In this document: positions 1 to 64,000 of the stretch, one piece after another
Position numbering within the stretch: position 1 is the first letter of the stretch
Layout: every line of letters starts with the position of its first letter
Assembly: GCA_029258835.1 (NCBI GenBank)
Contig: JAPDJY010000039.1
Span: 32,001 to 96,000 of the forward strand
Length of the DNA stretch: 64,000 nucleotides
Origin: Thermoproteota archaeon
GTDB lineage: Archaea > Asgardarchaeota > Jordiarchaeia > Jordiarchaeales > Freyrarchaeaceae
Direction: 5' to 3'
Position numbers and translations under genes: made by a program
Notes under the pieces: model-generated
Told to the model about the DNA's origin: nothing
What the model saw: the letters and a program-made list of their open reading frames with translations, nothing else
The model's database searches: none

Positions 1-75
1 ATACCCTTAAATAACGCTTGTAAGCCTCTAACTTCAGAAGATGAAGTCCTTAAAGCTGTAAGGAGAGGACGTGGT

Positions 76-327
76 GTGAGCGGGCAAGGACAAAAACCTA
101 CGGACTTTCTTTCTAGATCTCTAAATGCTAGAGTTCTTGTAAAGCTTAAAGGTGGAAGAGAGCTTAGAGGAAAACTTAAAGGGTTTGACGTACACATGAA
201 CTTGATACTTGGAGAGGCAGAGGAAGTTTTAGATAAAGACTCTGAACCCAAGCAAATAGGAACAGTCGTGGTTAGAGGAGACAATGTAATAATGTTAAGT
301 CCAGCTGTCAAATCGGATACTGAATAG
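76..327 (+). CDS. Sm-like archaeal protein (Lsm/SmAP)
   Basis: Sm1 motif 'LKGFDVHMNLIL' and Sm2 motif 'VVVRGDNV'; classical position upstream of rpl37e. Confidence 0.95.
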   Translation: MSGQGQKPTDFLSRSLNARVLVKLKGGRELRGKLKGFDVHMNLILGEAEEVLDKDSEPKQIGTVVVRGDNVIMLSPAVKSDTE

Positions 328-353
328 CATTGACTCCGAGGAGGAGAAGGTAA

Positions 354-542
354 ATGGTGAAGGGAACACCCAGCATGGGTAAGAAGAACAAGAAGACGCA
401 TATAAGATGTAGAAGATGTGGAAGGCATGCATATCATGTACGTAAAAAAAGGTGTGCCGCTTGCGGTTTCGGTGCAAGTAAAAGGATAAGACATTATAGT
501 TGGCAAAACAAAAAAACATTGACAAGGATAAGGATACGATAA
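354..542 (+). CDS. rpl37e: 50S ribosomal protein L37e
   Basis: '[25 protein letters not shown]' zinc-finger signature. Confidence 0.97.
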
Positions 543-833
543 AGGAAAAGGAAAACGGTGCAATTTTGGAATAAAGTAAAAGGGAAAATTTGTAAATTTT
601 CCAGCTAAATGGGGTTAACTTTGCTAAATGAGTTTATTCTTGTTGAGGGATAAACTAAAAGGAGTATCATAGGGAATCTCGAAACGCTTGTCCAAAGGAT
701 AACAGTTTCTCAGGTCAACTTTCCATGGTATCGTTCGTTTGCAACTTCAGAATGAGAGAGGTCATAGATCCGCCTAGAGAGGAGAAAGGTTAAAGACGCA
801 TTAACGTTATGCTACTTTGTGGAGGAGAAGGTA

Positions 834-1694
834 ATGCGGGAGGAATGGCTCACCCCCCTTTCGAAGGTGATATTTCCTTTCACAGGTAGAGATGGTGAGT
901 TCAATGCAGCACTTATTGCTTTTCAGATTATTGAGGAAATGGGGGGAGAGCTCGTTGGCTTCCACGTGTTAAGTGAAGAAGGAAGCGCTGCGAAGTTTAA
1001 GGAAGAACTCTTAAAAGTTGCTAGGAAGTTTAAGGTATCTTTCCGGATAATTTGCTATGACGAGAGGAATATTATAAGTGGCTTACTTAACGAGTTAAAG
1101 CGAGGTTATGACCTTTGTATCTGTTCTTTAGGAATCAAAGGCGTGAAAGGACTAGGTAGTGGTAGTGTTGTCCGAAAGCTTATTAATAAGATCCCGATAA
1201 AGTTGCTCCTTGTTTATACTCCAGAAAGTTATGGCGTACTGCCATATACTCTCAATAGAATTCTTGTAACACATACTATGATGGATGAAGATGTAGCAGC
1301 ATACATGGTTGCAATGGTTCTTTCTAAATCATGGCTTTCCATTAAGGGAGAAATTATTGCTGTATATCCGATAAGGGTTCCTTCCTCTGTTCCTATAGAT
1401 CTAACATATGTAGCTGAGGAAATAGAAAGGAAAGAAGATAGCTTCCTGAAGGATATAGGGAGTGAAATTAAAGAAATGGGGTCACCTATACTGCCGGTGA
1501 CACTGTATGCTCGGGACAAAGCAGAGGCTTTAGCTGTGTATTCTAAAGAGGTCGATGCAGACATAGTCATAATTGGCGTTAACCGCAGGAAGTACCTTTC
1601 ACGGCTTGCAAGCCTGATGCCCTTATCATACCCTCGATTTATAAACGAGCTTCTCAGGAGGGCTTCTTGCCCTGTCTTGCTTGCAGTTCCCTGA
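834..1694 (+). CDS. Tandem universal stress protein (USP) domain protein
   Basis: Two USP-like repeats ('GSGSVVRKLI..IKLLLV'; 'ADIVIIG..ELLRRASCPVLLAVP'); GGAGGAG SD before ATG 834; convergent with and overlapping an APC permease gene. Confidence 0.75.
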   Translation: MREEWLTPLSKVIFPFTGRDGEFNAALIAFQIIEEMGGELVGFHVLSEEGSAAKFKEELLKVARKFKVSFRIICYDERNIISGLLNELKRGYDLCICSLGIKGVKGLGSGSVVRKLINKIPIKLLLVYTPESYGVLPYTLNRILVTHTMMDEDVAAYMVAMVLSKSWLSIKGEIIAVYPIRVPSSVPIDLTYVAEEIERKEDSFLKDIGSEIKEMGSPILPVTLYARDKAEALAVYSKEVDADIVIIGVNRRKYLSRLASLMPLSYPRFINELLRRASCPVLLAVP

Positions 1695-3123
1695 ATAATA
1701 AATATACTAATGCTGTTATGCCTAGCCAAAAGAAGAAGGCAACCATAACATATGGTTTCACGAAGAAAAGGAAAAAAGAGAGGAAGGCTATCGCTGCGAT
1801 GGGAATGAATGGCTTACTATTAGTTTGGCCTTTAAGTTTTAGGTTTGAGATACTTACAAGAATGAAAATAACCATAAAGGCTACGCTTGTCATGCTGGAT
1901 ACAAACTCAAGATTCTCCGTCATTGCTAGTATGAGGCATAGAGAACTTCCAAGAAGCAAGCTAATGTAGGGGATGTGTCCTCGCTTGGTTAGAACTGAAA
2001 GCTTCTTAGGTAACACGCCCTCTCTGGACATTGCATACATTAACCTTGATGAACCAAACAGAGTTGCATTAAATGCTGATGCCGTAGAGAGGACTCCTCC
2101 TATTCCTAAAAGAAAACCACCCCACTCACCTAACCAAGTTTGATTCATCGCTTCAGCTAGCGGAGCTTCGCTTGCACCACTAAGGTACCAAGGCACTAAC
2201 CCCATTAGGGTAATGAGAGTGAACAGATAGATGATGAAAACAATTGTTATCGTAATAAAAATGGCTTTCCCTATTACTCGGGGGTTCTTAAGTTCCTCAC
2301 CGGCTGTTGGAATTAGGTCAAATCCTTCAAAGGCTATGAAAATAGTAGATACTGCAGTGAAGGTCCCCCATAAAGGATTTCTAAAGGGGAGAAGTAATGG
2401 GATAAAAAAAGTGTATGTTTGTGGAAGCAATACTGTAGGCGTGACGCCAGAAAGGCCAAGTTTTGGTCTTGAAAGAACCTCCATCAGCCCGACTGTAATG
2501 AATAAGAGAAGTATTAAGACTTTCCCGAAAACCATTGTTGTTTGTGTTTTGCCCGTCTCGGAAACACCGATGATGTTTAACCCGGTGAACAGCAACGTTA
2601 GAACTAGAATCATTACTTTTTTATTAAAAGGAGGCGTGTAAAGTTCATCGAGAAGTGAGAGGTAAACATCGCTGACACCATAAAAAACGTGTAGCGAGTT
2701 AGAGAGGACGTGTAAATTCCAATTTAATAGGTAGCTAAGGTAGTTCGCGAAGCCAACAGCATAGGTTGCACATGCGATTATGTACGCAAACCAAAGAGTG
2801 CATCCTGTAATGAAAACGATAGAGGGGTTATTAAACGCTCTTGCAACGTAAGTGTAACTTGCACCGCTTTCAGGAAAAATCGATGAAAGCTTAACATAAC
2901 TATATCCCACGAGAGCTGCTGTAAAACCGCAAAGGGAAAATGTTAAGATGCTGGCAATACCAGCTTCCCATATCGTCAAGCCAATTACCGTGAATATTCC
3001 GGCACCTATGCTTGCACCCACCCCTATTGTGACTGCCTCTAAGAGGCTGAGGCGGCGGATAAGGCGCCTCTCGTACGGTATCTCTGCGGAAGCTCTGTCT
3101 TCTTCTGTCATTCTTAATTTCAT
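1654..3123 (-). CDS. APC-family amino acid permease
   Basis: 'GVGASIGAGIF', 'FPESGASYTYV', 'AFEGFD..GEELKNP', 'SRLMYAMSREG'; many TM segments. Confidence 0.9.
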   Translation of the reverse strand: MKLRMTEEDRASAEIPYERRLIRRLSLLEAVTIGVGASIGAGIFTVIGLTIWEAGIASILTFSLCGFTAALVGYSYVKLSSIFPESGASYTYVARAFNNPSIVFITGCTLWFAYIIACATYAVGFANYLSYLLNWNLHVLSNSLHVFYGVSDVYLSLLDELYTPPFNKKVMILVLTLLFTGLNIIGVSETGKTQTTMVFGKVLILLLFITVGLMEVLSRPKLGLSGVTPTVLLPQTYTFFIPLLLPFRNPLWGTFTAVSTIFIAFEGFDLIPTAGEELKNPRVIGKAIFITITIVFIIYLFTLITLMGLVPWYLSGASEAPLAEAMNQTWLGEWGGFLLGIGGVLSTASAFNATLFGSSRLMYAMSREGVLPKKLSVLTKRGHIPYISLLLGSSLCLILAMTENLEFVSSMTSVAFMVIFILVSISNLKLKGQTNSKPFIPIAAIAFLSFFLFFVKPYVMVAFFFWLGITALVYLLFRELQARQGKKPS

Positions 3124-3377
3124 CCCTGAAAGGCTTTACTTCAAGAGGCAAGGTCCAAGCAAGTACGTTACTAAATTTGACGCACCCCACAGAGGATTTT
3201 TTCTAAAAGGGATTTTAATAGCCATACTACTAAGATCCATTTTAATTTTTCGTTCGCAGGACAGAATAACATTTGTGGAGGGGAACGTATTACAGATCCA
3301 CATCCTACTTATAACATCAAAAAAACACAAAGGTTGATATTGAGAAAGTTGAACCCTTCCTCACCTAGGTGAGGAAC

Positions 3378-3758
3378 ATGAGCTTGCTTAAAAGTGCGGG
3401 GATAAAGTCGGTGGCGCTTCTCAACATGGACAGGGTGCATGGCCCAGTTATGAAATGGGAGTTAAATGTTGATGGGGAGGAAAATTTGCAGAAAATTTTA
3501 GTTGAACTCTACACGATGTTCATGGTGGGAAAGGCGAAGCAAATGGTTCCAAGGGCTATGATCTTTGAAGACAAGAACATAGTTGTTTCAGAGAGAGACT
3601 ATAACCTTCTATGCTTTATGCTTAGGAAAGAAGCAAAAATTGACGAGTTTCTCAAGTACGCGGAAAAAATAATGGAAAAATATGGTGGAAATCCTTCTAA
3701 GAGCTCATGTTTGAGAAGTTTAATAGCGAGACTTAGAAATTCCTGGAGAAGCCATTAA
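3378..3758 (+). CDS. Small hypothetical protein, possible longin/uDENN-like domain
   Basis: N-terminal 'IKSVALLNMDRVHGPVMKW' resembles the beta1-(F/M)DxxxGP-beta2 hairpin of uDENN/NPRL2-type longins; AGGTGAGG SD. Confidence 0.55.
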   Translation: MSLLKSAGIKSVALLNMDRVHGPVMKWELNVDGEENLQKILVELYTMFMVGKAKQMVPRAMIFEDKNIVVSERDYNLLCFMLRKEAKIDEFLKYAEKIMEKYGGNPSKSSCLRSLIARLRNSWRSH

Positions 3759-3976
3759 TGTAAACTTAAAATTCTAAGTAATCTAGATGGCAATAGGGAC
3801 TTTCGAATCTGAGAGGCGGCATTACTCTGCTATCTCCCGACAGTAACTTAATTATTTTTACATACGTGATTTTTTAGGGACTGATTCATTTACGGAGCGT
3901 TTAATGTTTAAGTTCTAAGTTGGAGGGGTCAAAAAATCTTAAGTGATTATAAACGTTTTAAACGTTGGGACTTAAA

Positions 3977-4522
3977 ATGAAGTTGGAGGAGTACCTTACC
4001 AAGGTTGAGGAGAGAATTAAAAGTAAGGGACGTATTGTTTCTGAGTGGGTTAAATCGGAGAGGAATGTTGAGGTTGAAGGGATTACTGCTGCGTTAGTTA
4101 TGCAAGGGAACATGAAACAACTTAAGAAGGGGCTTATTCTTTCACGTCTTAGCGCTGCAATGACCGTGCCAGACTGGAACACTGCCGCTCTTTTCTTCCT
4201 GCGGAAAGGCGAAACAAGGGTCTCAGACATACAGAAAATTATCAGAGCTACAAGGATTTTCATGGCTAGAAATGATATCACTTGGGCGTGGCTTTGCCTT
4301 GTTTCAAAGAGAGGATTCTCAAGTAAAGTCAAAGATTTCGTTAGAGGTTACTTGAAGCGGGAGCTAGGCGTTTTCCTAGTAGACTTAGGGCGTAACGAAA
4401 TTTACTCGCGTAGCTTAAATGATCCTGTTGCAAGAAATGGCTTTAAACTTTTAGACCCTTTAAAAGTTGAAAAAGAAAAAGTTGACGGTTCAAAACGTGG
4501 CGTACTAAAAATTAGACGTTGA
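3977..4522 (+). CDS. Hypothetical protein (possible restriction-endonuclease-like fold)
   Basis: Long ORF with genome-typical codon usage; C-terminal 'LVSKRGFS..GVFLVDL' pattern recalls Mrr-like folds. Confidence 0.6.
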   Translation: MKLEEYLTKVEERIKSKGRIVSEWVKSERNVEVEGITAALVMQGNMKQLKKGLILSRLSAAMTVPDWNTAALFFLRKGETRVSDIQKIIRATRIFMARNDITWAWLCLVSKRGFSSKVKDFVRGYLKRELGVFLVDLGRNEIYSRSLNDPVARNGFKLLDPLKVEKEKVDGSKRGVLKIRR

Positions 4523-4545
4523 AAACAAAGGGATGGCTGGAGAGT

Positions 4546-5868
4546 TTGAAACATATATCAATAGTTGGTTTAGGGTACGTTGGAATAGTTACGGGTGTAT
4601 GCTTTGCGGATATAGGATTTAAGGTTACATTCACAGATGTAGATGCACAGAAGGTTGAAATGGTGCAGCGTGGAGTGGCTCCAATCTATGAGCCAGGAGT
4701 CCAGGAGAAGCTTGCGATGCACGTGAAAGAAGGACGTATAGAAGCGGACACTAATACTGCTGAGGCTGCTGCTAAGTCAAGCGTTTCATTCATAACGGTT
4801 GGAACCCCAAGTGTCGGCGGGAGAATAGACTTATCAGGAGTTAAAGGAGCTGCAAGAGATATTGGTCGCGGGATAACGGATAAAGACGAGTACCACGTAG
4901 TGGTGATTAAGAGTACGGTTATTCCAGGTACGACCGAGGAAGTCGTTATTCCAATTATTGAGGAAGCGTCTGGCAAAGTAGAAGGGAAGGATTTTGGAGT
5001 GTGCGTGAATCCGGAGTTTCTCCGTGAAGGCAATGCTATACGGGACTTTATGAAGCCTGATAGGATAGTAATAGGTTATAAGAGTGAAAAAGCACTCAAA
5101 ATTGTTGAAGAACTTTTCAGGAAGATTAAAACTACTTTTGTGAAGGTGGATTTGCGTACCGCTGAGATGATAAAGTATGCGAACAATTCGTTTTTGGCAA
5201 TGAAGGTCTCGTTTATAAACGAAGTAGCTAATATATGTGAATTGTTCGGTGTCGACGTGGAAACAGTTGCCCACGCTATAGGTCTTGATTTCAGAATAAA
5301 CCCGAAGTTTCTAAGAGCAGGATGTGGCTTTGGAGGATCATGTTTCCCTAAGGATTTAAGAGCAATCATATCGGCGTCCAAAGAGAAGGGTTATAGGCCC
5401 ATCTTATTAGAGGCAACACTTTCAGTTAATGAAAAACAGCCTTTAAGGATGATCGAGCTAGCCAAGGAAACAATAGGAGACCTTAGGGGGCGAAGGATAG
5501 CTATTCTTGGGCTTTCATTTAAGCCCGGAACAGATGATATGAGGGAAGCGCCCTCGATTAAAATAGTCAGGAACTTGCTGGAAGAGGGGGCGAGAGTTGT
5601 TGTCCACGACCCTAAGGCTATGGAGAATGCGAAGAGAATTTTTGGTGATGAGGTAGAGTATGCAGATACAGCCCTGAGCGCCCTGAAGGGTGCAGAGTGC
5701 GGCATGATAGTGACGGAGTGGGATGAGTATAGGAAGCTTTCTTTGAGGGACATCAAAGAAATGATGAAAGGTCCAGTTATCATAGATGGACGCAGGATTA
5801 TTAATCCAAAGGAGGCCGAACAGCTAGGATTTACTTACAGAGGCATAGGATTTGGAAGGAGGGTATGA
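4546..5868 (+). CDS. UDP-glucose/GDP-mannose dehydrogenase family protein
   Basis: 'GLGYVG', 'KSTV.PGT', 'NPEFLREG', catalytic 'GFGGSCFPKD', 'FKPGTDDMREAP' (ORF open from 4519). Confidence 0.95.
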   Translation: MKHISIVGLGYVGIVTGVCFADIGFKVTFTDVDAQKVEMVQRGVAPIYEPGVQEKLAMHVKEGRIEADTNTAEAAAKSSVSFITVGTPSVGGRIDLSGVKGAARDIGRGITDKDEYHVVVIKSTVIPGTTEEVVIPIIEEASGKVEGKDFGVCVNPEFLREGNAIRDFMKPDRIVIGYKSEKALKIVEELFRKIKTTFVKVDLRTAEMIKYANNSFLAMKVSFINEVANICELFGVDVETVAHAIGLDFRINPKFLRAGCGFGGSCFPKDLRAIISASKEKGYRPILLEATLSVNEKQPLRMIELAKETIGDLRGRRIAILGLSFKPGTDDMREAPSIKIVRNLLEEGARVVVHDPKAMENAKRIFGDEVEYADTALSALKGAECGMIVTEWDEYRKLSLRDIKEMMKGPVIIDGRRIINPKEAEQLGFTYRGIGFGRRV

Positions 5869-5875
5869 AAAGTCG

Positions 5876-7498
5876 ATGAGTTTTGAAATACGGGCTAGAG
5901 ATCTTATGGGAAGAATAGGGATTTTAGAAACTAAAAGTGGAAAGGTAACCACCCCTTCTCTTTTCCCTGTTATAAATCCTATCCGGCTGACGCTTCACCC
6001 GTCGTTCATTGAGAAAAAAATGAAGTGTAAAACTCTGATAACGAATGCTATGATAACGTTAAAACATGCTTCTAACGAGGCGAGAGAGAAGGGAATTCAC
6101 AGATTTTTAGAGTTTAATGGTGTTGTGATGACGGATTCTGGGGCTTATCAACTCATGACATATGGAAACATTGAGGCCTCCCAGCTAGAGATCATTAGAT
6201 TTCAGGAGGAGATAGGCAGCGACATAGCAGTTATTCTCGATATACCATCCGGCGGAGCTAGGAAAAAGCAGGAAGCTGAAGAATGTGTTAACAGAACACT
6301 CCTAAATGCCAAAGAAAGCCTTTCTCAGAGAGAAAGAAGAGATGTTCTTTGGGTTGGGCCTGTTCAGGGTAGCCCTTACCCAGACTTAGTTGAGAGGTGC
6401 GCTGCAGAAGTAGGGAGAATGGATTTTGATGTTTACGCTATTGGAAGCGTTGTTACCCTCATGGAGAACTATAATTTTGACTTGTTAGTAGACGTAGTCA
6501 TGGCTGCAAAGAGGAACATACCGCTAGATAAGCCTGTTCACCTATTTGGGGCCGGTCATCCGATGATGTTCGCTTTAATCACTGCGATGGGGGTTGACAC
6601 GTTTGACTCTGCGGCATACGCCCTCTACGCTAAAGATGAAAGGTACATGATGCCGTATGGAACCCAAAGGCTTTCTGAGTTAGAGTATTTCCCTTGCAGC
6701 TGCCCTGTCTGTTTGGAGTATACTCCTAAAGAGTTGCTTAAAGAGTCAGAAGAGGAAAGAGAGAGAAAACTGGCTATCCATAACTTGTATGTTTCACTTA
6801 GCGAGGTCCATGCCGTAAGACAAGCTATTTTGGACGGCAGACTATGGGAGTTACTTGAAGTAAAAGCTAGAAGTCATCCTTCTCTCCTTAGGGGACTCAA
6901 AAGGTTAAGCGAGTATTCAAGATATATAACTAAATTTGTTCCTATGGTAAAAAAACGGGCGATCCTTTTTTGCGGGCCAGAATCTCTCAATAGGCCAGAA
7001 GTTGTCCGCCATCTTGAAAAGGTAGAAAAAACACCACAACCAGTTGAAGTCGAAGTCTTGGTGATTTTACCAGAAGTTAAGACGCGGCCATTTTACAGGT
7101 CGAAGGAGAGAAGGATCTTAGAGAGAGCCGTCGGGAAACTGGCTGAAGAAGAAAGGAGAAAAATTCAGTTTGCAATGAAGTCAAGTCTTTTTGGAGTAAT
7201 TCCCGAGGAGCTAGAGGAGGTTTACCCTTTATCACAGCACCTGACTATTTCAGGGGAGAATTATGTTAAGGAACATATCGTTAACGCGATTTGCAAGCTC
7301 ATTAGGTCACACGAATATAAACTAATTTTCTTCCCTCTTGAAGGCGAAAACATTAGTAGCCTAGAAAAAGCCTGTCATGAGAAAGGAGCGGAGCTTAGAG
7401 TAACCTCCCTGCCGGAAGGGAGGAAAAAATGGGAGAAAATCGGGGAGATTATAAGGGAACTCATAAACCTCAGAAATGCTGTTACTAAAGAAAGTTAG
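5876..7498 (+). CDS. tgtA: tRNA-guanine(15) transglycosylase (archaeosine)
   Basis: 'MTDSGAYQ', 'HLFGAGHP', 'DTFDSAAY', Zn site 'CSCPVC..HNL'. Confidence 0.95.
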   Translation: MSFEIRARDLMGRIGILETKSGKVTTPSLFPVINPIRLTLHPSFIEKKMKCKTLITNAMITLKHASNEAREKGIHRFLEFNGVVMTDSGAYQLMTYGNIEASQLEIIRFQEEIGSDIAVILDIPSGGARKKQEAEECVNRTLLNAKESLSQRERRDVLWVGPVQGSPYPDLVERCAAEVGRMDFDVYAIGSVVTLMENYNFDLLVDVVMAAKRNIPLDKPVHLFGAGHPMMFALITAMGVDTFDSAAYALYAKDERYMMPYGTQRLSELEYFPCSCPVCLEYTPKELLKESEEERERKLAIHNLYVSLSEVHAVRQAILDGRLWELLEVKARSHPSLLRGLKRLSEYSRYITKFVPMVKKRAILFCGPESLNRPEVVRHLEKVEKTPQPVEVEVLVILPEVKTRPFYRSKERRILERAVGKLAEEERRKIQFAMKSSLFGVIPEELEEVYPLSQHLTISGENYVKEHIVNAICKLIRSHEYKLIFFPLEGENISSLEKACHEKGAELRVTSLPEGRKKWEKIGEIIRELINLRNAVTKES

Positions 7499-7604
7499 GG
7501 GTGGCGACTTCACACAGGAAGTTCAAAGTTCTTTATTCAAGATCTTCTCTTCTTTTCTCTTTCAAAAAACTGGAGGTTCAGAGAGCCTTCATGAAAAGTA
7601 ACTG

Positions 7605-8849
7605 TCAAAGGGAAGCTGAAACAACCATGTTAATTGCATGTTCCACTTCCTTTTGGAGTAGTTCTGGTAGACCGAACATTCTGGCATCAAGGAAGCCGCG
7701 TATGATGATTGATGTGGCTTCTTCCTCGCTGAATCCACGTGCCATTAGGTAATATATTGCTTCTTCAGCTATTTTTCCTACGGCAGCCTCATGGCTCAAC
7801 TCTGTTCCGTTGACTTCCCCACGCAGCTCAGGAATAGCGTGTATGACAGCACTGTTAGACAGAAGGAGTCCTCTACATTCGATGTGTCCTCGAGTATTTG
7901 CTTCTCGCCCAATTAATGCTCCTCTAGAATAAATCTCCGCGTTTTCGGTTGCAATTACCCTTGACTTAACTTCCCCCCGGCTCCCTTCGCCCTCCAGAAC
8001 TAGCTTCCCTCCCACGTCTATTATGGATTTCTTGCCTCCGTAAATTAGAGAGTTGAAAACCGCTACAGAGTTTTTCCCCTTACAGTAGGCTGTGGGATAT
8101 GTCTGAATGCTTCCGACAGGTTTTAAATTTACATAGTTGCTGATGAAGGTGGAACCCTTCTCCAGTATAATAGCGGTTCTTGGTCTGACTGCGAGATGCT
8201 CAGCCCAATTATGTATCATGGTATAGGTAAGCTTTGAGCCCTCTTTAAGATATATTTCAGTTATTCCCACATGGAGGGCTTTTGAAACGTTTGGGTGTAC
8301 TACACAACCTGTTATGACCTGAGCTTCCGCGTAAGGTTCTAGTATAATGACGTTATGCACGTTTTGGTCGAGGTTGTTTCGAGATATGTAAAGGCATGAC
8401 TGTATTGGAACGGTTACCTTTTTTTCTGGGGCAACACGGAGAAAGTATCCGTGATCCCAGTTCAAAGCAGCGATGGCAGTGTACTTGTCAGCGTCTACCG
8501 GGACAGCTTTCCAGAAGTACTCGTCAAGCCACCCATACTTCCTTTTAGCTTCTACGGTACTGATCAGTTCTATCGCTCCGTCAAAGTACTTATTGACCCC
8601 TTCAAAAACAACCGAATGGTCAATTTGGAAGAATGTTCCAGCACGCGCTTTCATGTCTGGTTGCACGCCCGCCCTTAACGCCTGGTTCCTCACGTCTGCA
8701 GGTAGCTCTGCTGGAGACGTTTTACCCCAGTCATTAGCGGTCCTTGAGAAGGCGGAAACATCTATGTCTGGCCCATATTTAGCTTTTTTATTAAGCGCCT
8801 TCGCCGCCTTCTCCCTTAATTCCACTTCCCGCTTAGTTAGCTGGGACAT
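7605..8849 (-). CDS. sufB: Fe-S cluster assembly SufB/SufD-family scaffold (SmsB type)
   Basis: 'QNVHNVII', 'GHIECRGLLL', 'IPEL..LSHEAAVGKI..YLMARG'. Confidence 0.92.
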   Translation of the reverse strand: MSQLTKREVELREKAAKALNKKAKYGPDIDVSAFSRTANDWGKTSPAELPADVRNQALRAGVQPDMKARAGTFFQIDHSVVFEGVNKYFDGAIELISTVEAKRKYGWLDEYFWKAVPVDADKYTAIAALNWDHGYFLRVAPEKKVTVPIQSCLYISRNNLDQNVHNVIILEPYAEAQVITGCVVHPNVSKALHVGITEIYLKEGSKLTYTMIHNWAEHLAVRPRTAIILEKGSTFISNYVNLKPVGSIQTYPTAYCKGKNSVAVFNSLIYGGKKSIIDVGGKLVLEGEGSRGEVKSRVIATENAEIYSRGALIGREANTRGHIECRGLLLSNSAVIHAIPELRGEVNGTELSHEAAVGKIAEEAIYYLMARGFSEEEATSIIIRGFLDARMFGLPELLQKEVEHAINMVVSASL

Positions 8850-8850
8850 T

Positions 8851-9582
8851 CTAGTCGCCTCGCTCCTTCATTATCCTGCATTTATCGCACCACCAGTATC
8901 CTTCCCTCAAAATGTGATCTAGAATCTCTATAGGTCTTCCTGAACACGCTATTTTTCCATTTATAACGACGTGAGCTTTATGGGCTTCCACATACCTTAA
9001 GATGTATCCGAGATGTGTTATTAGGATGCCGGAGCGCTCCCTTGCAAGCTCGTTTATGATGCCTCCTATTATTTCTAAGTTTTCCACGTCAACGCCCGAG
9101 TCGGGTTCGTCTAAAAGTAGGAACTTGGGTTTTTGCGCTATAAGCTGCATAAGCTCGCACCTCTTGATTTCACCTCCTGAAAAACCACGGTTAAGCTCCC
9201 TTTCAAGGTAGAATGTTGGAAAGTTAACCCTCCTGGCGATATTCGTAGGAGTTTCACCCTGGCCCTTCGCTAACCTCTCTAAGACGTCTCCGAGACGTAC
9301 ACCAGGTATCTGGGGAGGATTCTGAAATATTACACCGAGCCCTTTTTTGACACGTTCATTGACAGGAAGCGATGTTATGTCTTCGCCCATGAATATAATT
9401 TCTCCGTGAACGACCTTGTAACGTGGAAAACCAAGTATAGTTAATATGAGGCTTGTTTTCCCGGAGCCGTTTGGCCCGAAGAGCACGTGGAGTTCCCCTT
9501 CCGGGACCTCCAAGTTAACTTTATCCAGCACACGTCTACCATCAACCTCAACTATTAAATCACGTATTTCAAGAGCAAGCAG
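8851..9582 (-). CDS. sufC: Fe-S cluster assembly ATPase SufC (SmsC type)
   Basis: Walker A 'GPNGSGKT', 'GFSGGEIKR', 'DEPDSGVD', C-terminal CxxC; start probably CTG 9582 after GGAGGTG (ORF open from 9600). Confidence 0.92.
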   Translation of the reverse strand: MLALEIRDLIVEVDGRRVLDKVNLEVPEGELHVLFGPNGSGKTSLILTILGFPRYKVVHGEIIFMGEDITSLPVNERVKKGLGVIFQNPPQIPGVRLGDVLERLAKGQGETPTNIARRVNFPTFYLERELNRGFSGGEIKRCELMQLIAQKPKFLLLDEPDSGVDVENLEIIGGIINELARERSGILITHLGYILRYVEAHKAHVVINGKIACSGRPIEILDHILREGYWWCDKCRIMKERGD

Positions 9583-9736
9583 ACAAGACACCTCCTTCAA
9601 AAGAGAGGATACGTAAGGAATCTTTGTGAGAAGGATCCTTACTTTTCAGCTAAAACGTCTAAAGAAGGAACTTTTATGAATTTCTCTTTTTGAATTACTA
9701 ATTTTCTGGGGGAATAAAGGGTGAAGTGGGGTTTAT

Positions 9737-10192
9737 TTGATGGTGTACGAAAGAAGGATTCTCCTAAGGCCTGTAAGACTTGACGATTTGAATGAACTTT
9801 ACATTATTGATAAAATATGTTTTCCAGAACACTACTTTCCAAAGGATTTTCTAAGATATTTGCTTACTCATGATTCGGCTTTATCATTTGCCGCTACCAT
9901 GTTGGGGAAAATAGTTGGCTTTGTAATAGGGGTTGCGGAGGGAGAAATAGGCAGGATATATACGCTCGACGTGGTTCCAGAGTTTCGGAGGAGAGGAGTT
10001 GGAGCCATGCTGCTCAAGAAAGTGGAGGAAGAACTTAGAAGGAAAGGGGTGCGGATTTACTGTCTTGAGGTCATGAGGGAGAATTATCCAGCTATCAAAT
10101 TGTACCTCAAAATGAATTATAAGCCGGTTAGAATTCTTAAAGGGTATTATGGAAATAGAGACGGCATCTTAATGGTGAAGGAAGCAGATTGA
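9737..10192 (+). CDS. RimI/Ard1-like GNAT N-acetyltransferase
   Basis: 'RRRGVG', 'LEV..N.PAIKLY', 'YY..RDGILM'. Confidence 0.9.
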   Translation: MMVYERRILLRPVRLDDLNELYIIDKICFPEHYFPKDFLRYLLTHDSALSFAATMLGKIVGFVIGVAEGEIGRIYTLDVVPEFRRRGVGAMLLKKVEEELRRKGVRIYCLEVMRENYPAIKLYLKMNYKPVRILKGYYGNRDGILMVKEAD

Positions 10193-10209
10193 AACGGTTA
10201 ACTTTGCGG

Positions 10210-11364
10210 TTACCTGTATTCTTCTAATGTTTTTTTAACGGTGTAAGCTATAGTTGACACGTCGTCTTCAGTTAGCGCTGGATGAACTGGCAAAGAGAAA
10301 ACTGTTTTTGATGCAAACTCCGAGTTTGGAAGGGAAAGGGAATTATAGCCGTATTTCCTGTAGAGGGGGGTTCTATGTACTGGTATGGGGTAATAAACTG
10401 TGGCGCCTATTCCCTTCCTTCTCAACGCCGAAACAATTTCATCTCTTTTTTCTATTCTTTCTTTAAGCCTCACTGTGTAAAGGTTCCATGCATGACGGAC
10501 GTTCTCCTTTTCAACAGGTAACACTAGGAGGTCCATGTCCTCCAGCAGAGAAGTTAAATGATTAGCGTTTCTCCGCCTTGCTTCGAGGAAATGGTTAATT
10601 TTCCTCATTTGAGCTACACCTATAGCTGCGCTTATTTCTGGAAGACGCCAATTATGTCCCAGTAGTGAAGGCCCGTAATCACCCTTTTCACCATGATTCC
10701 GTATCATTTTGATTTTCTCAGCTAGCTCCCTGTCGTTGGTTGTGATCATTCCTCCTTCCCCGGTTGTTATCATCTTTGTTGGGTAAAAACTGAAGCAACC
10801 CAGTTGGCCGAAGCATCCAACCTTTGAACCGTTATATTCTGCACCGTGTGCTTGAGCAGCGTCTTCTACAATGTAAATGTTTTCCTCTTCGGCAAGCTCC
10901 GTGAGGGGGGCTAGATCTGCAGGATGACCGTAAAGGTGAACGGGAATTATAATCTTTGTCTTGTCCGTAATTGATTTCTTAACGGCGTTAACATCTAACG
11001 TGTACGTTTCAAGGTTTATATCAACAAATACGGGTTTTGCACCTAGGTGAAGAACAACATTGCAGGTGGCTGAAAAGGTGAATGATGGAAGAATAACTTC
11101 GTCTCCTGCCTTAACATTTAAAGCAAGCAGTGAGGCATGGAGAGCAGCCGTTCCAGAGCTTACCGCTATAGCATACTTTACACCGATAAAATCAGAGAAT
11201 AATTTTTCAAATTCAGAAACCATTTTTCCCTCGCCGGTTCTCACCGTTAACAATCCGGACCGTAGAACACTCAGGATATTTTCCTCCTCTTCTCGCCCTA
11301 TAATGGGACAGTTAATCGGGATCAACTTTGACAAGTTAGCACCTCCAGTCTTCGCCATGGACAA
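10210..11364 (-). CDS. DegT/DnrJ/EryC1/StrS PLP-dependent aminotransferase
   Basis: 'SSGTAALH', 'EDAAQAHGA', 'FSFYPTKMITTGEGG'. Confidence 0.93.
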   Translation of the reverse strand: MSMAKTGGANLSKLIPINCPIIGREEEENILSVLRSGLLTVRTGEGKMVSEFEKLFSDFIGVKYAIAVSSGTAALHASLLALNVKAGDEVILPSFTFSATCNVVLHLGAKPVFVDINLETYTLDVNAVKKSITDKTKIIIPVHLYGHPADLAPLTELAEEENIYIVEDAAQAHGAEYNGSKVGCFGQLGCFSFYPTKMITTGEGGMITTNDRELAEKIKMIRNHGEKGDYGPSLLGHNWRLPEISAAIGVAQMRKINHFLEARRRNANHLTSLLEDMDLLVLPVEKENVRHAWNLYTVRLKERIEKRDEIVSALRRKGIGATVYYPIPVHRTPLYRKYGYNSLSLPNSEFASKTVFSLPVHPALTEDDVSTIAYTVKKTLEEYR

Positions 11365-11417
11365 AGAGAGACATGTTCTTTAAGTGAAGATGTCCATTAA
11401 AGTTTCTTTGGGGGAGC

Positions 11418-12074
11418 ATGTTGGAAGTTGTAAAGAAAATTATTAAGGGTAAACTGAGGTATAGTGCTATCAGTAATCCAGAGGAAAAGAACATAGTGGA
11501 ATGGTTGCTTGAGAGAGGGGCTGTCAGGATAGTTAACGATGAAATAGAAATTACGGACAAGATAGAGTTCGTTGATACTTTCCTAAGTCGCGGGTTCAGC
11601 ATCGAGTTCTTGACGGGACTCTTCAACTGGAGGGAATTTGAGGATTTTTCGGGTGAAATTCTAGGGAGGCATGGCTACACTCTGCTGCGTAACTACAGGT
11701 TTTCTCACGGTAAACATAGGTTTGAAATAGACGTTGTCGGGTTTAAAAGGCCGATGATTATTTGTGTGGATTGCAAACAGTATAGACGGCCAAGAGGGCG
11801 GAGCATAAACATAAAGCAGATAGAAAGGCATTTAAGGCGGGTAAAGGCGTTCGCCGTCCACTTAAAAGGGCAAGCCGTGAAAATCGGCGTGTCTGGCTGG
11901 GGTAAAGCCTTCGTTATCCCCATTGTAGTAACATTACTTCAGGAGGGAATACATCTTAATGTCCCGGTGGTGCCGATATTTAAGCTGAACATGTTTCTCC
12001 TCGAATTAGCCTTAAATACCTCAGACGTTAAGCGCTTCGAGGTGGAAATTCCAAGGTACAGTACGCTAACATGA
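11418..12074 (+). CDS. PD-(D/E)xK restriction-endonuclease-like protein
   Basis: 'WREFE', 'EIDVVG..ICVDCK' nuclease motif. Confidence 0.75.
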   Translation: MLEVVKKIIKGKLRYSAISNPEEKNIVEWLLERGAVRIVNDEIEITDKIEFVDTFLSRGFSIEFLTGLFNWREFEDFSGEILGRHGYTLLRNYRFSHGKHRFEIDVVGFKRPMIICVDCKQYRRPRGRSINIKQIERHLRRVKAFAVHLKGQAVKIGVSGWGKAFVIPIVVTLLQEGIHLNVPVVPIFKLNMFLLELALNTSDVKRFEVEIPRYSTLT

Positions 12075-12088
12075 ATTTCTCCATGTTT

Positions 12089-12616
12089 TTAACTTAGATT
12101 TAACATGTTCAGAACGTGAATGTACGTTTTATACCAGTTTTCACGTGTCAAAAAAATCAGTTCCACGTCTCTTCTACTCTTCAACTCCCATTCTAATGGG
12201 TGATCGACATTCACACCTATCGTTCCTAAAAATGGCTTTTCTGATGATACAGCGTACTTAACAGCATCTATGAAGGGAGCGGCAAGCAGCTCCATCTTTC
12301 CGATCTCGTCAATTATTATCAGGTCAGCTTCCTTGACGGCTCGCCTTATAGCGTTAACACCTAGGCGGGATATGTTCTCCGTGTAAACGACGTACTTTCC
12401 AATCCGTGGAAACCCCTCCCCGGACTTAGCCATGACAGCGCTTTCCCCCGTGAAGACATCGACTATTAAAAATCCTATTCTTACATTTCCTTCCTTGAGT
12501 TCAGGCGTCATTATCCCCCCAACCTTCATTCCTTTACCTAGCGCCTTCTCGACGACACGCTTTACAAGGGTGCTTTTACCCGAGCGGGGGCGACCTGTTA
12601 CCAAGATCTTTCTCAA
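12089..12616 (-). CDS. Nucleoside triphosphatase (THEP1/NTPase_1)
   Basis: 'TGRPRSGKST', 'RIGKYVV', 'IIDEIGKMEL'. Confidence 0.92.
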   Translation of the reverse strand: MRKILVTGRPRSGKSTLVKRVVEKALGKGMKVGGIMTPELKEGNVRIGFLIVDVFTGESAVMAKSGEGFPRIGKYVVYTENISRLGVNAIRRAVKEADLIIIDEIGKMELLAAPFIDAVKYAVSSEKPFLGTIGVNVDHPLEWELKSRRDVELIFLTRENWYKTYIHVLNMLNLS

Positions 12617-12713
12617 ACCAAACCACGCTCCCTCTAAAGGGGCATACGTTTAATAAGCATCATATTATTTTTTTGATTTTAAGGTGTTTACTCAAGCTTG
12701 AAGCGAGGTCTCT

Positions 12714-13367
12714 TTGATGGACAAGATGGAGGATGAATTACACGGCATTGCCCTAAAATTTGTTGCTGAGATGGGAAATGTTAAAGAAGAGTTGAGAAAG
12801 ACGGCGAATTCGTTTTTTAATAGGCTTATAAGGGACATGCTGGGGAGGGAGAGTGATGACCTTAGGAGAGTGGAGCTTAACAAGGTAATTATTAAGGTTC
12901 GAGGATTAGTTGAGGAACTCATTGACCTACTAGCTGATAAGACAATAGTATCCGCGTTAAAGCACATTCAGCTTTTGGTAGGAGAAATTGGGGATGCTAG
13001 AAGGATGGATGAAGTGGCCGAGAAAATTTTCAATGAAGTTAAGGATAGAGCGGAGCATTACAGGTTGAAGCAGAGGGTCGCCGAGCTGGAGAGCACGCTT
13101 AAGAAAACGGAGGAGCTGATGAGAAGTTACGCGATTAAGATTAAGGAAGCTTTAGCTAAAGATGAAAAATACAGGGTTGTAATATTCTTGGAGGAGGAAG
13201 GTGCGAGTGATTATGGGAAAATATCAGAAAGGTTAGGGATTCCTAGGTCTAGGGTTAGAAAGTATGTTAAAGAGCTTGAAGATGCAGGGATGATCCAAGT
13301 TGAAAGGTCGAGGTCACGTCATGTAGCAAAAATTAAAGAGGTTCCTTGGAGTATTAAGGAGGGTTAA
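12714..13367 (+). CDS. Coiled-coil protein with C-terminal winged HTH
   Basis: Helical/coiled-coil N-terminus; 'ISERLGIPRSRVRKYVKELEDAGMI' wHTH. Confidence 0.7.
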   Translation: MMDKMEDELHGIALKFVAEMGNVKEELRKTANSFFNRLIRDMLGRESDDLRRVELNKVIIKVRGLVEELIDLLADKTIVSALKHIQLLVGEIGDARRMDEVAEKIFNEVKDRAEHYRLKQRVAELESTLKKTEELMRSYAIKIKEALAKDEKYRVVIFLEEEGASDYGKISERLGIPRSRVRKYVKELEDAGMIQVERSRSRHVAKIKEVPWSIKEG

Positions 13368-13370
13368 AGA

Positions 13371-13655
13371 GTGCCATGGATTATTGTTGAATACTTCTTT
13401 AGCCCTACATCCAGCGAGTGTAAGGAGTTCATGAGGATGGTTGTTACACCCTTAATGCAGAGATTTAGGAAGGATGTTGAATGGAAGGTATATAATATCT
13501 ATGATGCCAGGGCGAAGAAGCTGGCAGACCAGTACGGGATTAAAGGAGTGCCAGCTCTCGTAATAAATGGAAAGGAAATCGTTGTGGGGTTTAAGCCTCC
13601 TAGAGTTATTGAGGAGAAAATTATGGAGATGCTTAATTTGAGCAAGACACGATAA
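13371..13655 (+). CDS. Thioredoxin-fold protein with SxxC instead of CxxC
   Basis: 'FFSPTSSECKE', cis-Pro motif 'YGIKGVPALVING'. Confidence 0.8.
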   Translation: MPWIIVEYFFSPTSSECKEFMRMVVTPLMQRFRKDVEWKVYNIYDARAKKLADQYGIKGVPALVINGKEIVVGFKPPRVIEEKIMEMLNLSKTR

Positions 13656-13664
13656 ATTTTAGAT

Positions 13665-15575
13665 TTAGAGCTTGCTTATTATGGCGTCCATGGACTCCAC
13701 GCATTTAACTCCGTCCAGTACGGTGGGGGAAGGAGGAATCCTATTTGCAACGCACTGTACAAAGTAGCTTATTTCAGCGCCGTAGGAGTAATGCGTCCGC
13801 TTGACAGCCATCATCACCTTGTCTACCAAGTCCTTCAATAAGGGTTCTACGGCGTATCTTTCCCATCTCCCTCTATTCCAGTTTATTTTTACTGCGTAAG
13901 GTGATCGAAGCACGTCGAACCTTACAGTTCCCCGGCTTCCCTTTATCTCCCAGGAGAAGGAAGGAATTATGCTGTCTGAGAACCAGCTTAAAATTATGTT
14001 CGCATTTGCCCCGCATTGCATAGTTAATTCTACTGACGCATGATCATAGACGCCGTATCGTTCGGATTCAGCTTCGACTCTGCATACTTCTTCGATGTCG
14101 CCTAGGAAGTAATGTAGCATGTCTATGACGTGTGGTCCAAGATCGGAGATAACCCCTGTTTTTTCCGTGAACCTGAAGGGCACTACAGCATTCCATATTC
14201 TTTGATCGCTCTTAAAAACAGCTTTAACCTCACTTACCTTACCTATTTTTCCACGTGAAATTATTTCGTTGACCATTCTAACGCTCGGGGTGAACCTATA
14301 GTTAAATGCGGGCATTACGAAGTATTTACTATCTTTAACCTCTTCAAGGAGCTCATATGCATCCTTCGTGCTCGTAGCTAAAGGCTTCTCACAAAGCACA
14401 TACTTACCATGGTTAATTGCTTCTGTGACCATTAGCTTATGAAGATGTGGGGGAGTGCATATTGAAACTGCATCTAAATGATCGTTTTCTAAGAGCTGCT
14501 TATAATCCCTATATGCCCGCTTAACCCTAAATTTCTCTTTCACATAAGATAACCGTTCCTCGTTTACGTCCGCCACACCGATTATTTCAACGTTTCCGAG
14601 GCTAGCATACCCTGGGAGATGCAAGTATTCTGCTATTTTCCCGCAGCCAATGACGCCCACACGGATCCTTTTTGCTAAGGGATGGAAGCTCTCACCGCCA
14701 AGAAAAAGAAGCCTAAAGGTCATAGTTCCGTCTGTAACTATTCCAGTTACTGACCGAGGTGACCTAAACTTCCTAGTAACGCTTCTAAGGGGCTCTCCTA
14801 TAACCTCTATTTTGTCTATGTCTATTTCACCGATGCCAAAGCTGTGGGTTTTAGTTATTATTTTTATCCGTTTGGGGTTGAACCCCATTATGTGTGCAGA
14901 GACCGAGTCGACAGTCACCGGGTCGTAACCGCAGATGATTAAGTTCATAGGAACCGGAGTTCCTACTATCGGTCCTCTTCCCTCCATAGCTGTTATTCCA
15001 TCTACAACTATGAGGTCTTGCCTACATGCGACATTTATTAGAGGAATTATTTCTTCTAAAATTGGGTGGTAAAAAATGGCTTTATTTTTCTCGGGTAAAA
15101 TGCCAAACATGTTTTTCAGCGCAACTGTTATGGTTGTAATTTCGTGCGTTTTTAGTTTAGGAACATTTACGAAGTAGGATGCTTCTAGAACCGTTCTTGG
15201 GATGCGTAGAACACGGCCCATCACTGGGACACGGAGTACTTCATCTCTGCTCAAATTAACGAAGTCCGCATCGTTCTTTCGTACAACTTCCATTAACCCG
15301 CTTTGCTCCATCCTTATTTCGGCGTGATTTGAAGTGCTATCACTCTCAACAACGGTAACCTTACTAGTATACTCTTTTAAGATCTTTAAGACGGCGTTTA
15401 GAACACGTGGATCCGTGTTTATTGCACCATAAGGGTCGTTATGGAACGCTGCATTCGGCTTTACGATCACTTCATCTCCTCTGTCAACGTCTATGCCTCC
15501 GAGGGACTCTATGGAGGAACGAACAGCCCTTAATACGTCACCGTTTCTAACCCTGAAAACGCTAACTTTAGGCAA
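13665..15575 (-). CDS. DUF362 Fe-S-type domain fused to Gfo/Idh/MocA oxidoreductase
   Basis: N-half 'VKPN', 'PKLKTH', 'LKNMFG', 'MEGRGP'; C-half 'GVIGCG', 'CEKPLA', 'DLGPHVID'. Confidence 0.85.
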   Translation of the reverse strand: MPKVSVFRVRNGDVLRAVRSSIESLGGIDVDRGDEVIVKPNAAFHNDPYGAINTDPRVLNAVLKILKEYTSKVTVVESDSTSNHAEIRMEQSGLMEVVRKNDADFVNLSRDEVLRVPVMGRVLRIPRTVLEASYFVNVPKLKTHEITTITVALKNMFGILPEKNKAIFYHPILEEIIPLINVACRQDLIVVDGITAMEGRGPIVGTPVPMNLIICGYDPVTVDSVSAHIMGFNPKRIKIITKTHSFGIGEIDIDKIEVIGEPLRSVTRKFRSPRSVTGIVTDGTMTFRLLFLGGESFHPLAKRIRVGVIGCGKIAEYLHLPGYASLGNVEIIGVADVNEERLSYVKEKFRVKRAYRDYKQLLENDHLDAVSICTPPHLHKLMVTEAINHGKYVLCEKPLATSTKDAYELLEEVKDSKYFVMPAFNYRFTPSVRMVNEIISRGKIGKVSEVKAVFKSDQRIWNAVVPFRFTEKTGVISDLGPHVIDMLHYFLGDIEEVCRVEAESERYGVYDHASVELTMQCGANANIILSWFSDSIIPSFSWEIKGSRGTVRFDVLRSPYAVKINWNRGRWERYAVEPLLKDLVDKVMMAVKRTHYSYGAEISYFVQCVANRIPPSPTVLDGVKCVESMDAIISKL

Positions 15576-15624
15576 ATATCCCCCCCCAGCGGCGAGGGAA
15601 TTTTAAGGGAACTTAATGGGTATG

Positions 15625-16785
15625 CTACTTTTGAATTTTTTCCCACGTAATATCGCTTCTTCTAACTTTTAAAAACAGGATGTTCTGGTAGAGGATCAGG
15701 AAGGAAAGAGGTATGAAGAGAGGCCAGAGTTTAAGCTTCCCCATTCGGACGCAAAAAAGCAGGCTTGCAAAGAGAGATAAAAGGATTGAAACCGAAACTA
15801 TGATAGTGAGAACATGTAAGTTTGGGTTAAAGAGGGCGAGAGGAAGAAGAAAGAGCAGTAAAATCATAAAAAAAGCCGTTTGAGAGGGTGCAATATAACG
15901 CGCTGAGAAGGCTAACAAGTTTAAAGCATACGGTTCAGGTAGAAGGCGCCCCCCTTCCTTCCTGATTTTCTCCGTTGCCTGGGCAGAGCCTCTACTCCAC
16001 CGCTTTCTTTGCTTTATGAACTCCTTTAAGGAGACCGGTTCTAAAACTTTGACTTTAGCGTTCTCGACATACTTTATTTTTTTCCCGTCAGAATATATTT
16101 TATACCAGAGCACATGATCTTCTGCTAAGGCGTCTGGGTCCCATCCGCCTATTTTCTCGAGGTAGCTACGCTTGACAGCGTAGTTGTAACCTATAAGTAC
16201 CGGAACTGCAACCAACTGCCCACCTTGCCATAAAGCGTATTCAAGATCAATAAGCTTGTTGAGCGTGTTCCTATGTTCCACTTCATATCCACCTTGCGCC
16301 GCCACGGTTTCCTCTTCTTTAAGCGCGTTTACCAAAGTCTTTAGGGAGGAGGGTTGAGGAAGGGAATCAGCGTCATAGACGACTATGATTTCGCCTTTAG
16401 AACGGGCTAAGCCGTCATTGAGGGCAGATGGTTTCCCAAATCTCCCATGCCGCCTTAGAACTTGGACATTTCCTTTATGAGATTTAAAGGCATTTATTAC
16501 CTCTGATGTACTATCTGAGGAATCGTCAATAAAAATTATTTCAAGTTTGTCTTCAGGATAATCAATCGTTTTCAGGCCGGTAATTATCCTTTTAACATTC
16601 TCGCCTTCATTAAAGGTTGGAATTAGAATAGTTACAAAGGGGAGGTCCCCACTAAACAGAGGGGAGTCACTACGTTTAATTAAGGAAAAAAGAGCTGTTA
16701 TGAGGTAGGTTGATGGTATTAAAAGGCAGATCGCCCCAACCAGCAAGTACCCTAAGACAAGGATAATGTCCATTACGCCGTTCAT
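15625..16785 (-). CDS. Membrane-bound processive GT2 glycosyltransferase
   Basis: 'IPTFNE', 'DDSSD', 'GKPSALN', 'DAD', 'AED', QxxRW ('QRKRW'), TM helices. Confidence 0.9.
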   Translation of the reverse strand: MNGVMDIILVLGYLLVGAICLLIPSTYLITALFSLIKRSDSPLFSGDLPFVTILIPTFNEGENVKRIITGLKTIDYPEDKLEIIFIDDSSDSTSEVINAFKSHKGNVQVLRRHGRFGKPSALNDGLARSKGEIIVVYDADSLPQPSSLKTLVNALKEEETVAAQGGYEVEHRNTLNKLIDLEYALWQGGQLVAVPVLIGYNYAVKRSYLEKIGGWDPDALAEDHVLWYKIYSDGKKIKYVENAKVKVLEPVSLKEFIKQRKRWSRGSAQATEKIRKEGGRLLPEPYALNLLAFSARYIAPSQTAFFMILLLFLLPLALFNPNLHVLTIIVSVSILLSLFASLLFCVRMGKLKLWPLFIPLSFLILYQNILFLKVRRSDITWEKIQK

Positions 16786-16791
16786 TTCCAG

Positions 16792-17751
16792 TTAATTCCT
16801 CCTCTGAAAAGTTTCCCATAATGACATAAGATGATTTAGTGTTTCTAAGGGGTCCTTACTTGTTAGAGACGGAATAAGGTATCCTAAAGCATAGAAAAGA
16901 TGGCAGAGTAAGTTGATTCTTCGATAAAAAATGTAGCCTAATGCTGAGCCTATAAGGATCCCCACGTTAACCGCGATCTTGCTAAGGTTACGGCCGAAAA
17001 GAAAGTAGTCACCCATGCTTATTCTATATGCCCTCTCAAACAGGTTTTTGGGGTCGAGCCTTTGACACCAAAGCTTATGGAAGACTTCTGCCCTCGGCTC
17101 GTAGACAACCCTAAAACCAGCCCGTCTAAGCCGTTCACTAATGCTAATTTCTTCGCCGAAGAGCTTTACGTTTTTTGGACCTAATGCTTCTCGGAAGCCT
17201 CCAACTCTTAATGCTATGTCCCGTCTTAAAGCCATGTTGCCGCCGATTGGAAAGAACAGGTCTCTGGGTTTTTCTCCCCAGTCCGTTAAACCCATTATGC
17301 CATAAACGTCTCTCCTGAACCATGATGGTTTCTTTCCCAATAATAGGGGGGATATTTTCCCTCCCACGCAGGCTATAGTTTCCGATTTAAAAGGAGAAAT
17401 TATATTTTTAAGCCAGTCATTTTTAGCTAGGCAATCATCATCTATGAAGGCTACAAAGTTGCCACGGGCAACTCTTAACCCGTAATTTCTTGCTTCAGCT
17501 ATGCTGATCCTCTGGGAAGGAGTGATCAACCTGAAATTCTCATAATCATTAAACATTTCACTTAAAATTTCCCCTGTTCCATCCTGAGAAAGATTATCGA
17601 TAACTAGCACTTCATAGTTTCTGAAGTTTTGGTTAAAAATGCTTTTTAAACATTCAATAACATGGTTAACTCGGTTATACGTTAAAATAACCACGGATGC
17701 AAGTGGATGCTTAACTTTAACCATCCTCCAAGGTCCTCCATCTCCAGACAT
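16792..17751 (-). CDS. GT2 glycosyltransferase
   Basis: 'ILTYNR', 'IDNLSQDGT', 'ARNYG', 'FIDDDC', 'GGNMA'. Confidence 0.9.
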   Translation of the reverse strand: MSGDGGPWRMVKVKHPLASVVILTYNRVNHVIECLKSIFNQNFRNYEVLVIDNLSQDGTGEILSEMFNDYENFRLITPSQRISIAEARNYGLRVARGNFVAFIDDDCLAKNDWLKNIISPFKSETIACVGGKISPLLLGKKPSWFRRDVYGIMGLTDWGEKPRDLFFPIGGNMALRRDIALRVGGFREALGPKNVKLFGEEISISERLRRAGFRVVYEPRAEVFHKLWCQRLDPKNLFERAYRISMGDYFLFGRNLSKIAVNVGILIGSALGYIFYRRINLLCHLFYALGYLIPSLTSKDPLETLNHLMSLWETFQRRN

Positions 17752-17799
17752 TAATAAAAATTAATTATTAATTTTTTTCTTTGTTATTTTACTTTTAGG

Positions 17800-19389
17800 G
17801 ACGAGGAAGCAAGCTTCTTTAGTTTGGGAAACTAAGTGATTTCTTGCTTCGAAAAAATTTTTCTACAGAGGGAAGTTTAAAGCTGATATGGGATGGTGTG
17901 AACCAAGAGGGAAAGCGGAACTTGTCAAGGAAAGAATCTTTAAGAGGCGGTTTAGGAAGAGAAACATGCACCGTGTGAGTTTTCAAGAGAAGATTGAAAG
18001 TCATGGTGGAGCTGCTTATTCCTGCACTCACGAAGATGGAAGTATTCTTAGAGTAGCTGAGTACGGACGTCACTGGCGAAAAAGCATTTATTAAAACCCA
18101 ATTGTACAAAACAAATACCACCCGACCTTTTCGATATAAATAAGTCGGCTAAAAAGAATAATGGAAAGAAATGGAGTAAGGGTTAAGAGCCGAATAAACA
18201 GCTCATTGAAGCTTGTCCAGCTACACTTAAGCTGTAGTAGACGTGTTGTGGATTATAAGACGAAGGAAATTCATATAGGGGAAAGCGTGATATGAAGTGG
18301 GAGTACTAACAGGATGCTCTACAAGTTAGGATATAGTCAAACTTTTCTAGCGAGAAATACCGAAAAATCTCTTCATCAACTTCTCCGATGATGAATACGG
18401 TGATGGAGGGTTCACCCCGAACGTTGGGAGGCTTTCTTATGAGGTAAACGAAAAGTTTTCAGACGTGAAAGCCCCAATGTTTTTCTTCAAGAAGAAAAAC
18501 ATTAACATTTCATTAAATCATAGTAATGCACTTACACCTTATGCTCTTAAGAACTTCAATGTTTTCGACTTTAAACCCGAAAATTTAGGCATTAGAATTT
18601 CATGGTGTTTCAACTAAAGACTCCCAGAAGCGCCATCCAAATAAAACTTCTTGGAATTAGGTAGGTGAAATTTTTGGCTGAAGATTAGTCCTCATAATTT
18701 ATAGGGTTGACGAATAACTTTATAAGATCCCAATAGAGAGGAAGAAAAACCCATCGCATTATGAAGTTCATGACCGAGGGTTTGATCCGCATAGATCCAC
18801 TTCAGCAAAGTGGACTCCATTCATTCCTGATAAGCTTGTGCGCAGCATCCTTATCACGTATATTGGTTCTTGCGTCTTGGATGCTTAGAAGGCTTAGCCA
18901 TAAAGGAGTAAAGGTCGTGCATGTTATAGTGGGAGCGCTGGTGGGATGAGGAGCTATTAGTGCGTAGGAAGCTTAGAAGGATAAACCTTGCTTTGGCAAG
19001 TGAGAACCAAGTTGCTTTAGAGAAGTATAGGAGAAGAGTACTGGCTTTTCAGAGAAGGGTATGGAATTTTTGCCGATTGACATTAAGGAGGAGAGAAGCA
19101 GCCTTTAATCTCCTTATAAATGGCAGGAGCCTTGAGCTTAGCACAGATAAATTGTCTTCGATTAGAACAGTGATTCACGCACCTAAGATGGGATGAGAAT
19201 GTAAAAATTTCTCCCCAGCTTATGAAGAGGACACTATTTCAAGTACCTCTACTTTTCAGGATGCAATGGTGCTTATGGGCCAGTAACAACATTTAGAGAG
19301 AGCCATCTCTGAACGAGGACGCACCCCTTAAAAGAGCACGCATTGGACGTGGTGAACATCATTAAGGTTAGGTTGAAGGCTGGGGGCTG
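17800..19389. other. Decayed, largely non-coding region with short ORF fragments and inverted repeats
   Basis: About 1.6 kb with no convincing ORF in an otherwise gene-dense window; hairpins at 17806-17850 and 18420-18503. Confidence 0.5.
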
Positions 19390-20721
19390 TTAAAGAGGAG
19401 TGAGCTTGGCTATAAAGAAGCCGTTTGTTCCGTGCCTGTGAGGGAAGAAACGCCTAATTTTAGATGAGCAGACAAAACCAGGATAACCTTTATCTCCCGG
19501 TATTTCAGGATCTACGAGTTCGGCCTTATCTAAGACGCCGTCAACAACTGCTTCCCCCTCCTCTGGAAAAACGGAGCAGACAGAATAAACAACCACCCCG
19601 TCGTCTTTAACTATTTTGAGAGCGTTCTCAAGCAAGGCCTTCTGAATTGAAACGTAACTTTCAATCTGCTTTTCATTAATTTTCCACTTAGCCTCGGGCG
19701 TGGACGATAAGGTGCCACTTGACGTGCAAGGGGCATCAACAAGTACGCGGTCATAATACTCGCCTGAGAGACTCCTAGAGTCAGCTACTAGAACACGCAC
19801 GTTTTTAACACCGGAAAGTTCTAGTATCCGTTTCATGCGTGAAACACGTTCTGGCGAAATGTCCACGGCGGTAAGTTCACCATCGCCCTTCATCTTCTGG
19901 GCTATAAGAGCGGTTTTCATACCGGGTGCCGCACACGCATCAAGGATTCTTTCTCCTGGACGAGGGGAGAGGGCGTAAACGGCAGCCACACTAGCCTTAT
20001 CTTGAATGATTATTCTCCTATCTTCGAAGTATGGCGTTAAGGGAAGAGGGAATTCTGCGTCGACGACCTTAAAAACGTCGGGGAAGTCCTTATCTTGCTC
20101 AACAAGAATACCTTCTTTCTCAAAGAATGCTAAGGCGTCCTCGACCTGCATTTTAAGTTCATTAATTCTAAACCAGACAGTTTTACTTAAGAGGTTTGCT
20201 TTCATCAACTCTACGGCTTCGTTTTCTCCAAGAAGCGAGATAAATTTCTTGACTAAGAAGGAGGGATGAGAGTATAAGATACTTAACCGCTCCAGTTTGC
20301 CTAAGTTTTTCAAGCCGTCTTCCAGCGAAAAAGACTTAACTTTTTTTATTATAATTCGGGTTTTGGCAGCTTCCTTCCTTCCGAACTTTTTTAGGAGCAA
20401 ACCATAAACCTTCCGTTCTACGTCAACTTTGCTCTGATTAAATTTAAGTTCTAAAGTTGCTATTCTTAGCAGGTTTCTGACGAAAGGATTAAGGTTCTTG
20501 AAAGCCAGCTTTCCTCCAACTGCTTTTTGGAGGATGAAATCTATAGTGTTAAGTCTTTTAGTGGTTTCCATGATCAAGCCGAAGGCGCTAGTTCTAGTTT
20601 TCACGTCCATAACATTAAGCTCATCCGTTAGACTGTAAAAAAGAGATCTCAAGGACGGCTTCATCTTATCTGCTTCAAACCTAGATAGAACCTCAGCTGC
20701 TATTTCTCTACTGAAAGTCAA
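19390..20721 (-). CDS. RsmB/NOP2-family RNA m5C methyltransferase with NusB-like N-terminus
   Basis: 'IQDKAS', 'DACAAPGMKT', 'DAPCTSSG', 'YSVCS', 'GFFIA'. Confidence 0.92.
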   Translation of the reverse strand: MTFSREIAAEVLSRFEADKMKPSLRSLFYSLTDELNVMDVKTRTSAFGLIMETTKRLNTIDFILQKAVGGKLAFKNLNPFVRNLLRIATLELKFNQSKVDVERKVYGLLLKKFGRKEAAKTRIIIKKVKSFSLEDGLKNLGKLERLSILYSHPSFLVKKFISLLGENEAVELMKANLLSKTVWFRINELKMQVEDALAFFEKEGILVEQDKDFPDVFKVVDAEFPLPLTPYFEDRRIIIQDKASVAAVYALSPRPGERILDACAAPGMKTALIAQKMKGDGELTAVDISPERVSRMKRILELSGVKNVRVLVADSRSLSGEYYDRVLVDAPCTSSGTLSSTPEAKWKINEKQIESYVSIQKALLENALKIVKDDGVVVYSVCSVFPEEGEAVVDGVLDKAELVDPEIPGDKGYPGFVCSSKIRRFFPHRHGTNGFFIAKLTPL

Positions 20722-20733
20722 TAAAACCCCCTC

Positions 20734-21825
20734 CTACTTGAAGCAGTCCCAGTACTCGCTATGAACCACTTTAACTTCGTCTATGATTTTCTTAGCAGCT
20801 TCAAGTATTTCAGGTGAGTTTAACCAGCTTGGCGGTTTAAAGACTTCTTTTAGCTCCATGTTTACACCTGCAATGCCAAGAATTATAGCAGTCCAGGCTT
20901 TAGGAAGAACCACAGGATTGTAGCCACTCCCAATGAGGTCTACGAGACGGCCACTACAAACCTCGTCTGCAGCACGTTTCACGTATTCTCCGATCATTTT
21001 AAATCCGCTTAATGAAAGGCCTAGGTTGGTTAACGCATCCCCCCAGTGAGGATCACTCCCTCCATTTCTAATTATAACATCAGGCTTAAATTCTCTAGCA
21101 ACAGGCATGAATATTTCCTCTAGGACTAACTTGTAAACATCATCACCAGAGCGGGGGGGAAGAGGAACACATATAGTGAAGCCTTTGCCTTCCTCAGCAC
21201 CTACCTCCCATATGAAGCCTTTGCCAGGGTAGAGAGTGCGAGGATCCTGATGAACTGAAATGAAAAGCACACTAGGGTCCTCGTAGAAAATATCCATTGT
21301 CCCGTCCCCTGCGTGGGCGTCGGTGTCAAGTATTAAGATGCGTTTAAAACCGTAATCTTCAAGTAACATTTTCGCACAGACGGCAACATCGTTAAATATG
21401 CAGAAGCCGCCGCCGTAGTCTATGCCTGCATGATGCATGCCCCCACCTATCCCGACGGCACACTCACATTTCCCCTCGGCGACCGCTCTGCCAGCCGTCA
21501 CGGATACGGAGACGATCAACTTGGCATATTCGTCCATTCCTGGTTTAAGGGGGGTATCAAGTGAAAGGTAGCCACCCTTCTGAGCAAGACGCTTAACATA
21601 CTTAACGTAGTCGGGGTCATGAACGCATAAAAGGTCTTCATCGTCAACCAGTTCAGGTTCAACCAGCCTGAAAAGGGGATTTTTGTGGAGGCCTAATTCA
21701 ACAAAGTAATTGATGAAGTTAACGAAACGGTCTCCTCTAAAAGGATGCCCCTCACCGAAGTCGTAGCCTTCAAGCTCTCTACTGTAAACGACTTCTACGA
21801 CCACCCCACCCCACTCCTTTAACAT
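20734..21825 (-). CDS. Zn-dependent deacetylase (HDAC/AcuC family)
   Basis: 'GGMHHA', 'GFCIFND', 'DTDAHAGDG', 'GGSDPH'. Confidence 0.92.
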   Translation of the reverse strand: MLKEWGGVVVEVVYSRELEGYDFGEGHPFRGDRFVNFINYFVELGLHKNPLFRLVEPELVDDEDLLCVHDPDYVKYVKRLAQKGGYLSLDTPLKPGMDEYAKLIVSVSVTAGRAVAEGKCECAVGIGGGMHHAGIDYGGGFCIFNDVAVCAKMLLEDYGFKRILILDTDAHAGDGTMDIFYEDPSVLFISVHQDPRTLYPGKGFIWEVGAEEGKGFTICVPLPPRSGDDVYKLVLEEIFMPVAREFKPDVIIRNGGSDPHWGDALTNLGLSLSGFKMIGEYVKRAADEVCSGRLVDLIGSGYNPVVLPKAWTAIILGIAGVNMELKEVFKPPSWLNSPEILEAAKKIIDEVKVVHSEYWDCFK

Positions 21826-22097
21826 GTCCCAGTTAAACCACTCCTCCTGAAGATCCCATTAATTTTAATTTTTAAACTTTTCTTCAATTTTAAACTCGAG
21901 GCCAAGGAAATCTTGAATATAGGAAAATAAGACTGGAAACTCTTTAGGAAAAATTGTTAAAACAATTAGTAAGATCGGCAAATAATTCTAACTTTCAATT
22001 TAAAGCACGTATGCCTTTTCCAGAAATTTTATTTTTAAAGCCAACAAAAATGGGATGTTAGGTAATAAACCTGCATTCATAAATAGGTGAATAGCTA

Positions 22098-25000
22098 ATG
22101 GCATCTACTAGACAGAAGGCACTAGTGGCGCTTCTTCTATTAGGGCTTCTCCTAGGAGCCGGAGCAGGATACTATGTTATAACGTCCATTAACCAACAGG
22201 GAGGATTATTCAACCAAGCATTAGGATTCATTTTTCCAAACTATTTCCACCATATACCTTATGCTTACGCCTCACCGCTCACTTTGCAGCTCGACATGAA
22301 CTGGCTGGAACAAATATTCAAGAATATTCCTAAGGACTTTAAGATACCTGAAGAACTGCAAAATGTACCGGTCGATTATATACCACCCATCCATCAGTTC
22401 TCCGCTGGACTGATCGACCCTGAAGCCACCGTTATGATCGTAATACCACATGATCCTAACTACCCTCATCAGTACTGGAAAGTTTCAACTTTTGACTACT
22501 ATGGCGAAGGGGACTGGTATAAAACACAGTTGAACACTTACCCCATAAGTATTACGGCTCCCTCCTCTCTTCCTCCAAATGCGCAATTCTTCACTATAAT
22601 AATGAATATAACCCACGACGTTTCATCCTCAACCGCACTTCCAGTATTGTATCCCGACCCGTACTTCACTACAGAAATATCTTCATCCCAAGGAGACCTT
22701 AACGACGCGGAAATTGAACGTGACGAATACAATAATTCGCGAGTAAACCTTTTCTTCACGGATAAAGGAGTGTCAGAAATAAGTTATGATGTCGCAGGAG
22801 TACCCCCCGACACTGACTGGGTCTCCAGCAATGCTATGCCCGCAACATATACTCCGCCAGCAATACGCGACGTCTATACTCAGCTACCTTCAAGCCTAGC
22901 AAATGACCCAACATTCAAAAGCTTCGCCGATAGCTTTTCGGGTGTAGGCAACAACGCATATGAGGTAGCTCAAGCGGTTCAAGCGGAGCTGCTCTCAGGG
23001 AAGTACATAAACAATATAACACGCTTAACCGAGGGTGCTCCGTTGACGGACGAGGACCCGGTGGTAAGATTCCTGAAGGAAAAAGAAGGGACATGCATAG
23101 ATTTTGCTTCAACGTTCGTTACAACGCTGCGCTACCTAGGAGTCTCAGCAAGGCTAGTGATAGGATACGATGACCGCTATGCTCAGGCAGACTACTCCGG
23201 TGGCACCCTGAAGTATATCATTAAAGCATTTAACATATACGCTTGGGCTGAGGTCTGGGTGCCCACATCGCCTAGCGGGGAGGGCATATGGGTACCGTTT
23301 GACCCAACTCCGCCACCAACCATAACGTTTCCGTCAGGAACAGAATGGATCGACCAGCAATTCAACGTCCCACCAGAACTTATAGGAAGCTTGGGTCCAA
23401 TAGCTCTATTCTCTTACGGCCTATCAACGGAGACCACTGTTTTCACGGCTAAACCAGAAGAACCGGGGTTTGCCGTAAGGTACTGGAGAGTTAAAGCGTA
23501 CAATTACTACTCTGACGGGGAGTGGAACTGTACAAACCAGACGAGGTATGAACTGCAAACTTGGACTAAAAGCAAGCTAGAAAGCACTATCCCCGAAACG
23601 TTCGAATACTACAACGTTCTTATGAACGTAAGCCACGATGTGAACCTCACAATAGTTATACCGATCCCATTCCCCGGCCCATACATCCTAAACGGTTCAA
23701 GCTACACCATATCGTCGGTGCAGGGAGATATGACGAGCGCCTCACTCAGCCAAGATATATTTAATAACACGTACCTTAACGCGCTTTTCACAGACTCAGG
23801 CACATCGACTCTGAACTACACCATAGCAGTCTACAACTTAGACCTGTCAGCCATAAATAGTTCAGCTCAGCCACCATCTACCGGAAACATACCTGAAGAA
23901 ATAAGTGAACTTTACCTGCAAATTCCATCTACTTTGGAGTCGGATCCAACATTTACTGATTTTGTGAATACCATAGAAAGTGGAGATAACGCTTATGAAA
24001 CAGCGCTAAACGCTCTTAACAGGTTAACGTCCGGAGAGTACATATATAATGCTTCGATGATGGTGAGCGGAGTGAACATTCAAGAAGACCCGATAGTCTG
24101 GTTCTTAAAAAACAAGGTTGGAACGCCTATTCTTTTCGCGTCAACTTATGTCATGGCGCTACGCCATTTTGGAATACCTGCAAGACTAGTCATAGGATAC
24201 CTGACGCAGAACACAACGAGTGATGGGGAGGTTGTACACGAGGCTAAGAACATTTACATTTATGCTTGGGCTGAGGTCTGGATTCCCACGGGAGAAGGGA
24301 ACGGATATTGGGTTTCATTTGATCCAACTCCAGACCCGCTTCCAGCGACGTTTGCAACTATAAATGGTTTTATACTGTGGGACAGGATGCAGAGAGACGA
24401 CCCGAATGTGCAGTTTACGGACTACGAGGTTTCGATATCGACGTCCTCCAGTACGATAACCAGAGGGAACGCCCTTGACGTAACCGTGAACGTAAAGAGG
24501 GATGGGGCAGCGCAGGCAAACTGTTTGGTTGAAGTTTTCACCTATGATCCCTGGGAGCAGAAGAACTACTCAGCTGGTAGTGGGGTAACGAATGGTGGTG
24601 GAAGCGTAACGGTCACTATAACTGTTGACAATAAGATAAAGATAGGGAACCTCACGATAATAGCAAAGGTTCACAATGGTTCAAGCAGCAACGATCCTCT
24701 CATCGCACATAACTATACGGCAGAGGTGATTTTAGAAGGAGATACTGCGATGAGCGCTGAAGTAAAGTCTACAGCACCATACACAACCGATACAACGCTC
24801 ATAAGAAGTGACGGAACAGTTAGAATAAATGGAACGTTATATGATCCAAACTATTCCGGAACGAATTCAGGAGTACCTTACGTGAAGGTTACGATAACGA
24901 TGGATGGAAACAGCGTTGGTGAAGTATATACCGATGGTGAGGGATACTTTGAGTACGAGTACCCTGATAATGGGAGTCTAAATCTCACAGACTACAAGTT

Positions 25001-26849
25001 CCAAGCCCAGTATAGTGATCCTGCAGGGCACTTTGGTGCTTCGTCAGCTCCGTCCCCAGCCACGGTGATCAGCGTTTACGCTCGTTCAAAGGTAACCATA
25101 ACGCTTGACCCAGCTGACGCCATTAAAAAAGGAAGCGACCTCACATTTATATCACAGCTCACCTTCGATAACGGAACATCTATAGAAGAAGAAACGAGCG
25201 TTGTCGCTCACTGGTGTGACAGTACAAACACCGAGATAAGAACGTACAGCTTGGCGGATGCGGGTGGTGGAACATATAAGCATACGGCGACGATAAACGA
25301 TCAGCAAGGATATTATAATGTGTATGTTACGTATAATGGGACAACTGGAAGTGGAGGACGCATACTGGGTTCCACCTCTGAAAGCAAGACCATACTAGTT
25401 TATGAGGGAGGGCTTATCTGGATCGACGACGCTCCGGCAGAGGCTTACAGAGGCGAAACGGCGTGGTTTGGCGGGAGTGTGAAAGATGAGGCGGGAAATC
25501 CCGTGGCGGACATTATGCTTCAGTTCCATTTCATAAACGATAGCGGTGCCGTGTACGTGTATAATTCAAGCGAGAAAACGGGGGCGGACGGAGCCTTTTA
25601 CTGTGGAGTACCTATACCCCCAAGCTTATCTCCTGGAACCTATAGTGTTGAAGCAGTTAGCCTCAACGCCACGCTTAACGCGCTAAGTAACAGTGTAGAT
25701 GTACAGGTAAAGACCAAAACGGCGATTGAGCTCTCCGGGTTCACCGTTTCATCGTTTACATTAACATTTTCAGCAAAGCAGGCTGAGAAGATCATTGGGT
25801 CATATATGCCTAGCGAGTATGCTTTCATAACAGCTACTGTCATTGATCAGGCAACGCAGACACCTTTGGATGGGTTAGAGTTTACGGTATATTACCAAGG
25901 TAACGCCCTTGCAAGCAACGTAACGGATAGTAATGGTTTCCTCAACATAACACTGGAGCCTGATGATTTGGCTTCTCTCCCAGTTAACGCTATTTCAGAG
26001 TTGACGCTGAGTTACCCTGGAAATGAAACACTAGGCCCAGTTTCAGTTAAGTTTTTAATTCACATCTTTAATGAGGCGAGCATCGATATAGATACGCCTG
26101 AGAATGCAGTTATTGGGGAGCCATTTACAATTAACGTGACAGTGAGGGATCCTAATGGAAACCCTGTCATTGGGCGAGAGTTCGCTGTTTACTGGAACGT
26201 GACGGCGCTCATTGGCTCGTCCGAGACGGGGAGTAACGGTAATGGAAGCCTTGTTTACAACGTGCCTGGCGACGTTGTTGAAGGAAACGTGAAACTTTAT
26301 GTTGTTTTAGATAGTGGGGATTCCGGTATGGTAACGGTACCTGTTGTAAAACAAAGATTTCCGGGAGGTTTGAATATGATGATGTTGTATCTCGCACTGC
26401 AGATTGAGGGTTCAACCCCTATTTTACCGCTCGCCATAATAGGAGTTATAGTAGCCTTACTAATCGTATTAGTTTACGTTTACATTTCACGGAGAAGAAG
26501 GATCGTAGCGAAGAAACCTAAGGAATTCAAGTGGGAGATTAGCGAGTTAGAGGAGCTTGTTAAGGCAGGGAAGTTTAAGGACGCGGTTATCCGAATTTAC
26601 AAGATGTACGTTGAACTTCTTAGTGCTAATATGGGATTAGAGCGTGAGCCACATGAGACGACAAGAGATTTAGCAAAGAAGGCAATTAAGAATGGACTAA
26701 CGCCAAGGCTTGTCAACTCTATAACTCAACTATTTGAGAAAGCACGTTTCAGCAGGCACCAGGTGACCGGTAATGATTATAATGAAGCTGCCAAAACGTT
26801 CACTGAGATTTATAATGAAATCGTTGGGGGAGCAATAAGCCTTGGGTAA
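22098..26849 (+). CDS. Large membrane-anchored protein: two transglutaminase-like domains, Ig-like repeats, TM, C-terminal DUF4129
   Basis: Two 'ARLVIGY..YAWAEVW..W..FDPTP' repeats; T/N-rich beta repeats; 'ETTRDLA..TQLFEKARFS' DUF4129-like tail. Confidence 0.8.
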   Translation: MASTRQKALVALLLLGLLLGAGAGYYVITSINQQGGLFNQALGFIFPNYFHHIPYAYASPLTLQLDMNWLEQIFKNIPKDFKIPEELQNVPVDYIPPIHQFSAGLIDPEATVMIVIPHDPNYPHQYWKVSTFDYYGEGDWYKTQLNTYPISITAPSSLPPNAQFFTIIMNITHDVSSSTALPVLYPDPYFTTEISSSQGDLNDAEIERDEYNNSRVNLFFTDKGVSEISYDVAGVPPDTDWVSSNAMPATYTPPAIRDVYTQLPSSLANDPTFKSFADSFSGVGNNAYEVAQAVQAELLSGKYINNITRLTEGAPLTDEDPVVRFLKEKEGTCIDFASTFVTTLRYLGVSARLVIGYDDRYAQADYSGGTLKYIIKAFNIYAWAEVWVPTSPSGEGIWVPFDPTPPPTITFPSGTEWIDQQFNVPPELIGSLGPIALFSYGLSTETTVFTAKPEEPGFAVRYWRVKAYNYYSDGEWNCTNQTRYELQTWTKSKLESTIPETFEYYNVLMNVSHDVNLTIVIPIPFPGPYILNGSSYTISSVQGDMTSASLSQDIFNNTYLNALFTDSGTSTLNYTIAVYNLDLSAINSSAQPPSTGNIPEEISELYLQIPSTLESDPTFTDFVNTIESGDNAYETALNALNRLTSGEYIYNASMMVSGVNIQEDPIVWFLKNKVGTPILFASTYVMALRHFGIPARLVIGYLTQNTTSDGEVVHEAKNIYIYAWAEVWIPTGEGNGYWVSFDPTPDPLPATFATINGFILWDRMQRDDPNVQFTDYEVSISTSSSTITRGNALDVTVNVKRDGAAQANCLVEVFTYDPWEQKNYSAGSGVTNGGGSVTVTITVDNKIKIGNLTIIAKVHNGSSSNDPLIAHNYTAEVILEGDTAMSAEVKSTAPYTTDTTLIRSDGTVRINGTLYDPNYSGTNSGVPYVKVTITMDGNSVGEVYTDGEGYFEYEYPDNGSLNLTDYKFQAQYSDPAGHFGASSAPSPATVISVYARSKVTITLDPADAIKKGSDLTFISQLTFDNGTSIEEETSVVAHWCDSTNTEIRTYSLADAGGGTYKHTATINDQQGYYNVYVTYNGTTGSGGRILGSTSESKTILVYEGGLIWIDDAPAEAYRGETAWFGGSVKDEAGNPVADIMLQFHFINDSGAVYVYNSSEKTGADGAFYCGVPIPPSLSPGTYSVEAVSLNATLNALSNSVDVQVKTKTAIELSGFTVSSFTLTFSAKQAEKIIGSYMPSEYAFITATVIDQATQTPLDGLEFTVYYQGNALASNVTDSNGFLNITLEPDDLASLPVNAISELTLSYPGNETLGPVSVKFLIHIFNEASIDIDTPENAVIGEPFTINVTVRDPNGNPVIGREFAVYWNVTALIGSSETGSNGNGSLVYNVPGDVVEGNVKLYVVLDSGDSGMVTVPVVKQRFPGGLNMMMLYLALQIEGSTPILPLAIIGVIVALLIVLVYVYISRRRRIVAKKPKEFKWEISELEELVKAGKFKDAVIRIYKMYVELLSANMGLEREPHETTRDLAKKAIKNGLTPRLVNSITQLFEKARFSRHQVTGNDYNEAAKTFTEIYNEIVGGAISLG

Positions 26850-28215
26850 AATAAAAACTGCAGTTTACATATGTGTCTTCATACTTGTGTGGGTTCCATT
26901 AGTGTTACCGTTGATTCCAGGGTACACGCAGAGTATTAAAACTGAAGACTTTTCAATCTATAACCCTTTCTGGAATGGATGCTTCCTTTTTAAAATGGAG
27001 TTAAGTAGGAAAGGGTACGATGTACGCCCTCTTATTTCGTCGTTAAGTGTTCTCAGTAGAGCGGAAAATGCGACGCTGGTGATCTTAGGCCCATCATCAG
27101 CAACAATAAACCCTATAGAGATTACAGAGCTGGCTGCTTTCGTCCGCGATGGAGGAAGCATACTTATTGCTGATGATTTTGGTACAGGAAACATGTTTAC
27201 AGCTCTTCTCTTCTGGACGTTGGGCCTTCAACCACCTTTCTTCTGGAAATATCCGCTTTATGGTTCCTATAAGGGAAGCTTAACAACTTGGACGATTACG
27301 CCAACGGTCACCACGTTTAATGTTTCGCATCCAATATTTCAAGGAGTACATCAGATAATACTTAACGCTCCAACGGCTTTAGCAAATGTTCCTCCTGAAA
27401 GCCAAACTGCAACGTTAACCCTTGGGATCCTGGACGTTGATGGAGATATGCAACTGGAACCATTTATGCCAGATATAATGCTCCCGAACGCAGTCATAGT
27501 GGCGGTTTATGATCTTAGTAAAATGAGCATTGAGGTGGATGGGCAAGAAATTAACTACGGAAAGGGTAAAATAGTTTTAGTAAGTGACCCAAGTATTTTT
27601 AACAATGACATGATCATGCGGGGTGATAATCTTAAGTTTGCGTCGAATCTAATCGACTGGCTTTCAGGGAAGAATGATGGAGGAAGCAACTTAGTTATTT
27701 TTGACGAAGCCCATTTGGCGACTCCATTTTATTCCTATGATAAGCTTTTTGGAAGCATAATGGGTTATATTGACTGGGCTAGTGCCAACTGGCTTTTAGC
27801 ACCCATATATCCGATTCTCATCGTTTTTTCAATTTGGAGGTGGCTTCCTAGGAGGAAGCCTGAGGAGCTTGGGCCAACACCAGTGTACTTGAAGAGGGGA
27901 AAAACGTTTCTTACAGAAAGGCTGGAGTGGTATAAAGAGAATAAGCAGTATGGTTACGCTGTGAAGCTGCTTTACAGGAGAATGAAGCGCTACATTTTAA
28001 GATATCTAAAACTCAAGGAGTTTGATGTGGAAACGGTGGCGAAGATGCTGGCTAAGCGGATTCCAGACATGAAAAGGAAGGAGATCAAGAGGTTTCTTGA
28101 AACATGTGAAGTGATAGATAGAGGGGAGAAGCCGGTATTCATTAGCTCTGACGTCTTCTTAAACTACTTTTTCAGGATGAAGAAGATTATGGAGGGTGTT
28201 GTAAGTGGTAAGTGA
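26842..28215 (+). CDS. DUF4350-domain membrane protein
   Basis: 'FSIYNPFWNG', 'GGSILIADDFG', 'GKIVLVSDPSIFNNDM', 'VIFDEAH'. Confidence 0.75.
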   Translation: MGKIKTAVYICVFILVWVPLVLPLIPGYTQSIKTEDFSIYNPFWNGCFLFKMELSRKGYDVRPLISSLSVLSRAENATLVILGPSSATINPIEITELAAFVRDGGSILIADDFGTGNMFTALLFWTLGLQPPFFWKYPLYGSYKGSLTTWTITPTVTTFNVSHPIFQGVHQIILNAPTALANVPPESQTATLTLGILDVDGDMQLEPFMPDIMLPNAVIVAVYDLSKMSIEVDGQEINYGKGKIVLVSDPSIFNNDMIMRGDNLKFASNLIDWLSGKNDGGSNLVIFDEAHLATPFYSYDKLFGSIMGYIDWASANWLLAPIYPILIVFSIWRWLPRRKPEELGPTPVYLKRGKTFLTERLEWYKENKQYGYAVKLLYRRMKRYILRYLKLKEFDVETVAKMLAKRIPDMKRKEIKRFLETCEVIDRGEKPVFISSDVFLNYFFRMKKIMEGVVSGK

Positions 28216-29164
28216 GGTAGAAGTAGATGTTAGTAGTGTAAAGGCCTTTGCAAACGCGATACTAGACGAGTTCAGAAAGGTTATTGTAGGGAAAATCGAT
28301 GTTTTCGAAAACCTGCTGATCGCGCTTTTATGTAACGGGCACGTGCTTCTTGAGGGAGTTCCAGGCGTGGCGAAGACGTTTATGGCGAAAACGTTTGCGA
28401 GAACTCTTGGCTGCTCCTTTAAAAGGATCCAGTTTACCCCGGATCTTCTTCCATCAGACATTCTAGGAACATACGTTTTCAACCAGAAAAGTGGAGAATT
28501 CATGTTTAGACCAGGACCAATTTTCGCCAACGTGATATTGGCGGATGAGATAAATAGAGCGCCACCTAAAACGCAGTCGGCACTCCTTGAAGCGATGCAG
28601 GAGCGGCAGGTGACCGTTGAAGGGGTCACTCATCCGCTCCCGTCACCGTTCATTGTGATAGCAACGCAGAATCCTATAGAAACCTCTGAGGGGGTTTACC
28701 CTCTTCCGGAGGCCCAGCTTGACCGATTTCTCTTTAAATTAACAGTGGACTATCCAACAGAAGACGAGGAAGTGGAGATATTAAGAAGGAGGCTGAATGT
28801 GGCTGCTGAAGAGGTCACCCCGGTTACCTCTCCAGAGATAATTATTAAGATGCAAGGCATTGTTAAGAACGTTTACATCGCCCCTGAGATAATGGATTAC
28901 ATCAGAGAGTTGGTTATTAGAACAAGGAGGCATCCTCAGATTTTGCTTGGAGGAAGCCCAAGAGCTTCAATAGTATTAATGGAGGGAGCCATGGCGAGAG
29001 CAGCCTTAAACGGGCGAGACTATGTTATACCAGACGACGTTAAAGCTATAGCTAAGCAGACGTTTGTTCATAGGTTAATACTTCGACCTGAGGCTGAACT
29101 TGAGGGAATAACGGCGGAGAGACTTGTAGAACGTTTACTCGAAGAGGTTCCAGTGCCTTTTTAG
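28205..29164 (+). CDS. MoxR-family AAA+ ATPase
   Basis: 'HVLLEGVPGVAKT', 'RIQFTPDLLPSD', 'DEINRAPPKTQSALLEAMQE'. Confidence 0.95.
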   Translation: MVSEVEVDVSSVKAFANAILDEFRKVIVGKIDVFENLLIALLCNGHVLLEGVPGVAKTFMAKTFARTLGCSFKRIQFTPDLLPSDILGTYVFNQKSGEFMFRPGPIFANVILADEINRAPPKTQSALLEAMQERQVTVEGVTHPLPSPFIVIATQNPIETSEGVYPLPEAQLDRFLFKLTVDYPTEDEEVEILRRRLNVAAEEVTPVTSPEIIIKMQGIVKNVYIAPEIMDYIRELVIRTRRHPQILLGGSPRASIVLMEGAMARAALNGRDYVIPDDVKAIAKQTFVHRLILRPEAELEGITAERLVERLLEEVPVPF

Positions 29165-29179
29165 AGGTGGCTTTAGGAC

Positions 29180-30502
29180 ATGCTAACAGCAAGAGGTGGA
29201 ATAGCCATAGTTAGTGGCGTTTTCACCTTTACATTTGGCTTTGTAACTGTAAACTATTTTCTCGTGTTAGTAGGGGTTATGGTCGTTATAGCGTCCGTTA
29301 TCAGCATGCCATACTTCGCTCTTTCAGCCAACTTTGAGGGAGTGGAGGTTACAAGGACTCTTGATAAAGAGAAAGTTTTCGCTGAGGAGTTCGTTCATGT
29401 TACAGTTAAAGTAGTGAACAAGGGCCGTATGAGGATAGATTACTTGGAAGTTGAGGATGGATATCCTGAAGTGTTTACACTTGCTCTCGGCGAAAACAAA
29501 ATAACGGCCAGACTTGACCCAGGAGGTGAAGTCAGCTTTTCATATGTTTTGCAGTGTAGGCGCAGAGGCGTCCACAGGATAGGGCCGACAAAGCTTATTA
29601 TGCGAGATAGGCTAGGGATTGTATTTGAGGAGGAAGAGATTCCTGTTTACACGGAACTTTTGGTTTACCCGTCATATAAGGACGTTCGAAAGCTCGAGGC
29701 TCTAGGAGCTAAGAGGGTACTTAGCAGGCTTTTTGGCGTTCATAGAACAAGACAGAAGGGCATTGGAGTTGAGTTTTTCGGACTACGTGAATACTTCCCC
29801 ATGGATGATTTTAGGAGAATAGATTGGAAAGCAACGGCTAGAACAGGAGACCTAATAGTGCGAGAGTTTGAAAGTGAAAGGAATATTAAAGTAATGATCC
29901 TTCTTGACTGCAGTAGCAGCATGGGTGGCGGGCTACCTGATAACACCAAGCTAGACTTTGCGATAAGAGCGGCTGTGATGCTGGCGAAGGTTGCCTTGGA
30001 AAGACGGGATGAAGTCGGCTTAGCCGCTTTTTCGGATAAGATACACCAGTACGTCCCCCCAAAACCCGGTAAAGACTACTTCTATAAGATCTTAGAGGCG
30101 TTAGCGTTCGTTGAACCTACGGGTGGAACGTACATGAAGGAAGCCGTGGAGTGGGTTATAAGGCGAGCTCCGAGAAGAATGCTTTACATACTTATCAGCG
30201 ATCTTGAGGGGGAACTTAAAGACATCGTGGATGCTGCGAAGGTCATCAGGGCACATCGAAACCACTTACTTGTTTTATCTCCGTTTGGGCCATGGTTTGA
30301 AGTTTACCCGGAAGACCTTTCTCCCGTTGACCGAGCACTTGCAGAGGCGATATCAGAGGAACTCTTAGAATACAGGCGGAAGATAGGTGATGAGTTGGCA
30401 AAAATGGAGGTGCGGGTGGTGGATGTTGGACCAGATGACTTCTTACCTGCAATTATAACTCAATACTTAAACGCTAAGAGAAGGGGGATTGCGTTACGCT
30501 GA
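29180..30502 (+). CDS. DUF58 / vWA-domain protein
   Basis: 'LREYFPMDDFRRIDWKATAR', MIDAS 'LDCSSSM', 'LISD'. Confidence 0.9.
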   Translation: MLTARGGIAIVSGVFTFTFGFVTVNYFLVLVGVMVVIASVISMPYFALSANFEGVEVTRTLDKEKVFAEEFVHVTVKVVNKGRMRIDYLEVEDGYPEVFTLALGENKITARLDPGGEVSFSYVLQCRRRGVHRIGPTKLIMRDRLGIVFEEEEIPVYTELLVYPSYKDVRKLEALGAKRVLSRLFGVHRTRQKGIGVEFFGLREYFPMDDFRRIDWKATARTGDLIVREFESERNIKVMILLDCSSSMGGGLPDNTKLDFAIRAAVMLAKVALERRDEVGLAAFSDKIHQYVPPKPGKDYFYKILEALAFVEPTGGTYMKEAVEWVIRRAPRRMLYILISDLEGELKDIVDAAKVIRAHRNHLLVLSPFGPWFEVYPEDLSPVDRALAEAISEELLEYRRKIGDELAKMEVRVVDVGPDDFLPAIITQYLNAKRRGIALR

Positions 30503-30543
30503 GGGCGGGAAATTTTTCAGTTGCACGATTTAACGGTTTTCAA

Positions 30544-31848
30544 GTGGGGGTTAGAGCTGTAGCAGCTACTCTTTTCGTCACCGCATTCATGGTGGTTTTC
30601 ACGAGCGTGCAACCTTACATGCAATATGAAGGCCTTCTGGTTTACATTTGGGATACAGGACTACTTGGCATCACGGCGTGGAGAGTTTGGCTCTTCACCA
30701 ACGTGTTAGTAACCGTGATGATGGGGGAACTTACAGCGCAATTAACGAAGCTTGCAATACCACCCGTACTATGGTTCATTTATCCACAGGCATACAGCTA
30801 CTTTCTTCTTGCACAGAGCATGATGGAGACGTTCATGGCGGCAAATTACTTTTACCCTATACCATTAGCATATATCCTTCTAGGGTTTCCCGTGGAGCAA
30901 TGGCTAATTTTTTGGCCGTACATTAGAAATGCAGTTTTAAGTTATGCTGCTTTTTCTTGTATTTGGTCCATTTACTTTCTGCTTTTCCAAGTTTTAGCTG
31001 CCATAGCTCTTATTACAGGGGTCTTTTTCGTTATCAAGGTGAAAACTAAATTTCTTTTTTCTTCTTTTGCAGCCATTCAAGCGGCATTTGGCTTAGCTGC
31101 GCTTACAGGACATGTTAGTATGGGGACGCCGCTTACTAGCAGCTTCTTAACAGCGAACGTTTTTTTCCAGCAAATACTTTTTGGGGGGGTGCAGAGAGCG
31201 CTCACCAGCTTTTTGACGTCACCACTCTTTCTCTCGGCGTTAGCATGCTATCTCTACGTGGAGGCAGGACTTCTTTTAATTTACATGATGGAACTGGTTT
31301 CACCTATCACTGAAAGAGGTAGGAGGGTTGAAAGACAGTTAAGAATAGTAGATGAACTAGTAAATGCTTCAACCATGTTAGAGTTAGGGGAAAGAGTTTC
31401 TCTTAGCAAGGAAGCAAAGGAATTTCTTGAAAAGATGACGGAAATGAAAATTTTTAGTAAACCTGAAGCAGCTAAAATGGAGGCTCTACACGACCTACGT
31501 AGGTTAAAAGCATACGTAGAGCAAATTTATCTGGAAATACCCGATTCACGAGAAACTTTAAGTGCGAGGGCGGCAATGCCGGAAATTACGCCGCTGATTC
31601 GTTCTTCTCTGACGGGCATTGCCTTACGAGTATGTGGAGTAATAGCTTTGTCATTCATATGTTTTACCGTGCTCTTCGTTTTACGTCAGATTGGTGCACC
31701 ATTGCCGATAATTGAAAGCATAGAAGTTGTGCAACCAGAGATAGTACTTATACTTTTGCTGCCCATAGTTTTCAGTTTTTCCATGGCTGCAACGGTAATA
31801 AGGGCAATTACAAAAAGAGGTAAAGAGAGAACGGAAGAAGGCAAATAG
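30544..31848 (+). CDS. Polytopic membrane hypothetical protein (last gene of MoxR operon)
   Basis: 434 aa ORF with multiple hydrophobic segments; start uncertain. Confidence 0.7.
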   Translation: MGVRAVAATLFVTAFMVVFTSVQPYMQYEGLLVYIWDTGLLGITAWRVWLFTNVLVTVMMGELTAQLTKLAIPPVLWFIYPQAYSYFLLAQSMMETFMAANYFYPIPLAYILLGFPVEQWLIFWPYIRNAVLSYAAFSCIWSIYFLLFQVLAAIALITGVFFVIKVKTKFLFSSFAAIQAAFGLAALTGHVSMGTPLTSSFLTANVFFQQILFGGVQRALTSFLTSPLFLSALACYLYVEAGLLLIYMMELVSPITERGRRVERQLRIVDELVNASTMLELGERVSLSKEAKEFLEKMTEMKIFSKPEAAKMEALHDLRRLKAYVEQIYLEIPDSRETLSARAAMPEITPLIRSSLTGIALRVCGVIALSFICFTVLFVLRQIGAPLPIIESIEVVQPEIVLILLLPIVFSFSMAATVIRAITKRGKERTEEGK

Positions 31849-31876
31849 AGAGAAAAAAGAGGGGGGTGATTTTTAT

Positions 31877-32398
31877 TTATAAGGGACGACCTAGCCTTGC
31901 TTTCTCATATTTTTCTTGAATTAATGTTAAGAAGGTACTTTCAGATTCTTCTATTTTTGCTATGCTGGATTTAAATTTTTCAAACTCGATTTTAAGTTCC
32001 TCTTTTGCAAGTTGTATTAAATCCGGGTTTTCAAGCACCTTTAGATAATTTTTAATGGTTTTTTGTAAGCTTTCAATGCTTTCCCTGTGTGATCTTATCG
32101 CCCGGATAAAGCCCCATGCTTTCTTTTCTTCATCATCATTTTTAGTAAAGCCGGCCGCATTCTCCGCTGCAATTTCAAATTTGAATAGATACTCACAAAG
32201 ATCATAAAGAACATCTAAGGCAATCTTACCTTCCTTAACCTTTGCTTCTCGATCATTATTTGATTCCATAACCGCTAATGCTTCAGAGAGACGAGAAAGA
32301 GCCTCATGATAACTCTTTAGTGTTGCCCTAAAATCGGAAAGTAACGCAGAAAGTTCTTTTTCAGGATAATCCCTCTTCGCCACCTTGGGACACCCCAC
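31877..32398 (-). CDS. Helical-bundle hypothetical protein
   Basis: 173 aa amphipathic helical ORF; start probably the internal GTG after GGGGTG. Confidence 0.6.
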   Translation of the reverse strand: MGCPKVAKRDYPEKELSALLSDFRATLKSYHEALSRLSEALAVMESNNDREAKVKEGKIALDVLYDLCEYLFKFEIAAENAAGFTKNDDEEKKAWGFIRAIRSHRESIESLQKTIKNYLKVLENPDLIQLAKEELKIEFEKFKSSIAKIEESESTFLTLIQEKYEKARLGRPL

Positions 32399-32536
32399 TT
32401 AAAAGTTCAAAAATGAGGAATACTTGTTTCTTCCTTCGAGAGAGCATCATGAAATCTTAATGTAAGATAGACAATAAAAATTTTTAGCGCTTCAAGGCAG
32501 TTAAATGTTGACGGGCGACCAATTTGGTGAAAGAAA

Positions 32537-33997
32537 ATGAATAATGAAATTGTAAATCTCTTGAAGGAAAAGATAGGCGAGAAGAAGGTGTTCACAGAGG
32601 ACTTCATCAGGTTTGTTTATAGTAGAGACTGGGCGCCGAGACCTGCTAACGAATATTCGCTTCCCGACGTAGTGGTAAGACCTACCAGTACAGAAGAAGT
32701 AGCCGAAGTAGTCAAAATTGCTTATAAATATAACGTACCAGTCGTCCCATTTGGTGGTGGAACCGGCATGGGAGGAGGAGCGGTTCCCTCAGAGGGAGGG
32801 ATCTTAATTGACACGAGAGGACTTAATAAGGTCTTAGAGGTAGATAAGGAAAACAGGGTTGTGGTCGTGCAAGCGGGAATAACCGTAGAAGAGTTAAACA
32901 AAGAATTGAACAAGCATGACCTCTGGTGGCCTCATGATCCCGAGAGTAAGCCAGCTTCTACGGTTGGAGCCGCTATAGCGTGTGACAATGATGGAACGTT
33001 CGGAATAAGATATGGAAAAATGGTGGACTATTTGTTAAATGCAGTTATCGTCACAGGTACGGGTGATATCTTAAGGGTTGGCCATAGGAAAGCGCTTTGC
33101 ACGTCTACCGGATATAAACTTCATTGGCTTATGATAGGGGCAGAGGGAACGCTTGGAATAATAACGGAAGTAACGCTTAGAGTTTTCCCTAAACCCGATG
33201 TGAGACAGGTTGAGGCTGCCGTTTTTAAGTCTATTTCTTCTGCAGTATCGGTGCTTGAAAGGATGCTTCAAGCAGGGTTAAACGTGGAAAGCGCCCACAT
33301 AAATTGTAAGAAAAGATTACAGTTTTATACGCATGCATACAGGCAGAAATACGGTAAAGCGCCTGACATACCTGAGTGGGCTGAAGCCATTCTTTTCGTA
33401 TCCTTTAGTGGAGATGAAGAAGTTGTTGAGTTTTCCAGAAGTTATGCATTGAAGCTTATTGAGGATGCTGGTGGCGTCATAGTCAAGGAGAGAGAGCTTG
33501 TCGATAGTTGGTGGACCAGTAAACATCTATTGAGATTTGAGCCTTTCAAGCAGAAGTGGCCAGACAGTCAAAGAGTACGGAAGTTTGGAGCCGCAGACCT
33601 AGGTATTCCGATAGGGAGAATAGAGGAAGCATATAGGAAGTATTTAGAAATTGCTGCTAAGCACGGGATAGAAGTATTGGGCATGTGCGTTTACCATCAG
33701 AGACCTAATAGAGTAAGTCCAAGTATAAGTTTTGCAGTTTTTGTTGATGATAGTGATCCTAACGAAGTGAAGCGATTTTACAAGTATGTTGCAGAGATGA
33801 GCAAGATGGCTGTTGACCTTGAGGGAACTATGAGTACATACATAGGAGATGGAGAAAGACTTGGAGGGTTTAACCGGTATGAGCACGGGAAAGGGCTTGA
33901 GTACATGCGACGGGTAAAGCAAGTTTTTGATCCTAAGAACATTCTAAACCCGGGTAAAAAGTTTGTATCAAAGTGGATAGGAGAAGGCGAGGTGTAA
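32537..33997 (+). CDS. FAD-binding oxidoreductase (GlcD/D-lactate dehydrogenase family)
   Basis: 'PDVVVRP', 'PFGGGTG', 'GAEGTLGIITE', 'FDPKNILNPGK'. Confidence 0.9.
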   Translation: MNNEIVNLLKEKIGEKKVFTEDFIRFVYSRDWAPRPANEYSLPDVVVRPTSTEEVAEVVKIAYKYNVPVVPFGGGTGMGGGAVPSEGGILIDTRGLNKVLEVDKENRVVVVQAGITVEELNKELNKHDLWWPHDPESKPASTVGAAIACDNDGTFGIRYGKMVDYLLNAVIVTGTGDILRVGHRKALCTSTGYKLHWLMIGAEGTLGIITEVTLRVFPKPDVRQVEAAVFKSISSAVSVLERMLQAGLNVESAHINCKKRLQFYTHAYRQKYGKAPDIPEWAEAILFVSFSGDEEVVEFSRSYALKLIEDAGGVIVKERELVDSWWTSKHLLRFEPFKQKWPDSQRVRKFGAADLGIPIGRIEEAYRKYLEIAAKHGIEVLGMCVYHQRPNRVSPSISFAVFVDDSDPNEVKRFYKYVAEMSKMAVDLEGTMSTYIGDGERLGGFNRYEHGKGLEYMRRVKQVFDPKNILNPGKKFVSKWIGEGEV

Positions 33998-34001
33998 AGA
34001 A

Positions 34002-35109
34002 GTGCAGCTTAAAGAGTATGTTCAAGACGTGTATACTTGTAATAGGACGAGGTGCGGCTACAGCCCCCTTTAATGAAGGGGGCGGCTAATGTATTGAAGA
34101 ATGCCCTTTCTTTAAGGAATTAAGGTTGGAACCATACTCAAGTAGGGGAAAAATGCTAATAGCAAGAGGCATACTTGAAGGTATCATCAAGCCAAGCGAG
34201 AGTCTGCTTAGAATAATTACTGCTTGCACTACATGTGGCTATTGCCTTTACAGGTGTGCTCTTCATAACATAGACGTAATTGTTTCGTTGAGGGCTGAGC
34301 TAGTCCGTGCAGGATACGTTGACCCCGCCCATAAAACGGCTGCTGAAAACATTCTTTCTTTTGGAAATCCCTATTCTAGGGGATTTAAGAAGGATCTTGC
34401 TCTTCCTAGGAAGGCGGAAACAATTTTTTTTGCTGGATGCAGTTACTTCCACCTAGTCCCTGAGAAGCTTAGAGTAATAGAGGAAATTCTGCTGAAGATG
34501 AGAAATGTAGGAAGCCTTGGTGTAAGTGAGCCATGCTGTGGGAACGTTATGCTTTCGACCGGCCAAATCGATGCTTTCACGAGTTACGGTGAAAGGGTTG
34601 TCAAAATGTTTAGAGAGGCAGGTGTTGAACGTATAATTACTGCGTGTCCGGGATGCTATGAGACGCTTTACCAAGAGTACCCGAAGTTTTTCGATTTTGA
34701 CGTTGAAGTCCAGCATATAACCCAGTTTTTAGCAGATGAAATAGAGAAAGGAAAAGTGAAAGTGAAACGTTTAGATGGAGTAGCTACTTTTCATGACCCA
34801 TGCCACCTTGCAAGGTACGCAGGGATAACCGAGGAGCCACGCTTAATTATCGAGGCTACTGGTATGGAAATTGCTGAAATGGAACATAATAGGATGAACA
34901 CTATGTGTTGTGGTGGAGGGGGAGGGGCGCCCCTCGCCCATCCTAGGATTACAGCTAAAATTGCAGAAAAGAGGGTTACAGAAGCTATTAATTCGGGAGC
35001 AGGAACTATAGTAACGGCGTGTCCATTATGCGAGTACATGTTAAGTAGAGGTATTAGACGGAGGAAAAGCACGCTTAAGGTACTAGATATAACGGAGTTG
35101 GTTAAATGA
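34002..35109 (+). CDS. (Fe-S)-binding protein, GlcF/HdrD-like; spliced CDS join(34002..34061,34090..35109), 359 aa
   Basis: GAGGTG SD and GTG at 34002; removing 34062-34089 gives 'MQLKEYVQDVYTCNRTRCGY|CIEECPFF'; second cluster 'CTTCGYC..C' and two CCG domains. Confidence 0.88.
34062..34089 (+). other. 28-nt bulge-helix-bulge (BHB) intron in mRNA
   Basis: GGCU-AC^A-GCCCCCUU(UAAUG)AAGGGGGC-GGCU-AA^U: 4-bp central helix, two 3-nt bulges, 8-bp intron stem, 5-bp exon helix; removal restores CxxCxxxCP. Confidence 0.88.
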
Positions 35110-35128
35110 AAAAATTCCTGATGATTTT

Positions 35129-36052
35129 TTATCGGTAGTATGGGGCTCGTCTTTTTACAGCTTCAATGAAGAGTTTTTTTATTTCCTCTTCGGATGCTCC
35201 CTTCCGCATGGGAGTTAAAACGTCGACTAAATTGTCATTTCGCATGAGGCAAGGCTTAAGCTTTCCATCGCTTGTCACCCGTAGTCTAGTGCAGTTGGCG
35301 CAAAATTCACTATTATGGACGGGTTTGACAAGTTCAACTTCCCCGCCATCCTTTAAAAAGTATTTTTTTCTTTTTTGCATTTTTCTGATTACAACTTTTA
35401 CTGATAGTTCCTCAAGAAGTCTTTCGATGGAGGTAACATCAGCATGATATTTTTTAAGGAAAGAAGCGTTATCAGGAACAACAAGCTCTATGACTTGAAG
35501 GATGATGCCCTTTTTTCTTGAGAAATCTATTAGAGAAGGCAGTTCGGATTCGTTAACATTTTTTAGTAAAACCATATTAAGCTTAACAGGTTTTAGACCA
35601 GCTTTAAGCGCTGCGTCTATCCCGTCCAAAACGCGTCCAAAAAGCGCTTTCCCGGTGATTTTTGCATATTTTTCTTTTGAAAGAGTGTCTAAACTGATGT
35701 TAACTCTCTTCAATCCGGCTTTAGCTAGAGGCCGCGCCCATTCGGAGAGGAGAGTTCCGTTCGTGGTCATTGAGATATCACGTATTCCTTTTATTTTAGA
35801 GAGTAGCTTAACAACCTTCACTATTTCTTTGTAGAGAAGGGGTTCGCCACCAGTTAACTTTATTTTTTCTACGCCGAGGCTGGCAGCCACTTTAACAAGT
35901 AATTCGATCTCCTCAGCGCTCATTTCCACAGTTTTAGGTCCACTGCTGCAACCCTGCCCTTCATGATGACAGTAAAAACAGTTAAGGTTGCATTGCTGGG
36001 TAAGAGAAATTCTAAGGTCATTTACTGGGCGACCATATGGATCAATGAGCAT
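35129..36052 (-). CDS. moaA: GTP 3',8-cyclase MoaA
   Basis: Radical SAM 'CNLNCFYC', 'TGGEPL', C-terminal 'FCANCTRLRVTSDGKLKPCL'. Confidence 0.95.
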   Translation of the reverse strand: MLIDPYGRPVNDLRISLTQQCNLNCFYCHHEGQGCSSGPKTVEMSAEEIELLVKVAASLGVEKIKLTGGEPLLYKEIVKVVKLLSKIKGIRDISMTTNGTLLSEWARPLAKAGLKRVNISLDTLSKEKYAKITGKALFGRVLDGIDAALKAGLKPVKLNMVLLKNVNESELPSLIDFSRKKGIILQVIELVVPDNASFLKKYHADVTSIERLLEELSVKVVIRKMQKRKKYFLKDGGEVELVKPVHNSEFCANCTRLRVTSDGKLKPCLMRNDNLVDVLTPMRKGASEEEIKKLFIEAVKRRAPYYR

Positions 36053-36273
36053 TTTAGCCCCTCACAAGAGGTAGGCGTAGAACTTATGGATGCAAAGGGC
36101 AAAATAAACATTTTCTTATTTTCTTAATGTTGAGCAGAAAAAGCCGGTACAATTTGTTTTGATCGATGTAAATATCTTGCAGGTATTACTTGCTCTTATT
36201 TAACACAATAAACCGTTTGAGATCAAAAGGGGAAGGAAAGGGTGGGTTGATTTTGTTGTTTGAGCGGGGGTTT

Positions 36274-36606
36274 ATGAAGAATGAAGCTGAGACCAGTAGG
36301 GAAAAAGAGGCGTTAAAGAGGTTTGTGATCGGAGATTATGCTAAAATAGCAATTTTAGAGCAGCTCGCCAAAGGGGAATGGTGTACTTTAGGAGAGCTAT
36401 GTAGGATTGCTAAAAATTATGATAAATACATTGGCCCTGTTCGCGTTTCTACAATATTACTATATATAGAGAAAATTGCAAAGAATGTATTGGAAAAAAG
36501 TGAGGGTGGAACTTTAATTAAATGGAGAGTGAAACCTGAAAAGGTTAAAGTTATAGAGGAGTGCGTCGAGGAGGTAAAGACGCGATCTTACCGGAAGACC
36601 ATTTGA
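36274..36606 (+). CDS. Putative winged-helix DNA-binding protein
   Basis: 'KIAILEQLAKGEWCTLGELCR..KWRVK' wHTH-like pattern; start uncertain (ORF open from 36190). Confidence 0.55.
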   Translation: MKNEAETSREKEALKRFVIGDYAKIAILEQLAKGEWCTLGELCRIAKNYDKYIGPVRVSTILLYIEKIAKNVLEKSEGGTLIKWRVKPEKVKVIEECVEEVKTRSYRKTI

Positions 36607-36803
36607 AATGGTAGATAGATGATTAAGCGTGAAGCCATTTACTAAACATTGCATCATTCTCCAAGTAAAAAATAAAGCTATCTAAATGGTGGGCGACATT
36701 TAATATATGAAAAAATGATGAAGAAGTATTCTTCTGGGAGGACGTGTTGGAAATGGAAGTTTTTATTTAAAAACCGTATAGAAGAAAGGGCGGAAAATTG
36801 TTT

Positions 36804-37415
36804 TTATTCAATTTTCAGTTCTTCTATCCCATTACTTGTTATTTTGCAGATTTGGATTGTTCCGCCGGAGGCGACGTCCCTTGATCTGGCAGCTCTTATG
36901 GCGCGCTCCGCTAGTTTAGCGGCTTCTTCGACTAGTATACCATCATGATATTCGTCTTCAAGGATGCCGAAAGCTATAACGGAGCCTGAGCCGGTCGCGC
37001 CAAACTTATCTTCTTCTATAAGGCTACCCATGGGGTCTAAGGTGAATATGTGGGGGCCCGTGCCGTCTACTCCGCCTATAATAAGCATGCTTATGTATGG
37101 AAAAAGCCTATTTTGGAACAATATTAATGATGTTAGGCGGGCTGCTGCTTTTACAGAGACATCTCTCCCTAATTCAAGCTTTAAAAGGGCAAGATTAGCT
37201 TTAAGTGTATCAACTACGTGTTGACAGTCTGCAACAGAGCCGCTAATAGTCACAGCGATCTTATCCGTAATCCTGTGTATTTTAGGGGCTGCTGTACTGG
37301 CAACTAAATTTCCCATTGTTGCTTGTGATTCTGTGGCGAGAACTACTCCGTCCTTGCAAACTATCCCGACAGTTGTTGTACCAGTCATTATGAGTTTTGA
37401 TTTATCATAATGCAT
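36804..37415 (-). CDS. psmB: Proteasome beta subunit
   Basis: Propeptide then 'TG|TTTVG', 'GSVAD', 'TGSGS', 'RDVASG'. Confidence 0.95.
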   Translation of the reverse strand: MHYDKSKLIMTGTTTVGIVCKDGVVLATESQATMGNLVASTAAPKIHRITDKIAVTISGSVADCQHVVDTLKANLALLKLELGRDVSVKAAARLTSLILFQNRLFPYISMLIIGGVDGTGPHIFTLDPMGSLIEEDKFGATGSGSVIAFGILEDEYHDGILVEEAAKLAERAIRAARSRDVASGGTIQICKITSNGIEELKIE

Positions 37416-37545
37416 AGGAATCACCTTTCAATGCTGCCGTCACTTTTCTTGCTGTAAGGTTTCTTATGGCGAAACTATATAAATACTTTCACAATGAAAG
37501 TAAAGAAACATGGTCATTCTGGGGGGAAATCCTAGAGAAAATTAG

Positions 37546-37632
37546 TGGGCGGGCCAGGATTTGAACCTGGGACCTCCACGGCGTCAACTTCACCCTGATC
37601 GTGTGGCGTCATAACCGCTAGACTACCCGCCC
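37546..37632 (-). tRNA. tRNA-Val(GAC) with a 14-nt BHB intron at 30/31 (37589-37602)
   Basis: GGGCGGG/CCCGCCC acceptor stem, TTCAAAT T-loop; after splicing the anticodon arm is CCACG-TTGACGC-CGTGG; BHB helix CGCC/GGUG. Confidence 0.88.
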
Positions 37633-37642
37633 ACGATAATGA

Positions 37643-37782
37643 TGGTGGACCCCGCGGGATCTATTCACCTTTTCTAGGGCTTTGAATTCGCGGTCCCCTT
37701 AGGACACCCGCGGCCTCCGCGATGCCGACGCGCCCCTTGGAAAGGGGAAACGCGGTGCTCTACCAGGCTGAGCTAGGGGCCC
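37643..37782 (-). tRNA. tRNA-Ala(GGC) with three introns: 33/34 (37727-37748), 53/54 (37687-37706), 58/59 (37661-37681); CCA encoded
   Basis: G3:U70 Ala determinant; removing 22+20+21 nt yields a canonical 77-nt cloverleaf; each intron has a 4-bp central helix with BHB/BHL geometry. Confidence 0.88.
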
Positions 37783-37936
37783 ACCGTGATGACAGAAATA
37801 ACATTAAAGGTTTAAGTATTTTTCGGAGGGAATTCCTAACAAGAAAATTTACTTTAAAGAGGTTCTCCTAAAAGTTTAGCTTTAAAAGGAGAAAGTATTT
37901 TTTGGGTTTTTATAATAAAATAGGGTTTAATGGGTT

Positions 37937-38329
37937 TTGGGGAAAGTGATGAATTGGGATAATTCATTTTACTGGTGGATCGCGAACCCCGGAATAAACT
38001 TTTTGCTTTCACTCATTTTTTCTGTTATAGCATTCATAAGTATTCTATTTTTTTTAAGTAATTTGATTAGATTATCAGTTAATCAAAAAAATAGGAGCAG
38101 GTATATTATAGGTCTATTAGTTTCCATGATTGTAGTAGGAATTTGTGTAAGATGGGATTGGTTCCTTATCTACATAGGTAATCTATCGAGCTTTTTGGTA
38201 GAAGGTATAGGAGACATATTTATGAAAGTTATTTACTACTGGCATTTTTACAATTCTAATCAATTTACAAATACTACTACAATGCTTCAAGGCCTATTAG
38301 AAAGGCTACTCGTTTTGAACTTTAACTGA
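37937..38329 (+). CDS. AT-rich small membrane hypothetical protein
   Basis: Two to three hydrophobic segments; low GC. Confidence 0.55.
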   Translation: MGKVMNWDNSFYWWIANPGINFLLSLIFSVIAFISILFFLSNLIRLSVNQKNRSRYIIGLLVSMIVVGICVRWDWFLIYIGNLSSFLVEGIGDIFMKVIYYWHFYNSNQFTNTTTMLQGLLERLLVLNFN

Positions 38330-38424
38330 ACATTGAAACTATTAAATTTCAACTGGAAAAGGAGCCCATACAGTTTTGAATTTTAAATCTTTAAAGAAAG
38401 AATGTAAAAGGGAGCAAATATAAG

Positions 38425-38688
38425 CTACTTATTCCTAAGTGTGTATATCTCATTGTCTACAAGTATATAAAATGTGTAGTCATGGAGTATGATTGGCTTC
38501 CTAAATAAGAAAGCTAATTTTAGAAAGTTTGAGACTTGTGCTTCACCCTTAAAAACTATTTCAGAACTCACTTGTTTGTTAAGTTTAAATTCATCAGGAG
38601 AAATTATCGGAACCTTCTCTTCTTTAGCTTTACTTTTAACCCGTTCCACAAATTCAGCCTTCTCTGGGTCTTCACCGAAAATAGGCAT
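38425..38688 (-). CDS. Small hypothetical protein
   Basis: GGGGG SD before ATG; typical codon usage. Confidence 0.6.
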   Translation of the reverse strand: MPIFGEDPEKAEFVERVKSKAKEEKVPIISPDEFKLNKQVSSEIVFKGEAQVSNFLKLAFLFRKPIILHDYTFYILVDNEIYTLRNK

Positions 38689-39196
38689 TTAATCTTTCCC
38701 CCTTCGAACAAGTTATCACTTATGCTCCGTTATAATTTCAAAGTAACTCTAAACTTTTTAATGTTTCTTTCGCACCACTCCTCACATCAGATAGTGCAAG
38801 TCTTAATAGTTAAAGGCAAATATTTAAACAATTTATAGAACATACCATAATCATTAAGAACTTTAAAAATGTTAGTAGATCATTGATCATAACGCTTAAA
38901 AGCAAACCTAAATTATGGAATGTAATAGCCATATTATCAATATTCTTACATAACAACGTCGGCGTCCACCAAAAACATTCTAGATGGAAGGCAATCCGCA
39001 GTTTCCACATCAGAACATTGCTTAGAAAAATGTAAGGAAGTTCCTTTAGTGGCTATTCCAAGGAGCAAGAGGATTTTTAAAAGGAGAATAAAACAACAAT
39101 GTGAAATGCAGAAGCAAGGGAGAGCAACAATAAAGATACTTTTTTAAAGAAACATGAATTTTGGTTTTAGCTGGAAAAGAGAGAAAAGCGGGTGAA

Positions 39197-39922
39197 ATGG
39201 GGGAAGTATTTAATTTGACCCAAGAGGGCAGTTCGATCTCAAAGGGAGACTTTATTCTTGTTGACTTAACTGGCCGTGTAAAAAATGGGGAAGTTTTTGA
39301 AACGACGTCAAAAGATGTTGCTGAGAAAGAGGGAATATATGATGAGGGACAAGCTTATGAACCTAAACTTGTTATTGTGGGTGAGGGATGGATTCTCCCG
39401 AAGTTAGATGAAGTACTGGAAAAAATGAGAGTTGGTGAGACGAGAACTGTTAAAATAGAAAATGCTTTTGGAGAGTGGAAGAGAGAAAATGTTAAGTCCT
39501 TACCACTAAAGGAATTCTTAAAAAGTAATATTGAACCTAAACCAGGAATGCGCGTAAGAATAGGAAACAGGTTAGCTACTGTTAAGAGGGTTGGTGGAGG
39601 GCGGGTTCGTGTTGATTTAAATCATCCTTATGCGGGAAAAACTGTTGTCTATGAGGTCACAATAAAAGAAAAAATAACTGATAAACAAGAGAAGATAAAA
39701 GCATTGATTAGAAGGAGAATGCCGGACATTCCATTAGAAAAAACCAAGATCACAACCAGCAATGAAGAGAGGATCATAATTGAATTACCAAAAGAAGTAT
39801 TATTTGCGGATGGAGTACAGTTTGTTAAGTATGGTATAGCAAATGATCTTAAAAGATACTTGAATTTTGAAGAGATAATATTTGTCGAGAAATATGGCGA
39901 AGAATTACTCGGTAGGTCTTAG
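39197..39922 (+). CDS. Long-type FKBP peptidyl-prolyl isomerase (SlyD-like)
   Basis: 'GEVFETT', 'VIVGEG', 'VRVDLNHPYAGKT'. Confidence 0.92.
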   Translation: MGEVFNLTQEGSSISKGDFILVDLTGRVKNGEVFETTSKDVAEKEGIYDEGQAYEPKLVIVGEGWILPKLDEVLEKMRVGETRTVKIENAFGEWKRENVKSLPLKEFLKSNIEPKPGMRVRIGNRLATVKRVGGGRVRVDLNHPYAGKTVVYEVTIKEKITDKQEKIKALIRRRMPDIPLEKTKITTSNEERIIIELPKEVLFADGVQFVKYGIANDLKRYLNFEEIIFVEKYGEELLGRS

Positions 39923-40351
39923 ATACGCCAGTCTCAACGTTTTTCCAGCTTGGCAATCATTAATAACGCCTTCAACACTTTCAACTATGCACCGATCGCC
40001 AGGTCTTAAAAATTCAGGGTTGCATAAATTTATGTTGGGACAATCGGAAAAATGGCATTCTATGGGTTTATAAAGTATTAAGGCGCCTTTCACAGCTTGC
40101 TTGGAGTCAAGCACTGCTAAGATAGGAGAGAAGACCACTTCAACTGTTTTCACCCCGTCTTCATGTATCTTGCATGGATGTACCATGTCCCTAACATTAA
40201 CAACCTCGTACACGCGTCCAGGCTCTAAATTTTCAATACAAACCTTCTGTAACGTACATGACTTACAAAGATCAACTGCTCCGCAATGTATAAATTTAAA
40301 ACCAATCTTAGCCTGCCTAACCCCCACCAAAGTTAAGAAGCGGCGAGTCAA
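39905..40351 (-). CDS. UPF0179 family protein
   Basis: 'TLVG..AKIG..F..C..C..C..NLEPGRVYEV..R..HPC.IH'. Confidence 0.85.
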   Translation of the reverse strand: MTRRFLTLVGVRQAKIGFKFIHCGAVDLCKSCTLQKVCIENLEPGRVYEVVNVRDMVHPCKIHEDGVKTVEVVFSPILAVLDSKQAVKGALILYKPIECHFSDCPNINLCNPEFLRPGDRCIVESVEGVINDCQAGKTLRLAYLRPTE

Positions 40352-40377
40352 TGTATAATTGCCTCCCTTTAAAGAAT

Positions 40378-41457
40378 TTAGCTTATAACACCCGTCACGG
40401 TTGCTAATCGTATAGCAGCCTCCCTGTTTATTCCTCGTTCACCAAGGATCGTATATCTATCAGGGCGGATAGTATGAGCCATACAGAGAGCCTTTATGAT
40501 GTATTCAGGGTCGATCCCTAACTCTTTCGCTGTTGTAGGTGCACCTATGGTTTTTAACGCGTCTCTAATTGCCTGCCAATCTCCGCCATGAAGGTACATC
40601 ATCATTATTGCTCCAATGCCACATTGCTCCCCATGAAGTGCGGGATTTGGAGCAATCATATCTAGAGCGTGACTAAACATATGCTCTGCGCCACTAGCTG
40701 GTCGACTGCTACCGGCAATACCCATGCTAACGCCACTACTTATTAGGGCTTCTATAACGGTACGTAGACTGTCCTCGGTCCTTTGAGCTATAAAGGAGGC
40801 ATTCTGTAAAATTAATTCACCACTTAAACGGGCAAGGGACGCAGCGTATTCGCCGAAATACTCATTTTTTAGCTTGTATGCCAGCTCCCAATCTTTAACC
40901 GAAGTTATATTAGCTATAACATCTCCACATCCAGCGGCAGTTAGTCTGTAAGGGGAACTACCTATTATGTTAGTATCTGCTATTATAACAAGCGGTGTAG
41001 ATGCTTTAAGAGAATGAGGGGTTTTTGCGTTCTTAATGCTTGCACGTGGAGAGGCGATTCCGTCATGGGATGCAGCGGTAGGCACGCTTATAAAAGGTAA
41101 ACCTTCAAGATGAGCGGCAAGCTTTGCAACGTCAATTACAGTACCTCCACCAACTCCAAGTACTACACTTGGGTGAAGGACATGAATTTTCATTCTTACT
41201 TTGTCGACTTCACACATGGTAGGATTTTCCACTATTATCATTGAATTAGGTATTTTAGAATCCTCTAGAGACCCAGCAACTTTCTTACCAGCTACTTTAC
41301 TCGTTTTTGGCCCAGAAATTATAAGAGCAGATTTTGTTAGACCTAATTTAACGCAGACATCGCCAGCCATATTAATTACATCTCGGCCTACAAGCACTTC
41401 CCTTGGTAACTCCATCTTATGTACAGGTAAACGCACTTGTAACGGCAGCATTTCCAT
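40378..41457 (-). CDS. egsA: sn-glycerol-1-phosphate dehydrogenase
   Basis: 'GVGGGTVIDVAK', 'PTAASHDGIAS', 'SRPASGAEHMFSHALD', 'HGEQCG', 'RYTILG'. Confidence 0.96.
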   Translation of the reverse strand: MEMLPLQVRLPVHKMELPREVLVGRDVINMAGDVCVKLGLTKSALIISGPKTSKVAGKKVAGSLEDSKIPNSMIIVENPTMCEVDKVRMKIHVLHPSVVLGVGGGTVIDVAKLAAHLEGLPFISVPTAASHDGIASPRASIKNAKTPHSLKASTPLVIIADTNIIGSSPYRLTAAGCGDVIANITSVKDWELAYKLKNEYFGEYAASLARLSGELILQNASFIAQRTEDSLRTVIEALISSGVSMGIAGSSRPASGAEHMFSHALDMIAPNPALHGEQCGIGAIMMMYLHGGDWQAIRDALKTIGAPTTAKELGIDPEYIIKALCMAHTIRPDRYTILGERGINREAAIRLATVTGVIS

Positions 41458-41942
41458 TTCCACCTTATATTGAAGCTTTTGGGTTATTGGAATACGGATA
41501 TATCCCTTCTAAGGTTATTCTCATCTTTAAGGGTTTGATATTTACATCTGGTTTTAATATTTACCACCCTTCCTATTTCCTGAAAACGTTTATTGACGAA
41601 AAATAGACTATTAGTTAGAGGAAAGACGAAAATATGGCTTCCGAAGGAAGAGAAACTAGCTGAAAATAAAAAATCTCTTGTTTTGCGAAACGTTTATTAC
41701 AACTAAGATAATCATAAAACACAGTTTACATTCGAATAAAAATCGTCTTTTAGCCCCAAAACGGGTTAAACCGGATTAAAAGGCATTCTTACAAAAGCAC
41801 ATTTTGTATATCTGGGATGGGAACTTGATAAATGCCATCATAAAAATTCGGGGAAAAACGTTTCTCCTAGGTGAAATGGTACCAATTTGCCATGTTTTTA
41901 GGGAAAAATATGCATAGCAGTAGCAGAAGGGAGAGATGGTTG

Positions 41943-43844
41943 ATGGTTCAAGATACGCTTGAAGAACTTAAACAAGTAATTCTTGGCATAGTACCTAAAT
42001 CAGCAGGTGTCACGAACATAGAGCTAGAGGGACCCGAAATTGCTGTTTACCTAAGGAACCCGAATGTTCTAGTTGAAGATACTGAGATTGTTAAAGCGAT
42101 AGCTAGAAAAGTTAGAAAACGTATAGTTGTGAGGTCCGATCCTTCTGTTAGGCTTCCTCCAGAAGAAGCTGAAAAAATAATTAGAGAGAGGGTGGTTGAA
42201 GAGGCAGGCATCACAGGGATCTCGTTTGATAATAATTTAGGTGAGGTGATAATAGAGGCAAAGAAGCCGGGGTTAGTGATAGGGAAAAACGGGGTAACAT
42301 TAAGGGAAATAACACGTGCCACCCGTTGGAGGCCTGTAGTAATTAGAACGCCGCCTATCTCATCTAAAATGGTTGAGAGGGTAAGAGGGGTACTTCAAGC
42401 AGAAAAGGAGAAGAGGATGGAATTTTTAAGGAATGTTGGAAGGAGGATACACCGTCCATTAGTTTTCAAAAATGGATGGTTAAGAATCGTTACTTTGGGA
42501 GGGTTTAGGGAGGTAGGACGAACAGCAATTCTAGTTCAAACCCCTGAAAGTTCAATTTTGGTAGATTGCGGAGTTAACGTTGGAGGAGGAGGTGGAGCAT
42601 TTCCATATCTTGACCTTCCAGAGTTTGATATAGAGAACCTTGATGCAGTAGTAGTTACTCATGCTCACTTAGATCATAGTGGCTTTGTTCCATTCCTTTT
42701 TAAATACGGATATGATGGGCCGGTTTACTGCACAACACCAACAAGAAATTTAATGACGCTGCTTCAACTTGATTATCTTGAAGTGGCGGAAAGAGAGGGG
42801 AAGATAACACCGTACAGTCAGAAAGACGTTAAAAAGGCGGTTATTCACACGATACCGCTGGAATACGGTGAAGTAACAGATATAGCGCCTGACGTACGGT
42901 TAACGTTACATAATGCAGGGCATATACTAGGGTCGGCTATAGTTCATCTTCACATTGGAGATGGATTACATAATATTGCTTATACTGGAGATTTTAAGTT
43001 TTCTAAAACACGGCTCTTAGAGCCAGCATGTAATACTTTCCCACGGCTTGAGACAATGATAATAGAAAGCACTTATGGTGGGCCAGAAGACATCATGCCA
43101 TCTAGAAAAAACGCTGAGAGGGCATTAGTTTCAGCTATAAATGAAACTTTAAGGAGGGGTGGAAGGGTTTTAATCCCTGTTTTAGGCGTTGGAAGGGCGC
43201 AGGAGTTGATGCTAGTTATTGAAGAACATATGCGAAGGGGAATAATAAAAGAAGTGCCGGTATATATTGATGGGATGATAAGCGAGGCAACCGCGATACA
43301 CACAACGCATCCAGAATATCTTTCTCGGGAGCTTAGAGAAAGAATATTCCATCACGGCAGTAATCCGTTTTTAGCTGCATGTTTCCAAACCGTTAAGAGG
43401 GAAGCAAGATTGGACATCGTTGAAGGGGATCCATGTATAATTATGGCGACCTCAGGTATGCTTAGTGGAGGGCCAAGCGTGGAGTACTTTAGGCTTATGG
43501 CTCCGGATCCGAAGAATAGCATGCTTTTCGTAACGTATCAGGTTGAGGGAACGCTGGGAAGGAGGATACAGAAGGGATGGAGAGAAGTCCCGATGAGAAC
43601 GCCTGATGGACGAACGGAAATAGTTCCAGTAAAAATGGAGGTAAGAACTATAGAGGGATTTTCAGGACATAGTGATAGAAGACAAATAATTAACTATTTA
43701 AGGACGCTAAATTCAAAACTTGAAAGAGTAATAACATGCCATGGTGAAGGAGGAAAATGTATGAATATGGCGACACTTATCCATAAGACGCTTAACGTAG
43801 AAACACGGGCTCCACAGAACCTTGAAACTATAAGGCTAAGGTAA
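41943..43844 (+). CDS. Beta-CASP ribonuclease aCPSF1 (FttA, transcription termination factor)
   Basis: N-terminal KH domains, 'HAHLDH', 'AGHILG', 'ESTYG', 'FSGHSD'. Confidence 0.95.
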   Translation: MVQDTLEELKQVILGIVPKSAGVTNIELEGPEIAVYLRNPNVLVEDTEIVKAIARKVRKRIVVRSDPSVRLPPEEAEKIIRERVVEEAGITGISFDNNLGEVIIEAKKPGLVIGKNGVTLREITRATRWRPVVIRTPPISSKMVERVRGVLQAEKEKRMEFLRNVGRRIHRPLVFKNGWLRIVTLGGFREVGRTAILVQTPESSILVDCGVNVGGGGGAFPYLDLPEFDIENLDAVVVTHAHLDHSGFVPFLFKYGYDGPVYCTTPTRNLMTLLQLDYLEVAEREGKITPYSQKDVKKAVIHTIPLEYGEVTDIAPDVRLTLHNAGHILGSAIVHLHIGDGLHNIAYTGDFKFSKTRLLEPACNTFPRLETMIIESTYGGPEDIMPSRKNAERALVSAINETLRRGGRVLIPVLGVGRAQELMLVIEEHMRRGIIKEVPVYIDGMISEATAIHTTHPEYLSRELRERIFHHGSNPFLAACFQTVKREARLDIVEGDPCIIMATSGMLSGGPSVEYFRLMAPDPKNSMLFVTYQVEGTLGRRIQKGWREVPMRTPDGRTEIVPVKMEVRTIEGFSGHSDRRQIINYLRTLNSKLERVITCHGEGGKCMNMATLIHKTLNVETRAPQNLETIRLR

Positions 43845-43859
43845 AAGGAGCGGCTAAAG

Positions 43860-45026
43860 TTGAGCCACGCCTCTTCTATTTTTAAGGATGAAACTACCTT
43901 CTTTCACGAATATGTTCCTCCTACACTTCCTCACAGAGAAAAACAACTAGAGCGACTCATGAGATTCTTTAAGCCGCTCTTTACGGATAAATTTGTTAGC
44001 GTTAACATCGCAATAATTGGACAGGCAGGGGTTGGAAAAACCGCTGTAGCTAAGCTTTTCGGTAAACAGCTAATCGAGGAAGCGAAGAAGAGAAACGCTA
44101 AGATTTTATTTGAGTACATGTACTGTAGTGCCGCAAGGACATTATCAGCAGTGTTGAGGCAGGTAATATCTAAAAACTGGAGGAAAATTCCTATTACAGG
44201 GATAACCGGAAGCGAATTGATAGTTGAACTGAATGAGAGGCTTAATAAAGAAGATAAACGGTTGGTTTTAGTTCTTGATGAAGCAAAGTTGTTAGGTGGC
44301 GAGGAAATCCACGGACTTATAAGAAGTGCAGAGTTTTTTGGGTATGGAAAAGCTAGAATAAGTACAATAGTAATAAGCAGGCCTGAAGACTGGGTTGCTT
44401 ACCTGCAATCAGACCTCTCTGAAGACGTACATATAGTAATAGAGCTTCCAAGGTATTCGGAGGAAGAGCTAAGAGATATTTTAAGATATAGAGCGAAAAT
44501 AGGCTTTTATGATGGTGTTGTGAGTTCGGAAATATGCGACATGGTCGCGAGGATAGCAAGTGAAACAGGAAACGCGAGGCATGGCATAGAAATATTATAC
44601 CATGCAGGGCTCATAGCCGAAAAAAGCGATGAAAAAAGGATTACACCAGAGATGATACGTATAGCGAAAAACGAAGTTTACCCTGAAACGTCCCCTGAAA
44701 TTCTCAGGGGGCTTCACGCACATGAACTTTTAACGCTTTTAGCAGTTGCCATAACACTGAAGGAGGAATTAACAGCACCTATAGGAAGGGTATACGAAGA
44801 ATACAAGGTCATATGTGAAGAGTACGGAGCGAAACCACGCACGACAAGAAACTTCAAGAACTATCTTAGAGTTCTATCGGACATTCAAATAATTAACACA
44901 GTGGTCAAGAACTTAAAGAGGGGAAGGCGAACAATTGTAACCTTAACCGAAATACCGGCGTCGATACTTGAAGAGAGGGTTAGAAAGCTTCTCGAAGAAA
45001 AAAGGCCTGTAGAAATAAGGGATTAA
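43860..45026 (+). CDS. cdc6: Orc1/Cdc6 family AAA+ replication initiator
   Basis: 'YVPPTLPHRE', Walker A 'GQAGVGKT', Walker B 'LVLDE', 'GNAR', C-terminal wHTH. Confidence 0.9.
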   Translation: MSHASSIFKDETTFFHEYVPPTLPHREKQLERLMRFFKPLFTDKFVSVNIAIIGQAGVGKTAVAKLFGKQLIEEAKKRNAKILFEYMYCSAARTLSAVLRQVISKNWRKIPITGITGSELIVELNERLNKEDKRLVLVLDEAKLLGGEEIHGLIRSAEFFGYGKARISTIVISRPEDWVAYLQSDLSEDVHIVIELPRYSEEELRDILRYRAKIGFYDGVVSSEICDMVARIASETGNARHGIEILYHAGLIAEKSDEKRITPEMIRIAKNEVYPETSPEILRGLHAHELLTLLAVAITLKEELTAPIGRVYEEYKVICEEYGAKPRTTRNFKNYLRVLSDIQIINTVVKNLKRGRRTIVTLTEIPASILEERVRKLLEEKRPVEIRD

Positions 45027-45042
45027 GAAAGGGAGAGAAAAT

Positions 45043-46128
45043 TTGCGAATACTTGAAGAAAACGTAGAAAAAGGAGAGATAACTGTACAGGTGGAAAACC
45101 ACACAGACTTATGGCACTTATACAACGTAATATGTAGAGGGGATAAAATATATGCACGCACGTATAGAAGAATACGCAGAGAAAACGTTGACTCGAGGCC
45201 AGATAAGGGAGAGAGAATCCCGGTTTACTTGGAATTAGAGGTAGAAGAAGTGGAATTTCACCGTTATTCGGATAGGCTCAGGGTTAAAGGAAAAATAATC
45301 AGTGCACCTAAGGAGGTTCCGAAGGGAGGATACCATACTATAAACATTGAAATTGGAATGAAATTGAGAATTACTAAGGAAAAATGGCCTTCTTACATGC
45401 TTAAAAGGATAAGAGAGGCCGTCCATAAGGATGCCCAGGAAAACGTTTTAGTTGTCGCTGTCGAGGAGGGAGAAGCATCTATAGCGCTCGTTAATAAACA
45501 CTCTTTAAGACATCTTATGAAAATAAGTGAAAGCATCCCAGGGAAAAGGTCGGGTGGGGAGAGAGATGCGGCGCTAAAAACTTTTTATGCTAAAGTTACT
45601 AAGGCAATTATGCAGTTTGCAGAGCAGTTTAAACCAGTAAGTATAGTAATTGCAGGACCAGGGTTCGCTAAGGAGCACCTTAAAAAGTATATAAGTAGCA
45701 AGAAGTGGGAGCCGAATGACAAAATTGTTCTTGAATCAGCAAGTTATGGAAATATAAATGGAATATACGAGATCGTCAAGAAAGGTGTTATAGCGAAAAT
45801 CTTCAGAAAGAGCAGGGTTATACGGGAAATAGAAGCAGTTAATGAGCTGCTAGCCCAATTAGCGAAAAACCCCAAAATGGTAACATACGGGGAGGAACAA
45901 GTAAAAAAGGCTGTCCTTTACGGCGCAGTAAAAAAGCTTTTAATTGCAAGCAAAAAAATAAGAGAGGCTACGCTGGAGGAAAGGAGAGAAATAGAGAAAA
46001 TGATAAAAACAGCAGAGGAAATGAGAGCAGAAATTTTAATCGTTGATGAAGAGCATATGTCAGGACAGCAATTATTTAGCTTAGGCGGAGTAGCGGCACT
46101 GTTAAGATACCCATTCGATGATTCCTGA
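45043..46128 (+). CDS. pelA: mRNA surveillance protein pelota
   Basis: 'DLWHLYNVI', 'YHTINI', 'IPGKR', 'AGPGFAKE', 'LGGVAALLRY'. Confidence 0.95.
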   Translation: MRILEENVEKGEITVQVENHTDLWHLYNVICRGDKIYARTYRRIRRENVDSRPDKGERIPVYLELEVEEVEFHRYSDRLRVKGKIISAPKEVPKGGYHTINIEIGMKLRITKEKWPSYMLKRIREAVHKDAQENVLVVAVEEGEASIALVNKHSLRHLMKISESIPGKRSGGERDAALKTFYAKVTKAIMQFAEQFKPVSIVIAGPGFAKEHLKKYISSKKWEPNDKIVLESASYGNINGIYEIVKKGVIAKIFRKSRVIREIEAVNELLAQLAKNPKMVTYGEEQVKKAVLYGAVKKLLIASKKIREATLEERREIEKMIKTAEEMRAEILIVDEEHMSGQQLFSLGGVAALLRYPFDDS

Positions 46129-46138
46129 AAAAGAATAG

Positions 46139-46936
46139 TTAGGTAAGAGTCTTTAAAATGAAATTTTGTATAGACCTTATTTCATTAACTGCAGGTGACT
46201 GTGGTGCATAATCGATTAAAGCCACATTCTTTAAGTCGGCCTCTATAACTTTTTTATCATACGGGATCCATCCGGCAGCATTAATCTCAAGCTCATTAGC
46301 TGCACGCTCTAAGAAAAGCTTTTCATCATCATTTGCGATTTTATTCCCTACTAAAAACACGTTTTTCACGCCAAGCCCCAATGCTAACTTCTTTATTCTT
46401 TTAGCTAAATCTACGGACCTCGCGCCGGGTTCGACCACAATTAACATTGCATCCACATTTTTAGCGGTTCCTCTTCCAAGGTGCTCTACTCCAGCCTCCA
46501 TGTCTAGTATAACTACTTCATCTCGTCGTAGGATCATGTGAGAAATCAAAGCTCTTACCAGGGCGTTACTTGGACACAAGCAACCACCGCCAGGATTAAC
46601 CACAGTTCCGGCTACGAGCAATTTAACGCCATCAGGTCCAATAATCTTAAATCTGTCTGGGAGATCCGAAACCTTTGGATTTAATATAAAGACGCTGCCT
46701 ATTGAACCTGGTTTGGCACCCGTACGTTCTTCGATTAAGTCGTTCATCTCTGAAATTGGAGTTATTCTAGATGCAACTTCTTTAGGAATACCTAAGGACG
46801 AGTACAAGTTCATACTTGGATCTACGTCTATTGCAAAAACGTCGAAACCTTTCTTTGCGAGGAGGCGGGCTAATGTTCCAGCTATCGTCGTCTTACCAAC
46901 GCCGCCCTTACCAACAACCGCCATTTTAAAGCCCAA
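46139..46936 (-). CDS. CooC/AcsF-type nickel-insertion ATPase
   Basis: 'GKGGVGKT', 'GCLCP', 'DMEAGVEHLGRGT'. Confidence 0.88.
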   Translation of the reverse strand: MGFKMAVVGKGGVGKTTIAGTLARLLAKKGFDVFAIDVDPSMNLYSSLGIPKEVASRITPISEMNDLIEERTGAKPGSIGSVFILNPKVSDLPDRFKIIGPDGVKLLVAGTVVNPGGGCLCPSNALVRALISHMILRRDEVVILDMEAGVEHLGRGTAKNVDAMLIVVEPGARSVDLAKRIKKLALGLGVKNVFLVGNKIANDDEKLFLERAANELEINAAGWIPYDKKVIEADLKNVALIDYAPQSPAVNEIRSIQNFILKTLT

Positions 46937-46962
46937 CAGGAAGCACCTCTTAAGAGGTAAGG

Positions 46963-48426
46963 CTAGCCCTTCACTACTCCAATAGGGCGCAACTTGGCTA
47001 CCAGCGAGGCAATCCCAACCTTGTGGGAGACCTCGGCTACTACGTCTACATCTTTATATGCCTCAGGTGCTTCTTCGCTTACTACTACCATGCTGGCGGC
47101 TTGAACAAGAATTCCTGATTTTTGAAGGTCATCCTTAACCTTCTCTCCCCAAAACTTTTTCTTCGCCCCAGCTCTGCTAAGCCGTCTACCAGCACCATGA
47201 GCGGTCGAGCCAAAGCTCAGTTCCATAGACTCTTTCCTACCTCTCAACACATAGCTGGCAGTCCCCATGGTTCCAGGAATAAGAACAGGTTGACCTATAT
47301 CTCTGTATTTTTGAGGGACTGCAGGGTGTCCTGGAGGAAACGCCCTAGTGGCACCTTTCCTATGGACACAAACAGTTTTTTCTGTACCGTCTACACGGTG
47401 CCGTTCAAACTTAGCGATATTATGGGCCACATCATAGACAAGGTGAATTCCAAGATCCTCCGGGGATGAATTAAAGACCTTGCCAAAGGACTCACGTACC
47501 CAATGCATTATGCATTGCCTATTTGCCCACGCGAAATTAGCGGCAGAAGCCATTGCCGCTAGGTAGTCCTCACCTTCTCTACTTTTACCTGGAACTGCTG
47601 CCAGCTCTCTATCAGGAAGGGAGATGCCATATTTTCTTACAGCATGCTCCATAACTTTTAAGTAATCAGAACAAACTTGATGGCCAAGACCTCTAGATCC
47701 CGTATGGATCATAATTGTAACTTGCCCTTCAAACAGCCCTAAGCATTTCGCTGCTTCACCGTCATAAATACGCTCAACGTATTGTATTTCTAAGAAGTGA
47801 TTGCCACTACCTAAAGTGCCAAGTTGCGGTGCACCTCTACTTTTCGCTTTAGAGGAAACCTTGCCTGCATCTGCCCCTTTAAGACATCCTTCCTCCTCAC
47901 AATAAAACTTATCTTCATCCCAACCGAAGCCTTGATCAACTGCCCAGCTTACGCCGGATTCTAACACTTCATCCAGTTCAGAATGAGATATTCGAATTTT
48001 ACCTTCAGACCCTACTCCGCTAGGTACTTCCTTAAATAGGACGCTTAAAAGGCCTTTGAGTTTAGGAGTAACATCGTCTTTTAAAAGATCCGTTCTAAGA
48101 AGACGCACACCACAGTTAATATCGTATCCTACGCCGCCGGGAGACACTACGCCGCCCTCTTCGAAATCGATGGCGGCAACGCCCCCTATTGGAAAGCCAT
48201 ACCCTTGATGAGCATCAGGTAAAGCGATCGAATGCTTTTGGATTCCAGGGAGGCATGCAACGTTCATGGCTTGAATAAGTGTTTGGTCCTTTTTCATACC
48301 TTCTAGCAACATTTCATTTGCAAAAACTTTAGTAGGTACGCGCATACACTTCTTAGTACCTTTTGGTATCTCCCAAATGAAATTACTTACCTTCTTTAGA
48401 GGAATATTCGCGCTCAAGAACCTCAT
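46963..48426 (-). CDS. rtcB: RNA-splicing ligase RtcB
   Basis: 'PDAHQGYGFPIGG', 'GYDINCG', 'LGSGNHFLE', 'HRKGAT', 'HGAGR'. Confidence 0.97.
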   Translation of the reverse strand: MRFLSANIPLKKVSNFIWEIPKGTKKCMRVPTKVFANEMLLEGMKKDQTLIQAMNVACLPGIQKHSIALPDAHQGYGFPIGGVAAIDFEEGGVVSPGGVGYDINCGVRLLRTDLLKDDVTPKLKGLLSVLFKEVPSGVGSEGKIRISHSELDEVLESGVSWAVDQGFGWDEDKFYCEEEGCLKGADAGKVSSKAKSRGAPQLGTLGSGNHFLEIQYVERIYDGEAAKCLGLFEGQVTIMIHTGSRGLGHQVCSDYLKVMEHAVRKYGISLPDRELAAVPGKSREGEDYLAAMASAANFAWANRQCIMHWVRESFGKVFNSSPEDLGIHLVYDVAHNIAKFERHRVDGTEKTVCVHRKGATRAFPPGHPAVPQKYRDIGQPVLIPGTMGTASYVLRGRKESMELSFGSTAHGAGRRLSRAGAKKKFWGEKVKDDLQKSGILVQAASMVVVSEEAPEAYKDVDVVAEVSHKVGIASLVAKLRPIGVVKG

Positions 48427-48544
48427 CCTCCTATGGTTTTTAAAAGTCTAAATAAAATCCCAGTCATCATGAAAAGTGATATTCACGGCCTTGTGGATGG
48501 GTATGGAAAAGAGACTAATAAAACTTTACGTCTCAATAAAATTC

Positions 48545-48883
48545 TCAGTAAATCCTCCATGTGTGCTTACACACTGTACAGCGGAGAAACGTCGTTGAGC
48601 CCTCATCGGCTCTTCTGGTCTGAACTTGCCAATAATAAGCTGTATCGTTTCCGCATTTAGGGCACCTTGCCTTTACCGTTGGCATTACCCGGATCTCCTT
48701 AGTTTCATCTATAACTAGCGTTTTCTCTCTTGGTGAGTGGTTTATTTCTTTTTTCACAATAAATTTACTACGCTTTGTCCTATCTATTACTTCTTGATAG
48801 CCGCAGTTTTTACAAGTCAACTTAACTTGTCCTTCCTCTTTTAGGGGATGCAACAGTGTACCACACTTAGGACAGAAATTCAA
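48545..48883 (-). CDS. tfs: Transcription factor S (TFS/RpoM)
   Basis: Two Zn ribbons; 'QTRRADEG' acidic hairpin. Confidence 0.93.
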   Translation of the reverse strand: MNFCPKCGTLLHPLKEEGQVKLTCKNCGYQEVIDRTKRSKFIVKKEINHSPREKTLVIDETKEIRVMPTVKARCPKCGNDTAYYWQVQTRRADEGSTTFLRCTVCKHTWRIY

Positions 48884-49337
48884 GAAGCAGCCTCCTTTTA
48901 GCCTTGTTTTGTAGATCTTCAGAGGGATTGAATTTTAAGTTTTCCATCCTATCTTTAATGCAGTAAAGAATGGTTTTTAGTAGCGTTGAGAACGCCAATA
49001 TGGCATGTTCGAGATTCTTTTGGTGAGTACAGTTTGCACTAAGGAAGGTGGCTACGTGCTTGGCAGCTTCCTTTATTTCTATTACTCCTGTAAGCCAAGC
49101 ATATGCTATTAGGGCTTCTGCTGCGTCACTTAAACTATGAGTGTTTTGCCTTGATGGAAGATGAGAACGGAGACCTGACGATTTTAGTGCTGAAGAAAGA
49201 ACGAAACCGGGTACCTTTGTAGTTTTAACTTTTCCAGTTGCCATCAACAATGCCAGACTGTAAATTAAATTTGCTACCCCATCTCCTACTTTTGCAAGTT
49301 GCTTGTTTGTAAGTATGTCCCTAAGAGTGCTCGCCGT
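48867..49337 (-). CDS. Archaeal ribonuclease III-like family protein
   Basis: In-frame 'NKQLAKVGDGVANLIYSLA' upstream of the called ORF and 'DAAEALIAYAW'; start probably ACG 49337 after GGGGAGG. Confidence 0.75.
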   Translation of the reverse strand, partial: TASTLRDILTNKQLAKVGDGVANLIYSLALLMATGKVKTTKVPGFVLSSALKSSGLRSHLPSRQNTHSLSDAAEALIAYAWLTGVIEIKEAAKHVATFLSANCTHQKNLEHAILAFSTLLKTILYCIKDRMENLKFNPSEDLQNKAKRRLLLEFLS

Positions 49338-49353
49338 TGTCTTCCTCCCCCCA

Positions 49354-49647
49354 TCAAGACTTTCTGAAATCTTCTACAGCTTTAGAGAAATGTTCTTTAA
49401 ATTCATTAAGCAAAGATTTGAGGCGAACCACTGTATCTGTCATTACCTCTTTGGGAGAAACGTTGCCATTCGTTGAAATGTAGAGATGTGGCTCTGAAAG
49501 AAGAGGGTGCTCAATTTTATATCCCGCAAATACTACGTCCTTATTTTTTAAAAGAGCTTTTTTTAGAAGGTTGCAGAGGGTGTGATCCTCCCCTTTTATT
49601 TCTAATTCTAAATGATTTTCATCTTGCTTTAATATTTTAACGTTCAT
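49354..49647 (-). CDS. rpoL: RNA polymerase subunit Rpo11 (L)
   Basis: 'GEDHTLCNLL', 'AGYKIEHPL'. Confidence 0.95.
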   Translation of the reverse strand: MNVKILKQDENHLELEIKGEDHTLCNLLKKALLKNKDVVFAGYKIEHPLLSEPHLYISTNGNVSPKEVMTDTVVRLKSLLNEFKEHFSKAVEDFRKS

Positions 49648-49658
49648 TTTTAGTCCTC

Positions 49659-50234
49659 CTAAATTTTTGTTTTTCCGTAATCTACTGAGATCTTCCGTTT
49701 TTCTTCGTTTCCACAATTATGGCAAATAAGAGATTTTTCATTTTTTGGAATCAACATTGTGCCGCATTTAGAGCAGAAAGCGTGTACCACGCCGAACTTT
49801 TTGCCGATCGTTGACAGTTGAATAAGGTCTCCTCTCCTATCTATCACTTTCGCTTTAACTATATCCCCTGTTTTAAAAGCGTCTGTAGGTTTAACTACGA
49901 ACTCGTTACTTATTTGGGAAACATGTATTACACCTGAACAGGGTGACGAAAGAAAGCGGCCTCCAATTCTTGCCACACTAACTATGCTTAAAGCCTTACC
50001 AGTCTTAACGATCATCCCTAAGGCAACATCGCCCTTTTTAGGAAAAGGAGGGGCTTCAACTGGTACAACTCTTACCCGCCTCTCCATTTTATCAATTAAA
50101 ACCATTCCTGCATTTGCAGCATAAACCTCTCCCTTTTCTTCATATGTCCCCTCATTAGGGGTGAACTCTTCTATGACTCCCAACCAGTCACCTGGTAAAA
50201 CAAAGCTCCCAGTTTTAGGCTTTGGTTTGACCAT
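49659..50234 (-). CDS. csl4: Exosome RNA-binding protein Csl4
   Basis: 'VLPGD..IEEF', S1 domain 'GDIVKAKV', Zn ribbon 'CSKC..C..C..E.RK'. Confidence 0.93.
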   Translation of the reverse strand: MVKPKPKTGSFVLPGDWLGVIEEFTPNEGTYEEKGEVYAANAGMVLIDKMERRVRVVPVEAPPFPKKGDVALGMIVKTGKALSIVSVARIGGRFLSSPCSGVIHVSQISNEFVVKPTDAFKTGDIVKAKVIDRRGDLIQLSTIGKKFGVVHAFCSKCGTMLIPKNEKSLICHNCGNEEKRKISVDYGKTKI

Positions 50235-50269
50235 TCTTAACCACCTCTTTTTTACACTGTTTTTCTCTT

Positions 50270-50926
50270 TCAAGAAGATTCTGTCTGTGAACCTATTTTT
50301 AGTATTCTGTAAACGTCTACATCTACAATGTGTACTTTTTTCGTATGAAATTCAAACATGAAGGGTATAGGTAACTTAACAGTAATAATTTGGTCGATAC
50401 GACCACCATTTTCTTCTATGAAATCTTTGATAAACCTTCTGACTTTAAAGTTTGCCTTGTGAATAGAGTAGATCACTCTAGCTACTTCAAGTGCTTTCTT
50501 TAGAAAGAACCTGTCACTAAAACGTTTCTGAACTCCGAAGGGGGGATTTTGAATTACAGTGTCAGCATAACCCTTTAAATTTTTCAAATCCATTGAGATC
50601 CATTCAACCCTGTCTTCAACACCAGCCCTTTCAGCGTTAAGCTTTGCTATTTTTAACACCGTTGGGTCTATGTCTATGCCGACGACCCGTTTTGCACCAA
50701 GAATGGCGGCACCTATTGCAAGCTTACCATTTCCACAACCTAAATCGTAAACGACTTTTCCTTCAATATCATTAAACACGTATGCAGCCATAAAAATAAG
50801 GGTAGCAGCAACCCTGTTAGGAGTAGAGTACTGTTCTAACTCGACTTTCGGGCAAGGATTTTCTTCAAGATTTTCAAAGATCAACTCAAGGTTTTTTCTC
50901 TTTACTTTCATTTTGAGTTCCATCAC
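50270..50926 (-). CDS. METTL5-family RNA methyltransferase
   Basis: 'LEQYSTP', 'DLGCGNG', 'QNPPFG', 'YSIHK'. Confidence 0.9.
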   Translation of the reverse strand: MMELKMKVKRKNLELIFENLEENPCPKVELEQYSTPNRVAATLIFMAAYVFNDIEGKVVYDLGCGNGKLAIGAAILGAKRVVGIDIDPTVLKIAKLNAERAGVEDRVEWISMDLKNLKGYADTVIQNPPFGVQKRFSDRFFLKKALEVARVIYSIHKANFKVRRFIKDFIEENGGRIDQIITVKLPIPFMFEFHTKKVHIVDVDVYRILKIGSQTESS

Positions 50927-50950
50927 TTTAACTTCCCTTTAAAACTCTGC

Positions 50951-51958
50951 TTAGGAGGAAAAATCAACTGAGGGATAAAGATCTTCCCATCGTTTCCTTC
51001 CAAGCACTACTTCTAATTCTTCAGGAGTTAAGATGGGTATGCTGAAGCGGCATGCATCCTCGATGGCTATTCTTGGACACGCGGTTACAACCAAGGCTTC
51101 AACGCTGCTGAAATTTAAAATATGGTCTGGTGTGACGTCACGCATAGCAAGCATGTATGCGCTTTTACCTGCGTCAAGAAGAATATTTCTTACGTATTTG
51201 GCTAGTTCTAAGCGTTTTTGTCCGGGTTTCATGCTGACGATTACTCCAAAGTTTTTAGCATGCTTAGCTTGAGATATATGTGCATAGCGTTCAAGCAATA
51301 ACTTTTTCACGATGGGGGCCACATCATGAACACTGCCTGTGTACGGGTCAAACGAGAAGACCCGCTTACCAGTAAACATGGATATGCCGACTGCATGAAA
51401 AAATCCGCCTCCTATAAACAAAACGGTGTCAACATTCGGTGATGTAACGTTCGAGAAATCGCACCCTAAAACTTGCCCGGGATAGGGAGCTCTCCTACTT
51501 TTCCTTTCTAAGACGACTTTAACACCTTTCTCCTCTAGAAGCTTTCTTAGGAGAGGTAGTTCCCAAGAGTGTTGGACAGTAGACGCCAGGATTAACGCCT
51601 TTATACCTAATTCCTCGACAGCTCTAACAACATCTTGCATGACACTTTTAGTATATTTAGCTTCGATAAACAAGGTAGGAACTTTTGTTTTAATAGGCCA
51701 GGGAGCATGACCGAAATGGACGAGAACGTCTGCACCTAAGCTCTTCGCTTCAGAATCAGCTAAGTCGCATGCACCCCAGCAAGGATCAGCAGATATTATA
51801 ATAGACGCCCCTGTCTTTTCCTCTAGAAAGGACGCTACCTTGAATGCGTAACGTAGCAGTCCTTCAGGGAACTGTAAGAGAGCGCATTTTACATTTCTTA
51901 ACTTGAGTTCGGAGGCAAGTTTTACGAGTTCCAGGTCAAAGTCGTCGGTGTCTATCAT
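50951..51958 (-). CDS. dph2: Diphthamide biosynthesis enzyme Dph2
   Basis: 'LQFPEG', 'GACD', 'HFGH', 'QVLGC', 'ACPRI'. Confidence 0.94.
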   Translation of the reverse strand: MIDTDDFDLELVKLASELKLRNVKCALLQFPEGLLRYAFKVASFLEEKTGASIIISADPCWGACDLADSEAKSLGADVLVHFGHAPWPIKTKVPTLFIEAKYTKSVMQDVVRAVEELGIKALILASTVQHSWELPLLRKLLEEKGVKVVLERKSRRAPYPGQVLGCDFSNVTSPNVDTVLFIGGGFFHAVGISMFTGKRVFSFDPYTGSVHDVAPIVKKLLLERYAHISQAKHAKNFGVIVSMKPGQKRLELAKYVRNILLDAGKSAYMLAMRDVTPDHILNFSSVEALVVTACPRIAIEDACRFSIPILTPEELEVVLGRKRWEDLYPSVDFSS

Positions 51959-52091
51959 AGAGCTCCAACCAACAGGTCTCTTATCTTCAACGTCACTAAA
52001 GAAGAAAAAATATTTTTTCCTTAAAAGGTTAAAAGACAGCCAGCAGAAAGTTAAAAGGTCCGTTAAAAGTTAAGCGAATGGTGCTAGAGAG

Positions 52092-53351
52092 ATGGTTGAA
52101 ATGACCGGCACTATTAGGAAAGTTAATGCACAGAAAATTCTTGATTCTAGAGGGAACGCTACAATTGAAGTGCGAGTATACACAGAAGACGTTGTAGCAA
52201 GTGCCTGCGCTCCATCTGGAGCAAGCGTCGGGCGCTTTGAAGTACGCGCTTTCCCGGAAGGGGGCGTAGATGCCTCGATTGAAATGGTGAATAAGATTTC
52301 AAGTAAACTGAAGGGTTTGAACGTGGAAGAGCAGAACGTTGTTGACTCGGTTATACACGAATTTGATAGTACGAAACAATTCGAAAAGTTAGGGGGAAAC
52401 GCGGCTATAGCGACCTCTATAGCGGTGGCAAAAGCTGCAGCACTAGAAAAAAACGTCCGGCTCTGCGAACATATAGCCGATGGACGGCTAAGGTTGCCTT
52501 TTCCTCTCAGTAACATCATAGGAGGAGGGGTTCATACGAAGGGAGATTCTATAGACTTTCAAGAGTTCTTAGTAGTGCCTCTTGGCGCTAAGAAGTTTAG
52601 AGACGCGGCTGTAGCAAACGTGATGGTGCATAAAGAAGTTGCCCGAATCTTGACTTCTCAGAGGCCCCACTACGTGTTTGGAAGAAATGATGAGGGAGCA
52701 TGGGCGGCCCCATTAACAATTAAAGAAGCTCTCGAAGTATTAAGCAATGCAGCCCAAAAAGTAGAGGGAGAATTGGGAATAGAGGTGAAAATAGGCGTTG
52801 ATGCAGCAGCTTCGGAACTTTGGATCGAAGATGAAAAGGTATATGTTTATAGGAAGGAAAAATGTAAGAAGTCGACCAGCCAGCAGTTAGACTACGTTTT
52901 GTCACTTATCGAAGAATACGACATATTTTATTTTGAAGACCCATTTGGCGAAGAAGACTTTGAAGCATTTGCAAAATTGAATAAAAACGTAAGTGGAAGA
53001 TGCCTTGTTACAGGAGACGACTTAACGGTGACTAATAAAGAGAGATTAAAAACAGCCTTAGAAAGAGGCTCAGTTAGTAGCATTATAGTCAAACCGAACC
53101 AGGTTGGGACGCTCACTGACGTTAAGGAAACGGTAACTCTGGCACTGTCAAATAACGTAGTTCCGGTCGCTTCCCACAGGTCAGGAGAAACATGCGACTC
53201 TGCCTTAGCACATATAGCAGTAGGATTGAAATGCCCAATAATAAAAATCGGGATCATGGGTAGTGAACGAATGGCTAAAATAAACGAACTAATAAGACTG
53301 GAGGACGAGATGGGATTAAGGATGGCTAAGCCACCGTTCTCGGATAGTTAA
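52092..53351 (+). CDS. eno: Enolase; last codons supplied by an inserted element
   Basis: 'ILDSRGNAT', 'PSGAS', 'GDDL', 'KPNQVG', 'SHRSGET'. Confidence 0.95.
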   Translation: MVEMTGTIRKVNAQKILDSRGNATIEVRVYTEDVVASACAPSGASVGRFEVRAFPEGGVDASIEMVNKISSKLKGLNVEEQNVVDSVIHEFDSTKQFEKLGGNAAIATSIAVAKAAALEKNVRLCEHIADGRLRLPFPLSNIIGGGVHTKGDSIDFQEFLVVPLGAKKFRDAAVANVMVHKEVARILTSQRPHYVFGRNDEGAWAAPLTIKEALEVLSNAAQKVEGELGIEVKIGVDAAASELWIEDEKVYVYRKEKCKKSTSQQLDYVLSLIEEYDIFYFEDPFGEEDFEAFAKLNKNVSGRCLVTGDDLTVTNKERLKTALERGSVSSIIVKPNQVGTLTDVKETVTLALSNNVVPVASHRSGETCDSALAHIAVGLKCPIIKIGIMGSERMAKINELIRLEDEMGLRMAKPPFSDS

Positions 53352-54572
53352 CATTTTATTACTATCCGTTCCACCTCTGCACTAAGTGCTTCGTGGGTGG
53401 CTTTCGGGGGGAACGGGAACTCCCCACATCTTGGGTTTCTTTCAAGGAGGTTTAAACATGCAACTACGTCTCTGTCTTTTTCACATCCGCATTTCCTGCA
53501 CTTTAGAAGCCTATGCCCATTCGACGCCAGCTTCCCGCCACATATTGGGCATAGGCTTGAAGTTCCACGGGGATTAACGTATACGACTGGTAAACCTGCA
53601 AGTTTCGCTTTATATTCGATGTAGGATTGAAGCCTTCTATATGGTAGCGTGTGCAGTCTTCTATTCATTCTTTTACCGTAACGTATTTGTTTCCTCATGC
53701 CTTTAAGGTTCTCCATGACGATTCCGAAACCATGTTTCCTAGCTCTGCTAACTATCATCTTGGCAATCTTGTGGCATAAACTCTCTGTTCTATTTCTCTT
53801 CCTCTTAGAGTATTTTTTCATAAGCCTCTTGGAAGCTGTCGGTTTAAGCTTCGACAGCTTCTGTATTTTCCTCCTCTTCTCGAAGTAGCTACTTCTGATT
53901 TCTCTCAGGTCGTGCTCAAACCTTATAATGTGTGGGTTCGTGCTTACGCATGTAACGTTGGATTCGTTTACATCTATCGCTATCCAGCCCTTCGGATTCG
54001 TTAAATCAACATCTTTCCTAAAGGGCACTAAAACTTTTGTTTTGTTGATTAAAACCTCTCCCACTCTAAGTCTTCCAGCCTTCCATTCTTCTATGAAGCG
54101 TTTCTGGTAGCCCCCATACTTCAACTTTACGTAGATAAACCTTCTAGGCTTAACAGATATTCTAAGCCTTTCCCCTTCATACTTGACAAGCAAGGGGTCT
54201 AATTGCATGAAAAAGCTTCCTCGCCACAGGTTTATCGCTTTTTGTAATACCTTTCCTCTTAAGCCTCCTAAAGCTCTTCAACATTGACGTAGCCACCCTG
54301 CACGACGAATGGCAAAAGTGAGTTGAGTAATCCCATTTCTGTTTCCATTCACCATAGACAAGTTTCCTGAGCTCGGCAAAACTTGTGGCATTATTCCGAA
54401 GAACTTTACCGATGCAAAAGTTAACCATATCCCTAAAATCCTCTAACAGCTTTCTAATCTCATCACTCGCCTCATAACCGAAGGGAACTGAAAGCGTTAT
54501 TTCTATCATTCATCAATTAAGTATTAACCAAAATATTATAAAAAGTTAGCTATTCATAAACTGTTACTAACC
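53336..54572 (-). mobile_element. Non-autonomous IS607-like (tnpB-only) insertion sequence
   Basis: Flanked by CC (GG on - strand) at 53334-35 and 54571-72; joining the flanks rebuilds eno '..AAG CCA CCC TTA ACT TAA' followed by the SD and ATG of the next gene; subterminal hairpin CGGATAGT..ACTATCCG; no tnpA. Confidence 0.78.
53348..54509 (-). pseudogene. tnpB: TnpB RNA-guided nuclease with a 1-nt frameshift near 54210
   Basis: RuvC motifs 'IAIDVN', 'VMENL', 'DRDVVACLN', Zn finger CxxC..CxxC; the two ORFs join as 'RKLF|MQLDP' if one T is removed from CTTTTT. Confidence 0.85.
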
Positions 54573-54594
54573 CTTAACTTAAGAGGGAAAAGCA

Positions 54595-55035
54595 ATGGAG
54601 ACGTCCCTCAAAGTAGCAGAGTTTATAATAAAAAGGTATTGCAAAGCAAACAAGATAGTGGAAGTGGGGGTTGGAAAAAAACCCCAAACGGCGCTTAAAC
54701 TCTCAAAGGCACTTAATGCAGAAATAATAGTAACGGATGTAAAACCAGAGGTAATAGCGCCGTTAACAAAGGAAAAGAAGATTAAAGCAATAATAGATGA
54801 TGTGTTCAACCCTAACCTAGAAATTTACAAGGGAGCAAACCTGATATATGCTATTAGGCCTAACCCTGAAGTCCAAGGCCAAGTAGTGAACATAGCTTTA
54901 AGAGTAGGAGCGGATGCTCTTTTAAAGACATTAAACGATGAATGGCATGAAGTAACGCAAACACCCATGAAACACCAAACAGTAAACTACAAAAACGTGA
55001 TCATGCATCATTTTCTAAATCCTAAAATTCATTAG
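54595..55035 (+). CDS. UPF0146 family protein
   Basis: 'KIVEVGVG', 'DDVFNPNLEIYKGANLIYAIRP'. Confidence 0.85.
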   Translation: METSLKVAEFIIKRYCKANKIVEVGVGKKPQTALKLSKALNAEIIVTDVKPEVIAPLTKEKKIKAIIDDVFNPNLEIYKGANLIYAIRPNPEVQGQVVNIALRVGADALLKTLNDEWHEVTQTPMKHQTVNYKNVIMHHFLNPKIH

Positions 55036-55182
55036 GATGCTTTCAAAGGTTAGCCGCAATTGCCTTTCTTTAAAATGTATTGGAGGAATTTCTGATTCCC
55101 AATTTACAAGGTTAAGGATAAACAAAGATAAATTTAAAAACAGGGAAATAATCCTTTGATTAGGGTTTGTAAGGGAGGTGGC

Positions 55183-57607
55183 ATGGCCTTGTCAAGAGAC
55201 GAGAGGTTTGTCTTATGGTTTGAAGAGATCAGAAAAGACGATGTACCGATAGTAGGTGGAAAATGCGCGAATCTAGGTGAGTTAACAGCTGAAGTTAAAG
55301 TCCCAGTTCCACCAGGATTCGCTGTGACCACTCATGCATATAAGCAGTTCATAGAAACCACGAAAATAAAGGATAAGATTTTCAAGAAACTTGAAGGTTT
55401 AGACGTAAAAGATATGAAAATGCTTGAAAACGCATCGGCAGAAATAAGAAAGTTAATTGAATCAACCCCTGTACCCGAAGAAATACAGTCTGCCATCTTA
55501 AGTGCATACGATGAACTCTCTAAACGGGCGGGGAAAAATCCCTTTGTAGCCGTCCGCTCTAGCGCCTCGGCAGAGGACAGGTTTTCCAGCCCCTCAGCTG
55601 CCGGGCGCCAGTTTCGCTGGACAACAGGATACATTCTTAAACGTTACTAGAGACGAGCTGGTAAGTAGTGTTAGAAGATGCTGGAGTAGCCTTTTTACGC
55701 CAAGGGCAATAGCATATAGGGAAGAGAAGGGTTTTTCACATGAAGAAGTATCCATAGGCGTAGCTATCCAAGAGATGGTTGACGCTAAAGCAGCAGGGGT
55801 AATGTTTACTATACATCCAGTTACAGGTGAAAGAAATAAAATTCTTATTGAAGCCAATTGGGGGCTAGGAGAAGCCGTAGTAAGTGGCGCCGTAACGCCA
55901 GATACCTATGTCGTAGATAAAGAAACATTTGAGATCATCGACAAACATATTGTAACTAAAAAAGTCGAGTATGTAAGGGACCCAAAAACCGGGAAGACAG
56001 TTCACGCAGAAGTCCCCCCGGAAAGACAGAATATTCCTGCTTTAACAGACGAGGAAATAAAGGCGCTTGCAAAATATGCACTTCAAATAGAACAACATTA
56101 TAGAACACCACAGGATATAGAGTGGGCAGTTGATAAAGATGGGAGAATATTCATACTTCAAGCAAGACCTGAGACGGTCCATTCTGCAGGGGGAATTCAA
56201 GCGCAAGTATTAGAGGCTGCTGAGGAAAGAGAAGTGCTAGTAAGAGGGCTGCCAGTATCCCCAGGCCTAGGAGCAGGAAAAGTTAAAGTTATCTTAGATG
56301 CTAAGGACATAGACAAAGTTAAGGAAGGAGACATTTTAGTTACAAAAATGACCACTCCTGATTGGGTTCCAGCCATGAAAAAGGCAGCGGCAATAGTGAC
56401 TGATGAAGGGGGCTACACGTGCCATGCAGCAATAGTTTCACGTGAACTAGGTGTACCATGCATTGTTGGTACTGGAAATGCAACAGAAGTTCTTGCGAAT
56501 GTGGAGGAAGTAACCGTTGACGGAGGAAAGGGACTAGTCTACCGTGGAATAATTAAAGAAGCAGCTGAAGAGGTGGTGCCTACAGCTGCGGTAACTTATG
56601 CGATAGTGCCGACAGCAACTAAGATATATGTTAACCTTTCAATTCCAGAGATCGCTGATAAAGTTGCAAGGGAAACAAGAGCAGATGGTGTAGGGCTTCT
56701 AAGAGCAGAACACATGATGGTTACCATAGGAAAGCATCCACGCAAACTCATTGAGGAGGGTGGAGACCAGCTTATGGTGGATTCCTTTGCGGAGGGCATC
56801 AGGAAAGTTGCCGAAGCGTTTTATCCTGGTCCTGTCGTATATAGGTTCCTAGACTTTAAGCCTGACGAATTCCTAGCCCTAGAGGGAGGAGAAAAGTATG
56901 AGTTAGAGGCAGGGCATGTAGGACCAAATCCAATGATAGGCTACAGGGGACAATACAGATACGTTAAGGAGCCAGACATATTCAGGCTAGAGTGTAAAGC
57001 AATAAGAAAGGTTAGAGATGAATTTGGCCTTAAAAATGTTTGGGTAATGTTGCCTTTCGTTAGAGACATAGAGATCTTCCGGAAAGTGAAGGAGATAATG
57101 AAGCAGGAGGGGCTGGATCCCGAGAAAGATCCTGACTTTAAACTCTGGATAATGGTGGAGGTCCCAAGTAGCGTCCTGTTAATTGACAAGTTCTGTGAAG
57201 AAGGGATAAACGGAGTGTCTTTTGGCACAAACGACCTAACAATGCTGATACTTGGCGTAGACCGTAACGATGCTTCGGTACAGGAGATATACGATGAACG
57301 AAACCTAGCAGTCCTCAGGGCAATAGCTTACACAATAAAAATATGCAAAAAGTACGGGGTGACAACGTCTATTTGTGGGCAAGCACCCAGCGTTTACCCG
57401 GACTACTTAGAATTCCTAGTTAGGATGGGAGCAACATCAATAAGCGTAAACCCGGACGCTGTACAACGTACACGTGAAATGGTTGCAAGAATAGAGCAGA
57501 AGATACTGATGGAGAAAGCATTAGGAGTTAAAACAAGAATCAAAGTTGGAAAGAATTTCATAGAAGAAGTCGAGTTCTGGAAAAAAGTAGATGACAATTT
57601 AGAATAA
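55183..57607 (+). CDS. ppsA: Phosphoenolpyruvate synthase; spliced CDS join(55183..55578,55598..57607), 801 aa
   Basis: GGAGGTG SD; 'VGGKCANLGE'; splicing gives 'AVRSSASAED|LPGASFAGQQDTFLNV'; phospho-His 'TCHAAIVSRE'; 'SFGTNDL'. Confidence 0.93.
55579..55597 (+). other. 19-nt bulge-helix-bulge (BHB) intron in ppsA mRNA
   Basis: GAGG-AC^A-GGUU(UUCC)AGCC-CCUC-AG^C: Watson-Crick 4-bp central helix, two 3-nt bulges, about 10-bp exon-exon helix; removal restores frame and the AEDLP motif. Confidence 0.9.
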
Positions 57608-57735
57608 AAGTCAAAAATTTTTGAAAATGAACTTTCCTTTTTACAATTAAATAAGCCTTATTTTCCACAAACTGGTTTCCCTTATTTTTTTATTTTTATC
57701 AGAAATAGGGGTAACAGGCACTTCTTTTTACATGG

Positions 57736-57749
57736 CGAAATGCTTTAAA
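57736..57749 (+). promoter_or_regulatory. Putative BRE-TATA promoter of atpB
   Basis: CGAAAtgcTTTAAA upstream of the gene. Confidence 0.45.
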
Positions 57750-57813
57750 GGAGGTCGTCTTCAAGTTTCAACGTAATGGCTTCTCTGGAAAACGTAGAAA
57801 GGAGTGTGGCATT

Positions 57814-59214
57814 ATTTCATCCCAGAAATATTATCGTACAATATCTGAAATTTCAGGGCCTCTCATGATTGTAGAAGGAGTGCAGGATGTGGCTTATAAC
57901 GAAGTAGTTCTCATTGAAACTCCTACTGGAGAAACGCGGAGAGGGACTGTTCTGGAAGTAGGGTTAGGGAGAGCGGTTGTTCAAGTTTTTGAGGGGACAA
58001 GAGGCTTAGATGTAAGGGAAACAACTGTTAGGTTTACTGGGGAAACAATGAAGCTGCCAGTATCGATTGATATGATGGGCAGGATCTTTAATGGTTCAGG
58101 TGATCCAATAGATGGAGGTCCGCCAATAATACCAGAGGATGAGCTGGACATTCATGGTTACCCACTTAACCCCTATGCAAGGGAGTATCCAAGGGAATTT
58201 ATCCAGACAGGGATAAGTGTCATCGATGGAATGAACTCTCTCGTTCGAGGGCAAAAGCTGCCAATATTCTCCGGGGCTGGACTTCCGCACAACAGGATAG
58301 CAGTTCAAATAGCTAGACAAGCAAAAGTATTAGGGAAGGAGGAGGAGTTTGCTGTAGTATTCGCCGCAATGGGAATAACAGCGGAAGAGGCAAGGTTCTT
58401 CAGGGCAGACTTTGAAAGGACAGGGGCGCTAGAAAGGGTAGTTGTGTTCATGAACCTTGCGGATGACCCTGCAATCGAGAGAATAATAACGCCACGGGTA
58501 GCACTCACCGCTGCAGAATACCTAGCATACGAACAAGGTATGCACATTCTAGTTATACTCACAGACATGACTAACTACGCTGAAGCTCTGAGAGAGATAA
58601 GTGCAGCAAGAGAAGAGGTTCCCGGAAGAAGAGGATATCCAGGGTACTTATACACCGACTTAGCTACAATATATGAAAGAGCAGGAAGAATATCTGGAAA
58701 GAGAGGAACCATAACTCAAATGCCAATTTTAACTATGCCCAACGATGACATTACGCACCCCATTCCCGACCTTACAGGATACATCACTGAGGGACAGTTG
58801 ATAGTGGACAGAGGATTACATAGGAAAGGAATATACCCACCTATAGATCCCAGACCGAGCTTAAGTAGGTTGATGAAAGAAGGCATAGGTAAAGGAAGGA
58901 CAAGAGCAGATCACAGGGAAGTCAGCGATCAATTGTACTATGCCTATAGTGAAGCAGTGGACTTACGCGCACTAGTAGCAGTAGTTGGTGAGGAAGCACT
59001 CTTACCTCGAGATAGGAAATACTTGGAGTTCGGCGATATTTTTGAAAGGCAATTCATAAATCAAGGGGAATACGAAGAGCGTAGCATAGATGAAACATTA
59101 GATCTAGGATGGGAGCTTTTAAGCATGTTTCCAGAAGGTGAATTAAAAAGGATTGATCCAGAGACAATAGCATGGGCGAAAGAGGAAGGAAAATACACAT
59201 ACAAAGAAGAATAG
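57814..59214 (+). CDS. atpB: A/V-type ATP synthase subunit B
   Basis: '[12 protein letters not shown]' upstream of called ATG 57865, '[10 protein letters not shown]', '[11 protein letters not shown]', '[11 protein letters not shown]'; start probably ATT. Confidence 0.94.
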
Positions 59215-59365
59215 ATGAAAGCTAAGTCAAATACCCAACTTCCATTTAGATCATTTTAAATTTATTTTTAAAGCTATTCTTTAATTAAATTTTTAATTTT
59301 TGTAGATTTTATTTTATTTAAAAATAATTAAATTAAAAGTAAAAACAAAAAGGTGGAAGTTGGGG

Positions 59366-61096
59366 TTACTCCGGCGGTATCTCGGCGTATATTGTTTCCA
59401 TGTCAACTCCAATTTTCTTGTTATGGAGGTAGTATGCAACGTATATTAGTGACCCAAGTCCAAGGATGAACACTTGCAAGTATATTGACTGCATCGTGAA
59501 TCCAGAGACACCCACAAGAATTACTAACGTTGTGGCTATAAACGCAATTACTCCGAAGATTGTGATTACAGGGACTCCTGCCCATTCAAGCTTGAGGCCG
59601 CGCTCGTATATTTCAGGTTTAACGTATGGGAAGAGCATCGCTGCCATAGCGCCGAACCATAACATTATTGTATCAAGGAATACTGTGTCGAAAGCAGCCA
59701 TGAAAACGTCTGATGCAGACAGGAAAACACCTAGAACAGCCACACCAGCTACTAGAGTTGTAGCCCATACTGGGCTATGCCATCTTTCGCTGACCTCGGC
59801 AAATTGGATTGGGAATACCCTGTCAAATGCCCAAGCAAAAGTTGTCCTTGCTGATGTTATTAAGAACGGAGGTATGTCATTCATTAGCCATATTGCTCCT
59901 GTTACTGCTACTAGCAGGGCTATAGCGCCACTTGCACTAGGTACTTGAAGAGCTGCGAAGAACGGAATTGATGCTTTAATTAATGGCGGGAAGCTAGGTA
60001 GGAAGCTTGCAGGGATGGAAGATACTATTTGGTCGCGTACTTGGCTTGGAAGGGTTGCCAGCCATGCGTTAAAAGCTGCGTAAATATCTGGGTTAAGTGT
60101 TAACGCCCAAGACGCCCCGCCGAGTGAATTTTGAGCGTAAGTGTATACGTAAAGGAATGGCCCGGACGCATAGTATACTAATCCGCTGATGAGAACGTAG
60201 TAGCCTGCGATTAGGAGAGTGCCTATGAATACGGATATGACCATGCTTTTTCTAACTTCTTTTATTTCGCCTCCAACGAATGTACTTGCTGTGAAGCCAA
60301 TGTAAGCCCATACAATGAAGATCATAGCCATAAACGTGTCACTGAGGGCGTCCATACCGTTTGTTTCAACGTAGCTGATGAGGTAGTTTGTATAGTCACT
60401 TATCATTCCCCATATTTTTGTGCTAGCCCAGTTAGCAGGGTCACCTAACTGCATTGGGTTCGTATAGGCTAAGGCATAGTTTATTGTTGCGTTTAATGGG
60501 TTTCCAGTAGCTAAGACAATTATTGTTGCTATACTTCCTATGACTGCAATTATTAGTAGGGCATTTAGAACCTTGCCGAAGATATCTAGTCCTAATACTG
60601 TGATTATGAAGAATATGATTACCATTATTATGCCAACTATGATTCCTGCTTCCGTGGTCTGCATCCATGTTCCTAGCTGGAACAGGCCGTCCCATGGATA
60701 CCTACCTACTACTTGAAAAGCGAAGCCTATGAATGAAGTGTCCAAGAAGGCAATTATCCCGAAGGATAATGCTACGGACGTCCACCATGCCCAGCTTGAG
60801 AGGAAGCCTAAGAATGGGCTCAAAGTCCTGCTGACGTAAACGTAGCCTCCTCCTGAACGGGGCATGGCTATTCCGAAGAGGGTGAACACTACTGCAGAGG
60901 TTATGGCTGGGATTGCTCCTAGAGCGAAGGCTAATGGCACATTAGCAAATGGATACTTGTACGTTGCCTGTACCGCATAGAAGTTTATACCGCCACCTAT
61001 GACATTACACAGCACGATTGAGAGAGCCGTGAACCAACCAATTTCTCTTACAAGCCCTGTCGCATCTCTTGCGAAGGTTATCCTTTTTTCTCCCAT
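59366..61096 (-). CDS. APC-family amino acid permease
   Basis: 'FARDATGLVRE', 'MPRSGGGYVYVSR', 'RTTFAWAFD', C-terminal 'EIPPE'. Confidence 0.88.
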   Translation of the reverse strand: MGEKRITFARDATGLVREIGWFTALSIVLCNVIGGGINFYAVQATYKYPFANVPLAFALGAIPAITSAVVFTLFGIAMPRSGGGYVYVSRTLSPFLGFLSSWAWWTSVALSFGIIAFLDTSFIGFAFQVVGRYPWDGLFQLGTWMQTTEAGIIVGIIMVIIFFIITVLGLDIFGKVLNALLIIAVIGSIATIIVLATGNPLNATINYALAYTNPMQLGDPANWASTKIWGMISDYTNYLISYVETNGMDALSDTFMAMIFIVWAYIGFTASTFVGGEIKEVRKSMVISVFIGTLLIAGYYVLISGLVYYASGPFLYVYTYAQNSLGGASWALTLNPDIYAAFNAWLATLPSQVRDQIVSSIPASFLPSFPPLIKASIPFFAALQVPSASGAIALLVAVTGAIWLMNDIPPFLITSARTTFAWAFDRVFPIQFAEVSERWHSPVWATTLVAGVAVLGVFLSASDVFMAAFDTVFLDTIMLWFGAMAAMLFPYVKPEIYERGLKLEWAGVPVITIFGVIAFIATTLVILVGVSGFTMQSIYLQVFILGLGSLIYVAYYLHNKKIGVDMETIYAEIPPE

Positions 61097-61334
61097 AGGT
61101 CCCTCCTCTCTCAGATCAGTTTGCCTTTCGATAAGAAGTTTTTTTATATAAAAAGATTTTGCTAAAAAAGAAGCTATAACATTAAATAAACAATTTATTA
61201 AACAAGTTAAATGAAAATATAATTACTAATATTTTGCGACTTAAAAGAATTTTCAATAAAGGAGATTTAAATTTTTGTTTTAGTAACTTTTATGCCACAT
61301 TTATTTAAAATTTTTCATATAGAAGAGTGAAACG

Positions 61335-61733
61335 TTAACGACCTTGTGTTACTTGGAATAGCCAGTGTGCCTTGTTTATTAGCATCCAGTGAAGGGCAAC
61401 TACAGCTACTAGCGCTAAAATTAGGCCTATGGCTAGCAGCTTAACAGCATAGCTGGGGTTAAAAATGTTTTTTGTTGCCTCATATATTAGGGCAAAACCT
61501 GCGAAGCCAACGAAAATTAATGCGGCTGCCGCGAATCCCTCGGTTAAATATTGGTCTTGGAGGCTGGGATTTATGAAGGAGAGGCTGGCTTGGGGGGGAT
61601 TTAATAGCATATGTACGCCGCCTCCTAAGACGAAAAGGAGGAAAATTAAGAGGGCGGCGAAGGTTAAGAGGGCGGGCGGACGGCGAAGTTTTGCAATACT
61701 AAGTTTAAGAGATTTCATGGTTATGAACGGCAT
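61335..61733 (-). CDS. OST3/OST6-OSTC(DC2)-like oligosaccharyltransferase accessory subunit
   Basis: Three TMs with 'LGGGV..L.NPP....F.....QYLTEG' matching the OSTC/OST3 'GG.IY....PP...F......QY..EG' pattern. Confidence 0.65.
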   Translation of the reverse strand: MPFITMKSLKLSIAKLRRPPALLTFAALLIFLLFVLGGGVHMLLNPPQASLSFINPSLQDQYLTEGFAAAALIFVGFAGFALIYEATKNIFNPSYAVKLLAIGLILALVAVVALHWMLINKAHWLFQVTQGR

Positions 61734-61737
61734 TGAA

Positions 61738-61989
61738 TTATTCCTCCCTTTCATCATGAAGGTCTTTACGTTGATTTTCAATTAAGTATTTTGCTACTTC
61801 TTTAGCCCACTCCCCAGTATTAGCATTCTCTAGTATTTTCCTTAGATATTCATCCCATGTGACGTCTAAAGCCGCTTTCCAGTCTTTATAATGTTTTTTT
61901 ATGTTCTCGTATGCAAGTTGGTGATTCTCGCAGAAATTACTTGTGGATACATGCTTTCTAGTGTTGCATATTGGACATTCCTCCTTCAT
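61738..61989 (-). CDS. Small Zn-binding-like hypothetical protein downstream of topA
   Basis: 'CPIC..FCENH..YKDW..A..WDEYL..TGEWAKEVA'. Confidence 0.7.
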   Translation of the reverse strand: MKEECPICNTRKHVSTSNFCENHQLAYENIKKHYKDWKAALDVTWDEYLRKILENANTGEWAKEVAKYLIENQRKDLHDEREE

Positions 61990-61991
61990 TT

Positions 61992-64000
61992 TTATCCCTC
62001 GCAGTTCTGCCAGTTTATGCAGAGTTCTTGAGGTCTCCGTTTCGGTCTTCGTATTATAACTGTTGGGAAACCGCATTTTGGACAGGTTTTTCCTGTTGGT
62101 TCTATTATTCCGCTTTGAGGAAGGGGGGCGCTAAAGTTGCATTTATTGTTCCAGTAGTTACTACAACCCACAAACCGTTTGTGGGATTTTCTAGATTTAA
62201 TTATTTTTAGTTCTCCACCGCATATAGGGCATACTCCCAAGACGAAATGTTTACGATTAACTTTTGCCAATGCCTCTTCTAAGGCAGCGCCTATTTCTAA
62301 CTCTTTCCGTTTAAAATTCTCCAGTATAGGAATTAATTTTTCTATGGCGTCTATGAGTACTTCCTGCCTTGACTTTTCCTGAAGTTCTATTTTGCTCATC
62401 TCCTCTTCGAGTTTGCGAGTTAAATTTACGGATAGCACGCTCGGGCAGTAGGTTGAAAGAACGCTTACGACGGAGAAGCCCAAGTCTGTTAGCTCTATCT
62501 GCTTTCCAGTTATATAGTGTCTGGCATAGAGAGTATCTATTATTTCGGCCCTAGTGGCCTTTGTTCCGATCTGGTTTGCTTCCATGAGGTTTAGTAGGCT
62601 CTTTGGGTTATATCTTGGTGGAGGTGCAGTATATCGTTCTTCCAGCTTTACTTCTACAACTTGTATTTCTTGTTCTTCTTGAAGGGAGGGGAATTCTTTA
62701 TCTTCTACTTTAGCATATGGCCCATATGCTTTCTGCCAGCCTGCAACCTTTGTCTTTATCCCCTTTAAATAGAAAATATGTGATGCAACTTTTATCTCTG
62801 CTTTTACGCTTTCTCTGATGGAGGGAGGGCCGAAAATAGCAAGAAAGCGTCGTATGATCAAATCAAAGAGTTTTTCCTCTTCTGATGTCAACTGTTCTTC
62901 AGGTAGGGTGCCTGTGGGATGTATCGGAGGATGGGCGGGGTCATCCTTTTTCCCCTCTGCTGGGGTAAGCGCCTCTCTCGCCAAGATTTCCCTAACTAAA
63001 GAGGCATAATTCCTGTGTTTTTCCAGCCCTTTCAAAATTTCCTTAAGATTTACGGAGGGCGGGAATTTCTGGCTTCCAGTTCTTGGGTAGGAAATTAAAG
63101 CTGAGAGATAAAGTCTTTCAGCTATTCTTAATGTCCTGCTTGGAGTGAAGCCGAAATGAGAGTATGCTTCTGACTGTAGAGTGCCTATATCGAAGGGGTG
63201 AGGTGGATTAAGCGTTCTTTCCGAAAGCGAGATAGCAGTAACAGAGCCAGATTGCCCGCTGCACTCATTAACTACCCTTTCTGCATCCTTTTTTGATTGT
63301 ATTTTACCCTCAGCATAGTGGAGAGGGTATAATGTGCCCTCTATTTTCGCCTGGGCTGAAATTACCCAGTACGGTTTTGGAACAAAGCTTTTTATTTCTC
63401 GCTCCCGCTTGGCTACAAATGAGAGGGTTGGACCTTGAACGCGTCCAGTGCTTAGCGTGTAGTATTTCCCTGTAGAGTGCTTTAGGGAGAGCATCATAGC
63501 TCTAGAGAGGTTTATCCCATAAATCCAATCTATTTCGTGCCGCGCTCTTCCCGCTTCAATCAGCCCCCAGTCGAGAGTTGGGGAAAGAGAATAATATGCT
63601 TTCACCAGCTCATCCCTTGTTAAGGTGGAGAACTTCATTCTTTTCGCTTTAAGAACACTGTCGGGGCCGCACACGTATTTCAAGATGTTATATGCAATTT
63701 GGCTTCCTTCAATGTCAAAATCTGTGGCGGAGATGAATGAATCCGCACCTTCTGCAAGCTTCGAAATTACCTTTATGAACGACTTGGTATTTGACGCATG
63801 CTTATTTACACGGTACGTAGCCACCCATTTTATGTTAAACACGGGATACGCCCAGCCGCTACCCTTCTGGCTAACCGAGAAAAGATGTCCTATAGCTGGT
63901 ACAATTACCAGCTCTCTCCCATCTCTTATTGCTCTATAATAACGTACACCGTCCTTATCATAACTTTTAGGATTCCCCCTTTCATCTAATGCTTTTGCGA
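61992..64000 (-). CDS. topA: Type IA DNA topoisomerase (5' end outside window)
   Basis: Frame open to the window edge ('AIGHLF'); TOPRIM 'ATDFDIEG', 'STGRVQGP', catalytic 'ISYPRT', C-terminal Zn ribbons. Confidence 0.95.
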   Translation of the reverse strand, partial: AKALDERGNPKSYDKDGVRYYRAIRDGRELVIVPAIGHLFSVSQKGSGWAYPVFNIKWVATYRVNKHASNTKSFIKVISKLAEGADSFISATDFDIEGSQIAYNILKYVCGPDSVLKAKRMKFSTLTRDELVKAYYSLSPTLDWGLIEAGRARHEIDWIYGINLSRAMMLSLKHSTGKYYTLSTGRVQGPTLSFVAKREREIKSFVPKPYWVISAQAKIEGTLYPLHYAEGKIQSKKDAERVVNECSGQSGSVTAISLSERTLNPPHPFDIGTLQSEAYSHFGFTPSRTLRIAERLYLSALISYPRTGSQKFPPSVNLKEILKGLEKHRNYASLVREILAREALTPAEGKKDDPAHPPIHPTGTLPEEQLTSEEEKLFDLIIRRFLAIFGPPSIRESVKAEIKVASHIFYLKGIKTKVAGWQKAYGPYAKVEDKEFPSLQEEQEIQVVEVKLEERYTAPPPRYNPKSLLNLMEANQIGTKATRAEIIDTLYARHYITGKQIELTDLGFSVVSVLSTYCPSVLSVNLTRKLEEEMSKIELQEKSRQEVLIDAIEKLIPILENFKRKELEIGAALEEALAKVNRKHFVLGVCPICGGELKIIKSRKSHKRFVGCSNYWNNKCNFSAPLPQSGIIEPTGKTCPKCGFPTVIIRRPKRRPQELCINWQNCEG

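What the first reader, a model, noticed from the sequence alone, without database searches (positions are those of the whole stretch)
34002..57607. tRNA-type (BHB) splicing of multiple protein-coding mRNAs: a candidate archaeal mRNA intron system
Seen: of about 57 CDSs, two unrelated conserved metabolic genes (Fe-S GlcF-like and ppsA) are each broken by a 19-28 nt insert. Both inserts form a strict bulge-helix-bulge with the cut after the second bulge base. Both are phase 0, length 3n+1, have an AC^A 5' junction, and sit inside a conserved motif that only BHB-register excision restores. The window also holds four tRNA introns at non-canonical positions and rtcB. Established: the archaeal EndA endonuclease plus RtcB splice BHB introns in tRNA and rRNA; the well-documented protein-gene case is essentially cbf5 in Crenarchaeota. 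Inference: this lineage may splice many mRNAs. Two in 64 kb would extrapolate to dozens genome-wide, and standard pipelines would annotate them as pseudogenes. If the host is Asgard-related, this bears on the origin of non-spliceosomal mRNA splicing such as HAC1/XBP1-type splicing.
Basis: partly seen in the sequence, partly recalled or inferred. Interest (0 to 1): 0.95.

Follow-up and report, generated by a model that had tools for sequence, protein, structure and literature searches.

The report
tRNA-type introns inside Asgard protein genes
Two ordinary metabolic genes of an Asgard archaeon (class Jordarchaeia) are each interrupted by a tiny intron of the kind normally cut out of tRNAs, at least eleven more genes in the same genome are too, and this matters because only one protein gene (cbf5) was known to be spliced this way in archaea.

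Summary
No RNA evidence could be obtained.

- **The two inserts.** ppsA carries a 19-nt insert (55579-55597) and a GlcF/GlpC-like Fe-S gene carries a 28-nt insert (34062-34089). Each folds as helix / 4-bp helix / 3-nt bulges / helix, the bulge-helix-bulge (BHB) motif. Cutting after the second bulge base restores the protein exactly.
- **Exact junctions.** In ppsA, Pfam PPDK_N profile positions 113 and 114 meet at the junction. In the Fe-S gene the spliced product has the CX4CX2CX3CP motif that intron-less orthologues have.
- **Conservation.** The host is an Asgard archaeon of class Jordarchaeia. Relatives carry inserts at the same sites, with other lengths (18-30 nt), other sequences and compensatory stem changes. 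Both exons stay open and constrained.
- **DNA support.** Contigs from three sequencing runs bridge the ppsA insert with no indel.
- **Machinery.** The genome has two EndA paralogues, one RtcB (in the window) and Archease.
- **Genome-wide.** A homology screen against two other Asgard genomes, plus directed looks, gave 13 protein genes with frame-restoring BHB introns. One is cbf5, split at the same codon position as in Crenarchaeota.
- **What is not general.** The "3n+1, phase 0, AC^A" pattern does not hold across the 13.

First readers of this scan noted similar introns on other pieces of this genome. I found no paper reporting them.

The parts
32537..33997 (+). GlcD-like FAD-linked oxidase, upstream partner of the Fe-S gene (context)
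   Evidence: Pfam FAD_binding_4 and FAD-oxidase_C.
34002..34061 (+). Exon 1 of the GlcF/GlpC-like Fe-S gene (20 codons, GTG start, ends ...CNRTRCGY)
   Evidence: The N-terminus (M..E.Y..DIYTCNRTRCG[FY]) is conserved in orthologues with and without the intron.
34062..34089 (+). 28-nt BHB intron, phase 0. The whole motif spans 34051-34095: h 34051-55/34091-95, H 34056-59/34084-87, bulges 34060-62 and 34088-90.
   Evidence: Sequence. Same site in all five family genomes at 27-30 nt, with 95% of cells paired and four stem pairs changed on both sides.
34090..35109 (+). Exon 2 of the Fe-S gene (starts CIEECP; two CCG domains)
   Evidence: Pfam CCG (two stretches); Fer4_8 starts at profile position 11 at residue 1 (E 8e-5, below the family cut-off).
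37545..37632 (-). tRNA-Val(GAC) with a 14-nt intron at position 32
   Evidence: ARAGORN with intron search; Rfam tRNA 52.9 bits.
37643..37782 (-). tRNA-Ala(GGC) with three introns (33/34, 53/54, 58/59)
   Evidence: Read by eye: G3:U70, T-stem GCGGG/CCCGC, TTCAAAT T-loop. The first intron fits a BHB, CGCG [UU^U] ... CGCG [UC^G]. No program called this gene.
46963..48426 (-). rtcB, the 3'-phosphate RNA ligase; the only copy in the genome
   Evidence: Pfam RtcB, E 1.6e-182, at G000:C1:78966-80273.
55183..55578 (+). ppsA exon 1 (132 codons, ends ...SSASAED)
   Evidence: Pfam PPDK_N profile positions 2-113.
55579..55597 (+). 19-nt BHB intron, phase 0. The whole motif spans 55566-55605: h 55566-72/55599-605, H 55573-76/55592-95, bulges 55577-79 and 55596-98.
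   Evidence: Sequence. The stretch 55562-55612 folds at -28.4 kcal/mol, z -4.45. Same site in 9 related genomes (in one of them most of it reads N) and one metagenome contig, at 18-30 nt. DNA contigs of three runs bridge it with no indel.
55598..57607 (+). ppsA exon 2 (669 codons, starts LPGASFAGQQ)
   Evidence: Pfam PPDK_N from profile position 114, then PEP-utilizers and PEP-utilizers_C. One ppsA match in the genome.

Best explanation

**Proposed mechanism.**
1. The pre-mRNA folds locally into helix / 4-bp helix flanked by two 3-nt bulges / helix.
2. The archaeal splicing endonuclease EndA cuts after the second base of each bulge. The genome has two paralogues, consistent with the (alpha-beta)2 type reported for Asgard.
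3. RtcB, helped by Archease, joins the exons. The intron is probably released as a small circle.
4. Only the spliced mRNA encodes full-length PEP synthase or the Fe-S subunit. Unspliced mRNA ends at a nearby stop codon.

**Scale.** The same process applies to at least eleven further genes of this genome, cbf5 among them.

**Shown here:** the motifs, the exact restoration of the proteins, conservation with compensatory change, presence of the inserts in DNA, and presence of the enzymes.

**Inferred:** cleavage and ligation themselves, and which enzyme does them.
For: **Exact junctions.**
- ppsA exon 1 ends at Pfam PPDK_N profile position 113 and exon 2 starts at 114.
- The spliced Fe-S product reads YTCNRTRCGYC...CP. 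Intron-less orthologues in Freyarchaeia and other Asgards read YTCNRTRCGFC...CP.

**Conservation at the same site.**
- The ppsA insert is present in the same family (18, 19, 20 nt) and in the sister family (29, 30 nt).
- It was not found in the 8 other Asgard ppsA genes examined.
- The 18- and 30-nt versions are in frame, but the frame open downstream of the junction is only 671-676 aa against about 800-830 aa in genomes without the insert, and the 18-nt version opens with an in-frame TGA.
- A metagenome variant has a perfect 8-bp stem.
- The Fe-S gene insert is in all five family genomes (27-30 nt) and not in the sister family.

**Structure is what is conserved.**
- Fe-S gene intron: 95% of cells paired against 36-59% when the partner columns are slid, with four pairs changed on both sides.
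- ppsA intron: 89% paired against 48-62%.

**The genes are alive.** In ppsA, dN is 0.09-0.29 in both exons while dS is saturated. The genome has a single ppsA match.

**The inserts are in DNA.** Contigs from three runs bridge the ppsA insert with no indel. One related genome with the insert is a closed chromosome.

**Machinery.** Two EndA paralogues, each with N-terminal and catalytic domains; RtcB; Archease. Asgard EndA is reported as (alpha-beta)2 with the broad-specificity L1 loop (PMC5829648).

**Same rule elsewhere in the genome.**
- Homology-defined breaks in 10 further genes, plus cbf5, each have a frame-restoring BHB of the predicted length.
- In every case where both scored, the canonical motif outscored the mirrored control.
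- The cbf5 boundary lies between the first and second letter of the catalytic Asp codon. That is the boundary assigned to crenarchaeal cbf5 introns, for which spliced cDNAs are reported (PMC2738675).
Against: - No RNA evidence. The only RNA run holding part of ppsA covers 56142-56347, not the junction.
- The outer exon helix of the Fe-S gene intron is weak: 5 bp, three of them G-U.
- ViennaRNA's minimum-energy fold of the ppsA region draws 2x2 internal loops instead of 3-nt bulges. The BHB is therefore an alternative pairing of the same bases, not the computed optimum.
- The covariation rests on 5 and 8 related sequences.
- The BHB motif by itself is as common as a mirrored control across the genome.
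Confidence: 0.88

Rival explanations
1. The introns are real EndA substrates, but splicing is conditional. The unspliced mRNA is a deliberately silent form, and cleavage plus ligation acts as a switch on enzyme output, in the manner of HAC1/XBP1. This refines the best explanation and does not exclude it.
For: - Unspliced transcripts end at nearby stops, so splicing gates protein output.
- The targets include central enzymes and information-processing genes.
- The introns have been kept for long evolutionary periods instead of being lost.
Against: - Nothing measured here bears on regulation.
- ppsA gives one match in the genome and cbf5 one locus, so constitutive splicing is the simpler reading.
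- Introns may persist only because precise loss is rare.
Confidence: 0.2
2. The ribosome skips the insert by translational bypass or programmed frameshifting, without any RNA cutting.
For: - The inserts are short and contain a hairpin.
- Crenarchaeal cbf5 introns were once mistaken for translational frameshift sites (PMC2738675).
Against: - There are no matching take-off and landing codons: GAC against CAG at ppsA, TAC against TAA at the Fe-S gene.
- Orthologous inserts are 18-30 nt long and fall in all three frame classes. The 18-nt ppsA and the 30-nt Fe-S gene versions carry an in-frame stop; the 30-nt ppsA version is inferred to, from its short open frame. One frameshift rule cannot cover them.
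- What is conserved is the two-bulge geometry and the cut register, which the ribosome does not read.
Confidence: 0.03
3. The inserts are assembly or sequencing artefacts, or lesions in dead genes.
For: - The genome is a metagenome bin with 6% estimated contamination.
- The homology screens also turned up several plain +1/-1 frameshift candidates elsewhere in it.
Against: - The same sites are interrupted in up to 10 other independently assembled genomes, one of them a closed chromosome.
- DNA contigs from three runs bridge the ppsA insert.
- Both exons are intact, with dN far below dS.
- The lesions always fall in the one register that restores the motif.
Confidence: 0.02

Closest known systems
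cbf5 pre-mRNA intron of Crenarchaeota (Watanabe 2002; Yoshinari 2006; Yokobori 2009, PMC2738675)
   Same: - A short (16-44 nt) BHB intron in a protein gene.
- Cut between the second and third bulge residue.
- Often a relaxed motif that needs the hetero-oligomeric endonuclease.
- This genome's own cbf5 has such an intron (27 nt) at the same codon position, G|AC of the catalytic Asp.
   Different: - The host genes here are ppsA and an Fe-S oxidoreductase subunit, plus at least ten others.
- The lineage is Asgard (Jordarchaeia), not Crenarchaeota.
- There are many introns per genome, not one.
- No cDNA evidence exists yet for this genome.
Non-canonical and multiple tRNA introns of Thermoproteales and of Freyarchaeia/Atabeyarchaeia (PMC11291895)
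   Same: - Same motif and presumably the same enzymes.
- The window's tRNA-Ala and tRNA-Val carry four such introns.
- One tRNA-Ala intron shares a CCCCUUU...AGGGG hairpin with the Fe-S gene intron.
   Different: - The substrate is an mRNA. The exon junction must keep a reading frame and the flanking helices are built from codons.
- PMC11291895 reports the tRNA introns. Its passages on introns do not mention protein-gene introns.
HAC1/XBP1 unconventional mRNA splicing (IRE1 plus tRNA ligase or RtcB)
   Same: - Non-spliceosomal removal of a short intron from an mRNA by a protein endonuclease and a tRNA-type ligase.
- Splicing changes the reading frame.
   Different: - The endonuclease and the RNA motif differ: IRE1 cuts twin stem-loops, not a BHB.
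- No IRE1 nuclease domain was found here, but that search had no positive control.
- No evidence of regulation.
- Any evolutionary link is conjecture.

Membership tests
Archaeal BHB intron (EndA/RtcB-spliced) | Two 3-nt bulges on opposite strands, separated by a 4-bp helix, in the canonical orientation | tested here: met
   - ppsA: GAGG/CCUC with bulges ACA and AGC.
- Fe-S gene: GGCU/GGCU with bulges ACA and AAU.
- The H helix is fully paired in all orthologues except one A-C mismatch in G006 ppsA.
Archaeal BHB intron (EndA/RtcB-spliced) | Cutting after the second bulge base on both sides gives the functional product | tested here: met
   Pfam PPDK_N positions 113|114 are contiguous. The CX4CX2CX3CP motif matches intron-less orthologues.
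Archaeal BHB intron (EndA/RtcB-spliced) | Flanking helices h (exon-exon) and h' (within the intron), the strict hBHBh' form | tested here: met
   - ppsA: h 7 bp, h' 4 bp.
- Fe-S gene: h 5 bp (weak, three G-U), h' 8-9 bp.
- Most of the other 11 introns lack h, the relaxed HBh' form.
Archaeal BHB intron (EndA/RtcB-spliced) | Structure kept across species through compensatory change | tested here: met
   Four (Fe-S gene) and two (ppsA) pairs changed on both sides. Pairing is 95% and 89%, against at most 62% when slid. The samples are small: 5 and 8 sequences.
Archaeal BHB intron (EndA/RtcB-spliced) | The genome encodes a splicing endonuclease and an RtcB ligase | tested here: met
   Two EndA paralogues of 190 and 308 aa, RtcB, Archease.
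Archaeal BHB intron (EndA/RtcB-spliced) | Spliced RNA and an excised (circular) intron observed | not testable with these tools
   The only RNA run holding part of ppsA has one 206-nt contig at 56142-56347, away from the junction.
cbf5-type pre-mRNA intron (as a homologous intron position) | Intron between the first and second letter of the catalytic Asp codon of cbf5 | tested here: not met
   The two window introns lie in other genes, so they are not members of that intron position. This genome's cbf5 does meet it (G000:C27:11929-11955).
Translational bypass (T4 gene 60 type) | Matching take-off and landing codons flanking the skipped stretch | tested here: not met
   GAC against CAG at ppsA; TAC against TAA at the Fe-S gene.
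HAC1/XBP1-type splicing | IRE1 kinase-nuclease and twin stem-loop cleavage sites | tested here: inconclusive
   No match to the Ribonuc_2-5A domain, but no control genome matched either. The RNA motif here is a BHB, not twin 7-nt loops.

The most novel reading that the evidence does not exclude
Jordarchaeia and Freyarchaeia (Asgard) run a genome-wide, tRNA-enzyme-based mRNA splicing system with a few dozen introns per genome.
- The introns lie in core metabolic, ribosomal, replication and signalling genes.
- They were gained at different depths: genus, family, order.
- They probably spread from the very intron-rich tRNA genes.
- The cbf5 intron, at the identical codon position in Crenarchaeota and in several Asgard lineages, could then go back to before the TACK-Asgard split. 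In that case protein-enzyme mRNA splicing would predate eukaryotes in the archaeal lineage that gave rise to them.
Probability: 0.45. Interest if true: 0.92.

Novelty: new member of a known kind. Interest (0 to 1): 0.85.

Why it matters
**State of knowledge.** In the papers I could search, archaeal mRNA splicing by the tRNA endonuclease rests on one gene, cbf5 in Crenarchaeota. A 2025 structural paper on these enzymes still cites only those cbf5 studies. In the passages I read, work on Freyarchaeia reports 92-95% of tRNA genes with introns and no protein-gene introns.

**What changes if this holds.**
- mRNA splicing without a spliceosome would be routine in a lineage of the closest archaeal relatives of eukaryotes.
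- Translation of these genes must wait for RNA processing. That bears on how transcription and translation are coupled in these cells.
- Gene callers will systematically report truncated or split ppsA, dnaG, eL42, kae1, ahcY and similar genes in these genomes. Metabolic reconstructions of Asgard archaea will therefore wrongly score them as missing or broken.
- Whether the cbf5 intron is ancient or arose repeatedly at one site becomes testable with many more lineages.

Tried and rejected
**Motif-only scans.** I ran three genome-wide scans: BHB plus ORF joining, with coding-potential filters, and with an A-first bulge rule. Each gave as many hits for a mirrored control motif as for the real one. 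The motif alone cannot count introns, so I dropped this route in favour of homology-defined breaks.

**Automatic choice of the best BHB.** Picking the top-scoring BHB near a break gave wrong answers for dnaG, the GTPase and eL42 until the intron length was tied to the homology gap.

**RNA evidence.** Run X19 holds only 56142-56347 of ppsA, so it says nothing about the junction.

**Metagenome pattern scan for ppsA junctions.** 120 loci came back and only 2 were ppsA.

**Shared-hairpin search (CCCCTTT...AGGGG).** It gave 14 sites, few of them in BHB context. This is a hint of relatedness between a few introns, not an intron family.

**Fetching relatives.**
- For the same reason the ahcY loci of relatives could not be read.

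**IRE1 domain search.** No positive control matched, so it shows nothing.

**Breaks not counted as introns.**
- The break in the C38 pyruvate:ferredoxin oxidoreductase match is probably two adjacent genes that are fused in Odinarchaeum.
- The breaks on C11, C29, C35, C39 and C40 had no convincing BHB.


Full report
**What is in the window.** A GlcD-like FAD oxidase (32537-33997) is followed by a GlcF/GlpC-like Fe-S gene. That gene starts at GTG 34002 and runs into a stop after 23 codons. A 339-codon frame with two CCG domains opens at 34090. ppsA starts at 55183 and leaves its frame after codon 132. The rest of the gene, 669 codons, is in another frame from 55598. Removing 34062-34089 (28 nt) and 55579-55597 (19 nt) gives single frames of 359 and 801 codons.

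**The junctions are exact.**
- Pfam's PPDK_N model matches ppsA exon 1 over profile positions 2-113 and exon 2 from position 114, so no residue is missing or extra.
- The spliced Fe-S product reads YTCNRTRCGYCIEECP. Orthologues that have no insert, in Freyarchaeia and other Asgard lineages, read YTCNRTRCGFC...CP.
- A 7-nt direct repeat (GCGGCTA) flanks the 28-nt insert. Deleting one repeat copy would leave a TAA at the junction. Only the BHB register gives TAC-TGT.

**The fold.** Both inserts have the canonical archaeal splicing motif in the canonical orientation. On each strand the order is outer helix, 4-bp helix H, 3-nt bulge, other helix, and the cut falls after the second bulge base.
- ppsA: CUCGGCA-GAGG-[AC^A]-GGUU-uucc-AGCC-CCUC-[AG^C]-UGCCGGG.
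- Fe-S gene: GGUGC-GGCU-[AC^A]-GCCCCCUU-uaaug-AAGGGGGC-GGCU-[AA^U]-GUAUU.

The Fe-S gene's H helix and outer helix contain G-U pairs. The ppsA stretch 55562-55612 folds well (-28.4 kcal/mol, z -4.45). The minimum-energy drawing, however, uses 2x2 internal loops instead of bulges.

**Who the host is.** The closest public ppsA loci are titled Ca. Jordarchaeales (86% identity) and Ca. Freyarchaeota, including a closed 3.58-Mb chromosome. Next come Odinarchaeota and Baldrarchaeota. The genome is a 2.72-Mb, 91-contig bin, 94.7% complete with 6% contamination.

**Comparative test, ppsA.**
- ppsA is interrupted at exactly the same junction in the same family: 18, 19 and 20 nt, plus one genome in which most of the insert reads N.
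- It is interrupted there in five genomes of the sister family as well: 29 and 30 nt.
- It is uninterrupted in the eight other Asgard ppsA genes I examined.
- Intron sequences differ completely between the two families. All keep GAGG/CCUC (one has an A-C mismatch), two 3-nt bulges and an inner stem.
- The 18- and 30-nt versions are in frame. Their open frame downstream of the junction is only 671-676 aa, against about 800-830 aa in genomes without the insert, and the 18-nt version opens with an in-frame TGA.
- A metagenome contig adds a 28-nt variant with a perfect 8-bp stem.

**Comparative test, Fe-S gene.** The intron is in all five genomes of the family at 27, 27, 28, 28 and 30 nt. The 30-nt one carries an in-frame TAA. 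The intron is absent from the sister family.

**Pair counts.**
- Fe-S gene: 95% of cells paired against 36-59% with slid partners, and four stem pairs changed on both sides.
- ppsA: 89% against 48-62%, with two such pairs.
- The samples are small (5 and 8 sequences), so I treat these counts as supportive only.

**Not dead genes, not artefacts.**
- In four comparisons of ppsA, dN is 0.09-0.29 in both exons while synonymous sites are saturated.
- ppsA gave a single match in the genome.
- Contigs from three DNA runs of different studies bridge the 19-nt insert with no indel. Two of them are 10.3 kb long. One of these runs may be the window's own source.

**Machinery.**
- Two EndA paralogues of 190 and 308 aa, each with the N-terminal and catalytic domains.
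- One RtcB, inside the window at 46963-48426.
- Archease.
- Kaneta et al. report that Asgard archaea have the (alpha-beta)2 endonuclease with the L1 loop linked to broad substrate range (PMC5829648).
- The window also holds tRNA-Val with one intron and tRNA-Ala with three, all at non-canonical positions.

**How many genes.** Motif scans could not answer this, because a mirrored control motif was as frequent as the real one. I used homology instead.
- I fetched the 1.42-Mb Odinarchaeum genome and 1.1 Mb of a Baldrarchaeum genome. I then searched their open frames against this genome and listed places where one protein aligns in two adjacent pieces.
- Where the extra DNA was 14-55 nt, a BHB of exactly that length in the frame-restoring register was present in eleven genes: ppsA, dnaG (31 nt), a Ras-family GTPase (32), a 444-aa protein of unknown family (28), a radical SAM enzyme (55), ahcY (23), a 111-aa protein (20), an aconitase-family large subunit (29), PCMT (25), eL42 (29) and a gene I take to be kae1/tsaD (14). 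The kae1/tsaD name rests only on my reading of the GPG motif at the junction, with no family search.
- In the radical SAM enzyme, splicing restores CNLRCP|IC.
- With the Fe-S gene and cbf5, that makes 13.
- In every case where both scored, the canonical motif beat the mirrored control.
- Lengths fall in all classes modulo 3. The first bulge base is A in 25 of 26 bulges. Most of these introns lack the outer exon helix.
- About 1.0 Mb of the genome was testable against Odinarchaeum. A total of a few dozen is a fair but rough extrapolation.
- The reverse screen found one good case in Odinarchaeum, a 29-nt intron at G011:827298-827326. From my memory of the motif (unchecked), the gene looks like glycine cleavage P-protein.

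**cbf5.**
- This genome's cbf5 is split by a 27-nt BHB intron (G000:C27:11929-11955): CACU-[AG^A]-GCCCUUAC-ucac-GUAAGGGC-GGUG-[AA^A].
- The boundary lies between the first and second letter of the catalytic Asp codon.
- Yokobori et al. assign the crenarchaeal cbf5 boundaries to that same place and mention unpublished spliced cDNAs for five species; the earlier cbf5 papers they build on report the pre-mRNA splicing itself (PMC2738675).
- The intron is present in all 11 Jordarchaeia/Freyarchaeia genomes and in three further Asgard families, with compensatory changes in H (CACU/GGUG, CACU/AGUG, CUCU/AGAG).
- It was not found in Odinarchaeum, Baldrarchaeum and ten other Asgard genomes among the loci examined.

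**Literature.** Searches of the held library found only the cbf5 work for protein-gene BHB introns. No paper combined cbf5, intron and Asgard, and none reported mRNA BHB introns in Asgard archaea. Valentin-Alvarado et al. report that 92-95% of tRNA genes in Freyarchaeia and Atabeyarchaeia have introns; the passages on introns that I read mention no protein genes (PMC11291895). A 2026 preprint on Asgard tRNA introns does not use the word mRNA. Subscription journals are not covered, so prior description elsewhere cannot be excluded.

**Verdict.** The best explanation is removal at the RNA level by EndA and RtcB. The comparative evidence for it is strong, but it is unproven at the RNA level. The mechanism is a known kind. 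What is new is the set of host genes, the number per genome and the Asgard lineage.

Noticed in passing
G000:C27:11929-11955 (outside the window); relatives L217-L246: cbf5 of this Asgard genome has a 27-nt BHB intron between the first and second letter of the catalytic Asp codon, the site described for Crenarchaeota. It is present in all 11 Jordarchaeia/Freyarchaeia genomes and in three other Asgard families, and was not found in Odinarchaeum, Baldrarchaeum and ten other Asgard genomes examined.
   Followed up: yes
window 34054-34060 and 34082-34088: A 7-nt direct repeat (GCGGCTA) flanks the Fe-S gene intron. It follows from GGCU pairing with itself in the H helix. In relatives the second copy reads GCGGCCA, so it is not a strict duplication. 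It may still hint at how the intron arose.
   Followed up: partly
window 37727-37748 (-) and 34064-34083 (+); G000:C10:52786-52813; C4:24354-24376: A CCCCUUU...AGGGG hairpin is shared by the first tRNA-Ala intron, the Fe-S gene intron and, in close variants, two other mRNA introns. Only 14 such hairpins exist in the genome, so this is a hint of common origin for a few introns, not a family.
   Followed up: partly
L143-L213 (G011, Odinarchaeum), genome position 827298-827326: One convincing 29-nt BHB intron, CCCC [AU^A] ... GGGG [AG^A], joins ...LTAYTP|YQAEASQG... in a gene that, from my memory of the motif, looks like glycine cleavage P-protein. The same screen that found ten in this genome found one in Odinarchaeum.
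   Followed up: partly
L005 (G004), at the ppsA junction: The orthologous ppsA intron region of this relative reads as a run of N starting 5 nt into the insert, so its intron could not be read.
   Followed up: no
G000:C39:21764-23007, C5:4026-4952, C4:35499-36712, C24:21155-21600: Several conserved genes show plain +1/-1 frame changes with no BHB. They could be assembly errors, contamination (6% estimated) or real pseudogenes.
   Followed up: no
Table (ahcY in relatives): The ahcY intron of this genome is not seen in the four other genomes of its family. Freyarchaeia ahcY genes, however, show an in-frame stop or a split near the same residue, which suggests either loss in one genus or independent gain. 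The loci could not be fetched.
   Followed up: partly
window 34090-35109 and genome-wide: The GlcF/GlpC-like Fe-S gene family gives 14 matches in this genome and up to 25 in Freyarchaeia.
   Followed up: no
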